NCBI GenBank assembly: GCA_002269645.1
Contig: NIVC01000199.1
Span: 186,001 to 250,000, forward strand
Direction: 5' to 3'
From: Macrostomum lignano
Lineage: Eukaryota
Length of the DNA stretch: 64,000 nucleotides
A program made the translations under genes and the position numbers. Below the pieces are notes generated by a model. The model was not told the origin of the DNA. It was given only the letters and a program-made list of their open reading frames with translations, and searched no databases. Shown here in pieces: positions 1 to 64,000 of this stretch (positions are counted from its first letter, which is position 1; each line of letters begins with the position of its first letter).

Positions 1-667
1 ATTAGCAAAGCACACTTAATCAATTATTTTTGCTATTCGGCGCGATTCGCTAAGCAAATTTGCTTTGTAGAAAACTGCTTTGAGTATTACTGATCCCATC
101 AATTTGTATATCGCCTAGCTCCATGAAAGTATGAAATTGCTAAACTTCAGACGATTCTGCAAAACTGCTGAACGTATTGCTAAATGCTGAGTTTTGCAAG
201 ACTGCCGATATGTATCGAAAATGGATTAGTGAGCCGTACAAATTGTAGTCTTCTAAGGATACTGAGGAGCCGGCTGAGAGGAGAACTGCAGACTGCTGAG
301 TGGATAAATGAGAATCAATTTTTTTTTCGATTGGAGGGGTAGTTCCTCCAGACTTATGAGCGTATAGCTGCAAACTGCTGAGGGGATAACTATCTACAGA
401 GTTTTGAGCGGATTAAGTGCAACTTTGCTGAGGGGACAGTTCTAGGCCGCTAAGGGTATAAGTGTTTAATGTTCATGAAATTTGTAGACTGCAAAGTGGA
501 TAAATGCAGACTGCCTAGAGATGACTGCAGTCTGTTTTGCGGCATTATATGAAGGGATAATTTCAGGTTGTTCTGGGGATAACTGCCGATTTCTGGGGGG
601 TTAACTTCAAACTGCTGAAGTTACTAAACTTCTTGAATAGTAGAAGGTTTATTTCGACCATCTGTCA

Positions 668-745
668 ATAGGCGTAATAGCCGCAGTAGGCAGGCAGTAA
701 CAGGCATAGACTGAAGGTCGGCAGTTCGAGCCTGAATTGAAGTAG
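668..745 (+). mobile_element. degenerate tRNA-like (SINE head) sequence
   Basis: A-box-like TAGCCGCAGTAGG and B-box-like AGTTCGAGCC at tRNA-like spacing; no clean cloverleaf or CCA end seen. Confidence 0.3.
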
Positions 746-1339
746 CGAATTTATTTCTGTGACCTGTGACAATATTTACTGTCTACTATACAGATTCCTG
801 CAGATTTTTTACATTTAATTTTAAATGTACTTTTGCTGGATCTGCGTTAATCTTCTAGAACAGTGCTACTCTGATGTAAATGCTAATTTACAGGAGGTAT
901 TACTAATCTGGGTGAGCAGCGCTAATCGGGGAGAGCAGTGCTAATCTGACGTACTGATGTGTTCCTTATTACCAGTCCTCAACTGTAATCAAGGAACACT
1001 CACTTCTAGCTCGGTAGCTAGGCAACCCAGTAAGTCAACAGAAGGTATTTAATTACCTTGAATCCTTATGAGATATCTCTTCAATGTGGATCTCGTGTAG
1101 ATCTCGTCTGTAGTTGTGTGAATCTCAGTTGATCTGATAGATCAGGCGCCTTGGTTCTTCAGTTGCTCTGGTCCTGGTTCCTCTTGTACTTCCGATGAAG
1201 TTGTTCCGGCCGGTATCTGTCGTTCGGACCAATAGGAAGCTTCCAAATTAACAATGGGTACCCTGCGCCAAACTGCGGTATCGTCTAAGCCTTCTCTTTC
1301 TAGCAGTGGCTCTATGCACTCTAGGAATAGCTCCGGAAA

Positions 1340-2215
1340 GCTGCTGTCAAAGCTCATGGGGATAATTACTGGAATGCTGTGGCTGTTGGGGGAATTGCCG
1401 AGATTGTTAAAGTAAGGTAAGGGTTAAACCATAAATGAATTGGCCTGTCAAACAGAAAATACTCATTGGGGAATGTCAAGGCTCATGGGGGTATCTGAAA
1501 TATACTGTGGCTCAAGGCTCAGGGGAATTGCTGTGATTGCAAAACATGGGGATATTGCCGAAATTCTGTGCCTCAAATAGGAGTTGCTGAGATATCAAGA
1601 CTCATTGGGGAATTGCTGTGCTGTCAAAGCTCATGGGGTATCCGTGTAATGCTGTACGCTGTGGCTCTTGGGGTATTGCTGAGATGCTAGGGTTCACATG
1701 GGAACGGCTAGGATGTCAAAGGCTCATATGGGAATTAATAAAATTCACGAAATGTCAAGGTTCATTGGGAAATTATTGAAATGCAGTGACTCGACAGGGT
1801 TAGGGTTAGGGTCAGTTTTGATTCAAACATAGAATAACCGCTCTGTCAACCATAAAAGACTTGCTAAGATAGAATTGCTAAGATATCAAAGCTCATGGGG
1901 GGAATCGCTGAGTTACCAAGGCTCATGAAGAAATTGCAGAGATATCAAGGCTCATAAGGGGATTGCTGAATTGTAGGGGAGAGGTGAGTTGGGTTGCTGG
2001 GATGTCAAGGCTTACTGGGCTGGGAGAATTGCGTAGATGTCAAGGCTCAAGTATAATTGCTGCGATGTCGAGGCTTACTGAGGAAATTTCTGAGATGTCA
2101 AGGCTTACTGGGGATTCGGGGAAATTGCTGAGATGTCAAGGCTTACTGGGGGAATAGCTGAGATGTCAAGGCTTACTGGGGAATTACTGAGATGTCAAGG
2201 CTCATGGGGGGTGGC
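1340..2215 (+). repeat. degenerate ~30-33 bp tandem repeat (GCTGAGATGTCAAGGCTTACTGGGG core) of a dispersed family
   Basis: Motif recurs many times here; the same motif occurs at ~27875-27960 (+), ~43400-43695 (-) and ~52905-52975 (-). Confidence 0.8.
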
Positions 2216-2547
2216 TGAATTGTTGGGGGGAGGGAGTAGGTTTCTGGGCGATTGTCAGATAGTCAAGTAGTACGGCTCAAGTAGCTCATTTAGTTCAGAT
2301 AATGAAAATGTACACGTAAGTGATCCTAATTTCTGCTAATAGGAAATACCAGCGTATTTATTAAAGGTTTGATTCTCTGAGTTAGGCTAATAAAGAGGGG
2401 TCTAAGGCCGTCAGGGATTGGCATATTAAGCTTCTGCAGACCATAATATAACTAGGCCAATGACGATACGCACTAAGAGTTTTGCTTGAAAGGATAAGCA
2501 CTATTTGCTAATTTAAAAAGGGAAAGACAAGCGCTAAACTGATAAAA

Positions 2548-2575
2548 AGCCACCCGGAGGGGGCTAAATGGCTAG
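2548..2575 (+). mobile_element. Helitron-type 3' terminus (GC hairpin + CTAG)
   Basis: AGCCACCC-GGA-GGGGGCT hairpin at 2548-2565 followed by CTAG at 2572-2575, then T. Confidence 0.6.
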
Positions 2576-3236
2576 TCCATCCATTAAACTAAATTCCATT
2601 AAACTAAAAATGGTCTGTCGGTAGGTATGTGTGTAATCGATTCTAGAAAAAATGGCTCATCTTTTTTCGAACTTGCACTGTTCGATCAGAAATTTTTCCG
2701 TGACGGTACATGTGTCTTGGCTAAGAAATTGCTCAATGCTAAAGGGATTAAATATTCAAAAAACATGCTTTTTTGCAAAGGTCAAGCAGCTCTTTCGACT
2801 TGAAATGCATTGTAAGAATGCTAGAGAAAAAACTGACTGGTTGAATTCTGATTCTGAAATAGATTGCATCACAATAGGCTTTTTATTTATTCAGTCTGTG
2901 TACTGGCTGAATTTTGACACTCAATTGAATTGCGTCACAGCGTGGAAGCATAGCACAATACTTGATTTATATTGCGTAACCATATTGGTAACTTTATTAG
3001 AGACTGACTTGCCTAAGAAATTGATTGTCATAACTGCTTCGTGTGACTTTTACTCTAGCTGACTTGGTGTGAGTGTTGAATTATAAGTGCTACAAATTCA
3101 CTTATAAATTCGATGAGAGCTAGCCTAGAGGTGAACAGACTGGACTGCTAATGCAGCGACCTGGGATCGAATCTTAGTACTGTAAAAAAGTAATGTATTT
3201 TTTTATTGAAAGCTTTTATTAAAATATTAATTAAAA

Positions 3237-4470
3237 GGTCCTGGATTACTGCACTTGATAAACCAAGGACTACTGCACTTGATAAACCAAGGACTACTGC
3301 ACTTGATAAACCAAGGACTACTGCACTTGATAAACCAAGGATTACTGCACTTGATAAACCAAGGACTACTGCACTTGATAAACCAAGGACTACTACACTT
3401 GATAAACCAAGGATTACTGCACTTGATAGGCTAAGGATTACTGCGCTTGATAAACCAAGGACTACTGCACTTGATAAACCAAGGACTACTGCACTTGATA
3501 AACCAAGGATTACTGCACTTGATAGGCTAAGGGTTACTGCGCTTGATAAACCAAGGACTACTGCACTTGATAAACCAAGGATTACTGCACTTGATAAGCT
3601 AAGGATTACTGCACTTGATAAACCAAGGACTACTGCACTTGATAAACCAAGGACTACTGCACTTGATAAACCAAGGACTACTGCACTTGATAAACCAAGG
3701 ATTACTGCACTTGATAAACCAAGGATTACTGCACTTAATAAACCAAGGACTACTGCACTTGATAAACCAAGGACTACTACACTTGATAAACCAAGGATTA
3801 CTGCACTTGATAGGCTAAGGATTACTGCGCTTGATAAACCAAGGACTACTGCACTTGATAAACCAAGGACTACTGCACTTGATAAACCAAGGATTACTGC
3901 ACTTGATAGGCTAAGGGTTACTGCGCTTGATAAACCAAGGACTACTGCACTTGATAAACCAAGGATTACTGCACTTGATAAGCTAAGGATTACTGCACTT
4001 GATAAACCAAGGACTACTGCACTTGATAAACCAAGGACTACTGCACTTGATAAACCAAGGACTACTGCACTTGATAAACCAAGGATTACTGCACTTGATA
4101 GGCTAAGGATTAATGCACTTGATAAACCAAGGATTACTGCACTTGATAAACCAAGGACTACTGCACTTGATAAACCAAGGACTACTGCGCTTGATAAACC
4201 AAGGACTACTGCACTTGATAAACCAAGGATTACTGCACTTGATAAGCTAAGGATTACTGCACTTGATAAACCAAAGATTACTGCACTTGATAAATCAAGG
4301 ACTACTGCACTTGATAAACCAAGGACTACTGCACTTGATAAACCAAGGATTACTGCACTTGATAGGCTAAGGATTACTGCGCTTGATAAACCAAGGACTA
4401 CTGCACTTGATAAACCAAGGATTACTGCACTTGATAAGCTAAGGATTACTGCACTTGATAGAGCAAGGAT
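3237..4470. repeat. 24-bp minisatellite (GGACTACTGCACTTGATAAACCAA), ~51 units
   Basis: Directly visible tandem array; explains ORFs 3148..4473(-) and 3206..4510(+). Confidence 0.97.
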
Positions 4471-4635
4471 CATTGCACTAGATAATAAAATGATTCTTGC
4501 ACTATCTTAGAAGCGGATAATTGCGCTGGAAAAAAAAGAGATTATTGCGCTAGCTGAGACATGGATTATTGCACAACCTGAGAAAGCGATTATTTCATTA
4601 GCGGAGGAAATATTTGCACTAGCTACTTGCTGTCT

Positions 4636-4860
4636 AATGGATGCTTGCTATCTGCAGGATGCTTGCTATCTGCAGGATGCTTGCTATTTGGAGGGATGCT
4701 TACTATTTTGGAGGATGCTTGCTATCTGGGTGGAGGCTTGCTATCTGCAGGATGCTTGCTATCTGCAGGATGCTTGCTATTTGGAGGGATGCTTACTATT
4801 TTGGAGGATGCTTGCTATCTGGGTGGAGGCTTGCTATCTGGGGAATGCTTGCTGTCTTGG
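4636..4860 (+). repeat. 18-bp minisatellite (GATGCTTGCTATCTGCAG)
   Basis: Tandem units; same unit as the large reverse-oriented array at 39090-40550. Confidence 0.93.
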
Positions 4861-5512
4861 GGATGTTTTCTATTTAGGGGGAATGTCTGTGTCTTTGTAA
4901 AATTCAGGTGGAATTTAGGGGGAATCTTTGTGAAAACTATATTTTGTCTTTCTGTTAATTTAAAAAAAGTAAGAGATTCATAGCAAACATCTTTGTTCAT
5001 GACAATTTTACTCGAATAAGGTGATTTATAAAACTGAAGAAGGAATTGGTTCTTAAGAAAATGTGCTTTTTTAATTGTTTTATATAAATATTTTTGCTCC
5101 TTGCTTATTGCGCGCCCCGAAGGGGGGCACTAGATTGCTAGTAGCAATAGCTAAATTCAGATAGTTACAAGTGTAGACAATGATACAATCCAGTGTAGCC
5201 TAAATAAATGAACTTTAACATTGATAATAGCTTAGAAAAAGAGCTAATTGTCTTTAATTCTTTAGTATAGCATATTGGTGAATATCTAGATACGAGTATC
5301 TAGAAATATCATACTTGTTTCATGTCCATGTTGCGCTCCTATTGGCTGAAAGGCTTATCTGTTTGATTGTTCTGAATTAATGTACTGACCCATTTCAGTG
5401 TAAACTTGCTAACCAAGTAAATATAAAAAAAAATTCAGACACCTGCAGCCACAAACTACGCTGTCAAATCATTTTGCTGCATACCGCTTTGTAGCAGTTC
5501 AATTTGTGAAAA

Positions 5513-7483
5513 ATGACGAACTTAATGTCAGTTAGTAATTGGCTAACGGACTCCGCCGTCAATCAACCGCAAAATGTAGTACTAAACAACACATTCGCCA
5601 CATCAGAGAGGGATTCCGATATATTAGACTATGAGATTACGAGCAATGCTGTCATACCAACTGAGGCATTGATACCAATATTACCTACTCCATGCAACTT
5701 AGCAAACAATAGTACGAAAGACTCCTTAGCTGTTGCAATGAAAGCCATAGCTGACACTGAAATGCCTAAGCAGCGAATGCTCATAGCCGCTCAGCTTCGA
5801 GCTTCAACATACTTTGGTACATCTGACGCGCGACAATTGGTACAAACAGGTAAAAGCAAGGTACTGCGGTACTACAACAACAGCACACCTGGTGGCAGAG
5901 CGTCATCAGTGCCGCAGACTCTGGACTTCCGCAATCAGCGATGGGACACGAGTGGAATGCCGGCCTCGATTCCACAACACCTGTGGGACATGAGACGAGA
6001 GGAGAACAGGTGGCAGTCCTTCCACCTGCCAGATGCCAGCTTCACAGCGGCTCACCTGGTGTCCGTGACGGATCTGGCTGCTGACGGATTCTTCTACCTG
6101 CAGGAGTCGGACAGAGTAAAGTGTGCATTCTGCAAGGGTGTGCTCAAGGACTGGGAGGCGGGCGAGCAGGTCCGAGAGGCTCACAGACGCCACTTCTCCA
6201 CCTGTCCGTTCGTGCTGTTCGTCGAGGTCGGCAACGTGCCTCGAGAACACAGAGAGCCAGAAAGAGTCTTGATTTCAGCAAAGATAGTAGAGGCAGTGCA
6301 ATGCTGTGATCAGACTGCAGATGATGCAGCAGTGATGGTGAACGGAGACTGGAGCATGAAGCTGGTCGCTGAGCTATCACCGATGGAGTTCGCTGGACTG
6401 AACGAGTGGGCACTGGCGACACGCGAAACTCGTGGACCGAATGCACGACGCGTTGTGGACGACGAGCTGGTCGCAGTCGACATGATGAAGCGTCCTCAGC
6501 TTCCAGTGTCGAGCGAAGTAGCGAGATCTGCGTGCTCCGAGAGAGCTCTCACGAACCTGTCCGCTCTGCAGCACAGTCTCGAGAGTGATCCATCGAGTGT
6601 GACTGCCAAACACGCACAGTTCGAGACCTACCAAGCGAGGTCGCAGTCTCTGCACTCGGCTCTCGTTCAGCAGCCAGTGTACTTGCTTGCAAAGGCGGGC
6701 TTCTTCTACTCGGAAGCCGAGAGAGCGACCTGCTGCTTCAGCTGCGGACTTTGCATGAGCGAGTGGAGCTGCGACGATGATGTGTGGGTTGAGCACGCCA
6801 GGTGGTCACCTCGGTGTCCTCACGTGTTGTTGGAGCGAGGTAGCGACTTTGTGCAGACAGTGCACCGACTGTCGCCTCCCGTGCAGCACCCGACTTGTGG
6901 CGCCTCTGCTCAGCGTCACGCTGCATTGGTACAGACGGACTCAACTGCATCAGCAGGTGCTGCGACTGTCGACGGGTCCGCCGCCACTACTGCAGTCCGC
7001 AGCAGTCGCGCAGACGAGGCTCTCGCAGTCACACCTGGAGTCGAGTTCAGAGTCGAGGCCAGAGACATCAAGGCGAGAGCCGACCTGCCCGTTGTGAGAC
7101 TGCTCACTCAACTCGGATTTTCCGCTCTGCAAGTGAGACTGTTTACAGAGCTGCATCTCAGACAGCGAGGCGATGACTTTGCCTCATCGGAGCTGTTCCT
7201 CGACTTCATGCTCACCGAGAGCCGCCGCATGCGCAAGCAGTCGCAGGACCCGGAGGCGTTCTTCGAGAGCAGGATGTCTCAGATTCGAGAGTCTCTGAAC
7301 CAACAGCCGAGACCCCGAGACACAACCGACTGGAAGACGTGCAAGGTGTGCATGGACAAGGAGGTGAACATCATGCTGCTGGACTGTGGTCACGTGGCCT
7401 GCTGCTCAGTGTGCGCCAAGTCGCTGAAGACGTGCCCCATCTGCAGGGCCTTCATTCGCGGCTCCCTATTTTTTCGTGAGTGA
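5513..7483 (+). CDS. inhibitor of apoptosis protein (IAP/BIRC family; BIR-BIR-UBA-like-RING), intronless, copy 1, 656 aa
   Basis: Two canonical BIR motifs C-x2-C-x16-H-x6-C (CAFC..H..C and CFSC..H..C); UBA-like segment LPVVRLLTQLGFS; C-terminal C3HC4 RING CKVC..CGH..CSVC..CPIC; true ATG start. Confidence 0.95.
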   Translation: MTNLMSVSNWLTDSAVNQPQNVVLNNTFATSERDSDILDYEITSNAVIPTEALIPILPTPCNLANNSTKDSLAVAMKAIADTEMPKQRMLIAAQLRASTYFGTSDARQLVQTGKSKVLRYYNNSTPGGRASSVPQTLDFRNQRWDTSGMPASIPQHLWDMRREENRWQSFHLPDASFTAAHLVSVTDLAADGFFYLQESDRVKCAFCKGVLKDWEAGEQVREAHRRHFSTCPFVLFVEVGNVPREHREPERVLISAKIVEAVQCCDQTADDAAVMVNGDWSMKLVAELSPMEFAGLNEWALATRETRGPNARRVVDDELVAVDMMKRPQLPVSSEVARSACSERALTNLSALQHSLESDPSSVTAKHAQFETYQARSQSLHSALVQQPVYLLAKAGFFYSEAERATCCFSCGLCMSEWSCDDDVWVEHARWSPRCPHVLLERGSDFVQTVHRLSPPVQHPTCGASAQRHAALVQTDSTASAGAATVDGSAATTAVRSSRADEALAVTPGVEFRVEARDIKARADLPVVRLLTQLGFSALQVRLFTELHLRQRGDDFASSELFLDFMLTESRRMRKQSQDPEAFFESRMSQIRESLNQQPRPRDTTDWKTCKVCMDKEVNIMLLDCGHVACCSVCAKSLKTCPICRAFIRGSLFFRE

Positions 7484-8769
7484 AGGCTGTTTTGTTTTTT
7501 AGCACTAGGTAAAACGTTGCACGAATTGTTTTCCATAGAAACAATAACTGTTGGATTTTTAGCGCATAATGGGGCGGAATCAAAGAGAAGAATAATTAGT
7601 GAGTTTTGTTTCTGGATCCTTACTTGCAGTTTTTTGTAGGCAAGTTATCTTCAAGTTGAGACCTTGTCACAATTTATTTTAAGAAGTCTTTGTTTTCATA
7701 ATCGCTTAGTCGCTTAATGACAATTATACTACTTTTTCAGTTTGGTTTTTTTCTTGCAAATAGATTCGTCACTTCAGATAGCAACAACACCATATTTTTA
7801 ATTTATCGCATCTATTTATAGCATTTGTAACATTAATACTTACATGAGTTGGTTTTCACCTTTCTGTGCAATAATATTTCTGCGTAATGTATAATACTAT
7901 AATGCACTTGTAGTTTACTATTATTTAGAGTTTGTCATATGTACGTAGGATAAGCGTTTACGAGTATTTAGACGTCACTGTGTGCACTAATTTAGTAGCA
8001 TATTCAGTGCCTCATCTGTCGATGCAGCACCCGCACTTAATCAGTAACTTCTACACCATTTCACCTTTAATTTCATTCAAGCTCCAATTCACGTTGCACA
8101 ATCGGAAGCTCGACTTTGACACTTCGAGAGCAGGAAAATTACATGAAAATCTACATTAATTTTAGACAAACTCCTTTTAATATCGACAGCAAGCACAACT
8201 TTGTATGGGGAAGAAAGTCTATATGGTGTTGCACTGCCAAAACTCCTTTTTATTTTTGTCAAACTCCAATTCATATCGAAAAAAATTTGACGCAACTTCT
8301 ATAAACTGATCAAAGTTCGTCAAAGTACGTCCAACATCGTTAATCTACACCCACTTTCGTCGGGTTCCATTCCATGTCTTTTAAAGCCGTTTATTTTCGG
8401 AGCAAAAAGGTAGCATGGCTAGAAGTGTCGAAGTTAAGCCATGGCAACAATACGTGCCATTGTACGTGTGCATTCATACCCATGCGTAATCTGATGTGTT
8501 CATACTGAATATTGCCCTTTTTACAGTGTACTGCAACGCAAGCATTGAAGAATGAACGTCATTATATGTTTCCAGCCTAATACATCATTTTTAACCTGTT
8601 GCATATGCAGCTTATTTTGCTGGCCTTGCATCAAACGTTGCAGACCGATATTGTTAATTTTTTGTATCTGCTATTGCTTTAAAGTTCTTACTGGCTTTTA
8701 TTACCAAATAGGTGTTTCTTATTTAAACTAAATGATTTCCTTTACAGTAGTGTGAATTTCTGCTCACAC

Positions 8770-9329
8770 TAGGACCTGCGACGCCGCCGCGGGCTTGCCT
8801 GGGCTGCCTTTCGTTCTGTGAGGGCAGTCCTGCAGTCCGAGGCCCTACCGGACCGCCAGAGGGCGGCGCTGTTCCAGGCGGTAATCGAGACCGTCCTGCT
8901 GTACAACGCCGAGACCTGGACGCTGACGGACTCACTCGAACAGCAAGTCGATGCGGCGCACGCTGGTCTGCTGCGCGCCGCCTTCAACATCGGCGTCGAG
9001 CGAGTCACCAACGCGGCACTCTATCGCCGCGCTGGCCTGCCACGTCCAAGTGATCTACTGCGCCGTCGGCGACTCCAGCTCGCAGGCCATCTCATCCGCG
9101 CCGAGTCGTACTGCCCACAGCCGGTGCAGGAGGTGCTGCTGCTCACGCTGCAGGCACCCTACCGGCGAGGTCAAGCGCGAACTCGGCGTTATGTCGACTG
9201 TCTGCTGGCTGACGCCGGCGCCCCGGACACTGCCGGTGGCGCGGCCTTTGTTCGCGCCCAAGCCATGAAGCGCGCCCTGTGACGCTGACTTTTACCATCA
9301 TGACAGCGTATTTTGTTGTTTGTTGTTGT
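8770..9329 (+). mobile_element. 5'-truncated RTE-type non-LTR retrotransposon with target-site duplication
   Basis: ORF2 C-terminal motif VIETVLLYNAETWTLT..RRRRLQLAGHLIR; (TTG)n tail at ~9315-9330; TGCTCACAC duplicated at 8761-8769 and 9330-9338. Confidence 0.85.
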
Positions 9330-9559
9330 TGCTCACACGAACTGCTTTAAAGTCGATTTCATTCCTAAATTTATTGAAAATTGAGAAGCGTTTGGAGCAA
9401 ATGAGGCCTAATACTCAATTTACCACTTAATCAAGGACTTGACCAAGTGACTGTCGATATAGCACAAATAAGGCTGGTTTACTTCACACTTTTGCCTGAA
9501 TATTCGCTGGTCAAATATTGCTCAAATCAATTTAAAATCAGTGTGACTTGACTATGTTG

Positions 9560-10250
9560 GCCTTTAGTCAAATCACAAGTACAAGTATAACTATAGCCCA
9601 ATTAGTCGGCCATCAAATCACAGGTACAATTGTTGCCGTACCCCAATTAGTCAGCCATCAAATCACAGGTACAATTGTTGCTGTACCCCAATTAGTCGGC
9701 CATCAAATCACAGGTACAATTGTTGCTGTACCCCAATTAGTCAGCCGTAAAATCACACGTACAATTGTTGCTGTACCCCAATTAGTCAGCCGTCAAATCA
9801 CAGGTACAATTGTTGCTGTACCCCAATTAGTCAGCCATCAAATCACAGTTACAATTGTTGCTGTACCCTAATTAGTCAGCCATCAAATCACAGGTACAAT
9901 TGTTGCTGTACCCCAATTAGTCAGCCATCAAATCACACGTACAATTGTTGCTGTACCCCAATTAGTCAGCCGTCAAATCACAGGTACAATTGTTGCTGTA
10001 CCCCAATTAGTCAGCCATCAAATCACAGGTACAATTGTTGCTGTACCCTAATTAGTCAGCCATCAAATCACAGGTACAATTGTTGCTGTACCCTAATTAG
10101 TCAGCCGTCAAATCACGGTTACAATTGTTGCTGTACCCTAATTAGTCAGCCGTCAAATCACACGTACAAGTAACTGTACCCCAATTAGTAGGCCATAAAA
10201 TCACACGTACAAGTAACTATACTCCAATTAGTCAGCCATAAAATCGCAGG
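9560..10250. repeat. 45-bp minisatellite (TTGTTGCTGTACCCCAATTAGTCAGCCATCAAATCACAGGTACAA), ~15 units
   Basis: Directly visible tandem array with degenerate edges. Confidence 0.95.
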
Positions 10251-10832
10251 TAAAATTGACAGTCTAGACCCAAGTATTCAGCCATTATATCACAGGTACA
10301 AGTGGTATTATATATACCACTGGAATACAATAAAGAAAATTGAAGGCATATACTAAAGATTTTTTCTGCTGCAAAACCAGCTGCTTTTGTGGTTTATCCT
10401 GCAAAGCCCCGTTTGCGATTTACTCTGCAAGCACGCGGAATTCAACAGCATGGGAGAGCAGTTTGTTACCAGACTGTACAGAAATCCAATGTAAATCAAA
10501 TCACTGTACATGTAGATCTCTGTGATTACGCAGTAACGCCTGTTCTGTAATTTTATAAATCGTGGATGAGACGCCCAGTTTTTACGGTTTGATTGGCTGG
10601 GTTGATGGGTAGTATCCGATTTCGAACTGACTTGCCTATTGATTAGGAAATTATTACAGTAAATCAAATACATGTAACAGTATTTGCTCTATATTTATTG
10701 CAATATAAGAGTTCACTCTCTTCTCTAATCTCTCCTCTTTTCTCACTTCTCTCTCATCTCTCCTCTCTGCTCTCTCTGTGCGACCCCATATTCACAAGCT
10801 TCTTAATGTCTTCGCGTGCTAATAACATATTT

Positions 10833-10960
10833 AACAAGCTGTTGAAACCCGCGGATTTTGAACCCGCTGAATTCCAATCCTTGGAACTGTTTTTGCATAT
10901 ATTTTAAATCTGAAGTCATATTTAAACAAACTTGTTAGGATAGAGGTAAAATGAAGTAAA
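10833..10960 (+). repeat. dispersed repeat (second copy ~58577-58710), each followed by a CT-rich tract
   Basis: ACAAGCTGTTGAAACCCGCGGATTTT..TTTTTGCAT..AAATCTGA..AACTTGTTA shared between the two loci. Confidence 0.75.
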
Positions 10961-11049
10961 TTAAGGATAATTGAGGCGGGCATTGATCTCATCAGCTGGG
11001 GTGTTTCAAACTCTGGCTTCTGGCTTCTGCCTCTCCATCACTAAGGTCC

Positions 11050-11815
11050 CTTAAAACTTCTCTGTTTTCTTCTCTCTCTTCTCTCCTCCTCTCGTGTCTC
11101 ACCTCTTCTCTCCTCCTCTCGTGTCTCATCTCTTCTCTCCTTGTTCTTCTCTCCTTTCTTTTCTCATCTATCATCTACATGAATTATTTCGTCCTCCTCC
11201 TTCGTCTCTTCCTTCCTCTCTCTCTGCTCTCATCTCTCCTCTGCTCTCTCATCTCCTCTCTGCTCTCATCTATTTTCTCTGCTTTCTTATCTCTCCTCTC
11301 TGCTCTTATCTCTGCTCTCTTATTTCTCCTCTCTGCTCTCTTATCTCTTATCTCTCCTCCTTCCTCTCTCAGCTCTTATCTCTTCTCCTCTCTCAGTGGC
11401 GCAGCCAGGGGGCGGGGGCCTGCCTCCTCTTGAGATGTACCCCCCCGAACTTCTGGAGAAAAAATCCCCCCCCCCGAATTTTTCGGCTTATCAGAACACT
11501 CCCTCTTGGTGCGGAATGTGCCCACCGAAATAAATTCCTGGCTTCGCCACTGTCCTCTATACTCTCTCCCCTCTCCTCTCTCTTCTCTTCTCTCATTCCT
11601 CTCTCTTCCTATTTTCTTCCCTCTTCTCTCCCCCGATCTCTCTTCTCTACTCTCTCCCTTCTTCTTTTTTCTCTTGTCTCTTCTCTCCTCTTTTTTCTCT
11701 TCGTCTCTGCTCTCTCATCTCTCATCTCTACTCTCTCCTCTCTTCTCTTCTCTCTACTCTCTCTAGTCTCTAGTCTTTCTCTTCTCTCCCCTCTTTCCCC
11801 TTTTCTTTCCTATCG
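11050..11815. repeat. low-complexity CT-rich tract
   Basis: Near-pure (TC/TCC/TCT)n; produces spurious Ser/Leu-rich ORFs. Confidence 0.9.
11394..11552. mobile_element. 159-bp MITE, hAT-like
   Basis: 16-bp TIR CAGTGGCGCAGCCAGG / CCTGGCTTCGCCACTG (1 mismatch); 8-bp flanking duplication TCCTCTCT / TCCTCTAT (weak evidence inside a CT tract). Confidence 0.75.
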
Positions 11816-12928
11816 ACTATCCGGCCTGGTGGAGGAATTCAGGACCGGCAGGCTCGTAGGCATCCGGTGGGCAGCTAACAAGATCGGCAGAGCCTGCGTG
11901 CCAGCTAGCATTAGCAAGTACTTCAGATTTCTCATGGCTGCAGACTTTCTGCTCTTGGTTTCAATTTTCAATCTCAAGCTTCAAAACTCAATGCAGAGTC
12001 TCCCCTTTGCCTCATAATGCAGACCATAATTTATACTCGCGCTTATCAATGGGTCCATAATCTTCGAGCGAATAATAGTTGAGTCCAGTGTGACGGCTTT
12101 ACCCGACCACACCCTCTGCCGAACGCAGCCCCACCATTGGCCGCATTGGTCTTCAGTGCAGAACTTCACAACTATTACCAATATCTCACCAGTATAGCAA
12201 ACTTTTACTATTGTTTAATTACATCACCGCTTACTATTCCTGTTGAGATTATCTCTCCTATAATATGATAATTTTACATTTATACTCCGTCACAAAATGT
12301 CTAACCTCAATAAAAAATGGGGAACAATATAGGGTCTAGAAGTCCGCAAGTAGGGTTTAGCAATCCGCTAATATAGGTCACATATAATAATAGGAACGCC
12401 AAAGCGAGGTGAGGTTAAGGAGTGCCATAAGTGAAAGTGAAAAGCTAAGGCGCATAAGTGAAACGATTAGAGATCAGTCAGTAGCGAGGACATAACTCTG
12501 ATAAGAATTTAACAGCCACCCTCCAATCCAGATACCAGGCCAAGCGAGTTGATATCAACGTCAGTCGAGTTACCGAGCAGAGCGAGTTACTGCTGACAGA
12601 CGAGGTCAACAGACGCACATGGAATTTGGCCGACTCGTGAAGGAGAAGCTGCATCTCATCCAACACTGCATGATGCCGCTTGGATCGGTGGTCTGATGTA
12701 CACAAAAGATCAGAAAATGGACTCCGGGCTCTCTCGAAGCACCCTCGCTATTTACTAGAACTTTTCTGTGGAATTCCATTATTTAGTCCCACAAATACTT
12801 GAAGTTTCATTCATTTGTGCTAAAGGCACGGAAGAACTGATTAGTAACCATGCAAGCTCGATGAATAAAGGAAGCTTGATTTTCCCGACCTGTGGGATTC
12901 ACCGGCCTAAAGGATAGGGCTGGGGGCG

Positions 12929-13445
12929 TCGACAAGGAGACAGAGCTGTCGACAAGGAGACAGGGGCGCCGACAAGGAGACAGGGGCTCCGACAAGGAGA
13001 CAGCGGCGCCGAGAAGGAGACAGGGGCGCCGAGAAGGAGACAGGGGCGCCGACAAGGAGACAGGGGCTCCGACAAGGAGACAGGGGCGCCGAGAAGGAGA
13101 CAGGGGCGCCGACAAGGAGACAGGGGCTCCGACAAGGAGACAGGGGCGCCGAGAAGGAGACAGGGGCGCCGACAAGGAGACAGGGGCTCCGACAAGGAAA
13201 CAGCGGCGCCGACAAGGAGACAGGGCTGTCGACAAGGAGACAGGGACGCCGACAAGGAGACAGGGCTGTCGACAAGGAGACAGGGCTGTCGACAAGGAGA
13301 CAGGGGAGATAGGGTCGCCGGCCAAGAGACAGGGCACCGGCCAAGAGACAGGGGCGCCGGCCAATTGAGACAGGGGCGCCGGCCAAGAGACAGGGGCGCC
13401 GGCCAATTGAGACAGGGGCGCCGGCCAAGAGACAGGGGCGCCCGT
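12929..13445. repeat. GC-rich 20-bp minisatellite (GACAAGGAGACAGGGGCGCC) grading into a variant unit (GGCCAAGAGACAGGGGCGCC)
   Basis: Directly visible tandem array. Confidence 0.95.
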
Positions 13446-14463
13446 CAAGACACTAAAGAGGGCTGCTGTAGCCGCTCCAATTAAAATTCCCGCGTACGCC
13501 ACCGGATTAAACAACATGAATCATCAAGTGTCGCATTTTAAGCTCCGTTGCAAAAATTGTATATTAAAATACAGTTATAGATGTAATAAAATATCAGAAG
13601 GTAATCTTCATCTGTCAGTTTATCAGCACTGACTTTCATAATCTGTCAGTTTATCAGCACTGACTCCCAAGTGTAGAAATAAATTACATAATATTACTGT
13701 AAGGCGTCAAAATGGAAACATGCAATGCAATATAATATATAATATCAACACAATACGAGTATCCGAGGTAAAGATCTTTAAAAGTTTTAAGGTTTGCATG
13801 TGATTTATTTTATACGACGCATTTTTTGGCTGTCTTGTTTTAGTTTTCAATTTTCCATCCCTAGCCAATCACAGGGAACTCCGCCTGCAGCTGATCGATC
13901 CTGATCGATTCATCCTATATCAAAAAGGTAGAATTAAAAATAAAAAAATGCTGTAAGAAAGTTCAATTCTGAAGTACATCAAGATTTCATTACATTATGC
14001 TCGTAGACTGCGGGGTACTTCATTTTCAGTTAGAAGCACAGATTCCCTGCATGAATTGCTTTCACCAATAAATTCATTTGAATCTTCAAATAAAAATACG
14101 AGTATCCAAGACCGAAAATGCCATTTAACACGCAGCTTGGACTCTCAATAAACATGGACTGCACCTTTAGTGCGTAACGCAAGAGAAGAACTGCAAATTA
14201 CAAGCATTTCCAACGATAGAATTTGAAACTTCTACTGCTTAAAAGCAAAACGTAAATTTTTTTTCTAGAAGCTAACTGCCTTGTACAGTAACGTACAGTA
14301 CACATGTATATCTACTAATCAACTATTTCAGAAAAGTACAATTTTATAAAGAATACAACAAGCACTTGTGTTGTCATTACTGAAAAAAACAAAAGGCGTT
14401 TTGACGGAGCCATTGCGACCCATCACAAAGTAGAATTCACAGTCCAACTCTTGTATGAGTTCA

Positions 14464-16451
14464 TCAGTCCCGCAGGAAAAGTACACCCCGAATGAAGGCT
14501 CTGCAGATGGGGCACGTCTTCAGCGACTTGGCGCACACTGAGCAGCAGGCCACGTGACCACAGTCCAGCAGCATGATGTTCACCTCCTTGTCCATGCACA
14601 CCTTGCACGTCTTCCAGTCGGTTGTGTCTCGGGTCTCGGCTGTTGGTTCAGAGACTCCCGAATCTGAGACATCCTGCTCTCGAAGAACGCCTCCGGGTCC
14701 TGCGACTGCTTGCGCATGCGGCGGCTCTCGGTGAGCATGAAGTCGAGGAACAGCTCCGATGTGGTAAAATCATCGCCTCGCTGTCTGAGATGCAGCTCTG
14801 TGAACAGTCTCACTTGCAGGGCGGAGAATCCGAGTTGAGTGAGCAGTCTCACAACGGGCAGGTCGGCTCTCGCTTTGATGTCTCTGGCCTCGACTCTGAA
14901 CTCGACTCCAGGTGTGACTGCGAGAGCCTCGTCTGCGCGACTGCTGCGGACTGCAGTAATGGCAGCGGACCCGTCGACAGCCGCAGCACCAGCTGATGCA
15001 GTTGATTCCGTCTGTACCAATGCAGTGTGATGCTGAGCAGAGGCGCCACAAGTCGGGTGCTGCACGGGAGGCGACAGTCGGTGCACTGCCTGTACAAAGT
15101 CGCTACCTCGCTCCAACAACACGTGAGGACACCGAGGTGACCACCTGGCGTGCTCAACCCACACATCATCGTCGCAGCTCCACTCGCTCATGCGAAGTCC
15201 GCAGCTGAAGCAGCAGGTCGCTCTCTCGGCTTCCGAGTAGAAGAAGCCCGCCTTTGCAAGCAAGTACACTGGCTGCTGAACGAGAGCCGAGTGCAGAGAC
15301 TGCGACCTCGCTTGGTAGGTCTCGAACTGTGCGTGTTTGGCAGTCACACTCGATGGATCACTCTCCAGACTGTGCTGTAGAGCGGACAGGTTCGTGAGAG
15401 CTCTCTCGGAGCACGCAGATCTCGCTACCTCACTCGACACTGGAAGCTGAGGACCCTTCATCATGTCGAAAGCAACCAGCTTATCGTCCACAACGCGTTC
15501 TTCATTCGTTCCAATAGTTGCGCGTGTCGCCAGCGCCCACTCGTTCAGTCCAGCGAACTCCATCGGTGGTAGCTCAGCGACCAGATTCATGCTCCAGTCT
15601 CCGTTCACCATCACTGCTGCATCATCTGCAGTCTGATCACTGCACTGCACTGCCTCTACCAGCTTTGCTGAACTCAAGACTCTTTTTGGCTCTCTGTGAT
15701 CTCGAGGCACGTTGCCGACCTCGACGAACAGCACGAACGGACAGGTGGAGAAGTGGCGTCTGTGAGCCTCTCGGACCTGCTCGCCCGCCTCCCAATCCTT
15801 GAGCACACCCTTGCAGAATGCACACTTTACTCTGTCCGACTCCTGCAGGTAGAAGAATCCGTCAGCAGCCAGATCCGTCACTGACACCAGGTGAGCCGCT
15901 GTGAAGCTGGCATCTGGCAGGTGGAAGGACTGCCACCTGTTCTCCTCTCGTCTCATGTCCCACAGGTGTTGTGGAATCGAGGCCGGCATTCCACTCGTGT
16001 CCCATTGCTGATTGCGGAAGTCCAGAGTCTGCGGCACGGAGGACGCTCTGCCACCAGGTGTGCTGTTGTTGTAGTACCGCAGCACCTTGCTCTTGCCTGT
16101 TTGGTTTCGAATCGCTGCATTGAGGTGTTCATGAAATCTTCTGCTACCCTTTAGTGCGTAATCAACTACAATTTTTTGAAGCTCAAGTAAGAGATCCGGC
16201 TTTTTGTTTCCTTCAACGGCTTGTTTGGCGATTGTGTACGTTATTGTCTTTCTGTGTTCGTCAACCACTTGCAGGCTGGTTATTTCTTGGAAGAACTGAA
16301 AAATGGTTTCTCGTCTGCTCTCTGATGCGGCGTTTCTTTGATTTGAAGTCAGATTTTGAAGCCAGCGCTCGGTGTTCAGAATGGAATTCTGTGATCTCCA
16401 TTGAGCCAGTGTAGTTGATGGCCTTCGAAAGTGTTCTGCTGCATGAGAGGT
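14464..16451 (-). pseudogene. IAP copy 2; 1-bp deletion just before the RING and no in-frame ATG in its unique 5' part (pseudogene, assembly error or spliced 5' end)
   Basis: Core near-identical to copies 1 and 3; GACCCGAGA versus GACCCCGAGA at ~14632 shifts the RING into another frame (stop at 14464-14466). The frame is open back to 16451; the ORF-track start at 16268 is GTG. Confidence 0.85.
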
Positions 16452-17789
16452 TTATTTTGTGGAAATAATTTAATTTAAAAGCTGATCGACAGTGGCAAAA
16501 GTTTTTTAAACGTTTCAATAAAGTAAAAATTGAATGAAATTACCTGCGTTTCGGCGTCGATGCCTTTGCTGTCCGACGTTAGCAATTATAACAAGTGACA
16601 GACTGTTGCTTTAAATATCGATATTAAACCGCTTTTGGCTTGCTTATTTCGACTTTCTGTGATATGAATATTGTCGCCTGTCCATACCCCGGTATACTCG
16701 TATGTACGTGTATATATACTATTTTAAGCTGGAGCTTAAAACGTACCCCGCAATAATGCACTAGCTAAAAATAGCTATTACAAACTATCTAAATATACTA
16801 AATCTTATATTCTATTTATGGAACGAACCAGTTTATTTCCAGTTGCAAATTAACAATAGCTGTTGCGTTGCAATGAGCAGTGAAAGATGGTCAATTATGA
16901 AACGTATTTATTAGTGACGCATAGAGGCTTTTTTAGTTCGTTCTTTTACTTTTTTAGCTTCTTACGAAATATGATAACAATTATAATAGTCATTGATGCA
17001 GAAAACATTGATGCAACTATAATTACTCAACAAAGCTGCTCCCTACCAGACCTGTAAAATTTTTACATTTCACAGCCATTTTTAAAGAAAAAATTCACGA
17101 TGCCTCTTTTCAGCTTGTCTTATAGTTGGAGAACTTTTTGTTTGTTGGTTAGGGATAAAAATGATGGATAATCGCAAGGGGATGCCTGGGCTATAAGCTA
17201 GATGTGACACCACCTCCCAACCCCAGCTATTGCAGCTCCTGAGCTTTCAAGTTCTCCAATTTAAGTTACTTTATGTACAAATTTCATCACTTGGCTGTTT
17301 TAAATAGAGGAAAAAATAGTAAGGGCTTGTCAAGTGTCAGCTTCGAGCGTATTAATTTTGGTTTGTTTTACTTGTTTTCCGTTCTGAGAAACCAACCCTG
17401 GACCGGCCGTTTCCGTTTCCGCCGAGACAGGTGCGCATTGCGTCCTAATGTGAATCATATAATACCAAAATGTATTACCTAAATGTCTCTTGCATCTTGC
17501 GTTAAACCCACCGGTGTAGATGCCAATGAGGCTGGCGACGTTGATAGATATGCAGTATTTTGTTTATCTAGGTGTTTGGTTTATTTGCATTTTTTGTACC
17601 ACCCGCAGGCTTCAAATCAAGCCAGAATGCCGACGCAGCAGAGCAGAAGCCAAGCGAATAAATAAGGTCACCAACCCTTTCCACCCCCTCCAGCAAGACA
17701 GGTCTGGTAGGTGCCCCCGTCAGATAAAACAGGTTACAGAACCGGTAATAACCGGCCCCGAAATTAAAGTCACTTGTATTTTGTTTAGC

Positions 17790-17889
17790 ATATTTTATTA
17801 TATCTTTAGCAGGTTAAATTTCTCTAATCGATCACATAGATTGATAGATAGATAGATAGACACAGACAGACCATTTTTAGTATATAGGA
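17790..17889 (-). mobile_element. Helitron-type 5' terminus
   Basis: Reverse complement reads A|TCCTATATACTAAAAATGGTCTGTC.. plus (CTAT)n, matching 2576-2640 and 25171-25210. Confidence 0.6.
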
Positions 17890-18234
17890 TTTCTGCTGAA
17901 TGAGTTTAAAAGCAATATACACTCAGCAATATGTTAAAGTTTCCACCCCAAAACTAGTGGTCAACTTTCCCCAGATCTCAGCCCCAAATGACGCAATTCA
18001 CACCACGTCCGCAGGCTCGTATGGGCTGATTTCGCAATCAAGCTGATATGAATAAAAATAAACTGATATTAGTGTATTATCAATGATAATATTAAGAATT
18101 AATTCCATCCAATTCATTAATTAATTTAATATTCAACTGATGAAAAATTCAGTCCACCACTGAATGACCACTGGCTTCGGGGTGGAAACTTTAGCATGTT
18201 GCTGAGTGTACATGTACTCTCGTAGGGGGCTTGA

Positions 18235-19265
18235 CTGGGTGGCTGCGGATCGCTCTTCCGATGTCAACCGGCGTCGCGTGGGCGACGTCAACCGGAGAGG
18301 CGGCTCAGCGTGCTTGGCTACGCCGACGAATTCGCCCTGCTGTTCTTAAGTGTCGAGGGCGCTCAGTGACAACTGGACAAGCTAGTTGCTGTTGTGGCGA
18401 GTGTCAGCCACTTGATCAACACGCAGAAAACCGTCGTGCTCTCGTGCTCCGCGTGCCGGATGACATCGAGGCTGCGATTTTGTGCCGAAGCACTGTTGGA
18501 CAGGCGGCAGAGCTTCCGCGTTGTCAGCAGTTCGTCTACCTCGGCGGTCTGGTTTCCGTCGTCCGCGAAGATTTGCCGCGTCGCCGCGGGCTTGCCTGGG
18601 CTGCCTTTCGTTCTGTGAGGGCAGTCCTGCAGTACCTGACCGCCAGAGGGCGGCGTTGTTTTAGGCGGTGATCGAGACCGTCCTGTTATACAACGCCGAG
18701 AACTGGACGCTGACGGAGTCGATCGAGCAGCAAGTTGACGCGGCGCACGCTTGCCTGCTGCGTGCCGCCTTCAAGATCGGCTACAAGCGAGTGACCAACG
18801 CGGCTTTGTATCGCCGCGCCAGTTTATTCCGTCCAAGCGACCTGTTGCGCCGCCGGCGACTCCAGCTGTCAGGCCACATCCGCGCCGAGTCGTACTGCGC
18901 ACAGCCGGTGCAGGAAATGAGAAACACCGTGCTGATGGGCGAGGACAGCCCCCCGAGACGGCCGGTAGGACGGGCCATGGGTGACTGTAATCTGCTACTC
19001 GGGTGAGTGTGGCCGGAAAAATTGGCCCGAGGGTTGACCTCGAGACACAGCCCCCGCGTGAAGGGTGTATCGTTGGCATGCAGCCGGTGCAGGAGGTGCT
19101 GCTGATAACGCTGCAGGCACCCTACCGATGGGGACAGGTGCGCGCTCTGCCTGCTTGCTGACGCCGGCGCCCCGGATTCGGCCGGCGTTTGTGGTGTTCG
19201 TTCGCGACCTGGCCTTGAGACGCGCCTTGAGACGCTAACAGAGTATTTTGTGGTCTTTGTTGTCA
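18235..19265 (+). mobile_element. degraded RTE-type LINE 3' fragment containing a 165-bp insertion
   Basis: LGYADE (YADD-like RT motif), IETVLLYNAENWTLT, several frameshifts, degenerate TTG tail; homologous to 8770-9329. Confidence 0.85.
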
Positions 19266-19284
19266 TTCATATAGACATATAATA

Positions 19285-19545
19285 ATAATGGAGGGCGGTT
19301 ATTGGCCCGAACGCAACGACACCGTCTCACAACCAGCGCTGAAGCAATTCAGCCCATTCCACTGACTCCTGAGCATACAAGTGCGCTAATACTGTACGCA
19401 GACACGCACTCATAGACACGCTCACACAGGGTGTACAGCCGCTCTGACTTTCTAATCGCCAGACATGTACACTCACTGTGCCTCGGAGTTGAGCCTCGTG
19501 GCGCGAGAGTCAGATGCATTTACCACTGAGCTGATCTGCACCTAA
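19285..19545 (-). mobile_element. tRNA-derived SINE, family B
   Basis: On - strand: A-box-like CAGCTCAGTGG and B-box-like GGCTCAACTCC; body GTGTACATG..CTGTACAC..GCTCAGG..GGAATGGG shared with 35150-35495 and 62760-63115; (ATT)n tail. Confidence 0.7.
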
Positions 19546-19547
19546 AC

Positions 19548-19643
19548 CGATAATAAATAATAATAATTGATTACACCTGCCCCGAAATCGAACCCCCGAC
19601 CTTCAAGTCGTGAGTCCGACGCTAACCATTAGGCCCCCATCCA
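19548..19643 (-). mobile_element. short tRNA-derived SINE head with (TTA)n tail
   Basis: Reverse complement GGGGCCTAATGGTTAGCGTCGGAC..TTGAAGGTCGGGGGTTCGATTTC, resembling the head of the SINEs at 37902 and 53542. Confidence 0.6.
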
Positions 19644-19778
19644 GAGAGGTATACTAAGAAAAAAATACTTAAAAAAAGAAAACAACGTTAGCAGACAAAC
19701 AAACCATTTCTAATAACTTGTTCCGGTTGTACCAACTAAACCTGCTCGTAAAGATGAAATAATGACAGATAACGCTGA

Positions 19779-20223
19779 TCTGTCCGAATCCAATGCTGTT
19801 CTGTCCGAATCCTATGCAGATCTGTCCGAATCCAATGCAGATCTGTCCGAATCCAATGCAGATCTGTCCGAATCCAATGCAGATCTGTCCGAATCCAATG
19901 CAGATCTGTCCGAATCCAATGCAGATCTGGCCGAATCCAATGTCCGAATCCAGTGCAGATCTGTCCGAATCCAATGTCCGAATCCAGTGCAGATCTGTCC
20001 GAATCCAATGCAGATCTGTCCGAATCCAATGCAGATCTGTCCGAATCCAATGCAGATCTGTCCGAATCCAATGCAGATCTGTCCGAATCCAATGCAGATC
20101 TGTCCGAATCCAATGCAGATCTGTCCGAATCCAATGCAGATCTGTCCGAATCCAATGCAGATCTGGCCGAATCCAATGCAGATCTGTCCGAATCCAATGC
20201 AGATCTGTCCGAATCCAATGCAG
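19779..20223 (+). repeat. 21-bp minisatellite (TGCAGATCTGTCCGAATCCAA)
   Basis: Tandem array; same unit as 26008-26350 (reverse). Confidence 0.96.
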
Positions 20224-20515
20224 ATCGGCGGCAATCGAGTAACCGAGTGCCAGCTCGAAGTCTTCCTGCGCCCCTGCATCGTCAACGGAGTCCGCTGCCC
20301 GCCGGATGGCTCGATGAGCTTTGAAAATATAGCGAATTACGAGCTACATGGAGAGCACCAAGATGTTCTCCAGAGCACTCGCTGGCGAGCTGCCCAGGGA
20401 ATGTGACTGCGAAGACACCTGCGAGACTTGCAACCGTCGCTGCATGTACGCCATGATGAAGGTGCTCGTTCTCGAGTACAACGTCCCGGTCAGAATTCAT
20501 GTTTACGAGTCTTAA
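20224..20515 (+). pseudogene. frameshifted paralog of exon 2 of the secreted Cys-rich protein gene at 25575-26423
   Basis: GGNRVTECQLEVFLRPCIVNGVRCPPDGS, then a net +7 nt shift at ~20320-20347, then MESTKMFSRALAGELPRECDCEDTCETCNRRCMYAMMKVLVLEYNVPV; no signal-peptide exon found upstream. Confidence 0.8.
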
Positions 20516-21564
20516 ATGTGTTCACAAATAACTCACAGCTTGTTAGTTCATCGATCATTGAGTTCAACCGCTGAAGCGTTTTGTGGTACTTGCTTGGTAG
20601 TTGCCATAAAGAGAGGATCGAGAAAAGCGGGAAAACGCGGTACGCCGTCTAAAAAAGAAATACCTTCATTGCCTAAAATAGCCTATGTGAAAGCAGTACT
20701 CCGAGAAATAATCATGTGACAAGCGTCAAGCCAAGATTATTTATAGCTTTACAGCCCTAGCTTTAATTCAGGTTTTTATAGTTCATGCAAACAGCGAGTG
20801 TCGATCTTCCAGCGCACACTGTTTATCTTGTGCAGAGCTCCCCCGGCTTTTCCATGACTAGTGTACTGTACTGCATTGTACTCGCGTGATAAAAATAACT
20901 GGCGGCTTTCCCATGAGTAAGTGTACGTTAATACGGCAGTGTAATTCACGAGATAAAAATAGCGCTGAAACTCAGGAAATTTCTTGAAGGTTCCATCAGA
21001 TTGCTCCGATTTAAACATATATAAATAACGAGCAAAAACTGGACTGTATTAAAGAATTATAATTCTAGCAGAATTACTAGATTTACAATCCGCTGGATTT
21101 AACGGAAAGTCGCCAACTCTATTTTATCTCATCGACTAAATCGTTACCTTGTAGTGGTAAGTGCTTAAAGCGTGTCTTATTCTTTGCTAAGATCATATTT
21201 ATCCGCTGTGAGGTCCCTAGATAGGCCACTCATTCAATGCTTTAGATGCCATAAACTCTGATGTGAGCTGGATTTATGGTCGAGACTAACTGAAATTTGT
21301 TATTTTTTCAGTTTTAGAGCCGCGGAATGTGTCCAGAACCGTTTGAAGGACCACAGCGGTTAAGCCAAGTAATTTTTTGACTAAGCATTGTGAACCATAC
21401 TGTTTTTAAGCTATACTTGGAACTGCATAAATTAGAGTAAAAATTTATTTTTACCGGCTGGCATTTATTGAGCCACTACTTTCCAAAACGTGCAGTTTTA
21501 CAGCGTCGTAACATCATACCACTGAAATTTCAAAACGAAAACCCAAATTGTTAGTACACTTCAT

Positions 21565-21800
21565 ATACCCAAATTTACACATACCCGAAATTTCACATAC
21601 CCAAATTTTCACATACCCAAATTTCACATACCCAAATTTTCACATACCCAAATTTTCACATACCCAAATTTTCACATACCCAAATTTTCACATACCCAAA
21701 TTTTCACATACCCAAATTTTCACATACCCAAATTTTCACATACCCAAATTTTCACATACCCAAATTTTCACATACCCGAAATTTCACATAGCAAAAGTTC
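21565..21800. repeat. 16-bp minisatellite (TTTTCACATACCCAAA)
   Basis: Directly visible tandem array. Confidence 0.95.
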
Positions 21801-22782
21801 ACATACTTAGAAGTTTACGTCGAATTGCACAATGTCGAAATAACCTTTAGAGATAAGACTATAAACTAGAATTTTAAAATAGGTAATTTCCCTAATTTCA
21901 CACTTTGCTCTTTCCGTAATTTCTATACTCACTTATCTGGATACGAAGGTCCTGTGTGATAACCTGATATTGTTAGGATAGTCTCCAAATCTGCTGGAAA
22001 TGTTATTTTTCAGCTGATATTATGGGAATTATAAAACTTCTGCCCAACCTTAATTAAATATTGAATACTAGGTCCGGGAGCTCAGCTAGGATGTGCAATT
22101 TTCTGTTTAAGAAATGAAACAAAATGGATGACTGCTGGTAATAAGTGTCCTAAGTGTAAGTGTGGTCTTCTAAGTGTAAATTCGACGTTGTGAAATTTTA
22201 GAGTTGTGAAACCAACTGTCGCTGTATTATAACAAAACGTAAAAATCAAAGATGGAGTAATTTTTAGAAAGCCAATTTCCAGGAGAAATACACTGCGGAG
22301 ATTGGAAAAATTTATTTTTTCCATAAAAAAATCAATAAATGCATTTGATATGGGTCAGTGAAGATTACCCCTTCTTCAATTGCACAGCAACAATATAAAA
22401 CACAATATTCACCTGTTTCCATGCTAAATTAAAGGAATGGTAATCTCAACTGGCCTGAATCAAATGCAAATATTGATATTGTAACGAAAAAATGATTTTT
22501 CGTGGAAATCGGCCTCCTAAAAACCTACCAGATTTATGAGTTTTACGTCCTGGTATACTACAGTGTTCGTTTTGTAAAACTTCGGAGTTGAAAGTAAAGT
22601 TCACATTTCGCTGATATAAGATACTTTCCTTAGATTTATAACAGTCTAGCACTCTCTAATGGCAAATATTTAGGCCTCTAGTTATCTTTTGCCATAAAGA
22701 ACGCCCATTACGAGCGTAAATAAGGATCTGTAGATAAACAAAGTTACATGAATTTCTAATCTACTAATGTTTTAGCCAAAAA

Positions 22783-24822
22783 ATGCACTCGACAAGACAA
22801 CAAAGTTACTTCCCTCAAGCATCCGCCGGTGTGGCAAAGAAGTTTCGAGCGGCCAACGGAACAGGCAGCTCTGTGGAAAATATTATGCATTTAATTTCCA
22901 GTCTCACACAACCTGCAAGCGGCTGCAACTTCTATGTAACTTTAGACGACAAAACACTTCAGCGGTTGAACTCAATGGTCGATGAGGTCACAAGCTGCAC
23001 TCGAGACCGACTTCCGCTAGACAACATGGAACTAATTCAGGAACACCAAAAAATGAGCTTCACAGGTGAAATGTTTCAAAAGTTGCTTCAACATGCAGCC
23101 ACAGAAATTTCAAAGTTCCTGATGATGAATGTTAGACAGAATACTCAGGCTTCAGAAATGAATTTACGGGCAGCGCAACAAGGAAATAAGGCTCAAACAG
23201 GTAAGAGCAAGGTGCTGCGGTACTACAACAACAGCACACCTGGTGGCAGAGCGTCATCCGTGCCGCAGACTCTGGACTTCCGCAATCAGCGATGGGACAC
23301 GAGTGGAATGCCGGCCTCGATTCCACAACACCTGTGGGACATGAGACGAGAGGAGAACAGGTGGCAGTCCTTCCACCTGCCGGATGCCAGCTTCACAGCG
23401 GCTCACCTGGTGTCAGTGACGGATCTGGCTGCTGACGGATTCTTCTACCTGCAGGAGTCGGACAGAGTAAAGTGTGCATTCTGCAAGGGTGTGCTCAAGG
23501 ACTGGGAGGCGGGCGAGCAGGTCCGAGAGGCTCACAGACGCCACTTCTCCACCTGTCCGTTCGTGCTGTTCGTCGAGGTCGGCAACGTGCCTCGAGACCA
23601 CAGAGAGCCGGAAGGAGTCTCGAGGTCAGCAAAGCTGGTAGAGGCAGTGCAGTGCAGTGATCCGACTGCAGATGATGCAGCAGTGATGGTGAACGGAGAC
23701 TGGAGCATGAATCTGGTCGCTGAGCTACCACCGATGGAGTTCGCTGGACTGAACGAGTGGGCGCTGGCGACACGCGCAACTTTTGGAACGAATGCAGAAC
23801 GCGATGTGGACAATAAGCTGGTCGCTTTCGACATGATGAAGCGTCCTCAGCTTCCAGTGTCGAGCGAAGTAGCGAGATCTGCGTGCTCCGAGAGAGCTCT
23901 CACGAACCTGTCTGCTCTGCAGCACAGTGTCGAGAGTGATCCATCGAGTGTGACTGCCAAACACACACAGTTCGAGACCTACCAAGCGAGGTCGCAGTCT
24001 CTGCACTCGGCTCTCGTTCAGCAGCCAGTGTACTTGCTTGCAAAGGCGGGCTTCTTCTACTCGGAAGCCGAGAGAGCGACCTGCTGCTTCAGCTGCGGAC
24101 TTTGCATGAGCGAGTGGAGCTGCGACGATGATGTGTGGGTTGAGCACGCCAGGTGGTCACCTCGGTGTCCTCACGTGTTGTTGGAGCGAGGTAGCGACTT
24201 TGTACAGGCGGTGCATCGACTGTCGCCTCCCGTGCAGCACCCGACTTGTGGCGCCTCAGCTCAGCGTCACACTGCATTGGTACAGACGGACTCAACTGCA
24301 TCAGCTGGTGTTGCGACTGTCGACGGGTCCGCAGTCCACAGCAGTCGCGCAGACGAGGCTCTCGCAGTCACTCCTGGAGTCGAGTTCAGAGTTGAGGCCA
24401 GAGACATCAAGGCGAGAGCCGACCTGCCCGTTGTGAGACTGCTCACTCAGCTCGGATTCTCCGCTCTGCAAGTGAGACTGTTCACAGAGCTGCATCTCAG
24501 ACAGCGAGGCGATGACTTTGCCACATCGGAGCTGTTCCTCGACTTCATGCTCACCGAGAGCCGCCGCATGCGCAAGCAGTCGCAGGACCCGGAGACGTTC
24601 TTCGAGAGCAGGATGTCTCAGATTCGAGAGTCTCTGAACCAACAGCCGAGACCCCGAGACACAACCGACTGGAAGACGTGCAAGGTGTGCATGGACAAGG
24701 AGGTGAACATCATACTGCTGGACTGTGGTCACGTGGCCTGCTGCTCAGTGTGCGCCAAGTCGCTGAAGACGTGCCCCATCTGCAGAGCCTTCATTCGGGG
24801 TGTACTTTTTCTGCGGGACTGA
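22783..24822 (+). CDS. inhibitor of apoptosis protein (BIR-BIR-UBA-like-RING), intronless, copy 3, 679 aa
   Basis: Same BIR, UBA-like and RING motifs as copy 1; intact ORF from ATG; unique 137-codon N-terminus. Confidence 0.95.
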   Translation: MHSTRQQSYFPQASAGVAKKFRAANGTGSSVENIMHLISSLTQPASGCNFYVTLDDKTLQRLNSMVDEVTSCTRDRLPLDNMELIQEHQKMSFTGEMFQKLLQHAATEISKFLMMNVRQNTQASEMNLRAAQQGNKAQTGKSKVLRYYNNSTPGGRASSVPQTLDFRNQRWDTSGMPASIPQHLWDMRREENRWQSFHLPDASFTAAHLVSVTDLAADGFFYLQESDRVKCAFCKGVLKDWEAGEQVREAHRRHFSTCPFVLFVEVGNVPRDHREPEGVSRSAKLVEAVQCSDPTADDAAVMVNGDWSMNLVAELPPMEFAGLNEWALATRATFGTNAERDVDNKLVAFDMMKRPQLPVSSEVARSACSERALTNLSALQHSVESDPSSVTAKHTQFETYQARSQSLHSALVQQPVYLLAKAGFFYSEAERATCCFSCGLCMSEWSCDDDVWVEHARWSPRCPHVLLERGSDFVQAVHRLSPPVQHPTCGASAQRHTALVQTDSTASAGVATVDGSAVHSSRADEALAVTPGVEFRVEARDIKARADLPVVRLLTQLGFSALQVRLFTELHLRQRGDDFATSELFLDFMLTESRRMRKQSQDPETFFESRMSQIRESLNQQPRPRDTTDWKTCKVCMDKEVNIILLDCGHVACCSVCAKSLKTCPICRAFIRGVLFLRD

Positions 24823-25093
24823 TGAACTCGTACAGTGGGTGGACTGTGAATTTTTTATACCTGGTAGTCAATAATGGTATTTCTCAACGTTTACTTTGCT
24901 TTTCTATCAAAAATGTATCTTTATCATTTTCTTTTTGTTTTTTGAACTGTCTTTCAGTTTTAAAAGCTTTTGTTTTCAGCTATTGCGTGAGACAATAGTT
25001 TGTTTGTCCCACTCCGTATTTCCGCCTATTTATCCAGTCCAGTCTTACATAAAATTCGGTTTAAAGCTGTCTAATTACGAGCGTACTTGCTTA

Positions 25094-25350
25094 TCTAAAT
25101 ATACTAAATCTCTAATATTTGTTTGTATGTTTGTCCATAACGCTCTAGAGATTGCAATTCTTGACAGATTTCCATATACTAAAAATGGTTTGTTTGTTTG
25201 TTTGTTTGTACGAAATCGATTATCTCCCAAAAGGCTTGACCGATTTTCTTTGAACTTGCACTGTTCGATCAGAATTTTTTCCGTGAGGGTACATGCATCG
25301 TGGCTAAGAAATTACTCGATGTTAAAGAGATTAAATATTCGAAAAAAAAT
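25094..25350 (+). mobile_element. two adjacent Helitron-type 5' termini
   Basis: A|TCTAAATATACTAAATC at 25094 (also at 16788) and TCCATATACTAAAAATGG + (GTTT)n at 25171; the downstream ~180 bp matches 2600-2760. Confidence 0.55.
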
Positions 25351-25574
25351 CTCTAAAACTTTAAGACTAAAGCCATTAATCAAAAAATTGAAAGACCTGA
25401 AATTACCCATGCAGACTTTGCTCCTTAGTCTTCAGTCATGCCTTGGCAGTGAAGCAGGGGATAATTAATTTATTTGGTGGTATATTTATTACTAGTAATT
25501 AAACCAGTGGAAGTTTAATAGAATTGTTTAATCTATTCATCGTAAAACATCCACCTAATTCTGATCTGCAGCGA

Positions 25575-26423
25575 TCAGCCTTGAAAACCGAAGAATCGCT
25601 TCGACTGAGGAGCACCGACGGGAATGTTGTACTCGAGGATGAGCACCTTCATCATGGCGTACATGCAGCGCCTGTTGCACCTCTCGCTGCTATCGTCGCA
25701 GTCGCATTCGCTGGGCAACTCGCCAGCCAGCATCCTGGTGGCCATCTTGGTGTTCTCCATGTTCTCCACGATCTTGTCGTAGCTCAGAGAGCCATCCGGC
25801 GGGCAGCGGACTCCGTTGACGATGCAGGGGCGCAGGAAGGCTTCGAGCTGGCCCTCGGTGAGCCGGTTGCGGCCGCCCGGCTGAGCAGACTGGGAAAGAG
25901 CGAGTTAAGATTGAGTATGCACAGAATTATTAGCTGCAATTATGAGTATTGAGAGCGTTCATTTACATGTAAGAGTCACGTCTGTATTGGATGTGGACGG
26001 GCATCTGGACGGGAATCAGCACTGGATTCGGACAGATCTGCATTGGATTCGGACAGATCTGCACTGGATTCGGAAAGATTTGCACTGGATTCGGACAGAT
26101 CTGCACTGGATTCGGACAGATCTGCATTGGATTCGGGCATATCTGCATTGGATTCGGACATTCTGGAAGATCTGCATTGGATTCGGGCATATCTGCATTG
26201 GATTCGGACATTCTGGAAGATCTGCATTGGATTCGGGCATATCTGCATTGGATTCGGACATTCTGGAAGATCTGCATTGGATTCGGACAGATCTGCACTG
26301 GATTCGGACAGATCTGCATTGGATTCGGACAGATCTGCACTGGATTCGGAGATTCACAATAAATAGAGGTCTTACCACAGTGGCCACGATGGCAAAAAGA
26401 GCAGCACAGACGATGAGCTTCAT
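25575..26423 (-). CDS. two-exon gene for a 120-aa secreted six-cysteine protein / candidate peptide precursor (exon 1 26423-26376, exon 2 25889-25575)
   Basis: Exon 1 MKLIVCAALFAIVATV, GTAAGA donor, polypyrimidine-CCCAG acceptor, phase-0 join to SAQPGGRNRLTEGQLEAFLRPCIVNGVRCPPDG..CDCDDSSERCNRRC..QSKRFFGFQG*; GC-rich codon usage; a paralog conserves the frame and cysteines. Confidence 0.8.
26008..26350 (-). repeat. 21-bp minisatellite inside the intron of the secreted-protein gene
   Basis: GATTCGGACAGATCTGCATTG units, the reverse complement of the array at 19779-20223. Confidence 0.95.
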
Positions 26424-27264
26424 GATTGAGAGATGGTTAAGCTGTTCTCAAGTTGCAGTTGCAGTGATCTGGCTGAGGAAAACGATTTGCTGCCTCCCTA
26501 AAGTTTCGAATGCCGTTAAATAGACTTTTGACAGCAATTATTGCAACGGAATGTGTCGAATCTGACTTTAATGGTTTTCTTCCGGCCGGGGGGGGGGCGT
26601 ATGGGATGGTGAAAATTGGAGGGTCGACAAAAAGAGCAGGAAGCTTTTAATGCGAGGTCATTATGTAGAGTTTTTCGACAATATCCAACTTATAGTGTCA
26701 TTCGGTACGGAAACTGTAGATAAGCCTTCACAGTTTAAATAGTGCTCGAACAGTTTTCCCTTAAAAGAGAAATGTCTGCTAAAAAATGCTCTACCGCTTT
26801 GGTCTGGAGCAGTAAACGCGTCTGACGCTCGCTCCAGAACACCTGGTTCGATTCCCTGCGTGGCCACATTCATTTCTGGAGTTTGCGCCTGCGCCTGCGT
26901 ACATTATTGGCGCCTTGTACTCCCATGTGCTCTGAAATTAGAATTGCCTTAGTCGCTGAAGGCGTCGCACCAGGGGCTCATAACCTTCATTAGTATGTCC
27001 CCGTTTAAAGGATGTCATTTTGCGCAGAATGAGGAATGTTAATGGCTACTGACAGTTTATTTTGAAGTTTTGTAGCTGGAACGTTTTTTAATAGATTGGC
27101 TCGCTTTCGATGTCTCCTGGTCGTCAAGGATGGAAAAACTGCTTAAGAAATAAATAATTTGGAACCAATCTTACTTAAATAGGTTTTAAATGGGCAACGA
27201 TGTTGACCACAAATGCTTTCATCGCTTCAAAACAGTCTTTATTTTATTAAAGTATAAGCCTTCG

Positions 27265-27697
<433 letters not shown>

Positions 27698-30600
27698 TTA
27701 CCCAAAATATTGCTGTGACCATGCAGGCGTCCAAATGATACTAATCCAGTTAAGGACTGAGAGGGATTGTACACTGTGAAAATAAAAGTAGCGTAATCTA
27801 AAACAAAAAGCTACGTTGAGGTCATGTCAAGCATGGAAGAAGCGTCGGTTTTAAAAATTGTCTTGAGACGTCAAGACTGACGGGAAATTGCTGAGATGCC
27901 AAGGCTTACTGGGGGATTACTGAGATGTCATGGCTGAGAGTTCAGAAGCTACATGTAGTTTATTCAAAAATCTTTAGTCCATTCCTTTGTTGTTGGCTCT
28001 CCAACGCTTTCTATCGGGGGTGCTTGCTATCGAGTGATCGCTTGCTGTCTATGTCTGGGTTGCTTACGATTGCGGGAAGGAAGCCTAGAGAGGCTTAGAA
28101 TGTTTATGAGCGTAGTTTTATACGATGATCAATAGCAAAAATACGAAAGCTACTTTAAATGGCAGATCTATTTAACTTGATCAAATGACACAGCTTTCTA
28201 ATACTTTTGCTGGGTCTGCCAGCTAATTTTACTTTCTGCAAAATGAATTAATGTCAACCGGACAAGAGGAAATGTGCATACGTTTTGGTTTCTACAACAG
28301 TATCTCAGCTTGATATGTATTTAGTTCACGAATCGATTCAGATATGTATTTAACCACTTCCGTGACTGAGCAGAACCTGGATATTTAGGTCCACTATTAG
28401 AATTTCGTTGGTGTATGGAGGGCCCGTTGCACTGGAGACAGTGTAGGGACCTCTGCGAAGTTGATTTTGTTCGTACGCTAACACCCACTGTTACAGGCTC
28501 TAATAAATAAGCAGCGTTTTCACTAAGCGTATGTTACTCGTATAGCATCAACAACCGGAAATGAAAGTATTGGAGTTTGGAATTTTTATCATCTTTTTCC
28601 GGTTCAGTTTATATTGCTGCTAGTTAATTGCTGGAGTTTTTGGAGCGATTATAAAGACTGAATGGTGACTGACACGTGATGCATCAGCTAATAGTTCGGC
28701 TATTAACAGTGGGAATACCAAGCCATTTTTCCGCCCGTAGAACTACCAAGAGGGGGGAAATCACCCCTGGCAATTTTTTTGCTGCGCCGTATTGGAGCAA
28801 CGCAGGCACAGGAAATTCAAGAACACGGGCTAACTTTTTGTTGAGCACCTTCTCGTCGATATTCGACGATTCTGCCAGAAGGTTGGATTTTTCCCAGTGC
28901 AGCCTTGCCAAGTCTCGAAGTTTCATTAGCACGTCGATTACATTTGTCTGCATCAGCTCTGACTTTGTTGGTCACTGGATTTTACCCAGACGGAGCTTCT
29001 GAACCTTCAACAGGTGGCACCAGGTGACTATGGACAACCTACTGCGAATTTCTCTAGTTTCGCTGATCAAGCCTCGACAGTGGGCAAGCCTCAACTGCTG
29101 GACATCCTAGGCTAGTCTCTCAAGCATTCCGTTATCACCCGGACGCCGTCGGCACGTCCAACAGATTACACCAGGCGACTATGGACGCGCTGTTGCGAAT
29201 TTCTGTGATTTCGCTGACCGGAACAGTTGCTCTGATCAGTTGCTCCTGTACAATGAGCTGGTTTTGTTTGAGGCTAGCTCTTAGACTTTATTTTGATCTT
29301 AATCTTAGTCTTACTCTAGTGGGTGTCATTTTGCTCTCCAGAGGGGGGCAATTGGTTTGTTTTAACTGTCCAAACTTCACACTGACACTGAGGTAGAGCA
29401 AACTTCATCGCATCCATAGCAGTGACTTCATTAACTTCGATCTTTTCTGCAATCATCTTGCCTCTTTCGAACGGATTCTGGCTCATCTGCATAAAAAAGA
29501 AAAGTGCTGCGTAAGTGATAGAATGATTAAACCAGCAAACTTGTTTACCTCAAGGGCCAGGTAAAAAACTTTGCTAATGCTGCGGCCCGGATGGGAGAGG
29601 ACAGAAGAGAGGAAAGGCGAGAGAGATAAGAGAAGAGAGGAATGAAGGGAGAGGAGAAGAGAAGATGAGAGAGGTGGACCTTGAGGTAGTCGCCGTTTCT
29701 TACGACTCGATTAAAGAAACATCTAATTCTGCTTCAATAAGGATTCCCCATCATTTGCCCTGCTCTCAGTTGAGTCTGTAAACTGATAGCCGCCATGAAG
29801 CATGCAGAGCATGCAAGCAGACAGGTAAAGAGAATGCAGTGAGACAAAAGGAAGCATCAGACACATTCGTCCCAAATCCCGGTATCTGAAACCGGTAAAA
29901 CGGATATTTCAGGAAAAGCAATACCGTCCTCAAGCATTGTGAATTTAAATCTGAATGCACTGAGGAATTATTCAAGGTGTAAAAATGAGCATTACTTTGC
30001 TGCACCAAAAGACGTCCCAAGCATCTCCGCAGAGCGGCGGCCTGGCTTTCTCCATAGGTCGTCAAGGCCCTACAGCTCCTTCTATCATTTTTCTAGTCTT
30101 CCAACTAGCCAGACAGTCAAAGAGACGCCCGTTGGATTCAATTCCCTTTCCGCTGTGCACAGCCGGCACGAATTGTCCTTCTGCTTTCTTAGGCGAGCTC
30201 TCACCTTTGATCTCAATGTCTATCCAGCTGGCCGTGAGCTGGGGGGCCTCAAGGAGGCCTGGAAGAAGCTTCATGGCTTTCCATCAGCGACTTAAATAAT
30301 CCTGATTAGGGTTAAGTGTTAGTACTTTCGTTTCCCTCTTTGGAACAATAGCCATTACGCCTCCTCCTTGCACTTTGATACTATGACATCATTGACTATG
30401 ATGTCATCGAAGCTTCAGCCGTGGCATGCGCGACATGTCCGTCCGATAAAGAACTTCTGATTTATTTTCGTCATACATCCGAGTGATGCACTGGCTCACT
30501 CCGTCCGGCCAAGCGATAAAGTTGATGAAAAAATTTTTCTTTCGCTTTCGCTTTCCGCATTTTGAGCAGGTTTTGCTGTCCGGGGAATTCTCCGTCAGGA

Positions 30601-30745
30601 TACGATTCAGGAAGTGTTTCTCGCCAGTAACACTCACCAGTTACCACTTATAGTTGCATCCAAATGGCCGAATGTCTTTAGCCGCAGTTCCCTCATGCTG
30701 AACAAATTTCGATATCTGTTCAAAGTTCCTGGCGAGGCCGACAAT

Positions 30746-31111
30746 ATTCTCCGCCCTGCAAGTGAGACTGTTCACAGAGCTGCATCTCAGACAGCGAGGC
30801 GACGACTTTTCCACATCGGAGCTCTTCCTCGACTTCATGCTCACCGAGAGCGCTGCATGCGCAAGCAGTCGCAGGACCCGGAGGCGTTCTTCGAGAGCAG
30901 GATGTCGGAGATTCGAGAGTCTCTGAACCAACAGCCGAGACACCGAGACACAACCGACTGGAAGACGTGCAAGGTGTGCATGGACAAGGAGGTGAACATC
31001 ATGCTGCTGGACTGTGGTCACGTGGCCTGCTGCTCAGTGTGCGCCAAGTCGCTGAAGACGTGCCCCATCTGCAGAGCATTCATTCGGGGTGTACTTTTTC
31101 TGCGGGACTGA
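30746..31111 (+). pseudogene. IAP copy 4: 3' fragment (end of UBA-like segment + RING) with a frameshift
   Basis: Near-identical to the last ~360 nt of copy 3; 1-bp loss at ~30851; shares ~70 bp of 3' flank with copy 2. Confidence 0.9.
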
Positions 31112-31436
31112 TGAACTCGTACAGGATTTGGACTGTGAATTCTACTAGGATGGGTCCCAATGGCTTCGTCAAAACAGTTTTAATATCTTATGAACGATGG
31201 CACCTAGGCACTGATTATATTAATTATGCATGTAATTTTTAATAGAAGTTCTTCTTGTCGAGCATTCAAAGGTATTCCCTTGTATGCTCATGTAGTCTCT
31301 TTTAGGCTATCAGCCGTATACCCGCATCATCAAATTAAAGTTTTTTGTTAAATAAGTTTTAAAAGCTTAGGTGCACAGTTTTACATAAGATTTGTTCAGT
31401 AATTTGTTTTCCTCTTCATATTTTTGCTTGCTTATA

Positions 31437-32130
31437 CAACAACAACAACAGAATACGCAGTTAGCGTCACAGGGCGCGCCTCAAGGCCATGTCGCGGATG
31501 AACGCTATGCCGCCAGTCGAATCCGGGGCGCCGGCGTCAGCCAGTAGGCAGTCGACGAAACGCCGAGTGCGCGCCTGTCCCTGTCGGTACGGTGCCTGCA
31601 GCGTTAACAGCAGCACCTCCTGCACCGGCTGTGGGCAGTACGACTCGGCGTGGATGATGTGGCCTGCCAGCTGGAGTCGCTGGCGGCGCAACAGGTCGCT
31701 TGGACGGACCAGACCACGCGGTGATACAATACCGCGTTGGTCACTCGCTCGTTGCCGATCTTGAAGGCGGCGCGCAGCAGGCCAGCATGCGCCGTGTCAA
31801 CTTGTTGCTCGAACGACTCCGCCAGCGTCCAGGTCTCGGCGTTGTACAGCAGGACGGTCTCGATCACCGCCTAAAACAACGCCACCCTCTGGCGGTCAGG
31901 AAAGGCCTCGGACTGCAGGACTGCCCTCACAGAACAAAAGGCAGCCCAGGCAAGCCCGCGGCGACGCCGCAAGTCCTCACGGACGCCGGGAACCAGACCG
32001 CACGACGTTTTTCTGCGTGTTGACCACCAGGCCGACACTCGCCGCAACAGCAACTAGCTTGTCCAGTTGTCGCTGGGCGCCCTCGACATTTGAAGACAAC
32101 AGGGCGACATCGTCGGTGTAGCCAAGCAAC
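31437..32130 (-). mobile_element. RTE-type LINE 3' fragment
   Basis: LLGYTDDVAL RT motif, IETVLLYNAETWTLA, (GTT)n tail at 31437-31450; homologous to 8770-9329. Confidence 0.85.
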
Positions 32131-33098
32131 TATGAAGCGAATATGAAATGATGGTTGACACATAATACGCAAGTTAAGTTCAGCTATCGATTTAGAGACC
32201 AACTCCGTCATTTGAGATTTGAAACCGTGGACAGCTAGAATGGAATGACGATATACTCGCGCATCAAGGTCGATTCTCGCTGCAAAGTTCCTTAGCGAGC
32301 TGGATGAGTTCAGCTCTTGTAGCACTAAATTAGTGAATTTCCCTCCTGGACTGGACGGGCGTAGCACGCTGATGACTGCGTACGTATCAGCGCGCTTGTG
32401 TGTCTGCTCAGGGGAGTCGGCTGTATGGGCAGTAATGCTGCTCACCGGTTTTGTGAGAAAAATGTCGCTTATCTTCCAGTAGACCTTTGTTAAGGCTTGC
32501 AAGATGAAAAGAAAAACAGACCTTAGCACTGAAACTGACAGGTTGAGCATAGGTTATAGTGTGACAACTTTGTGTTCGAGAATGCGGGACTTTGCTCTCT
32601 TGTTATGCGATGCCACTAATCATCATATCATAGATGAAAATCAGCTATTAAACAACAATGATTAGAGGTTACAGCAATGTGAGATGAGGAAGAGCGCACA
32701 CAAAACATCATTTCAATCGCGCGCCATGTTGCATCAAAAGTACACGTCCACCCTTCAGACAGTCACTGTACAAGACAAATATAAATATGTACTCCAAAAT
32801 CCAAACGTACTTGTACTTTACAGCTCAGCTCTGATCGAGTCTGGGCCTACACGGCGGCAAAAAAACTTGCCCATACTATATCTTTGTTTTAATCTTTTCA
32901 AAATTTTTCTAACTCCAATCTCACTGCAGGTGAAATAAAATCTTTAAAAGGCCGTCCTGTCTTCTCAAGCTTCTTATCTGTGCTTGAATTTCGAAAAAAA
33001 CTGCCTTGGTCTATTCCGAGGATAAAATGTTTGAGTTACGACCGTAAAGCAACAAGACGCAATTTTGCTTCCCGCTGTATTTGCAGCAAACTGTAAGT

Positions 33099-36000
33099 AT
33101 GTTGCAGAATAAATTAAAAATTGTGAAAATCCTAGTACTGGTCTTGCTGTCGGCTACGTGTATTTTTGGTGAGTGAGCCGTTGCGTTCTAGAGAACAAGC
33201 TACTCGAGTTGCACTAAAATTATTATCATAATTACTTTTCCCAAAAGTTCCGACCCCGAGAACGATCAAGAGCCACTAAAAGAAGCAATCTTGGAAGGCA
33301 ATGTCACAATTCTGCCTGGCATTGTCGTTGACGACTTGAACTTCGAGCCAGACTCCGATGAGGCCGATGCAAACCACGGCCCCCAGGACTCCAACAGTTT
33401 GCACCTCAATGCCAACCTGCTGGCTCAGCTTTCGGGCCAAAATCTTTGTCGAATTACGCCACACAGGCGATGGTGGTGGTGGGGCTACTACTATAGAATG
33501 TAAGTCATTTTATACCCTTGCGTGTAAAACTTGATGAAAGCGATCAACGGCCCCACAGACTGGGGAACAGATAATGCGAGCTAAATCAAAAGAGAAAGTG
33601 CGCTCGGGGCAGAGAGACGGAGAGGGCGAGCGCGACGGAGACAGGGAGAGTAGACAAGGCGTACAAAATTGACAAAGCAATGTAGATCGTGCCCGACCGG
33701 TCATCAACTACCCCGAAAGGAGAAGGAAGCCTACGGATTATTATTGACATCCACACCCGCTACAATGACACAAACATACTGTCCTTAATTTTAGTCGAGA
33801 CAGCAGTTATCCTCAGATTCGAAGACAGCAGTGGGGCTGGCGTAATTTGAATTACTTCGACTGCTGCCCTGGCTGGGCCCGAGAGAATCGGCACGACACG
33901 GGCTGCACAGTGCGTAAGTATTGATACTGTTGAGACCTCATGCGGCTTGTTTTTATACATGGTCTTGCCTTATCTTTTTTTGCATAACTACGAGTAAAAC
34001 GGGCATAACTTAAATCCGTTGTTACTTCGACAGCCATCTGCTTTGGTCGCAAAGGAGTCTGCCTGAATGGAGGCACCTGCACTCGACCCGACTACTGCAG
34101 CAACTGTTTCCCGACTCACTACAGCCCGAGATGCGACCGTAAGTGGCGAGGATTGGCCGTTTAGTGAAAACTCCCAGCAATCAAAGCTTTACACATGCAA
34201 CTGTGTACACACAGTTTGCCCTCAGATTCGGTTTTGTGCGCTGACCCATTGTCATCACAACCCGAGCGCTCACGAAACGAAGATTTGCCAGAGCTGCATG
34301 TACAATCACGAGCCAAGAGGCCAGGCCTACAAGCTTTCAGCAGATAGAAAGCATTGTATTGGTAAATAATCTGGGCTATGCTGAAATTATTAAAGGTGTA
34401 ACAATCCCTAGAAACAACCGAAACTTTTACAGAAACCTGCTCGTGGCGCCTGGAGCACAATTTATGCTTTCCTGGCAAGTGCGACGGCTACAGCACGGAG
34501 TGCAGGTGCGATCCCGACTTCGCCCCTCGTCCTGGCTCCAGAGATTGCCTAAGAAGTGAGAATTTTTCCTCTTGATACAAAGTGATGTCAAAATTTTATC
34601 ACAATTAAAAACATTTTTTTAGTTCTAACGAAGCCGACGGTGCTGACCGCCACAATGACTATCCGACTGCCTGCCACTGGCAACTGTAAGTAAACAAGAA
34701 TAGTACGAGCTTTTTTAGCTGCATTTCTTCTTCTCGGAAACTAATAGTTGAGGCTAATCTTTTCAGCTTCGAAGAACGAAGCCATAGTTGACTTTCATCG
34801 TCAGCAAAATACGAGTACTATTGACTACATCAATGCTAAGCCAGGTAAGGCTACATGGTTCTGTGAATCATTTAATCCTAAGCTGTCTATTTTCTTTTTT
34901 ACGATGAGAAAACTGAAACGAATACCTGTTTATAGCACCGAACAAGAAACTGGAGCTAGAGTGGGCAGTAACAAGCCGGTTCAAGCCGGAAATTTCGAGT
35001 CCGGGCGTTAGGCATCACTTCATTCCGACTGACGGCTATCAGATTGGCCTAGTGCGAGAGTACTTCGTCTTCACCCTTTCAGGGCACGGTACGTTGCCTG
35101 TACATTTTCCACTGGTCACTTCCATTGGCTCGGATCTCACACTCTTTATTGATCGATCTGAAGTGCAGTCACTCTGCAGACGCTCTTATGCGGCCCAGGC
35201 TCGATTCCAAGTGCAGTCACATTAAGTTTGGGGCTAAATTGGAATCTCGGCTTGGCTCTGCTCGTGCAATTGACGCCCTTGAAGGCCAACCCCAAAGGCA
35301 TAGTGAAGTGTACATGCCTAAAGATAAAGTTAGGGCCGCTGTACACTCCTGTGTGAGTGTGTGCCTGTGCGTATGACTGCGTCATTGCGTTTGTTTGCCT
35401 GCTCAGGGGAGTCTGCGGAATGGGCAGCAATGCCTCTCGCCGGTTGTGTGAGTGACAATGTCGCTTATGTACACAGCCCCCTGCTTTTAATAAAAACAAC
35501 ATGGACAGTAAAAGTTATATTTCATCACCCAAAAATTGATTTATCTGGAGACGTGGGAACAAGACCTCAAACAAACATTGATTCCTTTTGTCGTACTGAA
35601 GATAAACATAGGCGAATGTAACGGTGAAATGTCCATCCAAATGAAAACATTGGATAAGCTTACACTTTCCTCTGTTGCAGCCACTTATCCTGCGAATTCA
35701 ATCGGTCCGTTCGATGACCACAGGGTCTCGGAGACCAATCCGAAACTAGCGGAGCTGACATTCAGCGGTCAGCTGACTCAGCTACCGCCGACTGGCTGGG
35801 AGCTGCAGTCAGGCCAGACGCTCCGCTACTCTTACACGGTGAAAAACGGGGGCTTTGTAACCGTTGATAACTTGGACGCCAACGGGGTCAGGTCGCGGCG
35901 CTTTCTGACTGGCCAGGAGTTCTCGCAGGTGGGCACGTTTGTGTTCGACTTCAACGAGCCGTACCACTGCACTCGGGTCGGCCAGACAGAAGGGCATCGA

Positions 36001-39000
36001 AGCTGCAGGCATGACTTTGACCAGGAGATGCTGCAGTTGAGCGTTTCTTTCACTAGACAGGTATGACCAGTTTTTTTATCTTTCAATACTACAACATGCC
36101 AGCAGAGTTACACCTGACCACTGAAAATTAGCAGCCAGGAATGCAGCCAATAACACAGCCAAAGCGGCACAAATTTTTAAGAGCGTAATATGCAAATGCT
36201 TATCAGGAGCAGCCTATATAAAAAATCAATATTGGCAAATCCGCATGCAGAACGAAGTGACCGCAAGATTTGGCGGCTGGCGCGACGATCACGCTGGAAT
36301 CGTGAGCTACGAGGCCCAAGTCATGCCGATGTACAGGCTGGGCGATCGGCTGAACGAGAACCATCACGGAGCTGCACCGCCTCATAAATCCATTTTGCTC
36401 ACTGGTGAAGCCGAAGAGACGCGACGTGACGGTGGGGATAGGCAGTTTAGCATTCGGGTGAGTAGTCGGCTAAGATACCTAAAATACCTTAGCGCGAAAT
36501 TTTGCTCTTAAGTTTGATTGGCTGCCGTTCTCTCTTGATTTTGTACCGTAGTTTGAGCTGCCACCGGCTACCCCGGCTGTCTACTCAATAATAGTCACAG
36601 CTAGAGACGCTGTAAGGAACGCAATGAAAAACCTGAGACGGACTAGACGCTTCTTTATCTATGACAACACATCGTTTGTCAGCAAACGCGACTCCATATA
36701 CCCATTGAGCGTGGATAACAGCATTTCAAACGATGGTCACTGGTGGCTACAAAATCTCGATGAAAATGTTGTCTTTCGCTGGACCGACAGCTTCATAAAC
36801 GAAATTCACGATACGGGAGGCTTTTTGTTGCCAATCATTCGATTGCCTGAGCTCTATAACGAGGGCTACGAACATAATGCAGGACCTCGGAGTGTGAACG
36901 CTATCGACAACGTGCACGGAGTTGTTCACTTCGCGGCTCAGTTCGGCGTGGACGCAGACGGCGGTCGAAGCCTGCAGAATCCGGACGCCAGCAGGTGGCT
37001 GCCGACGGCGGATCTTCATGCCCAGATGCAGAGCTTCCGAGTGAGCAGACGCGATGGAGAATCGGCCAAGCTGTGGGTGCGAGCCGAGGATGTAATGAAC
37101 AGCAGCCAGGTGAACAGCTTTGTGCTGCACTTCGATTCGTCCCCCGCGCAGCTGGGCCAGATAGGCCTTGTAAACAGAGGTGTCGATGGTCTGGTTGTGC
37201 ACCACAGCAGAAGCCTGCATGAGCTCAGGTTAGTCCTTAGCCTGCTTTGATGAGGGAAATTGTCTTGTTGTATATAAATCTCAATCTTTTAAACTTTCAG
37301 AGCTCAATGGACATCATCGGATGTGCACAGCGGACTATACACCGTGAAGTGGGAAATAATTGACAATTATACCGATTCAGCAGTACTGATGCACTCGCAA
37401 CACGAAAGAAGACAGCGCTTTGACAGTGCCGAGGTAAAATATAAAATTCTAACATTTGCTTTCTATATTCTATGCATTATTAGTTCCATCGAATTGTTTT
37501 TTTTCAGAGCTGTCGAAAAACTTCCTACCGACCTGAATATTGCTACTGCACTTCTATCACCGGTTGCTTTAATGCGTTTTACGCAGCATCGCCGAATACA
37601 GAAGCAACTACTGAGCACAACCACGACTTGCTCCTGAAGCTCACAGTGACAAATAGTGCATTGCTGACTAGCAGCAGCACTATCAAAATCAGCATCGACT
37701 TGTCGGCACCTCATCCTGGTCACGTGTTCGACGGCGCTCCGGGCTCTGAGGAGGAAGTCGATTTTCAATCGGGGCGCCTGCTCCGGGCGCACTGGAGCGG
37801 CTTCTTTGATCCGGAGAGTGGCATTCGGATGTACAGGTGCAAGAAAATTTTTTTCAATCGAATTCAGACTTTGGACCCCATGAGTTCATTTTGATTCCCA
37901 TGGAGTTGTAGCCTATTGGTTAGAGCGTCGGACGCATAAATTGAAAGTCGGGGGTTCGATTCCCAATTCGACTGGAACAATTTGTGTCCTTGAGCAAGAA
38001 AGTTAACTCTGCATTGCTTTCAGTTCACCCAGCTGTAAAATGTGTGCCAGCATTAGCTGAGATAATTGAGGGTGTGTGTGGCGACCCCTTAGTCTTGGAC
38101 TGAACAGCCGTACGCAGCCTTCAGATGCGCCGCACAATAGCTGCGGCTGAGCTGTCGGTTGCACATATGGCCAACTCGGGGCAAGTGTAATCAATAAATT
38201 TATTATTTTATCAAATATTCATTCCCACGCCAACCAGGTATGGTTTCGGAGCCAGCTGTCTGTCAGAGTCGCAGCTGCACCTGGAGACGACCGGCCTTGA
38301 AGCTATCTGGGAGGCTCCCGGACCCGGCAGCTACATGATCGCGGTTGCGGCCTACAACAATGCAATGGAACCGTCTGCCGTCGTCTACTCAGACGGAGTA
38401 TTAATCACGGACCACAGGCCCAGTATTGCCCAGATTAGCATTGGAAGTCTTAGAGTTCGTCCTGGACTACTGCTGGACGCCGGGTCCCAGGATCTCTGGT
38501 ACCTGACCGAGACTGGACGGCGCAGGGAGCTTCACAATGACAATGCGACCTGCAGGTGTGCATCCTGTATAAGCTCTGCTGTTTATCTGTTAAAACTCCA
38601 TCATACTTATATGTCACGCGAACGATATTTTTCATTTCCCGCAGAGCTCGTGCAACAAGGATGGAAAACACCAACTTGCTAGCGTTGGATCTCAGCAAGT
38701 TCAACGAATCGGTAGTTCAAAAGTTTGAGGACGCAGATTGCGAAGACATCGGTCCCGCAGGAGAAGTGTTCTACCTCGTGACGGATAGCGCCGTGAGTGG
38801 CGAATCTGAACCGACAATACAGTCAATAGTAGTCAACTAGCAATCTATTGCCCCCTTCGGGGCGCGAAATAAGCAAAGAGCAAAAATTACTGATGGAAAA
38901 CAATTAAAGAAGCACATTTTCTTAAGAACCAAAATCCTTCTTCACTTTTAAAAACCACCTTATTCAAGTACAATTGTCACGGACAAAGATAATTGCTATG

Positions 39001-42000
39001 AATCTCCTTTTTTCTAAAATTAACAGAAAGACAATAAAATAAAGTTTTCACAGAGATAACAGACATTCCCCCTAAATAGTAAACATCCCCAAGACAGCAA
39101 GCATCCCCCAGATAGCAAGCATCCCCCCAGATAGCAAGCATCCTGCAGATAGCAAGCATCCTGCAGATAGCAAGCATCCTGCAGATAGCAAGCATCCTGC
39201 AGATAGCAAGCATCCTGCAGATAGCAAGCATCCTGCAGATAGCAAGCATCATCCAGATAGCAAGCATCCACCCCGATAGCAAGCATCATCCAGATAGCAA
39301 GCATCCCTAAGATAGCAAGCATCCACCCCGATAGCAAGCATCATCCAGATAGCAAGCATCCCTAAGATAGCAAGCATCCACCCAGATAGCAAGCATCCTG
39401 CAGATAGCAAGCATCCTGCAGATAGCAAGCATCCCTCAGATAGCAAGCATCCACCCAGATAGCAAGCATCATCCAGATAGCAAGCATCATCCAGATAGCA
39501 AGCATCCCTCAGATAGCAAGCATCCTGCAGATAGCAAGCATCCCCCAGATAGCAAGCATCCTGCAGATAGCAAGCATCCTGCAGATAGCAAGCATCCTGC
39601 AGATAGCAAGCATCCTGCAGATAGCAAGCATCCTGCAGATAGCAAGCATCCTGCAGATAGCAAGCATCCTGCAGATAGCAAGCATCATCCAGATAGCAAG
39701 CATCCACCCCGATAGCAAGCATCATCCAGATAGCAAGCATCCCTCAGATAGCAAGCATCATCCAGATAGCAAGCATCCTGCAGATAGCAAGCATCCCCCA
39801 GATAGCAAGCATCCCTCAGATAGCAATCATCCCTCAGATAGCAAGCATCCTGCAGATAACAAGCATCATCCAGATAGCAAGCATCCCTCACATAGCAAGC
39901 ATCCACCCAGATAGCAAGCATCATCCAGATAGCAAGCATCCTGCAGATAGCAAGCATCATCCGATAGCAAGCATCCACCCAGATAGCAAGCATCCTGCAG
40001 ATAGCAAGCATCCCTCAGATAGCAAGCATCCCCCAGATAGCAAGCATCCTGCAGATAGCAAGCATCCTGCAGATAGCAAGCATCCTGCAGATAGCAAGCA
40101 TCCTGCAGATAGCAAGCATCCTGCAGATAGCAAGCATCATCCAGATAGCAAGCATCCTGCAGATAGCAAGCATCCTGCAGATAGCAAGCATCCTGCAGAT
40201 AGCAAGCATCCTGCAGATAGCAAGCATCATCCAGATAGCAAGCATCCTGCAGATAGCAAGCATCCTGCAGATAGCAAGCATCATCCAGATAGCAAGCATC
40301 CACCCCGATAGCAAGCATCATCCAGATAGCAAGCATCCCTCAGATAGCAAGCATCCACCCAGATAGCAAGCATCCCTCAGATAGCAATCATCCCTCAGAT
40401 AGCAAGCATCCTGCAGATAGCAAGCATCATCCAGATAGCAAGCATCCCTCAGATAGCAAGCATCCACCCAGATAGCAAGCATCCCTCAGATAGCAATCAT
40501 CCCTCAGATAGCAAGCATCCTGCAGATAGCAAGCATCATCCAGATAGCAACCCTCAGAGCTCAGAGCATCAATCCTTTATACGTACGTCTGACACTTCGA
40601 CACTGGGCGTACAGAAGTTGCCCACCCGTGTTAATCTTGGCTATTCGACGTTGTGTTCGCTAGTATCTCAGAAGCAATAGTTTTTCAGCCTTCTTCTGAT
40701 CCGTCATTTTTCAGAGATAAGACTTGGTTTTTAGAACTTTTAAGAATTTCAGTCCATTTTAGAGCTAAGATCAAAATTTTTAGCAAACCAGAAAAATCTG
40801 CTGTCCTGTATGGCATACCGTATCTAGCAGAGGAAAAACACTGATACTGATAATACTTGTGCTTGAAACCTGACTGACTATCTGACAGACCAAAATTGTT
40901 TTTTTTCAACTCTTCAGACTTGATTTCGAATTCAAACTTGTCAAAACTGAATTTCAAGGCAAGGTAAAGGGCTGAATAAGTAGCAAAAAACAAAAAACAA
41001 GTTAGATTTAGTGCAGAAGCCTGTGGGTTACAGTACAGTGTGTTGCAAGCTATGGTACGGCTGGCTCGTATGCAAGGTATCAAATTTCAGCAGCCTAAGT
41101 ATTTAATGAAATTCTCTTTCCTAAATTGAGAAACTCTGGCTTAAGGGACCTCCTACTTATTGCATCTACTTTTTATATTACGAGCATTTTATGTTTAAAT
41201 GACCCCCCCCCCCTGATGATGCAGGGCCTAGTTTGTTTATGATTAACCATGAGCCGAAAATTCTTCCCAGCTATATTCAAGCATAGTGCTTCCATTTTCG
41301 GTTTACTTTAAAAAAATTCTCTCACAGTTGCGCAAATGTTACAATAAATGTGTTTCCAGCTGGAGCTGAGCTGGAGAGCAGCTGACTCGGTGTCCGGAAT
41401 CCGCAAGTACTCAGTCTTACTGGCCCGCGACTCAACCGGACTGTCAAGCATTTCCGGACCATTTTTCACGAAGCATTCGACGGAAAAAATCTCTGGACTG
41501 TCGCTAGAAGATGGAGGCAGGCTGTTTGTGATTGTGACAGCTAACAATCGGGCGGGATTATCGGCAAACTTGGTGAGAAGTTCGTTTTTAATCAAAAACG
41601 AAAAGTTAACTCATCAATTTAACGTTCCGTATGAAACTAACTTTCAGACATTCGGGCCAATCACTGTGGACACCAGCGAGCCAAAGTTTTCGGGTCAGTT
41701 GAAGACTCGCTCAGACAGCCAGCTGCTGGTGGTTTGCTGGGGCGGTAGCGACTTCCAAGATCCAGAGTCTCACGTTCTCGAATTCGAAGTTGGCGTTGGT
41801 ATGAGTTTTTGGAAATCTTTTTCTTAATAAATAATGCTGGCATTGCGGACCAATACTAGACTTAAGCCATGTTTTGGAGTAACATTCTTGGTATGAAAGC
41901 ATGATTTTCAGCACGTTTTAGCTTCTCTGATGATGAATTACAGCCGTGTCCTAGAGAACCCTGCTTAGATGACTAAAAGATTGTGCCTATTAGGTTGACA

Positions 42001-45000
42001 GTTGCCATCAAAGTATTTGAACTCAGTCTTTATTCTAATTCTTCAAACACATTTTAGGTTGTGTCTGGTTCCTATTACATTTAGCTCGTATGATTGGCCC
42101 TGAGAACGAGTTTACGAAATAATTCCCAAGAACTCTGCCTCTGCTTACCGTTAGTTCATTCTTGAGAAATCCCCGTTGAAGCCGTTGAGAGCCATAGGAG
42201 CACAGTGATCGAAAAGTGCGATCTGGCGACAGCCGATATTCAACATCCAGTCACTGGATTGCGCATCTTCTACGCTTTTGTTTCCAAGACTGATGGATTG
42301 ATTGATCATTGATTACCGCTCGAGCTCGCCTATTCCGCCATCTACTTCGCGTCTGTCTAATCAATATCATCGAGGATCAACGTTTCGGAAGGGCCAATCT
42401 TCAATTGAAAGCCACCGCTGCGATGTTCATCAAGTCAGGTGGATCCGTGAAGCAGTTCTGTGCTTTTAGAGACCGAGGATTTGGAAAAGCTACAAAGCTA
42501 CTTTGACCGAAGTTATCCCACCATTCTTCAACAGGAGGTGTACTCACGTGCTTGCTTTCCACTTTTGGTTCCAGGCCTATTGATTAGTTTGATATTCTGG
42601 CTTTAATTGAAGTTTTCTTGTGATATTTTCCAGTTGCATGCTGTTTAATAATGCAATGTTAAAAGAATTTTTTGCTCAGTGTGGTTTGGCCAAAGAAATT
42701 TGAATCGTGCAGCAATTTGGCTTCATTGGTGGACCCATGAAAACCCCTCCAACATGGTTACAATGATATGTTACTGAGTATTTCAGTATCAGATACTGTA
42801 GAAATGACGTTCAACGATATTTTACAATACGATTTCCATGCACAACCGAATCAATTAAAACTCCAATAGGTAGCCGCAGGAATTCCACCGACATTGTACC
42901 ATATCCGCCGGTAGTATCAGCCGAGTCTCAAGAGCGTAGTCGGGCCGCAAATATCTCGTCAGTTAACAGCACTTGCGCCGTGCTCCGCTTGCAAGAACTC
43001 GACTGGAATCTCATAGGGGAGCACACATATCACGTATCGATAAGGTGCACCAATGGTGCCCGTCTTACCACTACAGTGTTCGCCGAACCAATGGTGCATA
43101 CGAACCGGCTGCCCACTCAGGGAATTGTGATGGACGAAGACCCGGATGCTAATCTGGAGAACATGTTTGGGGTGAGTCAAGAAGCCTTACATAAGGTCGG
43201 AGTGCAAACATAGTGAAACATAGAGTAGTAGAAGCTCACCCTAAGGTAAAAATAAAACCAATTCACAAAAAATTTACTAGTGAATGAAGATGCTGTCGTC
43301 TTCAAGGTTCACCGCCCCCCACACCCCTGGCTTCCATAAGGCTACTTGGGGGCTTTTCCACCCCCCCACACCCCTGGCATTAGTAAGGCTTGTAATAAAT
43401 TTTAAAATAAACTACATGTAGCTTCTAAACTCTGCCTTTATATCTTAGCGATTCCCCCAAGCCTTGCCGTCTCAGTAATTCCCCTCGTAAGCCTTGACAT
43501 TTCAGCAATTCCCCCTCCCCCCAAGACTTTAAATCTCAGCAATTCCCCCCAAGACTTTACATCTCAGCAATTCCCCCCAAGACTTTACATCTCAGCAATT
43601 CCCCCAAGCATTGCCGTCCCAGTAATTCCCCCCGTAAGCCTTGACATCTCAGCAATTCCCCCCCCAAGATTTTACATCTCAGCAATCCCCCCCGGCCAGA
43701 AGACTTGAACCGAACCGAATATGAAAACTCACTTGTAATTCCAATCTAGTCATTTGACTTTTTATTGGCTGCAAAGTTTATCGTTAATTACATGCAAATA
43801 CAATAGGGTTTATTCTAGAACTACATGTAATGACAAAATGAAAATCCAAAGGCAAACTTCGAAAGATTTTAGTTTAATAGAGTAGCTTTCTTGTTGGTAC
43901 AAATATAAACTCATTAAACACAGTAAAATCATTGCATGTCACTTATAATTCAACCAATATTCACCGAATTAATCTGAATTAAACAACTAATTATTAGCTT
44001 AGCATGAAATTGCTGCTACCGCAGGTACCGCACGACATTCGATATCAGCTTCGAGCCGACACTTTGAGATCGCGCTGGTCTGGCTTTAAGTATGCAACCA
44101 GCTTTCAGGTGTTTCTGGTGGACGAAACCAACAATATTCTGGCAAAAAATCTGTCACTCCCGCCTGAAATAGTTCGCTATCAGTTTTTTGGTCTTGATCT
44201 GGAAGTATTTAAGGTGCGTTTTAACGTTGAAATTTCTTCCAAGGATGTACGAGCTAATATTGAATTAAATGCTCTTTGTTTGTTTAAACCACAGACGTAT
44301 TTCACCAAAGTGTCTGCCACGAACGCGCTGGGGACGGTGTCAGCCACGTCCAATGGCGTCACAGTGGAATCGCGCAGAGCAAAGCTTGGCTTGCACCCGA
44401 TGAATGTGCTGCCACCAGTGGCCAACGAAACGCGTCGCTATATGGTTGAAATGGATTTCCAGAGTTCACTGTCAACAATCAGAGTGCAATGGACCAGGCC
44501 TAGACCGCCGCTCGATGTGATATTTCACACCGCTTACTGGTCGCTTGAAAGGAAGCTGACACATGGTTTGTAAATTGATTTGTGTTTTGGGAGGGGCAAG
44601 GCCTGACGCTGGCCCACATGCGACTGTCTGTACGAGCGTATCTTGGTTCCATTCCATGAGTAGACCCTATCTAGGGGATCCGTCGTGCAATTCATGCTCA
44701 TGAAAAAAAATCCAAAAACACATAATGTGCACAATACCTAACGGCGTGAGTCAGGGCTTTGACTCACGGGTTAGTGTAATTGGCACAGCTATTTGCCTCC
44801 TTGCGGCCTTCAGGTCGACCGTTGCTTTGATTTGCGCCAGTGCCCAAAATCCTCTTGCGACAAAAAATTTCAGACTGGCAAACAGTTGAAGACTTCAGAC
44901 GAGTGGCTTACAACAATGATACAGTGGTGCTCACCAACTTGCACTTAAAGAATGGATCCATGTACAGATCACTGCTAAAGCTATGCAGCGAGAGGGTGTG

Positions 45001-48000
45001 CTCGGAAGCGGAGGCAACTCCTGAACTCATGGTACTGCACACACCTCCTAGCCCTAGCGACTGGTCTGTAAATCTTGAGCCTGATAATAAAACTGTGAGG
45101 ACCTTCTTCAAGTGTTTCGTACTTGTATTTCTGAATTTCGGATTTCCATTGCAATTATAATCGCTAAATTACCAATTTACCTTGATAATGCGCTGCAGAT
45201 TAATCTTAATATGAAGGAATTCAACCAGTTTCCGTCATCAGAGAAGAATACTATTAGCCACTATCAGTGGTCGCTGCAGCACGACGGTGCAAATATACTT
45301 AACTGGACTGATATTGACTTGCCTTCTAGTGATATTGCATCCAAGGTAATATGTTATTTACGTTAAGGGCGTTAGAGTGAATATTTATGATAGTGCGATT
45401 ACTTTGATTTTTCAGTCTATAATCATTGAGCTGCCCTGGCCAGTGCGCTCGACAAAGTGCCTGCAACTGGCAGTCAGGTGTTTCAACAGGGCCGGCTTGT
45501 CAACAATTGACAAGCGTCAGCTGAGAGACTGCAGCGCTTACGACCCGAAATTAATCATTGATCCAACTGTAACTGATGCAATTGGACCAGTGAGTCTGGG
45601 CAAGCACGAGCTGTGGACTCTCCCAGACGCTGATTATGCAAGTTCCAAAGCGCAGCTTGCGGCTGTCTGGCCTATGCTGCGATACACAGTAAGAATCTCT
45701 GTTGTATAGATTGTATAGATGTTTCGCATAAGACAAACTGTGATTTTTTAAATCTTCTTTTAGTTGTACGAATGGGCTCTCCTGGCGAGCAGCGGAGGCA
45801 CTGGAGGCTCTGGATATTACGACAAAGTGCTGCTCAATCCTCCAAGAAGCCCCATCAACCATCCTGACGCCATCGCAGGCGGATTCACTGATGCTGAGTT
45901 TGTGAATGTGCCGCCGGAACTGTCAATGCAGCCAGGCAGGCGCTATCACCTGTGTATTCATGCCAACGAGACGCTGTTGCAGTTTGAAAAGTTCACTCAG
46001 CTGCTGCCAGAGCTGGTTGAGTGCAGCGATGGCATCACTGCTCTGGGCGAGACTTCTGGGCGAGAGGGTCGAGTTGCTCTGAACGGTCGATTTGAGGATC
46101 AGATGGTGGTAAGTAGGCCATGATTCCCTAACTCATTTTACGCAAAAAGAATCAAGCACTTGGTCCGAACTCTGCAGACGTCGCTCTCAGACTTGCTAAT
46201 CGAATGGACCGGTTTCGAGGCACATGAGCAGCCGCAGGCTGATCTGCCTCACGTAACTGACATTCAAGAACACGCGTACTGCCTTGGCTCCTTCAAATCG
46301 GGTTGCGATGTACTTGACTGGATCAGCGTTGGTGTAGCTAAAAGTGCATCTCTGACTGGACTCAGCTCTGAGCTGCAGGAAGGCCACCGGTACTTTGTTT
46401 CTGTCAAAGGTATTATGATTATTTTGATTCGTATTGAGCACTATTGACATTACTAGAGATTATTCATGAAAAAATATATAATGTTTACAAAATAAATTTA
46501 CTCTTTATTTACTTTCCAAAGGAGTCGACTTCATTGGCCGGATAGTGCGGTCTCAGCCGCGCTCATTTCGCGTCGTCATTCATTCGCCGCGAATCAATCC
46601 GGACGCACTGATCGCTTTCGGAGGACGTCACCGCTCGATTTCGGTCCGGGGCGTTGGCGAAACCGTGTGCTGGCACGGCCGGTTTTCAGATCCGGTGGCC
46701 GCAGTTAGAACCTACTGGGTCGCTCTGGGCTCCTCACCAAGCCGTCCAGACGCTATACCGTTTGCAGAATCGCCTGACGAATGCCACTTCTGGAGCTCTG
46801 AAGAGCTGTCGGAGCTGCGCGATGGACACCACTATTGGGTGCTGCTCCGCGCTGAGAACTTTGCCGGACTCATCGCAGACGATCATTCCGCCCCGATCCT
46901 AGTCGATCGAAGCCCGCCATTGGCTGGCTCAGTGCTAGACGTCGATCCGATGGTGCATGCTGTTGGGACAACAGCTGCTCGGAACTGCAACTATCGGTCC
47001 AGCCCTGAGGGGGGCTGTCAGCCGTCTGGACAGACTTTCATGATCCGCATAGTCACCTGACAGATTACTGGGTTGCCGTGGGCTCCTGCAGGCACTGCCA
47101 GGATGTCATGGCCTTTCTCGAAGTTGGTGCCCGACAAAGTAAGCACAGCGCTGAGGGTAGGGCTCGAGTATTCAATAGAGAACGATGATTAATTAGCTAG
47201 GGGGTTTGTAAGACTTAAAATGGACAAGTTTGTAAAAGTATTTAGTCGAACTGTGTGATAACTTCTTCACGACAATATATACCGTACTACTGCTATCACA
47301 GCCCATTTGTCTTTTCGTCACACCTGTAAGATTTCAGTGTGGACCATTTGGACTTGCAATCTGGCCAGCAATACTTCTTCACCGTTCGCGGCTGCAATGC
47401 CGCCGATCTCTGCACCGAAGTGTCCTCCGACGGGGTTATCATTGATCCGACGGCTCCTCTTGCAGGAGCCGTTCTGGTTGGACCAACTGACAGCCATCAG
47501 GAGTTCCTGCGTCCTAGGTAAGACCAGAGTCGGAAATCCAGCCGAAAATCGAACGAAAAGAAGCTAATTTTGTCCGGTTTAAAACGGAAAATTTCAGCAA
47601 ACTTTTCGAATTTTCTCTAATTGGGTTTAATGACCCGGAGTCTGGCGTAGCGTTCCACCGGTGGGGAGTGGCAAGTCTGAATGCCTCAACGCCTGACGTA
47701 CTCAACTGGATTGTCACAGCTGAGACAAAGTTTTTGCAGCACAAGGCGAAACTTCCAACAAGGACATGGCTAAAAGTCTTAGTGGAGACTGTGAATAATG
47801 CAGGTATGAGCGTATGACGCGCTTCATATATTGTAGTTTACATAACGTTGTGTCACAATTTTCCCGATTAAATTCAGGATTGTCAATCGCGACCGAGTCG
47901 ATGGGTTTTCTGATAGACGAATCTATCCCAGAGATTCAGGTGCCACTGTCAGTCAGCGATGCAGTTGGCCAGCTGACACCCGACTGGTTAGTTGTTGATG

Positions 48001-51000
48001 ACGTCATCACTGTAGAGTGGGTAGTTTCCGATCAAGAAAGCGGTGTTAAAGAGTATTGGATCTCGTTGTGGTATCATGATACTGGTCGAATAACATTTGA
48101 GCCTATAAAGGTAAATTTTGACATTTGTAAACTCTGATTATCAGTGATATACAACGTATAGCTGCGTTACCCTTAAATACCCTTAGATATACTATTACTA
48201 AGAAAACAATAAAAGTTCGCCCCACTGCGGTATCATATGAAAATCCAGTTTGCGTTAGCAATATATACATGTATTATGTTGGTATTTTGTGAAGCTTTTC
48301 AATCTTCATGATCGTTTGATGTCCTCCTCGGAAGTTTCGACTTCGTCTTTCGTCGACCAAGAATTTCCTGTAGGCCCTTAGGTTAATGAAATGATTTTGA
48401 TTCAGCAGGCACGTTAAATTTTTACCCTGAAAATACAATTTTAGATTCCAGGCCTTCTTAACAACTTTACGTTTCACAACTTGGATTTGAAAGACGGTGG
48501 AAACTACACTGCCCAGCTGGTGTCCTGCAACAGGGCCGGCACCTGCATTCGTCAGTCCGTATCGGTGGCGGTGGACACGTCCCCACCTGTGACAGGTCAT
48601 CTGGCTGCTGCCACCGATTCCGCTGTGGATTTGGGCCGGCAAACCGAGGATGGACTCGCGTGGAAGGACAACCAGGTCAACATCAGTTGGGTGGGATTTC
48701 AGGATCCGCATTCGGGAATCGACAGGTATACAATTCAGATGGGTACAACTTGGTTTGGCTCGGAGTTGCTTCAGGTAAACCTTTAACGAATTACATTACT
48801 CTTTCTTAAAAGTGATTTGTTACTTGCTTGCTGACAAAGTTATTTGTCGGTATGAACAGGAGACGGAAGTCGAGCACAGTGACGAGACAGTAATCAGCGA
48901 ATCTTCCGATGTTCCATACGTGGAAATTGAAGCGGATAGCAAGACAATGGGTGACAACGGCTCCTCAAATGCGCACGAAGCTCCAATTCAAATGGCAAGT
49001 TTAAGACTTCAGCGGAGCCTGACGCCCGGAATATCATTCTTCGTTCATTTGGTCGCCATTAACGAGGCAAGCAAAGTTATAGATTTTAACTTATGCCTGG
49101 AATGAAAATGAAATAGCAAGTAAGGTTGCAACCCGATAAAAATCTTGAGTTAGTTGCACGGGGCCAGCAAGCCAACGAGGAGGAAAACAATATTACGCGC
49201 TACAGGTGTCCCTCATTAGCATGAATCGCACGTATGTGTCCTTGAGGTCTGTATCCATTCCAATCCGCTATTGAGCCTTTTTCAGTAAATCAGACTATGC
49301 GTACAACAATTTTAGAAAATATTTAATTTTTTGACAGGCCGGATTGCACAGCCAACCGGTTCACGCAACCCTAATTGCTCTCGACACGGGCAGCCTGTGG
49401 CTTCAGCGTCGCTGCCCCGGAGCCGCGACCTGCATTGGGCACTGTTCCTGTGCACCGCAGCACAAGCTCTGCCGGCCAGAAGTCGAAACTGACTGCCGAC
49501 CCGTCAAACCAGCAGACAGTGTGGATCATGATATTGAAGTGCTGGACACCCTCGGTGTCAGTCAGAGCAATGACACCTTGCCGAGAAATGGCATGCTGAC
49601 TACACCAACGCGTTCACTTCTGGCCGCAGTTTGGCGAATTCGGAAGCCCGTTGGTCGGCCGCCCATTCGCTATGAGGTTAGCGTCGGCTTGGCAAAGTTT
49701 GAGGAGCCTCGCGGAATACTGGATGTGGTGCATGAACGTGTTTGGCTTGATGTAGGACTTCGGAACCAAGCAGTGGTGAACATCACGGCTGGCAGGCGAC
49801 TGACGGAGCACGTAGCCTACAGGATGTTTGTTCGTGCCTGGTTCGATATGAGTACCTACGTTGTCTTCCATTCAAATGGCGTTCTTGTCAACACGCAACC
49901 GCCGCTGGTTAATAAACATCTTGGAGTCGGTGTGAAAGACTTGTTAACACCCGAGAGCCGGCGAGATACAGATTTTATCACAACGCCTGACATCGCTACC
50001 GTCGGTTGGAGAGGCAAGTTTTCGCAAATTAAAGAGGCACCGCCGCTCTTCTATCGCGTGTCGCTGGGAAACGAGCCCGGCATGAATGACATAGCTGAAG
50101 CCATCGTTTCGTTGAACAAAAGCGCTCACACCTTTTACGAGCTTAAACTTCAGCCGGGTTGTCGTTATTTTTCAACAGTGACGGCTGTCAATGAAAACGG
50201 ACTGGGGACGTCGGTATCCTCTGATGGTTTTTTGGTCGATCTAAAAAGTCCAAAACCTGGAGTCGTCTACAACAGACTCAGTAAGCAGCGTGTATTGTAG
50301 TCCTAGTTCGTACCTCAAATCATAAGCTGTTAATGTTTTTATGTTCTTCACATTCGCAGGTTTAACAGACGCTAGATACTCGCGAGAATTAAGCGAACTA
50401 TCGTGCAGCTGGCACGGATTTTTTGACGAAGAATCTTTCATCCAGTCATACGAGACATGCGTAGCTACCAAGCGCGATGGAAAAGATTGCGATGCTTTCA
50501 AGTGGACTGACGTCAAGTTTCGACAAAGTGTTTCTCTGCAGAGCTCGTGGCGACATGGCCAGGTGTATTTCAATCGAGTGCGAGCCATCGACGCAGCAAA
50601 TCGCACTTCAGAAGCAGTGACAGGTCCTGGCATTATTCTCGACGCGACGCCTCCCTTGGCCGTGGAACGTCTTGACTTAAAACCGATCTCAATAAAGAAT
50701 GGAAACTTTGAAGAGGCCGCCCAGTTACTGCGAAATTCATCTGAAGCGATTATTTCTCACTCGGATCTGATTCAATTGTGGAACGCCAATGCTTCGATTC
50801 CCTACTGGGATATTCAGGAAGGCCGCGCCATCTCTGTTCAAGTTGGAGCTTTGCTGGCTGCTGATGGCGAGTCTACTCTAATGCTTTTCGGTCGGGTTTC
50901 TCAAACTGTCGCCACAAAGCCTACGTGCAGGTATCGTCTGCAGCTCTTCGCCTCGCCTCTACCAGTCGCGGATCCGTTGTCAGCGATGGCGGGCGGCCTG

Positions 51001-54000
51001 GTCACAGCTCCAGGACTGCGTCGGGCTTTCCGCTTGTACGACGACGACGCTAATACGAGTAAAGGCGGGAAGATGCACTGGCACAGGCAGGTGTTTTACT
51101 TCACTGCTAATGCCGCAGAGTCTGAAATCAGCATTCAGTCGCTGTCACATCACACCGGACTGGGTATGTGATGAGTTAGCACAGTTAAACAATTTAAGGG
51201 CAAATTACCAGAATGAAAAATCTATAGCTGTATAACATTTCGACCTCCGCGGACGCTACGGACGTACCAAAAGCCAATGACTTCTATAACAAATGGGTAC
51301 TTTTACATTATGTCGACGGATCCGAACGCAAAAACCAATATTTTTCTTAGAATTATGTACTTTTTGCTGTTTTCGACTATAAATTGGCGTAGCATAACAG
51401 TGCTCATTTGTTATCGATGTCGCAGGACGCCGGAAGTGCCCCCAGCATCTCCGACGTCGAATTGTACGAGATATTATTTTGACTATTATTAACTTTTGTT
51501 TCCTCAGCCATCGACCTAGTATCACTGGATCTGATCGACACTAAAGCAGCCGCTTCCAACCTATCAACAAATCCAATCCATGTGGATACCGTGGCCGCCA
51601 GAGATAGCGGCTATGTGCACGCTAGCTGGGACCTGCAGGATGAGGAGAGCGGAATCAGCTCGGTCCACTGGGCTGTCGGCACGGTCCGTGGAGGCACACA
51701 ACTGCTGCCGTTTACATATGTTGGCCCAGCCTCCGAGGCGACAGCGGAGGTTCGACTCGTTCACGGTAGCAGCGTCCATGTGTCTGTGCTGGCAAAGAAC
51801 GGAGCAGGCCTGGTCCGGTTGTTCCACTCGCAGCCAAGCTTAATTGATCTCACGCCGCCAGTGATTGAATATGTTACCGATGGCAACTCAACAGCAGACG
51901 GTAAACCTCTAGGATTGCAGGTGAGTTGTTTGCTTGTAGTGGATAGCTCCGCTATATACTTTCGACTACTTTTGAAAAAGGAAACTGTTGGGAAAGACTT
52001 TAGAGCAGGAGATGCTTGTCCTGCAGTACGAGTAGTATCTAATCGTTAGGTCGAACAAATCGGGTTGTGATAAACAAACAAAATTTCGAGAGAATTCATG
52101 TTCTGTCACGTCCTAAGCTTTTTCTGGAGCTTGAGCTATGTTTAGTATAGTCAATTTTAACAATTAAAGGGAATTTTACGTTTCAGCAGAGCGCTCATAA
52201 GCTGATTATTAGATTCAGCGCCAGCGATCCGGAAACTGGCCTCGCTGGCGGTTGCTTCTGGTGCTGCGGCTCCGTGCCCGGAACCTGCAATTTGGCTGCC
52301 TACATTCGCGTGCCTGACGGAGCGTTCTGGGCTACCAGGCTGATGCACGAGCCGGAAAAGCTGTCGGGCTCGCGTATCTTCAGCTCCGTTAGGTGTGGCA
52401 ACGGTGCAGGACTCTGGACAGTAAAGTGAGTAGTTCATGGTTGCATGGTTTTAGTTTTATAACTTTCTTTTATGCTTGTGACGGCGTGTGAATAATAAAT
52501 TCTGCTTTATTACTGCAACTGTGATTTACTAAATGATCCGAGACGTAATTGAATAGAAATGTGGTACACATGCCCTAAGCATTCCTGTGTGGGTCCATCA
52601 AGGTTTTTTGTGAAAGTGCAGGAGAGGCATCAAATGCTGGCGAATGAAATCACCCTACTGCCTTGCATGGGCAATGTATAAAAAAACGCAAGTATATTGC
52701 GGCTCAAGCACGCAGATTGACCAGCCAATTTATGTTAGGAGATTTTTATTTTTACACTCGTAAAAATTCAACTTAGGAAACGCAGAAGTTATAGTAGATC
52801 CTATCACATAGCTACAGACAACTCATTTTTAATACGAGCTATTAGGACTAGCAATTAGCGCCCCGTGTTAGGGAGGCAACAAAGAACGGAAAATTGTTTT
52901 AGTAAACTACATGTACATGCTGCTTCTGACCTTGCCCCCCGTAAGCCTCGATATCTCAGAAATTCCCCCGTAACTTATAGTAAATATTCGAGTACGAGAG
53001 GTATGAGGTAGCTATTGAACTTCGGAGATGACCATGGTTCTGATTACTTTCTATTTTACCTCTTTTTACTTTCTTAGTAATTCACAACTATTAAACACTT
53101 TTCCAGAGTTTCCGCTGGAATCCTAATTTACAACGGCACACCTGACGCATCGGCTGCAAAATTAAGCGTCTACAGTCCAATCGTTTCCCCATTTTTAGCT
53201 AAGGACGCTTTCGTTGGCAACGCATCGGCGCTTATGCTTAGCTGGTGGGGATTTTTAGACCAAGTGGAGCTGGCAGATTATCAGATCCGACTGATGGACG
53301 TTGGGCAGAGTTTTGTAGCACGCGACTGGCTCAGTGTTGGCGGCTCCAAGGTGCAGTCGTTGCGCTTCGGTGACTTTCACTGGGCACCGGCAGAGTCTAC
53401 CGAGTCGAGGTGCGGGCAGTGAACGTCCTTGGTAAAATGAGCAAAACTGTAGCTCACGAGTTTCGAGTTGATGCCAAGCCTCCTAAACTGACAGGTTGGT
53501 TGCTTCATTGAGTTTCCGAATTAATATTATACTTGCATAAAGGGGGTTGTAGCCTAGTGGTTAGAGCGCCGGACACACAACTTGAAAGTCGGGGGTTCGA
53601 TTCCCAATCCCACTGGAACAATTTTTGTCCTTGAGCAAGACACTTAACTCTGCATTGATTCAGTTCCCACCAGCTGTAAAATGGGTACCAGCATTAGCTG
53701 GGGTAATTGAGGGTGTGTGGCGACCCCCCCTCCATGGACTGAACAGCCGTACGCAGCCTTCCGATGATTGTTAATGTATAAACTTGGCTAGGGAATTTAC
53801 AAACGATTATAACAAACCAACTCTTTTAGGCAAGAAATGACTTGTGAGCTACAATTCAGACAGGCGTCAACTCACAGTGGACTGGCTCGGCGTGTTTCAC
53901 TCCGCCAGCGATCTCGTCTTCGAAGTGACCGTAGAAACTGCGCCCTCGTTTGGTGACATCTACAGATGGCAAGCAACCAGGCAACACAGCTTGGTGCTGA

Positions 54001-54098
54001 AAGCGATCGACCCAGCTCAGCAGAGGCTGTTCATGCGACTAACCGCTGTCAATGAAGCTGGAATTTCTAGCTCGTTGTATAACGAGATTACAGTCTAG
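33099..54098 (+). CDS. giant multi-exon gene (roughly 35-40 exons, on the order of 3400 aa by hand estimate): probably secreted protein with Cys-rich EGF-like segments, many FnIII-like beta-sandwich repeats and a carbohydrate-binding-like module
   Basis: Candidate signal-peptide exon MLQNKLKIVKILVLVLLSATCIF(G) at 33099-33168 (its splice phase to the next exon did not resolve by hand). Many GT-AG exons carry the recurring motifs SDG-x2-(V/I)D-x-(S/T)PP and W-x-GF-x-DPESGI-x2-Y; large exons at ~36545-37230, ~49338-50280 and ~50361-51165; ends ..LYNEITV* at 54098. Confidence 0.8.
35150..35495 (+). mobile_element. tRNA-derived SINE, family B (intronic)
   Basis: B-box-like GGCTCGATTCC; body highly similar to 62760-63115; ends CCCCCTGC..TAATAAAAA. 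Confidence 0.75.
37902..38130 (+). mobile_element. tRNA-derived SINE, family A, with CORE-like central domain (intronic)
   Basis: A box TAGCCTATTGG, B box GGTTCGATTCC; GTCCTTGAGCAAG..TTAACTC..CTGTAAAATG; second copy at 53542-53765. Confidence 0.85.
38837..40550 (-). mobile_element. Helitron-like 3' portion carrying ~80 units of the 18-bp minisatellite (intronic)
   Basis: Reverse complement matches 4630-5141 and ends CGCGCCCCGAAGGGGGCAATAGATTGCTAG|T; array at ~39090-40550. Confidence 0.7.
52848..52975 (-). mobile_element. Helitron-type 3' end attached to the GCTGAGATGTCAAGG repeat family
   Basis: On - strand: repeat units, then imperfect hairpin GCCTCCC-TAACAC-GGGGCGC, then TAATTGCTAG|T. Confidence 0.5.
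53542..53765 (+). mobile_element. tRNA-derived SINE, family A (intronic)
   Basis: A box TAGCCTAGTGG, B box GGTTCGATTCC; body matches 37902-38130. Confidence 0.85.
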
Positions 54099-54952
54099 TT
54101 GACTCATAAGAATTCAGAGCGATCATGCTAAAGTTCTTCGATATTTGATTTGATGTTAATTAAACTATTTAACTATATTCTATACTTTGTTAATATTTGT
54201 TTAGAAATTTATATTATTAACATATTTTTTATTCCTTTTATACTCTAAGCTTTGAAAAGCAGTGATTTATTAAGTACTTTACTATTGATCTGTTTAGATA
54301 GAACTTAACTGCATATAAACATCTAGTTTATGATGATTGGTATATAATAATGATCGAGCGGATTCAATTTCTATGGCCAATCGAATTTTACTGTTAGATA
54401 TACTTGTGTGTTAAAGTACAGCGCTCGATATGTCACAACGAACTCCGCTAGGAAAATTTACATGTTTTTATTTGACTGTTCTAATTTGTTCTAAATCGAG
54501 AGCCAGCTATTTGAGCCATTTTTCTATAATACCTGATTGACAAATTGAAATACAGAATACGAGCTAAATAAGACTCAGCCACATCACATTGCAGCAGATC
54601 ACAGAACTTTGTGTGCCTGCAATCGTAAATACGGGATTTATACTCAAGTTATGCATAATTTTACACCAGAAAGAATCAATTTATAGAATAGTTTATTTAT
54701 ATATTTAGTAGCTACATGTACTTGTGCAGAATCATAAAAGCGCATTGTTGTTATTACAACATATAGCGAAACAAATCTATGCATTTAATTTCTGATTCAA
54801 TAATTTAAACAGCAGATTCTTTCAGAAAAGCAAGAAAATAATCATCACAAACTATGAAAATTTCAAGATCAAGTTTGTAGTCTGCGTTGCGGGAAAATTT
54901 ACTGTAAGTATCGTGATCAATTCGTGACGGATTCTGTTCATCTCATCGGTTA

Positions 54953-56560
54953 TCACTTTTCCTCAGCCTCCGTCTTCTTGGCTTCAGCAGTCTTGGTGGC
55001 AATCGCGGCTTTCAGTAGCTGCTCCTCTGAAAAGAACATTCCGTGAATAGCGGAGGGCACTGAGACGCCCTTGAAGTCGACCTTGGCCACCTCAGTCATG
55101 CTCTTGGCATCCAGAATGACAAGGAACAGAGACCGTTGATCCACAGTGCCCACTACAGAGGCGAGCAGAAGGCCATGATCTTCACTACAGCGATCAGGAT
55201 GCTCAACGAATATCGCCTCGGATGGTTCGCAGCCTGGAGCATTCCATTGAAGAACTTCCTCGGTCTGCCAGTCCAGCTTCACGATGCTGGAGTTGGACGA
55301 TGCGGCCCCAGACGCCTCGGTAGTAGACATCGATTTGCCAACACCATAACCGTACCGGTATGGCTCACCGTTGTACCGGTAGTTTATCTGGGGAAACTCG
55401 ATGGCTAGTCGACACGCAGGCTCCGTGCATTTCACGATCTCCGTGCTGCCAAGCTTCAGTCGGTAGCGACGAAGCGTCACATCTGTCTTTGGCAGCTCAC
55501 TCAGCTGCTGCATCTCTTTCAGCGACAGTCGCTTTATTAAATCTCCAGACTTGTAGGCGCTGAGATCTATGACGATCTCTACACTTCCGTCCTTGCATTC
55601 CACCTCGTATGCGTTCATGTGATGGAAGGTGAAAAAGGCCTCGGCTGTAAGCGTCTGCACTAGCTTGCCGTCGGCGCGAGACACGACGTGAAGCAAAGAA
55701 CCGTAGCCGTCATACCAGTTCAGACAGTCTCCGTAAGACAAACCGAATATTCCTGCGGCTATGAGGCGGGGAATGTTCAGCGCTAGAGGAGACTCAACCA
55801 GAACTAGATAGTTGCGAGTCATGGCGAAGCTGTGAAAATACGCCGGATTGAAGCGCCACCTCGAGGGTATTTTTGCTACAACTTCGGCTTTGTCCAAGCC
55901 TCCGGGCGGGATGCGTGCGAATACGTACTGGGGACCCTCACGATCACGAAATGCTGTGCCGACGTTCAGAACACTGCCGTCCGACTCAATGTGCGGGTGT
56001 GCCGTCACCGTGTTGATAGGTATTACCTTGTTCAGGTCGACTTTTTCCAGACAGTCTAAAGTTCTGGGATCGATTCGGTTAAGAAAGTTGGTCTCGGTAG
56101 TGGCGTAAACTTGATCTCCAATCGGGAAGATATTCACGAAGGTGTTGTCAGACACCATCGACCTCAGTTTTGCCTCCTCCTCGCTTGGCCAAAAATAAGA
56201 AGCGAACCGTCCTAGCCACGATTTGCACGGATCTGGAAACGTCCGCGTGCCGAACTCGCTGACAACGATGCGCTTGTACGCCATGTTTGTCGTGTACGCG
56301 TCCGAACGGAGGAATTGGCTGGTGAACTCCACCTGACCGTTCGAGATGCTGAACTTTCGCAACAGTGCCAGGCCATCGAAGTAGTGATGGTACTGAGTGT
56401 CGCCCACTTCAAACAGACCCGGTCCGTTCCGAATGAGGCTGCCGCTCAGCCAGGTGGGTACAGAGCCTCCGTCTCGGACTACTCCTCGCACTGGTTCGGT
56501 GTTCTCTCCGCTGGCAGACGTGTACAGGGCAGCACCCAGGTTAGTTAATTTATCGGACAT
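54953..56560 (-). CDS. carotenoid oxygenase (BCO1/BCO2/RPE65/NinaB family), intronless, 535 aa
   Basis: WLSGSLIRNGPG, HYFDG, SEFGT..PDPCKS, four iron-ligand His contexts (TAHPH, YFHSF, TFHHMN, AIHGMF), EFPQINY and PSEAIFV. Confidence 0.95.
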   Translation of the reverse strand: MSDKLTNLGAALYTSASGENTEPVRGVVRDGGSVPTWLSGSLIRNGPGLFEVGDTQYHHYFDGLALLRKFSISNGQVEFTSQFLRSDAYTTNMAYKRIVVSEFGTRTFPDPCKSWLGRFASYFWPSEEEAKLRSMVSDNTFVNIFPIGDQVYATTETNFLNRIDPRTLDCLEKVDLNKVIPINTVTAHPHIESDGSVLNVGTAFRDREGPQYVFARIPPGGLDKAEVVAKIPSRWRFNPAYFHSFAMTRNYLVLVESPLALNIPRLIAAGIFGLSYGDCLNWYDGYGSLLHVVSRADGKLVQTLTAEAFFTFHHMNAYEVECKDGSVEIVIDLSAYKSGDLIKRLSLKEMQQLSELPKTDVTLRRYRLKLGSTEIVKCTEPACRLAIEFPQINYRYNGEPYRYGYGVGKSMSTTEASGAASSNSSIVKLDWQTEEVLQWNAPGCEPSEAIFVEHPDRCSEDHGLLLASVVGTVDQRSLFLVILDAKSMTEVAKVDFKGVSVPSAIHGMFFSEEQLLKAAIATKTAEAKKTEAEEK

Positions 56561-57560
56561 TGTGTACTTCTATTACAACTTGATGAATCGTTGAAGTTCT
56601 AGACTTTTTGGTGCTTAACAGTTAGCTCCGAAGTATTTCGAACAGCTAGGTGCGACGATTGCAATTTTATGTGCTTGAAGCTGGCCTGGAGTTTGAACGT
56701 TGAAATCTAGCAAGTCTCACTCTTTACACCCACAGCTATGGGCGCGCACGCTTATCTACTCTGTCTCTCTTCTCTCTCTGCCCCTCCGCTGTTTCCTGCT
56801 ATTTTCGTACACTGCATATAAACTCAGTACTTTTCTAATGTACACTGAATCATGTGACTAAATGTACATCCAGCAATTTGCCTTCCCTTAGCGCACAATC
56901 TTTTATGGTTGTTGCGTCTAGCTACAAATTAACTGCTGTACTGTATAACAAAATGCGTTTATGCCCATACCGACTTGTTGGACCGCTTCAATATTTCCAC
57001 TGTAGCTACATATGGCTTGATTCAAAATAGGTTTGCAAACAACTGTATTTTGGTAGTCGGGATCTTTTATGATAGTCTGGTAACAAACTTTGAAAATTGT
57101 TTTTTATTACCGTGTTTTTGCGCTTTAAATTCTCAGTTTTAAAGCTCAGTTGGCTGGTCTCAAGATAAAAGCACTTAAATATCGACCGTTAGAAGTGACG
57201 GTGTCATTTAATACGAGTACATAGCGGCTGCTAACTTCTGATGTGTCCTTGCAGTTGGATATATTGTACTGACGTTTTAACGCATATTTGATCATCCGAT
57301 ATATACTCAGCACCATCGAAAAGTCGCCATCACAGAAGATTCCGTCTGTGGTCGCCACTTTCGAGAGTGCAGGTAAAGTCTCTCAATCCTTGCGAGTGAC
57401 GCAACACAGCTACGCCGCGGCAGAGTTGAGTTGAGGAATGAAGTGGGGGGATGGGGTGCGAGGGTTGGACGGATTAAAGCTACCCCTCAATTTTCTCGCA
57501 TCTTTTATTTCAGAATAGTCAAGAGAAATTGCTCACTGGCGCATACGAGTGGCGACTTTT

Positions 57561-57776
57561 CAATGTTGCTGAGTATACTTACGAGCTACAATGGAATGCA
57601 GTACTCTAACAACACAGCATCATGCAACTAGTCAATGTTGCTGAGTATACTTACGAGCTACAATGGGATGCAGTACTCTAACAACACAGCATCATGCAAC
57701 TAGTCAATGTTGCTGAGTATACTTACGAGCTACAATGGGATGCAGTACTCTAACAACACAGCATCATGCAACTAGC
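57561..57776. repeat. 72-bp tandem repeat, 3 copies
   Basis: Units start at 57561, 57633 and 57705 (CAATGTTGCTGAGTATACTTACGAGC..). Confidence 0.95.
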
Positions 57777-58220
57777 GTACGCGAATGTGTTCATGTTCTC
57801 AGAGCATACTGTACATGCATGCACCCATGAACTATCTCCATTGTTGAATTTACAAGAACTAAATATTGCACTTAATGGCTAAAACTACCTGTATAATGCA
57901 GCTAAAAAATCAAAAATAAAAAAAAATAAAAAAGTGCAAATCAAATGCGTATTTGCACTTTTACAGCTTTACAATTACAATTAAGTACAACTTACAATTA
58001 AGTACTTACAATGTATGTTCGCAGCTAGCGCAACAATGTATTCAATATAAGTACATGCGAATTCATGAATATAAATTCATGTTACCTGGGCTGCATGAGA
58101 ATATCTGTGCAAACTCCCGGGCTCTGGCGCTGGAAAGTGTAGCCACCAGGCCTCGTCCCCTAGACTTTGTCCGCCTCTGGATGGCGCGGTAGCTGACGTT
58201 GCGGCCAAGATCCCTAGCTA

Positions 58221-58245
58221 CTAGACAGCGCGGGCCCGCGGGTTA
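58221..58245 (-). mobile_element. possible Helitron-type 3' terminus
   Basis: Perfect palindrome CGCGGGCCCGCG (58229-58240), 4 nt before CTAG|T on the - strand. Confidence 0.4.
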
Positions 58246-59190
58246 TTTTAAGGTTACACACTTAATGCGTAGCCGCCACTAGTCACCTTGCAAAAGTACA
58301 CCCGGCGAAAAACCCCACTAACGAGATGGGACTCCCGGGTCTGTAGTAGACTGAGGTTCTTGACCCCAACGGTGCTAGAAATGGCCGATGTAAAAAACTC
58401 TATGCGAGGCATACAGGGACAGTCTAGTCAGTGCTGGAATTAAACGAGGACTTTTGCATTGGGGGAAATTTAGTAGGTGAGCGAAATTTTAAGGCTACAA
58501 TTGCCTCCTAAGCTCCAAGGATCCCAGGGGTGGATAATAAATAACGCAATTATAATGTCTTTCCTTTTATCAACGGACAAGCTGTTGAAACCCGCGGATT
58601 TTAAACCCGGGGAACTCCATTCCCCGGAATCATTTTTGCATGTATTCTAAAATCTGAGGTCAAACTCAAACAAAAACTTGTTAATAGTTAGGATAGAGTT
58701 AAACATAAAATAGTGTACATTCATGTAAAATTAGGATTTGAGGCAAGCATTGATATTGTTAGCTGGGGTGCTGCGCAGAATTTCAGGCAAACTGTGGCCT
58801 CTACCTCTGCCTCTCCTATGTCCTTTGCATCCTTTGAAACTTCCATCTTCTTTTCTGTTTCCTATCTTCTCTCTCGTCTCTTCTCTCTCTCCTCTCATCT
58901 CTTCTTTCTTCTCTCCTCTGTCCTCTCTCCTCTCTCGTCCCTTCTCTCGTCTCTTCCCTCTCCCCTGTATTCTTTTCTCTCTCCTCTTCTCTCTTCAACG
59001 GATGTATTCGATGTTGCTGCAGGGGATGGGGAAGTGCATGTCCCAGAGCTCTCTCATGGTGCACATCTTACAGGGACTTACTTAGAAATACTTTTACTAC
59101 TACTATGATTCTTTGGTTGGACTCGGCTCATACTCGGTGGTTTTGCAGGATCAGTTAATTAAGATGATCAGAGAATTAGCATCAGTTAAT

Positions 59191-59253
59191 CAAGGACCAC
59201 TAGAAGTTACCGTTGTATCAGGACGCAACACTCGTAACTTCTAGTGGTCCTTG
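59191..59253. mobile_element. 63-bp miniature inverted-repeat element (hAT- or P-like)
   Basis: Perfect 20-bp TIR CAAGGACCACTAGAAGTTAC / GTAACTTCTAGTGGTCCTTG; perfect 8-bp TSD CAGTTAAT at 59183-59190 and 59254-59261. Confidence 0.85.
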
Positions 59254-61604
59254 CAGTTAATCAGGTAAATAGATTAGAATGAATATTAGAAAAATGTTGA
59301 ACAATAGGGGTGGTGACCTGAGGATCAAGGAGCAATCAAGTTGCTTAGGGTTAATTAACTCGGTCCTGGGGGGAGATCGCCGGTTCGGGTACTGAGTCAA
59401 GGGTGGTTTCGGTCTCGCGCGGTAACAACCAACAGGTAAAAACAGCCGGGAGCCAAACGCCGCTAAGGGCTTTTTCTTTGTTAAGTATATAGCGTTTCAG
59501 CCCCTAGCCGGGGCTCTTCCGCAAGTTTTTTTTAGAATTTAATTTTAACGTGTGTACACATCGCCCGTAAATTTTTTTAAGGGCTCAAAACGGGCTGCTA
59601 TTTATAGCCCTGACAGACCGCTTCACGCAATCACGTGAGCGTGATGCGTGATAGCAATTTTGAAGGTCATGACCTCTCCCTGACCTGGAGAAAAATGATT
59701 AATATTGGAGGATTACATAATAGGCGGGAAAAAGCTTAGCGAGATAGGGGTTCATCAAACTGTCACGCGCACGAATGATTTCGAACAGTATACTCGTATA
59801 TAGAAGGAGATGGGGTTGGTGCGCGGGGGAGTGGGTGGGTGATAAGCAATGATAAGCGGAGGCACAGCGACCACAGTAGTGGGAGGAGGGTGCACAAAAA
59901 TTAGTGGGGAGGCCCAGGACATGTCTTACATCATGTATGGATGTATGTAGATGTGACGTGCTATGGCATACAGCTGAAAAAATATGTGTCTAAATATATC
60001 CGTCTGCAGATGCTACACATGTATATAATTACATATGTACGCTGCTAAATTTGAGTCTGCGTAGCTGACTGTAATGGAACTTTGAACAAACTTCAGTATA
60101 CTCAAGTCTAGCATACTCTTACTAGCTATAGCTTAAACATGGATCGAGTAATTGAAACAGCTGAAAAAAACTTACCTCTGCATGTAGTTCCTTTGGGAAT
60201 TCCTTACGCATAAGAATATATAGCTACTGTTTGTAGCTAATTTGTAGTATTTAAACCTACATTCCAGCTCTCTATAACAATAATATTATAATTCAGAAAA
60301 TTTTATTTTATGAGCAATGTTTGACCGGCTTTAAAAGCCACAGTCTGTTAACGAGAGCCAGCACGTAGTGCTGAAGCTATAGCTCAGTTAAGGTGCCAAA
60401 TGTCAAAAGTAATTAATGCATGTCTTGGACTCAGCCATCTGCGTCTTAACGTGTACATGAAGCCCAACCACCTGAGGACATCATATAGCTTTTTTAAGAT
60501 AGCGACACATGCAAACTGGAAGTTTAAATTGTGGTATAGACGCAATATTGACTCAGACATCGATTGTGCTGGAGTGCAGCTCTAACTTATTCCTTGGACT
60601 GACAGACTTAGCTTTAGGTATATGTGCCCGTATACATGTACTTGAGCTGCTCATCTAAAATCGATCACTATTAACGTTATTTAAAAAATTGTATTTTTAA
60701 TTATCGAATGAAGTAGATTAACAAGTAGAACAAGCTCAACAGTAAAGTATTTCATTTTTGTCTTTGTGGTTCAGACTTATAAAAAAATCAGCAGGTATTG
60801 CAATTTTTTCCTATTATGGATTTTATTTCTTCTCCAGATGGAACGCGGGTATTATTCAATTTTTCTCAACTGGATCAATATTCGCTGTTACGAATACGAA
60901 ACCCACGTACGTGTACATGTAACATGCGACTTTTTCACATCACATTGTTATTGTTCTAGATTATTTTATGCACAATTTAGAATTCCTATCAATAAATTTA
61001 TAGTTAGAATAAAATATAGAAAATGATGATTTTTTAAATAACGATGCTTTTCTTCCATTGAATTATTTTTTATACTTTTTTAACTTAATTTATTTATTAC
61101 TTTATTTAATTTTTTTAATGCCACAACCTAAAAAAGTAGGCTAAAACCTTAAAATTACAAAACAGAATGGAACTGCCACTGAAAACAAACATATGAAAGT
61201 TAAGGTTTAAAGAGACTAAAAATAGTTGGATTAGAATGAAAGTTTATTTATCAATATTTAATAATTTTAGGCCTACTTTGTTTTAAAGCCTGTCCTAAGC
61301 CCATAGGCAGTTCTTTTTTCCTCCTAACTAAGGCCTACCTGCCTACCAAGTACCAAACCCAACTCAATTGATAGTCTTGATGGCCACTACAATAGCATTG
61401 ATTAAAATATTTTGGTTTTAGATAAATAATAATAATAATATATTAAGTATACTTTGGGTTTAAACTATTTTTATTGAATTTATATAATATGTAAAAATAT
61501 TATTATTAACCATACATGCCCAACCTTAAAATTTCACCTATCCAGTGCTACTTAGGCCTAGTTTTGTCCAGATTTGCAACTTAGTTCCTCCCAATTATGA
61601 CTTA

Positions 61605-61700
61605 GTAAGTTCCTCCCAATTGGCAATTGCGACGTAGTTCTTCCTGATTGCGACTTAGTTCCTCCCAATTGCAACTTAGTTCCTCTCAATTGCAACTTAA
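61605..61700. repeat. degenerate ~21-bp tandem repeat (GCGACTTAGTTCCTCCCAATT)
   Basis: Four to five visible units. Confidence 0.75.
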
Positions 61701-62071
61701 TTTTCACTTTGTATATGACGTTTCTTGCCTTTTTCTTTTTTCTCTTTCTCTTTCCTCTTCCCTTCTCTCTCTCTTCTCCTTCTTTTTTTCCTTTTCTCTT
61801 CCTCTCCTTTCTTCTTCCCCCAATTTTTGTCTTTTGCATTATTCAATTTTGTGACTTACCTTGGCTGGTGGCCATTTCACATGTCCAGTTTGGATGGGTC
61901 AGGTGGCTGTTGGGCATGTATGTTATTAATTGTACTTTGATAAACTCTTAGTGTTAGCAGCTTAAAAATCTATATTGACGTACCAAAGGCAATGCTTTAT
62001 TATTATTATCAATTTAAAATAATTATTTTCATGATTGCTTCAAGTGTTATATATAACTCATTGTCTATACA

Positions 62072-63715
62072 ATGGAGGATATATCAGCTGATATGCTTGT
62101 CACTGTTAACCAGTCTTCATTGGAACCTCAACTTGCTGAAGTAACTGCAACAGCACCTATCCTTACTAGAGTAAGTATTTTCATTTGATCTTTTATTCAA
62201 TTAATCAATAACTTAAAGATAGAAGCATTACCACTTTTTGAAAATTCACATAATAATTACATTGAGCAATTCAATGCATGTATTTGCATTCTAGGAACTC
62301 CCCATATAGTTATAATAGACTTGCTATTAAACCTGAAGAAAGTAGGCTTAGTGACCTCTGGCTAGTACATTATTTCTACATAAATTTCTCATTGAAAAAA
62401 TCTTCTCCCCAATGCCTTAGCAACCAGAGCTGAGTCAGGCAACAGGAGACAGTCGCCTAGCCAAGCCTGCCAGTCTTTGTCACGAGCAGCCGCTGCAGGT
62501 CAGTGTGATGAGGCCGCAGAAAAAAGGCGATGGAATGTCAGCGTACGTTGTGTACACAGTGAATCACTCTACCAAGTTGGAGCACTTCTCCAGCTCAGGC
62601 GGCGGCAGCGTCACTCACAGATTCTCAGATTTCCTTGCTCTCTGGGAGCGACTTCGAGATCGCTACGCCAGGTGAGTCACCACAGCTGCCAACTGATGAA
62701 GAGACAGAGTAACTCCTCCAGTAGCTGGCGGTGCACCAACTTCTCTACCAAAGGGGGGCCGTAGCCCAGCGGTAGCGCAGCTGCTCTGGTGTGCCAGCGA
62801 CCCAGGCTCGATTCCAAGTGCAGTCACATTAATTTGAGGCTGAATTGGAATCTCGGCTTGGCTCTGCTCGTGCAATTAACGGCCTTGAGAGCCAACCCCC
62901 CAAGGCACAGTGAAGTGTACATGCCTAACGATAGAATAAAGTTAGGGCCGCTGTACACTCCTGTGTGAGTGTGTGCCTGCGTACGTATCCGCGCGCTTGT
63001 ATGCCTGCTCAGGGAGTCGGCGGAATGGGCAGTAATGCCTCTCGCCGGTTGTGTGCCTATGTCGCTTAAAGTGCGCCAGGGTGCACACAACCCCCCTGCC
63101 TCTAATAAAAAAAACTTCCCTACCAAAAAATGCTCACCCCCCAAAAATATTCTGCACGTAGTACTAATTACATGACGAGAGTGATAATACAGTCTTAGTT
63201 ACTTCTGCCGTTTACCCATTTACGCTAGTATTGCCTAGGTTTCCTTGATAGGTTAAGTAGCATTTTTGGTAAAAAAATAAGTCGCACGGTCGGTGTAACT
63301 CAGGGGGTTGCGCATGTACGCTCCCCATGCTTTCTTTCATAACTCCTTCAGCGAAGGCGTCGTTCTGCCGCCAAAGCCGGAAAAATCGATAATTGGCGCT
63401 GCCAAAGTGAAGCTCGGCAGCGGAGGAGGCGCCGGAGGCGTTGCCAATGACGATGAATTCGTGGAGCGTCGTCGCGGCGAGCTGGAACGATTCTTAACTT
63501 ACTGTTGCGAGCATCCCCGTCTCCGACTGGATGCCGATTTGTGCGACTTTCTTGAGCGCCCCGGAGCCGTCAGCGTTGCGGCTGGCGGCTCTGGCAGCGG
63601 CTCGGGTCTGGGCGGCGTTCTTCGAGCATTCACTTCCGCCGTGGCCGCAGCTGGAGGCGGCGCAAGCGGCAGCTCTAGCGCTTCCGGCAGCAAGGCTGAA
63701 GAGGAGAGCGACCCG
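62072..63715 (+). CDS. SNX1/SNX2: sorting nexin 1/2-type PX-domain gene, first three exons (62072-62170, 62421-62671, 63352-63715); continues beyond the window
   Basis: KKGDGMSAYVVYTV, HRFSDFLALWERL, LPPKPEKSIIG..KVK, EFVERRRGELERFL; GT-AG junctions with consistent phases (0, then 2). Confidence 0.85.
62760..63115 (+). mobile_element. tRNA-derived SINE, family B, in SNX intron 2
   Basis: A-box-like TAGCCCAGCGG, B-box-like GGCTCGATTCC; body matches 35150-35495; A-rich end. Confidence 0.8.
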
Positions 63716-63776
63716 GTTAGTGGCATTCACTGTTTGAGCATTTGCGGCATATCATGTCATCTTATGGCAGATCATG

Positions 63777-63855
63777 TCACTGTTGACATGTCACTTTGTT
63801 GACATGTCACTTTGCTGACATGTCACTTTGTTGACATGTCACTTTGTTGACATGG
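63777..63855. repeat. 16-bp tandem repeat (TGTTGACATGTCACTT), ~5 units
   Basis: Directly visible; followed at 63893-63896 by CTAG|T with a weak hairpin. Confidence 0.85.
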
Positions 63856-64000
63856 CATGATCATGTCATGTCATGTCACCGAAGGCGTAGCGCTAGTGGG
63901 CCTGCAGCCCTCCTGCAAATAGTTTTTGAATATGCTTGTAAAACCGTGACCTTCATTTGACCCCTTCTTGCAATTCTCTCAACAGTGGTTCGAAGAGTTG

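Follow-up and report, generated by a model that had tools for sequence, protein, structure and literature searches.

Old, divergent heads and a probably gene-converted core in an array of RING-IAP genes of the flatworm Macrostomum lignano

The window analysed here, i.e. the whole stretch of 64,000 nucleotides, carries intronless RING-IAP genes that belong to a larger tandem array. At least seven gene copies, in both orientations, lie on the contig, with further copies in the loci L001, L002, L005 and L006; the window genes match M. lignano proteins at 89–98% identity. Each gene is a single continuous open reading frame in three parts, comprising a lineage-specific N-terminal extension (the head) of ~104–139 codons, a core of ~535 codons and a tail of 6 codons (Table 1). 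As a preliminary description of this DNA had stated, copies 1 and 3 have a true ATG (at 5513, one codon past an in-frame stop, and at 22783, respectively). The head of copy 2 has no in-frame ATG, one at 16444–16442 being off frame by one base. In addition, a C-run at ~14630 in copy 2 is short by 1 nt, shifting the frame before the RING, which is thereby lost from it; at this locus (L003, protein P0003) GCA_002269645.1 shows CCCC, an intact RING and no such deletion. The fourth copy is a truncated pseudogene. Reverse-transcriptase fragments are also present near IAP copies.

Table 1. Positions, within the window, of the parts of the RING-IAP genes and of their junctions
Feature	Position	Strand	Remarks
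Copy 1 head, type A1	5513..5842	+	110 codons from ATG; GC 0.43
Copy 1 core	5843..7483	+	starts with CAAACAG; encodes QTGKSK..., BIR1, BIR2, RING
Copy 2 head, type B	16104..16451	-	116 open codons; TAA boundary at 16454-16452
Copy 2 core	14464..16103	-	listed ORF stops at 14580
Copy 3 head, type C	22783..23193	+	137 codons from ATG, inside 142 open codons
Copy 3 core	23194..24822	+	BIR1, BIR2, RING; tail VLFLRD
Fourth copy, 3' fragment only	30746..31114	+	last ~120 core codons, stop and ~25 nt of common 3' flank
Junction heptamer CAAACAG, copy 1	5843..5849	+	codons Q, T and first base of G
Equivalent heptamer site, copy 2	16103-16097	-	
Equivalent heptamer site, copy 3	23194-23200	+	

The core encodes two BIR domains (Pfam PF00653; two stretches per protein, E = 1e-26 to 6e-30), the zinc signatures of which are legible in the translations (CAFC...H......C and CFSC...H......C) and which match sequences in the PDB with E down to 1e-12. 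A C3HC4 RING (PF13920) follows in copies 1 and 3 (E = 2e-13 to 4e-13), its best PDB stretch being the cIAP1 RING (E = 1.3e-26 overall). The best PDB matches are cIAP1, XIAP, ML-IAP and DIAP1, and the best matches outside Macrostomum are mollusc BIRC7/XIAP-like proteins, at 27–29% identity. The predicted products are thus identified by their domains as RING-IAPs, i.e. putative E3 ligases, of the DIAP1/XIAP-like kind. As in two-BIR RING-IAPs (Drosophila DIAP1 type; XIAP, cIAP1/2, BIRC7), the C-x2-C-x16-H-x6-C BIR signature occurs twice and a C-terminal C3HC4 RING precedes a short hydrophobic tail. By contrast with those proteins, the M. lignano ones have a ~180-residue N-terminal extension before BIR1, with no detectable relative elsewhere, and a long inter-BIR linker. 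The BIR-BIR-UBA-RING architecture first proposed is retained for the BIRs and the RING; for the UBA, the segment between BIR2 and the RING has no Pfam match at E ≤ 10 and the PDB matches span just the BIRs and the RING. Neither a UBA nor a CARD is detectable by sequence in these proteins, and an AlphaFold2 model of the segment has three short helices at pLDDT 47–65, too poor to use.

The limits of the near-identical block are sharp. When copy 1 is searched against the window by BLASTN, positions 5843–7461 align with 16103–14486(-) in copy 2 at 96.5% identity and with 23194–24800 in copy 3 at 96.0%, with no alignment upstream of the junction. In 30-nt bins compared in register, identity is 0.10–0.47, i.e. 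approximately random, across the 300 nt upstream and 0.90–1.00 from CAAACAG on; in all three genes it switches at this heptamer, the one named in the preliminary description, from a random level (~27%) to 96–100%. At the other end the block stops ~18 nt ahead of the stop codon (at ~7461 in copy 1), within the coding sequence, and the last six codons vary by copy (SLFFRE in copy 1, followed by a stop that is likewise copy-specific; also VLFLRD, VVFVQM, SVFIKM and TVLIKI), a position that argues against transcript ends setting the block limits. Flanks past the ORF are unalignable between copies.

Upstream of the junction the IAP frame is open for 111, 116 and 142 codons in copies 1, 2 and 3, respectively, with just 2–19 open codons in the other two frames; in shuffles of the local 600 nt, at least 110 open codons arise with P = 0.0007–0.0008 per copy, which bears out the earlier remark that such runs are improbable by chance. 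A survey of at least ten copies at related loci yielded at least seven head types; seven are each open for 110–188 codons, only in the IAP frame (shuffle P ~1e-4 to 1e-3 each), except that L006c, which is one of two copies of type A2, is open for just 52 codons. In copies 1 and 3, L001 and L005b the ATG lies 1–5 codons past the upstream stop. The heads are, as noticed earlier, AT-richer than the core (GC 0.43–0.44 versus 0.58 in copies 1–3; GC3 0.40–0.44 versus 0.64–0.68), and their GC3 overall (0.29–0.44) is nearer to non-coding DNA (GC 0.33) than to the other genes of the window (GC3 0.51–0.63). Between the heads of copy 1 and its paralogue P0036, pN (0.32) is lower than pS (0.56); recent changes in the heads of duplicated loci (3 synonymous, 9 non-synonymous) give a dN/dS of ~0.85, compatible with near-neutrality. 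Five GenBank models (P0002, P0032, P0036, P0006, P0034), from an RNA-seq-guided annotation (PMC5730564), contain head and core in a single exon. The composition and near-neutral dN/dS of the heads, the missing in-frame ATG of copy 2, the short frame of L006c and the starts of four older gene models (see below) count against translation of the heads; on balance, the open frames, the pN below pS and the single-exon models suggest that they are translated.

An alternative is splicing at the junction, with its AG as acceptor for a spliced leader (SL) or an upstream exon, such that mRNAs would run from GTAAGAGC, the heads would be outron or intron and the protein would start at the first core Met (MPASIPQ), or, in a milder form, that both isoforms coexist. 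ACAG|G is present at the junction in nine of ten copies, SL trans-splicing is common in M. lignano, affecting ~30% of genes (PMC8629364), and several gene models point the same way: four older ones (P0001, P0004, P0005, P0031) start at KSKVL, the first full codon past CAG|GT, the annotations of P0003 and P0035 begin at MPASIPQ, that of the distant paralogue P0009 begins at the aligned position, and P0028 joins head F to the copy 1 core over 28 kb. Non-coding heads, however, would be expected to lose their frame, and neither pN below pS nor conserved protein motifs, both of which are seen, would be expected of them. The junction shares AG followed by G with M. lignano SL acceptors, but its AAACAG mismatches the reported trans-acceptor motif, [T/C]TNCAG (PMC8629364), and the sequence upstream of it behaves as coding. 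In the divergent L002 the AG is lost through a synonymous ACA>ACT change, with the Q-T-G codons kept, and the MPAS Met is lost as well (Ile in P0006), yet the head is open. The other variants of the heptamer, CAGACAG (L001, L005a, L006b) and CTGACAG (L006a), are, like the CAGACTG of L002, synonymous or conservative at the Q, T and G codons. Moreover, an ATG supplied by the SL itself would not share the reading frame of the core, as judged from the SL and window sequences, and the five models above keep their heads attached despite trans-splice-aware annotation. Splicing at the junction is not supported and is considered unlikely.

The heads prove to be related to one another. When each type was compared with an HMM built from the remaining types, it scored above its own 2000 shuffles (p 0.0005–0.003; Fisher combined 5e-14), with reversed sequences as a control scoring ~0. 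In six of ten pairs the best local alignment is co-linear with the junction (p = 0.003), head lengths are alike, and motifs including NW, E-I-T-S and LL..A..EM.KQR.LI recur in the same order. Homology is plain between the heads of P0036 (L005b) and copy 1, with identity falling off away from the junction. At the DNA level homology extends upstream of the junction for 143–211 nt between copy 1 and L005b/L006c and for 78–101 nt between L006a and L005a/L006b, with the remaining head pairs unalignable as DNA. The heads are best regarded as old paralogous sequences. The N-termini had been described as unrelated, with their alignment as ordinary diverged homologues named as the outcome that would count against that view; it is this alignment that is found. 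A head profile searched against 1.84 billion representative proteins found no relative outside this family, and the heads are thus not detectably borrowed from other genes.

These results also bear on the proposal that one BIR-BIR-RING cassette was repeatedly inserted in frame, by transposition, retroposition or exon shuffling, into unrelated coding sequences. Such insertion could account for the identical 5' border throughout the copies, would fit the lack of introns in the family, given that BIR1 is interrupted by an intron in P0009, a distant paralogue, and might be linked to the nearby reverse-transcriptase fragments. However, the heads are homologous, alike in length and co-linear, intermediate head pairs exist, no head has a relative outside the family, the 3' border falls within the coding sequence, and the cores are mosaic (see below) rather than clean copies; repeated insertion is accordingly most improbable. 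The block ends carry no poly(A) tract, target-site duplication or SL remnant, and the window contains no SL sequence. A processed retrogene or retroposed cassette was rejected as a candidate, the block ending inside the coding sequence with no A-tract.

Heads are far older than cores. Core dS is 0.06–0.10 between copies and 0.25–0.29 to L002, whereas the dS of the copy 1 and P0036 heads is ~1.0, with a value of 0.25 over the proximal 45 codons and saturation in the distal ones; in one and the same gene pair, head pS is 0.56–0.84 and core dS 0.08. A recent duplication of whole genes, followed by explosive, positively selected divergence of the heads alongside a constrained core, could account without conversion for the core dN/dS of 0.2–0.4 and for the fast change of the head proteins. 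Selection on amino acids is, however, unable to erase similarity at synonymous sites and in flanks, and the flanks outside the ORF are unalignable. Further, duplicated loci show an excess of divergence in their cores (see below) that involves variants common to paralogues and requires sequence exchange. This duplication scenario is thus very unlikely. For these proteins, E3 ligase activity and binding of caspases or IBMs would be predicted properties, the purifying selection on the core being a sign of functional proteins and of nothing more specific.

Two features of the cores point to exchange. Firstly, in a four-gamete test on eight cores, 55% of informative site pairs are incompatible at only ~4% divergence, a PHI-type clustering test being borderline (p = 0.05). 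Secondly, in four duplicated-locus pairs the core diverges 2–4 times more than its own head and flanks, e.g. flanks ~0.8% versus core 2.4% for L005b/L006c and head pS 0.013 versus core pS 0.054 for the D pair. Most of this excess is made up of variants that other paralogues carry too. Of 39 differences between the cores of L005b and L006c, 28 have both states in other paralogues (18 of 39 in a second duplicated-locus comparison), and the unique ones amount to 0.67%, matching the flank rate. Both marks of concerted evolution are thus seen, i.e. a block far younger than its paralogous flanks and mosaic variants that conflict with locus history. A collapsed or chimeric long-read assembly could mimic a constant core, the M. 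lignano genome being highly redundant and repeat-rich (PMC5730564) and copy 2 having a homopolymer indel relative to another assembly, but the cores are ~4% apart in copy-specific patterns, and junctions and heads recur on several contigs of an independent public assembly; an artefact can be given hardly any credence.

The best explanation, to which we assign a probability of roughly 0.75, is core-confined ectopic gene conversion in an array of RING-IAP genes with old coding heads. It is proposed that the heads, with saturated synonymous sites, evolve fast under weak constraint, their frames staying open because translation starts at the head ATG. The cores would be homogenised again and again by short-tract ectopic conversion, among array members and between duplicated arrays. 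A conversion tract requires homologous sequence at either side and so cannot enter the diverged heads, the tail or the 3' flank, and blocked tracts would keep re-creating the sharp borders at CAAACAG and ~18 nt before the stop. Heterology is thus probably what fixes the border, and its coincidence across all head types, including that of the older L002 lineage, can be argued from heterology-limited tracts. Of the two origins previously considered, homogenisation of the core alone is favoured by the mosaic cores and the head homology, and repeated insertion into new coding contexts is not. Likewise, a variable head on a constant effector survives in the intronless join, the apparently coding head and the near-constant BIR-BIR-RING, though not with heads that are unrelated. 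What is seen is a known process in tidy form and no new modular system.

Partial concerted evolution, in which ectopic conversion affects only a portion of duplicated genes and stops sharply where retained homology ends, has textbook cases in the red/green opsin genes and in the two fetal globin genes of humans. As in such cases, the M. lignano array has a block younger than its flanks, mosaicism and, between array pairs, an excess divergence of common variants. By contrast with such cases, both borders lie in one ORF, saturated and 96%-identical parts share one exon, and one border is common to at least seven head types. Lineage-specific expansions of IAP genes by tandem duplication, e.g. in bivalve molluscs (PMC7831173, PMC8917759; survey PMC13159474), likewise comprise many recent, tandem and partly intronless paralogues in one lineage; the emphasis of those reports is on altered domain architecture, whereas in M. 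lignano the domain set is constant and just the N-terminal extension varies. Neither "gene conversion" nor "concerted" occurs as a term in the main text of PMC13159474, a survey of 2026.

The array is an unusually clean natural case of partial concerted evolution within one exon. The first 110–140 codons are saturated at synonymous sites, and the remaining ~540 differ at such sites by only ~8%, a contrast that, with a border common to at least seven types, makes the array useful for studying heterology limits on conversion tracts. In practice, any read mapping, RNAi or in situ probe directed at the core will match all paralogues, copy-specificity being confined to the heads, and the GenBank models include at least one chimera of paralogues (P0028). 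A speculative and rather improbable reading is that the heads act as modules for specificity or localisation, kept distinct by selection, with conversion maintaining one optimised BIR-BIR-RING ligase behind them; if true, it would give a diversified-adaptor E3 family with a logic analogous to that of immune-type receptor families. As an option within this reading, the AG at the junction might double as an SL acceptor, giving each gene a head-less isoform from MPASIPQ as well. An expanded RING-IAP family is present in a basal free-living flatworm. According to the metazoan survey cited above (PMC13159474), Platyhelminthes have lost RING-IAPs, its main text leaving Macrostomum unnamed and the flatworms found in it by term searches being S. 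mansoni and E. granulosus; if that loss holds for parasitic flatworms, it does not extend to the whole phylum.

The overall abruptness with which the three window copies of the intronless IAP gene become alike, as claimed in the preliminary description, is confirmed. BLASTN of the copy 1 region against the window aligned copies 1 and 2 at 96.5% identity (5843-7461 vs 16103-14486 on the reverse strand) and copies 1 and 3 at 96.0% (23194-24800), in each case from the heptamer CAAACAG, whereas no alignment among the window copies was returned upstream of it. In 30-nt bins kept in register, identity rises from 0.10-0.47 in the 300 nt preceding the heptamer to 0.90-1.00 past it; the near-identical block ends ~18 nt short of the stop codon, the final six codons differing by copy. 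The N-terminal extensions encoded upstream of the heptamer (heads) lie in a stop-free IAP frame, also as proposed, of 111, 116 and 142 codons in copies 1, 2 and 3, the other frames being open for just 2-19; shuffles of the local sequence reach at least 110 open codons with P ~7-8e-4 per copy. The ATG starts reported for copies 1 and 3 are present, at 5513 (one codon past the upstream stop) and 22783 (five codons past). The copy 2 head has no in-frame ATG, the sole nearby one (16444-16442) being off frame by one base. Pfam identifies two BIRs and a C3HC4 RING in the constant part (core), but the UBA of the proposed BIR-BIR-UBA-RING cassette was undetectable in Pfam and PDB sequence comparisons of the IAP proteins; the UBA label excepted, the original observation was accurate and the feature is real.

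Copy 2 has lost one nucleotide of a C-run at ~14630 and, with it, the RING. Locus L003 (contig NIVC01003532.1, GCA_002269645.1), which is 99.7-100% identical to window positions 12144-20730, has CCCC, i.e. one C more, at the same site, and its encoded protein, P0003, is intact. The truncated end of copy 2 is also present in a GenBank protein from a different contig (P0035). Either copy 2 may be an allele that is decaying or lacks the RING, or the deletion and the ATG shift may be homopolymer errors.

A search with the copy 3 protein returned M. lignano proteins at 89-98% identity, followed by mollusc BIRC7/XIAP-like proteins at ~27%; together with the L003 match, this marks the window as nuclear DNA of M. 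lignano. Additional copies were gathered through cluster and contig look-ups. Three of these (L006a, on the reverse strand, L006b and L006c) precede copy 1 on its contig, beyond the upstream end of the window, which brings the array to at least seven members. Part of this array is duplicated at L005; L001 and L002 are further loci with duplicated versions L008 and L007, respectively. The heads fall into at least seven types if A1 and A2 are taken together: A1 (copy 1), A2 (L005b, the source of head-plus-core model P0036, and L006c), B (copy 2), C (copy 3), D (L001), E (L002), F (L006b, with model P0028, and L005a) and G (L006a). The IAP frame is open for 110-188 codons in every head type, with the exception of the A2 copy L006c (only 52), and shuffle probabilities for the open heads are 1e-4 to 1.3e-3 each. 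An ATG lies one codon past the upstream stop in the heads of copy 1, L001 and L005b.

The heads are not the unrelated N-termini that they were first taken to be; they align as diverged homologues. The P0036 head is near-identical to that of copy 1 for ~40 residues beside the junction, with similarity fading toward the N-terminus, and the two are plainly homologous. At the DNA level, copy 1 can be aligned with L005b and L006c as far as 143-211 nt upstream of the junction, and L006a with L005a and L006b as far as 78-101 nt. A multiple alignment of eight heads contains three co-linear motifs, N-W, E-[IV]-T-S and LL..A..E[MI].KQR.L[IV]. When each head was scored with an HMM built from the other types only and compared with 2000 shuffles of itself, every type scored far above its shuffles (p 0.0005-0.003; Fisher combined 5e-14), reversed head sequences giving a profile score of ~0. 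This clarity comes from the addition of more head types and of profiles; pairwise comparisons by themselves are weak (p = 0.03-0.9 per pair), and with just five heads p is 0.018 for the summed global score and 0.003 for how co-linear the best local alignments are, which is why no head similarity was seen initially. An exhaustive search of 1.84 billion representative proteins with the head profile found no relative outside this IAP family, the matches being the family's own representative P0006 and three tandem-repeat artefacts; a word-indexed search of a 5.8-billion database with the eight-head alignment gave nothing at E <= 0.01, the profile being too weak for a database of that size. The heads thus appear, from these searches, to be an orphan, lineage-specific extension and not pieces of other genes. 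With heads that are mutually homologous and lack relatives outside the family, the suggested insertion of a cassette into new coding contexts is wrong.

The distant paralogue P0009 (locus L004; single-copy, intron-containing, 36% identity) has 223 in-frame open codons upstream of its annotated ATG (L004:5332-6000; AT-rich, GC 0.39), with a further ATG ~192 codons upstream, and the gene may be annotated too short at its 5' end. The 223-codon run was considered as a related head and rejected, there being no similarity (p = 0.79).

Head and core differ strikingly in age. Core dS is 0.06-0.10, with dN/dS of 0.19-0.35, among copy 1, copy 2 (in its L003 version), copy 3 and L001, and reaches 0.25-0.29 to the divergent copy L002. 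The heads of copy 1 and P0036, the sole pair amenable to codon-by-codon alignment, have a dS of ~1.0 overall and a dN of 0.41; the distal 62 codons are saturated (pS 0.84) and the proximal 45 have a dS of 0.25. In their cores, these two genes are just ~3-4% different in nucleotide sequence (98.5% identity over the first 200 nt), each core being 96-97% identical to that of copy 3; the age of the heads is therefore at least tenfold that of the cores. Selection on amino acids as the cause of the contrast is excluded, as the contrast extends to synonymous sites and to the flanks.

By contrast with cassette insertion, the other proposal, homogenisation confined to the core, is correct. All four gametes occur in 55% of informative site pairs among eight cores that are ~4% different, a result that cannot arise at such low divergence without exchange. 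The site pattern is mosaic, e.g. L006c has copy 2-like and copy 3-like patches that are absent from its duplicated counterpart L005b. In four pairs of duplicated loci, each pair with the same head, the core differs by 2.4-3% and the head plus flanks by ~0.7-1.4%; the core is the more diverged part in L005b/L006c and L005a/L006b, as it is at synonymous sites in the D pair (pS of 0.013 in the head and 0.054 in the core) and the E pair (0.022 and 0.052). For a constrained coding region to exceed its flanks in divergence is the hallmark of imported variation. Between the L005b and L006c cores, both states of 28 of the 39 differences are found in other paralogues, and the other 11 are unique, at 0.67%, a rate equal to that of the flanks. 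A PHI-type test of whether compatible sites cluster was borderline (p = 0.05), as is expected if tracts are short and exchange pervasive.

Conversion tracts would have to start and resolve inside homologous sequence, such that once the weakly constrained heads, the tail and the 3' flank had diverged past recombination tolerance, later tracts would be confined to the core and every event would re-sharpen identical borders. We infer that tracts confined by heterology explain the sharp, recurrent border. The proposal fits with the identity step being displaced upstream or softened where head homology survives (copy 1/A2; F/G), with the 3' border lying inside the ORF rather than at the transcript end, and with the heptamer varying at three positions while Q/L-T-G is kept throughout. 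Conversion mediated by cDNA from trans-spliced mRNA was considered as the origin of the 5' border and fits poorly, the 3' border being inside the coding sequence. The spliced-leader sequence (SL primer CGGTCTCTTACTGCGAAGACTCAATTTATTGCATG) has no match within the window.

The junction reads ACAG/GTAAG, and its AG might be a splice acceptor, the heads then being outron or intron. Some annotation leans this way, in that older models (P0001, P0004, P0005 and P0031) begin at the first full codon past CAG/GT, and the first core Met is the annotated start of P0003 and P0035; moreover, trans-splicing affects ~30% of M. lignano genes (PMC8629364). The acceptor motif reported in that work, [T/C]TNCAG, is, however, not matched at the junction. 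In L002 the AG is destroyed through a synonymous ACA>ACT change and the methionine of MPAS is replaced by Ile, yet the head is still open; use as a donor is disfavoured by GC in place of GT in four copies. The heads, furthermore, act like coding sequence, and five models from a trans-splice-aware, RNA-seq-guided annotation (PMC5730564) have head and core in one exon. Splicing at the junction is, on balance, improbable. The chimeric GenBank model P0028 (BOX15_Mlig029966g1, L006:10001-40404) joins the type F head of L006b to a core 100% identical to that of copy 1, 28 kb downstream, skipping one whole copy in between; it is most simply a multi-mapping artefact, though splicing between paralogues at the junction would also be expected to look like this.

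With respect to what the heads are, GC3 is 0.29-0.44 in heads, 0.63-0.68 in cores and 0.51-0.63 in other window genes, in agreement with the AT-richer DNA described upstream of the junction; flanking non-coding DNA has a GC of 0.33. GC-biased gene conversion is not claimed to underlie the GC-rich core, the single-copy P0009 having a GC3 of 0.76 and the window genes the values just given. Head dN/dS is ~0.4 at long range (copy 1 vs P0036) and ~0.85 at short range (3 synonymous and 9 non-synonymous changes). Pfam searches with isolated heads gave only sub-threshold noise (GMP_PDE_delta, 0.0028, under its cut-off), and AlphaFold2 on copy 3, from a shallow 10-sequence family alignment, gave a mean pLDDT of 36.8, too poor for use, with helices at low confidence only. 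The most economical reading is that the head ATG starts translation and that stops are selected against, with little else constrained; a specificity-related or regulatory role for the heads is possible, though unsupported.

The window is otherwise rich in repeats, i.e. minisatellites and reverse-transcriptase fragments (table). The minisatellite arrays produce long but spurious ORFs in every frame; the repeat at 4626-4882 recurs in reverse complement as the 18-bp array at 39092-40550, and a 21-bp family lies on both sides of copy 3. The three reverse-transcriptase fragments are near IAP copies, at inconsistent orientations and distances, and outside the homogenised block; one adjoins the truncated fourth IAP copy, upstream of which nothing IAP-like was found in the window. 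The series of long exon-like ORFs is probably one large multi-exon gene.

Features of the window by position and strand
Feature	Position	Strand	Details
IAP copy 1	5513-7483	+	head type A1
IAP copy 2	14464-16451	-	head type B
IAP copy 3	22783-24822	+	head type C
Fourth IAP copy, truncated	30746-31114		matches only last ~370 nt (last ~120 codons + stop)
Retroelement reverse-transcriptase C-terminal fragments	8771-9290, 18579-19239, 31459-31977(-)		84-85% identical, motif LLYNAETWTLT
Minisatellite	3243-4485		unit 24 bp
Minisatellite	4638-4882 and 39092-40550		units 18/93 bp
Minisatellite	9568-10301		unit 45 bp
Minisatellite	12923-13442		unit 20 bp
Minisatellite	19777-20226 and 26015-26355		units 21/50 bp
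Minisatellite	21560-21806		unit 16 bp
Long open exon-like ORFs	36624-51171	+	208/189/318/276 aa; single Pfam match, DUF642, sub-threshold
Carotenoid oxygenase gene	54953-56560	-	intronless, 535 aa, Pfam RPE65 E = 2.6e-105, apparently intact

The Macrostomum proteins, with two BIRs and a RING, qualify as RING-type IAPs and differ from UBA-containing IAPs in having no detectable UBA; in its evolutionary behaviour the family conforms to textbook partial concerted evolution, and is a variant within known kinds. Molluscs offer well-documented cases of lineage-specific tandem IAP expansion (PMC7831173, PMC8917759). According to a 2026 metazoan survey covering 312 species (PMC13159474), Platyhelminthes have lost the RING-IAPs; its main text names S. 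mansoni and E. granulosus and contains no mention of either Macrostomum or gene conversion. In M. lignano, a free-living flatworm of basal position, RING-bearing IAPs form an expanded family and, given this family, the loss of RING-IAPs, if it holds for parasitic flatworms, is not phylum-wide.

What the first reader, a model, noticed from the sequence alone, without database searches (positions are those of the whole stretch)
25575..26423. Hidden two-exon gene for an unrecognised secreted six-Cys protein ending in a candidate amidated peptide
Seen: splicing 26376 to 25889 gives 120 aa with a hydrophobic signal peptide ending VSA|Q, a core C-x6-C ... C-x-C-x6-C-x3-C, and a C-terminal KR-FFGFQ-G-stop. 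Known: KR is a prohormone-convertase site, a terminal Gly is the amidation donor, and an N-terminal Gln can cyclise to pyroglutamate. Inference: a precursor releasing a disulfide-bonded domain plus FFGFQ-amide. The Cys spacing does not match the insulin, CHH/ITP or ShK patterns as I recall them, so it may be a lineage-specific hormone, pheromone or toxin family. The ORF track shows only fragments of it.
Basis: partly seen in the sequence, partly recalled or inferred. Interest (0 to 1): 0.75.

Follow-up and report, generated by a model that had tools for sequence, protein, structure and literature searches.

The report
Annotated flatworm secreted six-cysteine protein gene
The two-exon gene is real, but it is already annotated in the flatworm Macrostomum lignano as a hypothetical protein; it belongs to an uncharacterised, apparently Macrostomum-only family of small secreted three-helix, six-cysteine proteins, and relatives do not support the proposed amidated tail peptide.

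Summary
Joining 26423-26376 to 25889-25575 on the minus strand (GT..AG intron, 486 nt) gives the stated 120-aa protein.

It is not hidden. The window is Macrostomum lignano contig NIVC01000199.1. The product is 100% identical to GenBank PAA50938.1/PAA88221.1 (hypothetical protein Mlig031165g1/g2), and the gene span is the same 849 nt.

A full HMMER scan of 1.84 billion proteins found only M. lignano paralogues, in about eight groups. They share RPC[IV]xxxxNCP ... P.EC.C ... RC.R.CYYA..K. Each domain is preceded by a phase-0 intron.

There is no Pfam or PDB sequence hit. An AlphaFold model built with the family alignment (pLDDT 81) shows a three-helix core with no Foldseek neighbour and a disordered tail.

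KR-FFGFQ-G occurs only in this paralogue. Other tails differ: RFPGKRSV, RRRR, DKRR, or none. The conserved unit is therefore the cysteine domain, not a peptide.

A frameshifted partial copy (intron repeat plus exon 2) lies at 19771-20515.

Tissue and function remain unknown. My best reading is a secreted, disulfide-locked extracellular protein whose tail may be trimmed or amidated. Interest is modest.

The parts
26376..26423 (-). Exon 1 coding part: M1-V16, most of the signal peptide (MKLIVCAALFAIVATV)
   Evidence: It is the first in-frame start. It is identical to the annotated CDS of PAA50938.1.
25890..26375 (-). Phase-0 intron of 486 nt, GTAAGA...CTCTTTCCCAG. Positions 26015-26355 are a 21-nt minisatellite (unit ATCTGCACTGGATTCGGACAG on the + strand) with 50- and 100-nt higher-order periods.
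   Evidence: Paralogues have an intron at the same position and phase.
25575..25889 (-). Exon 2: S17-G120 plus the stop codon. It contains the end of the signal peptide (SA|Q, cleavage inferred after A19), the whole six-Cys domain and the tail.
   Evidence: GC 0.61 and GC3 0.83.
25614..25880 (-). Mature folded core, Q20 to about V108 (mature residues 1-89). Three helices at mature 10-23, 35-53 and 67-85. Cys at mature 20, 27, 60, 62, 69 and 73.
   Evidence: AlphaFold2 with the 14-sequence family alignment: pLDDT 81, pTM 0.71, core blocks 88-94. Family conservation.
25578..25601 (-). Tail motif K113-R114 (25601-25596), FFGFQ (25595-25581) and terminal G120 (25580-25578). It is the end of a longer tail that is not conserved in the family; mature residues 91-102 are predicted disordered.
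   Evidence: Sequence. pLDDT below 50 for mature residues 91-102. Absent from all paralogues.
25469..25490 (-). Two AATAAA poly(A) signals, 84 and 100 nt downstream of the stop codon
19771..20226 (+). Second copy of the intronic 21-nt minisatellite, belonging to the partial duplicate
20227..20515 (+). Degenerate copy of exon 2. It is 82.6% identical in DNA, about 72-77% in protein by segment and 70% over the whole alignment. It has 7 extra nt near 20332, which shift the frame. It has no exon 1 and no acceptor region. Its tail is VRIHVYES* in place of GAPQSKRFFGFQG. Probable pseudogene.
   Evidence: The frameshift is identical in the sister contig. No gene is called there.

Best explanation
This is Mlig031165, a transcribed two-exon gene of the flatworm Macrostomum lignano. 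It encodes one member of a Macrostomum-restricted multigene family of small secreted proteins.

**Proposed mechanism**

1. Shown from sequence; cleavage inferred: a 19-residue signal peptide directs the protein into the ER and is cut after VSA. This leaves an N-terminal Gln that can cyclise to pyroglutamate.
2. Modelled: the roughly 90-residue core folds into a three-helix bundle.
3. Inferred: three disulfides lock the bundle. C62-C69 (mature numbering) is suggested because these two Cys are lost together in the four-Cys second domains of the two-domain paralogues. The remaining four Cys then tie the end of helix 1 and its loop to the start of helix 3.
4. Inferred: the folded domain is the conserved, functional product. 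It acts outside the cell as a binding protein or ligand, that is, a gland- or neurosecretory-cell secretion.
5. Inferred: the disordered C-terminal tail is a fast-evolving appendage specific to each paralogue. In this paralogue it could be cut at KR and/or have its terminal Gly converted to an amide. Nothing shows that FFGFQ-amide is a conserved bioactive peptide.

The family grew by local and tandem duplication. Each domain is one phase-0-bounded exon, which also explains the two-domain members.
For: - **Identity with an existing model.** The product is 100% identical over 120 aa to PAA50938.1/PAA88221.1, with the same 849-nt gene span, on two contigs of GCA_002269645.1.
- **RNA-based annotation.** That assembly's annotation was derived from RNA-seq by StringTie/TACO/TBONE (PMC5730564). 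That this gene model comes from that annotation is inferred from its name (BOX15 was not found in the paper). A spliced transcript therefore probably underlies the model.
- **Coding signals.** Canonical GT..AG, GC3 0.83 against AT-rich flanks, and poly(A) signals.
- **Family.** HMMER over 1.84 billion representative proteins gave seven real relatives, all M. lignano; three further hits were spurious repeat proteins. Invariant residues are C20, C27, P57, R71, C73 and Y75. Near-invariant are P19, C60, E67 and A76.
- **Gene structure.** A phase-0 intron at the signal-peptide/domain boundary occurs in Mlig031165, Mlig014137, Mlig007900, Mlig001682 and Mlig029205. In Mlig029205 a second phase-0 intron precedes the second domain.
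- **Tandem arrangement.** The two-domain paralogues lie in tandem.
- **Structure.** With the family alignment the AlphaFold2 core is confident (pLDDT about 90). The tail, mature residues 91-102, is below 50.
- **Tails.** They are unalignable across paralogues.
- **Constraint.** dN/dS is about 0.41 against the degenerate copy over 86 codons, which indicates constraint on the domain.
Against: - There are no expression, localisation or peptide data for this gene. The gene ID and five paralogue IDs were absent from the held supplements of six papers; a seventh paper had no supplement held as text.
- The disulfide map is inferred from one co-loss event and helix geometry. Model coordinates could not be inspected.
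- Two of about eight paralogue groups carry Gly-based amidation signals, and several end in KRR, RRRR or KK. This pattern is commoner in prohormones than in ordinary secreted proteins, so processing may matter more than I assume.
- 'Macrostomum-restricted' rests on databases that appear to lack other Macrostomum species.
Confidence: 0.6

Rival explanations
1. The gene is a neuropeptide prohormone. PC2 cuts after K113-R114. PAM converts FFGFQ-Gly to FFGFQ-amide, which is the bioactive product. The Cys domain is a co-released 'associated' protein.
For: - The signal peptide, the KR site and the terminal Gly are all present.
- The tail is predicted disordered, so it should be accessible to a convertase.
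- M. lignano has a PC2 homologue expressed in the nervous system (PMC4490696; PMC12435804).
- Paralogue Mlig014137 ends QQRFPGKRSV, and [KQ]RF[FP]G aligns loosely with the KRFFG found here.
Against: - The peptide is not conserved in any paralogue, whereas the 'spacer' domain is the conserved part. That is the reverse of typical neuropeptide precursors.
- The degenerate copy has a different tail.
- 'FFGFQ' appears in no relevant paper.
- A dibasic site within about 15 residues of the end, together with a terminal Gly, is expected by chance in roughly 1% of proteins (my estimate).
Confidence: 0.15
2. A non-signalling gland secretion. The protein would be an effector or structural component of an exocrine secretion, such as prostate/seminal fluid, an adhesive, rhabdite or pharyngeal gland product, or a saposin-like lipid-binding or antimicrobial protein.
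For: - It is a lineage-restricted, duplicated family of small secreted Cys-rich proteins.
- M. lignano prostate cells express many secreted transcripts, and 31 of 76 prostate-limited transcripts had no BLAST hit (PMC5977470).
- UniProt automatically labels some paralogues 'Saposin B-type' or 'WAP domain-containing'.
Against: - No family member matched SapB or WAP in Pfam, even at E <= 10.
- No saposin, or any other, fold match was found.
- Most domains are acidic to neutral (pI 4.8-6.5), which is not the cationic profile of lytic peptides.
- Family motifs were absent from the held supplements of the seminal-fluid screen, though those files are small and may carry no sequences.
Confidence: 0.2
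3. Annotation artefact or non-functional locus. A transcript exists, but no stable protein is made.
For: No protein-level evidence exists. The intron holds an unstable minisatellite, and a decayed copy lies nearby.
Against: - The ORF is intact and identical on two contigs.
- GC3 is strong.
- The domain and the intron position are conserved across about eight paralogue groups.
- dN/dS is below 1.
Confidence: 0.04

Closest known systems
M. lignano paralogues: Mlig007900/032223, Mlig014068, Mlig014137/003397/013351, Mlig001682/030151, Mlig028719, Mlig029205, Mlig032940, A0A1I8G7C1
   Same: - Signal peptide and a phase-0 intron before the domain.
- Shared motif: RPC[IV]xxxxNCP ... P.EC.C ... RC.R.CYYA..K.
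- Six Cys and three predicted helices.
- 27-45% identity to this protein.
   Different: - The C-terminal tails are unrelated. Only this paralogue has KR-FFGFQ-G.
- Some paralogues have two domains. Their second domains have only four Cys.
Crustacean hyperglycaemic hormone / ion-transport peptide family (CHH/ITP/MIH)
   Same: By design only (my knowledge of the family): a secreted, largely helical hormone of about 70-100 aa with three disulfides, often with a pyroGlu N-terminus and an amidated C-terminus, made from a signal-peptide precursor.
   Different: - The Cys spacing differs. CHH is C-x15/16-C-x2-C-x12-C-x3-C-x8-C; here it is C-x6-C-x32-C-x-C-x6-C-x3-C.
- There is no Pfam hit, no PDB profile hit and no Foldseek hit.
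Insulin/relaxin superfamily
   Same: Cysteines are arranged 2 + 4 along the chain, giving a three-helix, three-disulfide secreted product.
   Different: - The spacings do not fit B-chain C-x11-C or A-chain CC-x3-C-x8-C.
- The middle segment is a confidently folded helix with no flanking dibasic sites, so it is not a C-peptide.
- No sequence or fold match was found.
Saposin-like proteins (SAPLIP; UniProt's automatic label for two paralogues)
   Same: A small helical secreted domain with six Cys.
   Different: - The saposin pattern (C-x2-C ... C ... C ... C-x5-C, with nested disulfides) is not met.
- No family member hit SapB_1 or SapB_2 at E <= 10.
- There was no Foldseek match to any saposin structure.
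Single-copy C-terminal neuropeptide precursors (for example, the pigment-dispersing-factor type: signal peptide, associated peptide, KR, peptide, Gly)
   Same: The same order of parts: signal peptide, long N-terminal part, KR, a short C-terminal peptide ending in Gly.
   Different: In those precursors the short peptide is the conserved part. Here it is the only non-conserved part.

Membership tests
Mlig031165-type Macrostomum six-Cys family (unnamed) | Core motif: P-C-x6-C in helix 1 and its loop, then P-x2-C-x-C-x6-C-x-R-x-C-x-Y-A at helix 3 | tested here: met
   Invariant and near-invariant columns in alignments A1 and A2. phmmer E-values to paralogues are 1e-14 to 4e-8.
Mlig031165-type Macrostomum six-Cys family (unnamed) | N-terminal signal peptide and a phase-0 intron directly before each domain | tested here: met
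   five paralogue groups examined, including both domains of Mlig029205.
Neuropeptide / peptide-hormone precursor (generic) | Signal peptide, a dibasic cleavage site and a Gly amidation donor | tested here: met
   Read directly from the sequence.
Neuropeptide / peptide-hormone precursor (generic) | The released peptide is the conserved element among homologues | tested here: not met
   The tail cannot be aligned across paralogues, and KR-x5-G is unique to this gene. The degenerate copy ends VRIHVYES.
Neuropeptide / peptide-hormone precursor (generic) | Expression in PC2-positive neurosecretory cells, and detection of the processed peptide | not testable with these tools
   No expression or peptidomic data could be reached. 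Supplement searches found nothing.
CHH/ITP/MIH (Pfam Crust_neurohorm) | Family HMM match and the characteristic six-Cys spacing | tested here: not met
   No Pfam hit at E <= 10 for this protein or for any family member. The spacing differs. No PDB profile or fold hit.
Insulin/relaxin | B-chain C-x11-C, A-chain CC-x3-C-x8-C, and an excisable C-peptide flanked by basic sites | tested here: not met
   The spacing is C-x6-C and C-x-C-x6-C-x3-C. No dibasic sites flank mature residues 28-59, and that segment is modelled as a confident helix. No Pfam or PDB hit.
ShK / SXC domain | Match to the ShK HMM and its six-Cys pattern within about 35-40 residues | tested here: not met
   No Pfam hit. The Cys here span 54 residues with a 32-residue gap.
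Saposin B-type / WAP (UniProt automatic names of paralogues) | Match to the SapB_1/SapB_2 or WAP HMMs, and the saposin fold or the four-disulfide core | tested here: not met
   None of the 14 family sequences hit these models at E <= 10. Foldseek against PDB gave a best E of 3.5 and TM below 0.3.

The most novel reading that the evidence does not exclude
The family could be a Macrostomum-specific class of folded protein hormones or pheromones with a previously unseen three-helix, three-disulfide fold. They would be protected at both ends (pyroGlu N-terminus, amidated or trimmed C-terminus), in the way CHH is in arthropods. The rapidly diverging tails would tune receptor specificity or release small co-transmitters such as FFGFQ-amide.
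Probability: 0.12. Interest if true: 0.55.

Novelty: new variant of a known kind. Interest (0 to 1): 0.3.

Why it matters
**Scope.** The gene itself is already in GenBank, so the finding adds no new gene.

**What is new**

- About eight 'hypothetical proteins' of M. lignano form one family.
- Each domain of this family sits on its own exon, bounded by phase-0 introns.
- The core can be modelled with confidence and has no structural or sequence relative in Pfam or PDB.
- Several members carry C-terminal processing-type signals.

**If followed up.** M. lignano is a transgenic, RNAi-amenable model for regeneration and sexual selection. If the family turns out to be signalling molecules or seminal-fluid modulators, it would give that model a new, lineage-specific ligand class.

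**If not.** It is one more orphan family of secreted proteins, which is common in flatworm genomes.

Tried and rejected
**Sequence and family searches**

1. Pfam on the protein and on all 14 family sequences at E <= 10 gave only four single-member noise hits: PLA2_2 (0.05), a tospovirus nucleocapsid family (0.099), Kazal_2 (0.14) and DUF7545 (0.18).
2. PDB sequence search with the protein and with the family profile gave nothing at E <= 10.
3. Two profile searches of the 5.8-billion-protein word-indexed database found no non-Macrostomum relative. That index even missed known paralogues, so its reach is limited.
4. Three long repetitive proteins in the HMMER list (P0006, P0008, P0011) were rejected as spurious multi-stretch hits.

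**Structure**

5. Single-sequence AlphaFold was poor, with pLDDT 49. It was replaced by the run with the family alignment.
6. Foldseek against PDB and against BFVD gave no match: best E 3.5 and 0.78, TM <= 0.38.

**Literature**

7. 'Mlig031165' appears in no full text. This ID and five paralogue IDs are absent from the held supplements of six M. lignano papers; a seventh had no supplement held as text.
8. Family motifs are absent from the held supplements of the seminal-fluid screen.
9. 'FFGFQ' occurs only in two unrelated papers.
10. McVeigh et al. 2009 (PMC2749192) is not held.

**Within the window**

11. I looked for a second exon 1, promoter or acceptor that would make the 19.8-20.5 kb copy a complete gene. 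None exists.
12. ARAGORN found no tRNA in the window, although the sequence just upstream of the partial copy looks tRNA-like.

Full report
**1. Observation**

Reading the minus strand of 25400-26600 and splicing in a script reproduces the finding exactly.

- The ATG is at 26423. Sixteen codons (MKLIVCAALFAIVATV) run to 26376.
- The donor is GTAAGA. The intron is 486 nt and ends CTCTTTCCCAG at 25890.
- Exon 2 is 25889-25575. It encodes SAQPGGRNRL...SKRFFGFQG and the stop codon.
- The product has 120 residues. It has a classic signal peptide: Lys2, a 14-residue hydrophobic core, and V-S-A at positions -3 to -1, followed by Gln.
- The six cysteines are spaced C-x6-C-x32-C-x-C-x6-C-x3-C.
- The ATG is the first possible start after an in-frame stop.
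- The intron is mostly a 21-nt minisatellite with higher-order periods of 50 and 100 nt. A 21-nt unit is seven codons, so the array stays open in several frames and produces the spurious 90-193-aa ORFs.

Coding signals are strong. Exon 2 has GC 0.61 and GC3 0.83. The 400-nt flanks have GC 0.33 and 0.43. Two AATAAA signals lie 84 and 100 nt past the stop.

**2. Source and prior annotation**

- The protein is 100% identical over its full length to 'hypothetical protein BOX15_Mlig031165g1/g2' of Macrostomum lignano: PAA50938.1, PAA88221.1 and UniRef A0A267DNS2.
- It is encoded on NIVC01000199.1 and NIVC01003532.1 of assembly GCA_002269645.1. The called gene spans 849 nt, exactly the interval of the finding.
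- Window 15575-36423 is 100% identical to the first contig.
- The second contig is a 99.84%-identical duplicate, and the gene, intron included, is 849/849 identical on it. This fits the redundancy that the genome paper describes for this neopolyploid (PMC5730564).
- That paper states that the annotation is a genome-guided RNA-seq assembly (StringTie, TACO, TBONE). The gene model therefore most probably reflects a spliced transcript. I could not inspect the reads, so this step is an inference.
- The gene is not hidden. It is annotated but uncharacterised.

**3. Relatives**

- A full HMMER scan of 1.84 billion representative proteins returned 11 hits. One was the query itself.
- Three were long repetitive proteins hit in many short stretches. 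I reject these as spurious.
- The other seven are all M. lignano proteins. With their close copies they make about eight paralogue groups:
  - Mlig014068 (137 aa);
  - Mlig014137/003397/013351 (118 aa);
  - Mlig007900/032223 (108-109 aa);
  - Mlig001682/030151 (128 aa);
  - Mlig028719 (124 aa);
  - the two-domain proteins Mlig029205 (193 aa), Mlig032940 (192-219 aa) and A0A1I8G7C1 (174 aa).
- Two profile searches of the word-indexed 5.8-billion-protein set added no other organism.
- Alignments show invariant C20, C27, P57, R71, C73 and Y75, and near-invariant P19, C60, E67 and A76 (mature numbering). The consensus is RPC[IV]xxxxNCP ... P.EC.C ... E.C.R.CYYA..K.
- Every member begins with a hydrophobic signal sequence. 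Three have a predicted N-terminal Gln.

**4. Gene structure**

By exact reconstruction of the annotated proteins from genomic DNA:

- Mlig031165, Mlig014137, Mlig007900 and Mlig001682 each have a single phase-0 intron at the end of the signal peptide. The intron lengths are 486, 99, 404 and 809 nt.
- Mlig029205 has that intron plus a second phase-0 intron just before its second domain.
- Each domain is thus one phase-0-bounded exon. This independently supports the splice proposed here and explains the two-domain members.
- The two-domain genes lie in tandem, separated by an LTR retrotransposon.

**5. Structure and known families**

- There is no Pfam family at E <= 10 for this protein and no meaningful one for any of the 14 family sequences.
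- There is no PDB sequence or profile hit at E <= 10.
- AlphaFold2 on the single sequence was poor, with pLDDT 49.
- With the 14-sequence family alignment it gave pLDDT 81 and pTM 0.71. There are three helices at mature 10-23, 35-53 and 67-85, core blocks score 88-94, and mature residues 91-102 (APQSKRFFGFQG) score below 50.
- Foldseek found no neighbour in PDB (best E 3.5, TM below 0.3) or in BFVD.
- So the insulin, CHH/ITP, ShK, saposin and WAP memberships were each tested and not met.
- UniProt's automatic 'Saposin B-type' and 'WAP' labels on paralogues find no support in Pfam.
- In the second domains of the two-domain paralogues, C62 and C69 are replaced together (ECNYEP...EAAIRAC). This suggests a C62-C69 disulfide. 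It is a single evolutionary event, so the evidence is weak.
- Most domains are acidic to neutral (pI 4.8-6.5), which argues against a cationic lytic peptide.

**6. The tail**

Conservation ends with helix 3. The tails of the paralogues are:

- ...EYNIPVGAPQSKRFFGFQG (this gene);
- ...ELPLVRNQNQQRFPGKRSV;
- a long Arg/Gly-rich tail;
- ...GEPAE;
- ...AAFPDKRR and ...AAFPEKK;
- ...EGEEWRRRR;
- ...YQGFLSERRRRSHRK;
- ...SEAGF.

Three points keep C-terminal processing plausible:

- One other group has a textbook Gly-Lys-Arg amidation signal, and its RFPG aligns loosely with the RFFG here.
- Several tails end in basic runs that carboxypeptidases would trim.
- M. lignano has a neuronal PC2 homologue (PMC4490696; PMC12435804).

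A C-terminal Gly is a direct substrate of the amidating enzyme (general knowledge). Even without KR cleavage the whole protein could therefore end in Gln-amide and begin with pyroGlu, which is the CHH-like 'blocked ends' design.

**7. The nearby copy**

- Window 19771-20226 (+) repeats the intronic minisatellite.
- Window 20227-20515 (+) repeats exon 2 at 82.6% DNA identity.
- The copy lacks exon 1, the upstream region and the acceptor region.
- It carries 7 extra nt near 20332 that shift the frame.
- It ends VRIHVYES*, and no gene is called there.
- The frameshift is also present on the sister contig.
- dN/dS between the two copies is about 0.41 over 86 codons, so the domain has been under constraint for part of that history.
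- The copy lies among three IAP paralogues (two BIR domains; a RING finger in two) that are about 96% identical. This is therefore a region of local duplication.

**8. Verdict**

The gene, the secretion signal, the six-Cys domain and the absence of a named family are all confirmed.

- 'Hidden' is wrong.
- 'Releases FFGFQ-amide' is an unsupported possibility, which I put at about 0.15.
- Best reading, at about 0.6: a secreted, disulfide-locked three-helix protein of a Macrostomum-restricted multigene family, in which the folded domain is the functional unit and the tail is a variable appendage.
- Tissue and target remain unknown. The literature and supplement searches yielded nothing for this gene.
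- Interest is modest. This is an orphan family with an apparently unmatched fold in a tractable model animal, but there is no functional lead yet.

Noticed in passing
window 5513-7483 (+), 14580-16268 (-), 22783-24822 (+): Three long single-ORF paralogues of an inhibitor-of-apoptosis protein with two BIR domains; the RING finger was detected in the first and third only. They are about 96% identical to each other in DNA. The third, which lies between the six-Cys gene and its degenerate copy, has no gene on record in the locus table.
   Followed up: partly
window 26015-26355 and 19771-20226: A 21-nt minisatellite (ATCTGCACTGGATTCGGACAG) with 50- and 100-nt higher-order structure. It is open in several reading frames and generates spurious ORFs of 90-193 aa on both strands. 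It predates the duplication of the gene.
   Followed up: partly
window 19575-19645: Just upstream of the partial gene copy there is a stretch that looks like the reverse complement of a tRNA 3' half (…cgaaatcgaacccccgacc…taaccattaggcc). This may be a tRNA-derived SINE remnant. ARAGORN called no tRNA anywhere in the window.
   Followed up: partly
window 54953-56560 (-): An intact 535-aa single ORF with a full-length RPE65 / carotenoid-oxygenase domain (Pfam E = 2.6e-105).
   Followed up: no
window 50341-51171 (+): A 276-aa ORF with a weak DUF642 match (E = 1.8e-5; 25.0 bits, below the 27-bit cut-off). The adjacent 318-aa ORF at 49344-50300 has no Pfam hit.
   Followed up: no
window 16824-31777 versus L002 (NIVC01003532.1): A second assembly contig is 99.84-99.88% identical over about 15 kb. 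The six-Cys gene and the frameshifted copy are both identical on it. It is a haplotype or recent-polyploid duplicate in Mlig_3_7.
   Followed up: yes
L006 2069-2796 and 10001-10740: Two two-domain family members (192 and 193 aa) lie in tandem on NIVC01000469.1. An LTR retrotransposon pol gene (RT, RNase H, integrase) sits between them on the opposite strand.
   Followed up: partly
protein P0002 (UniRef A0A1I8IYK1): An older M. lignano gene model fuses family member Mlig014068 to a neighbouring tubulin-tyrosine-ligase-like gene. In GenBank these are two separate genes on the same contig, PAA52638.1 and PAA52637.1.
   Followed up: partly
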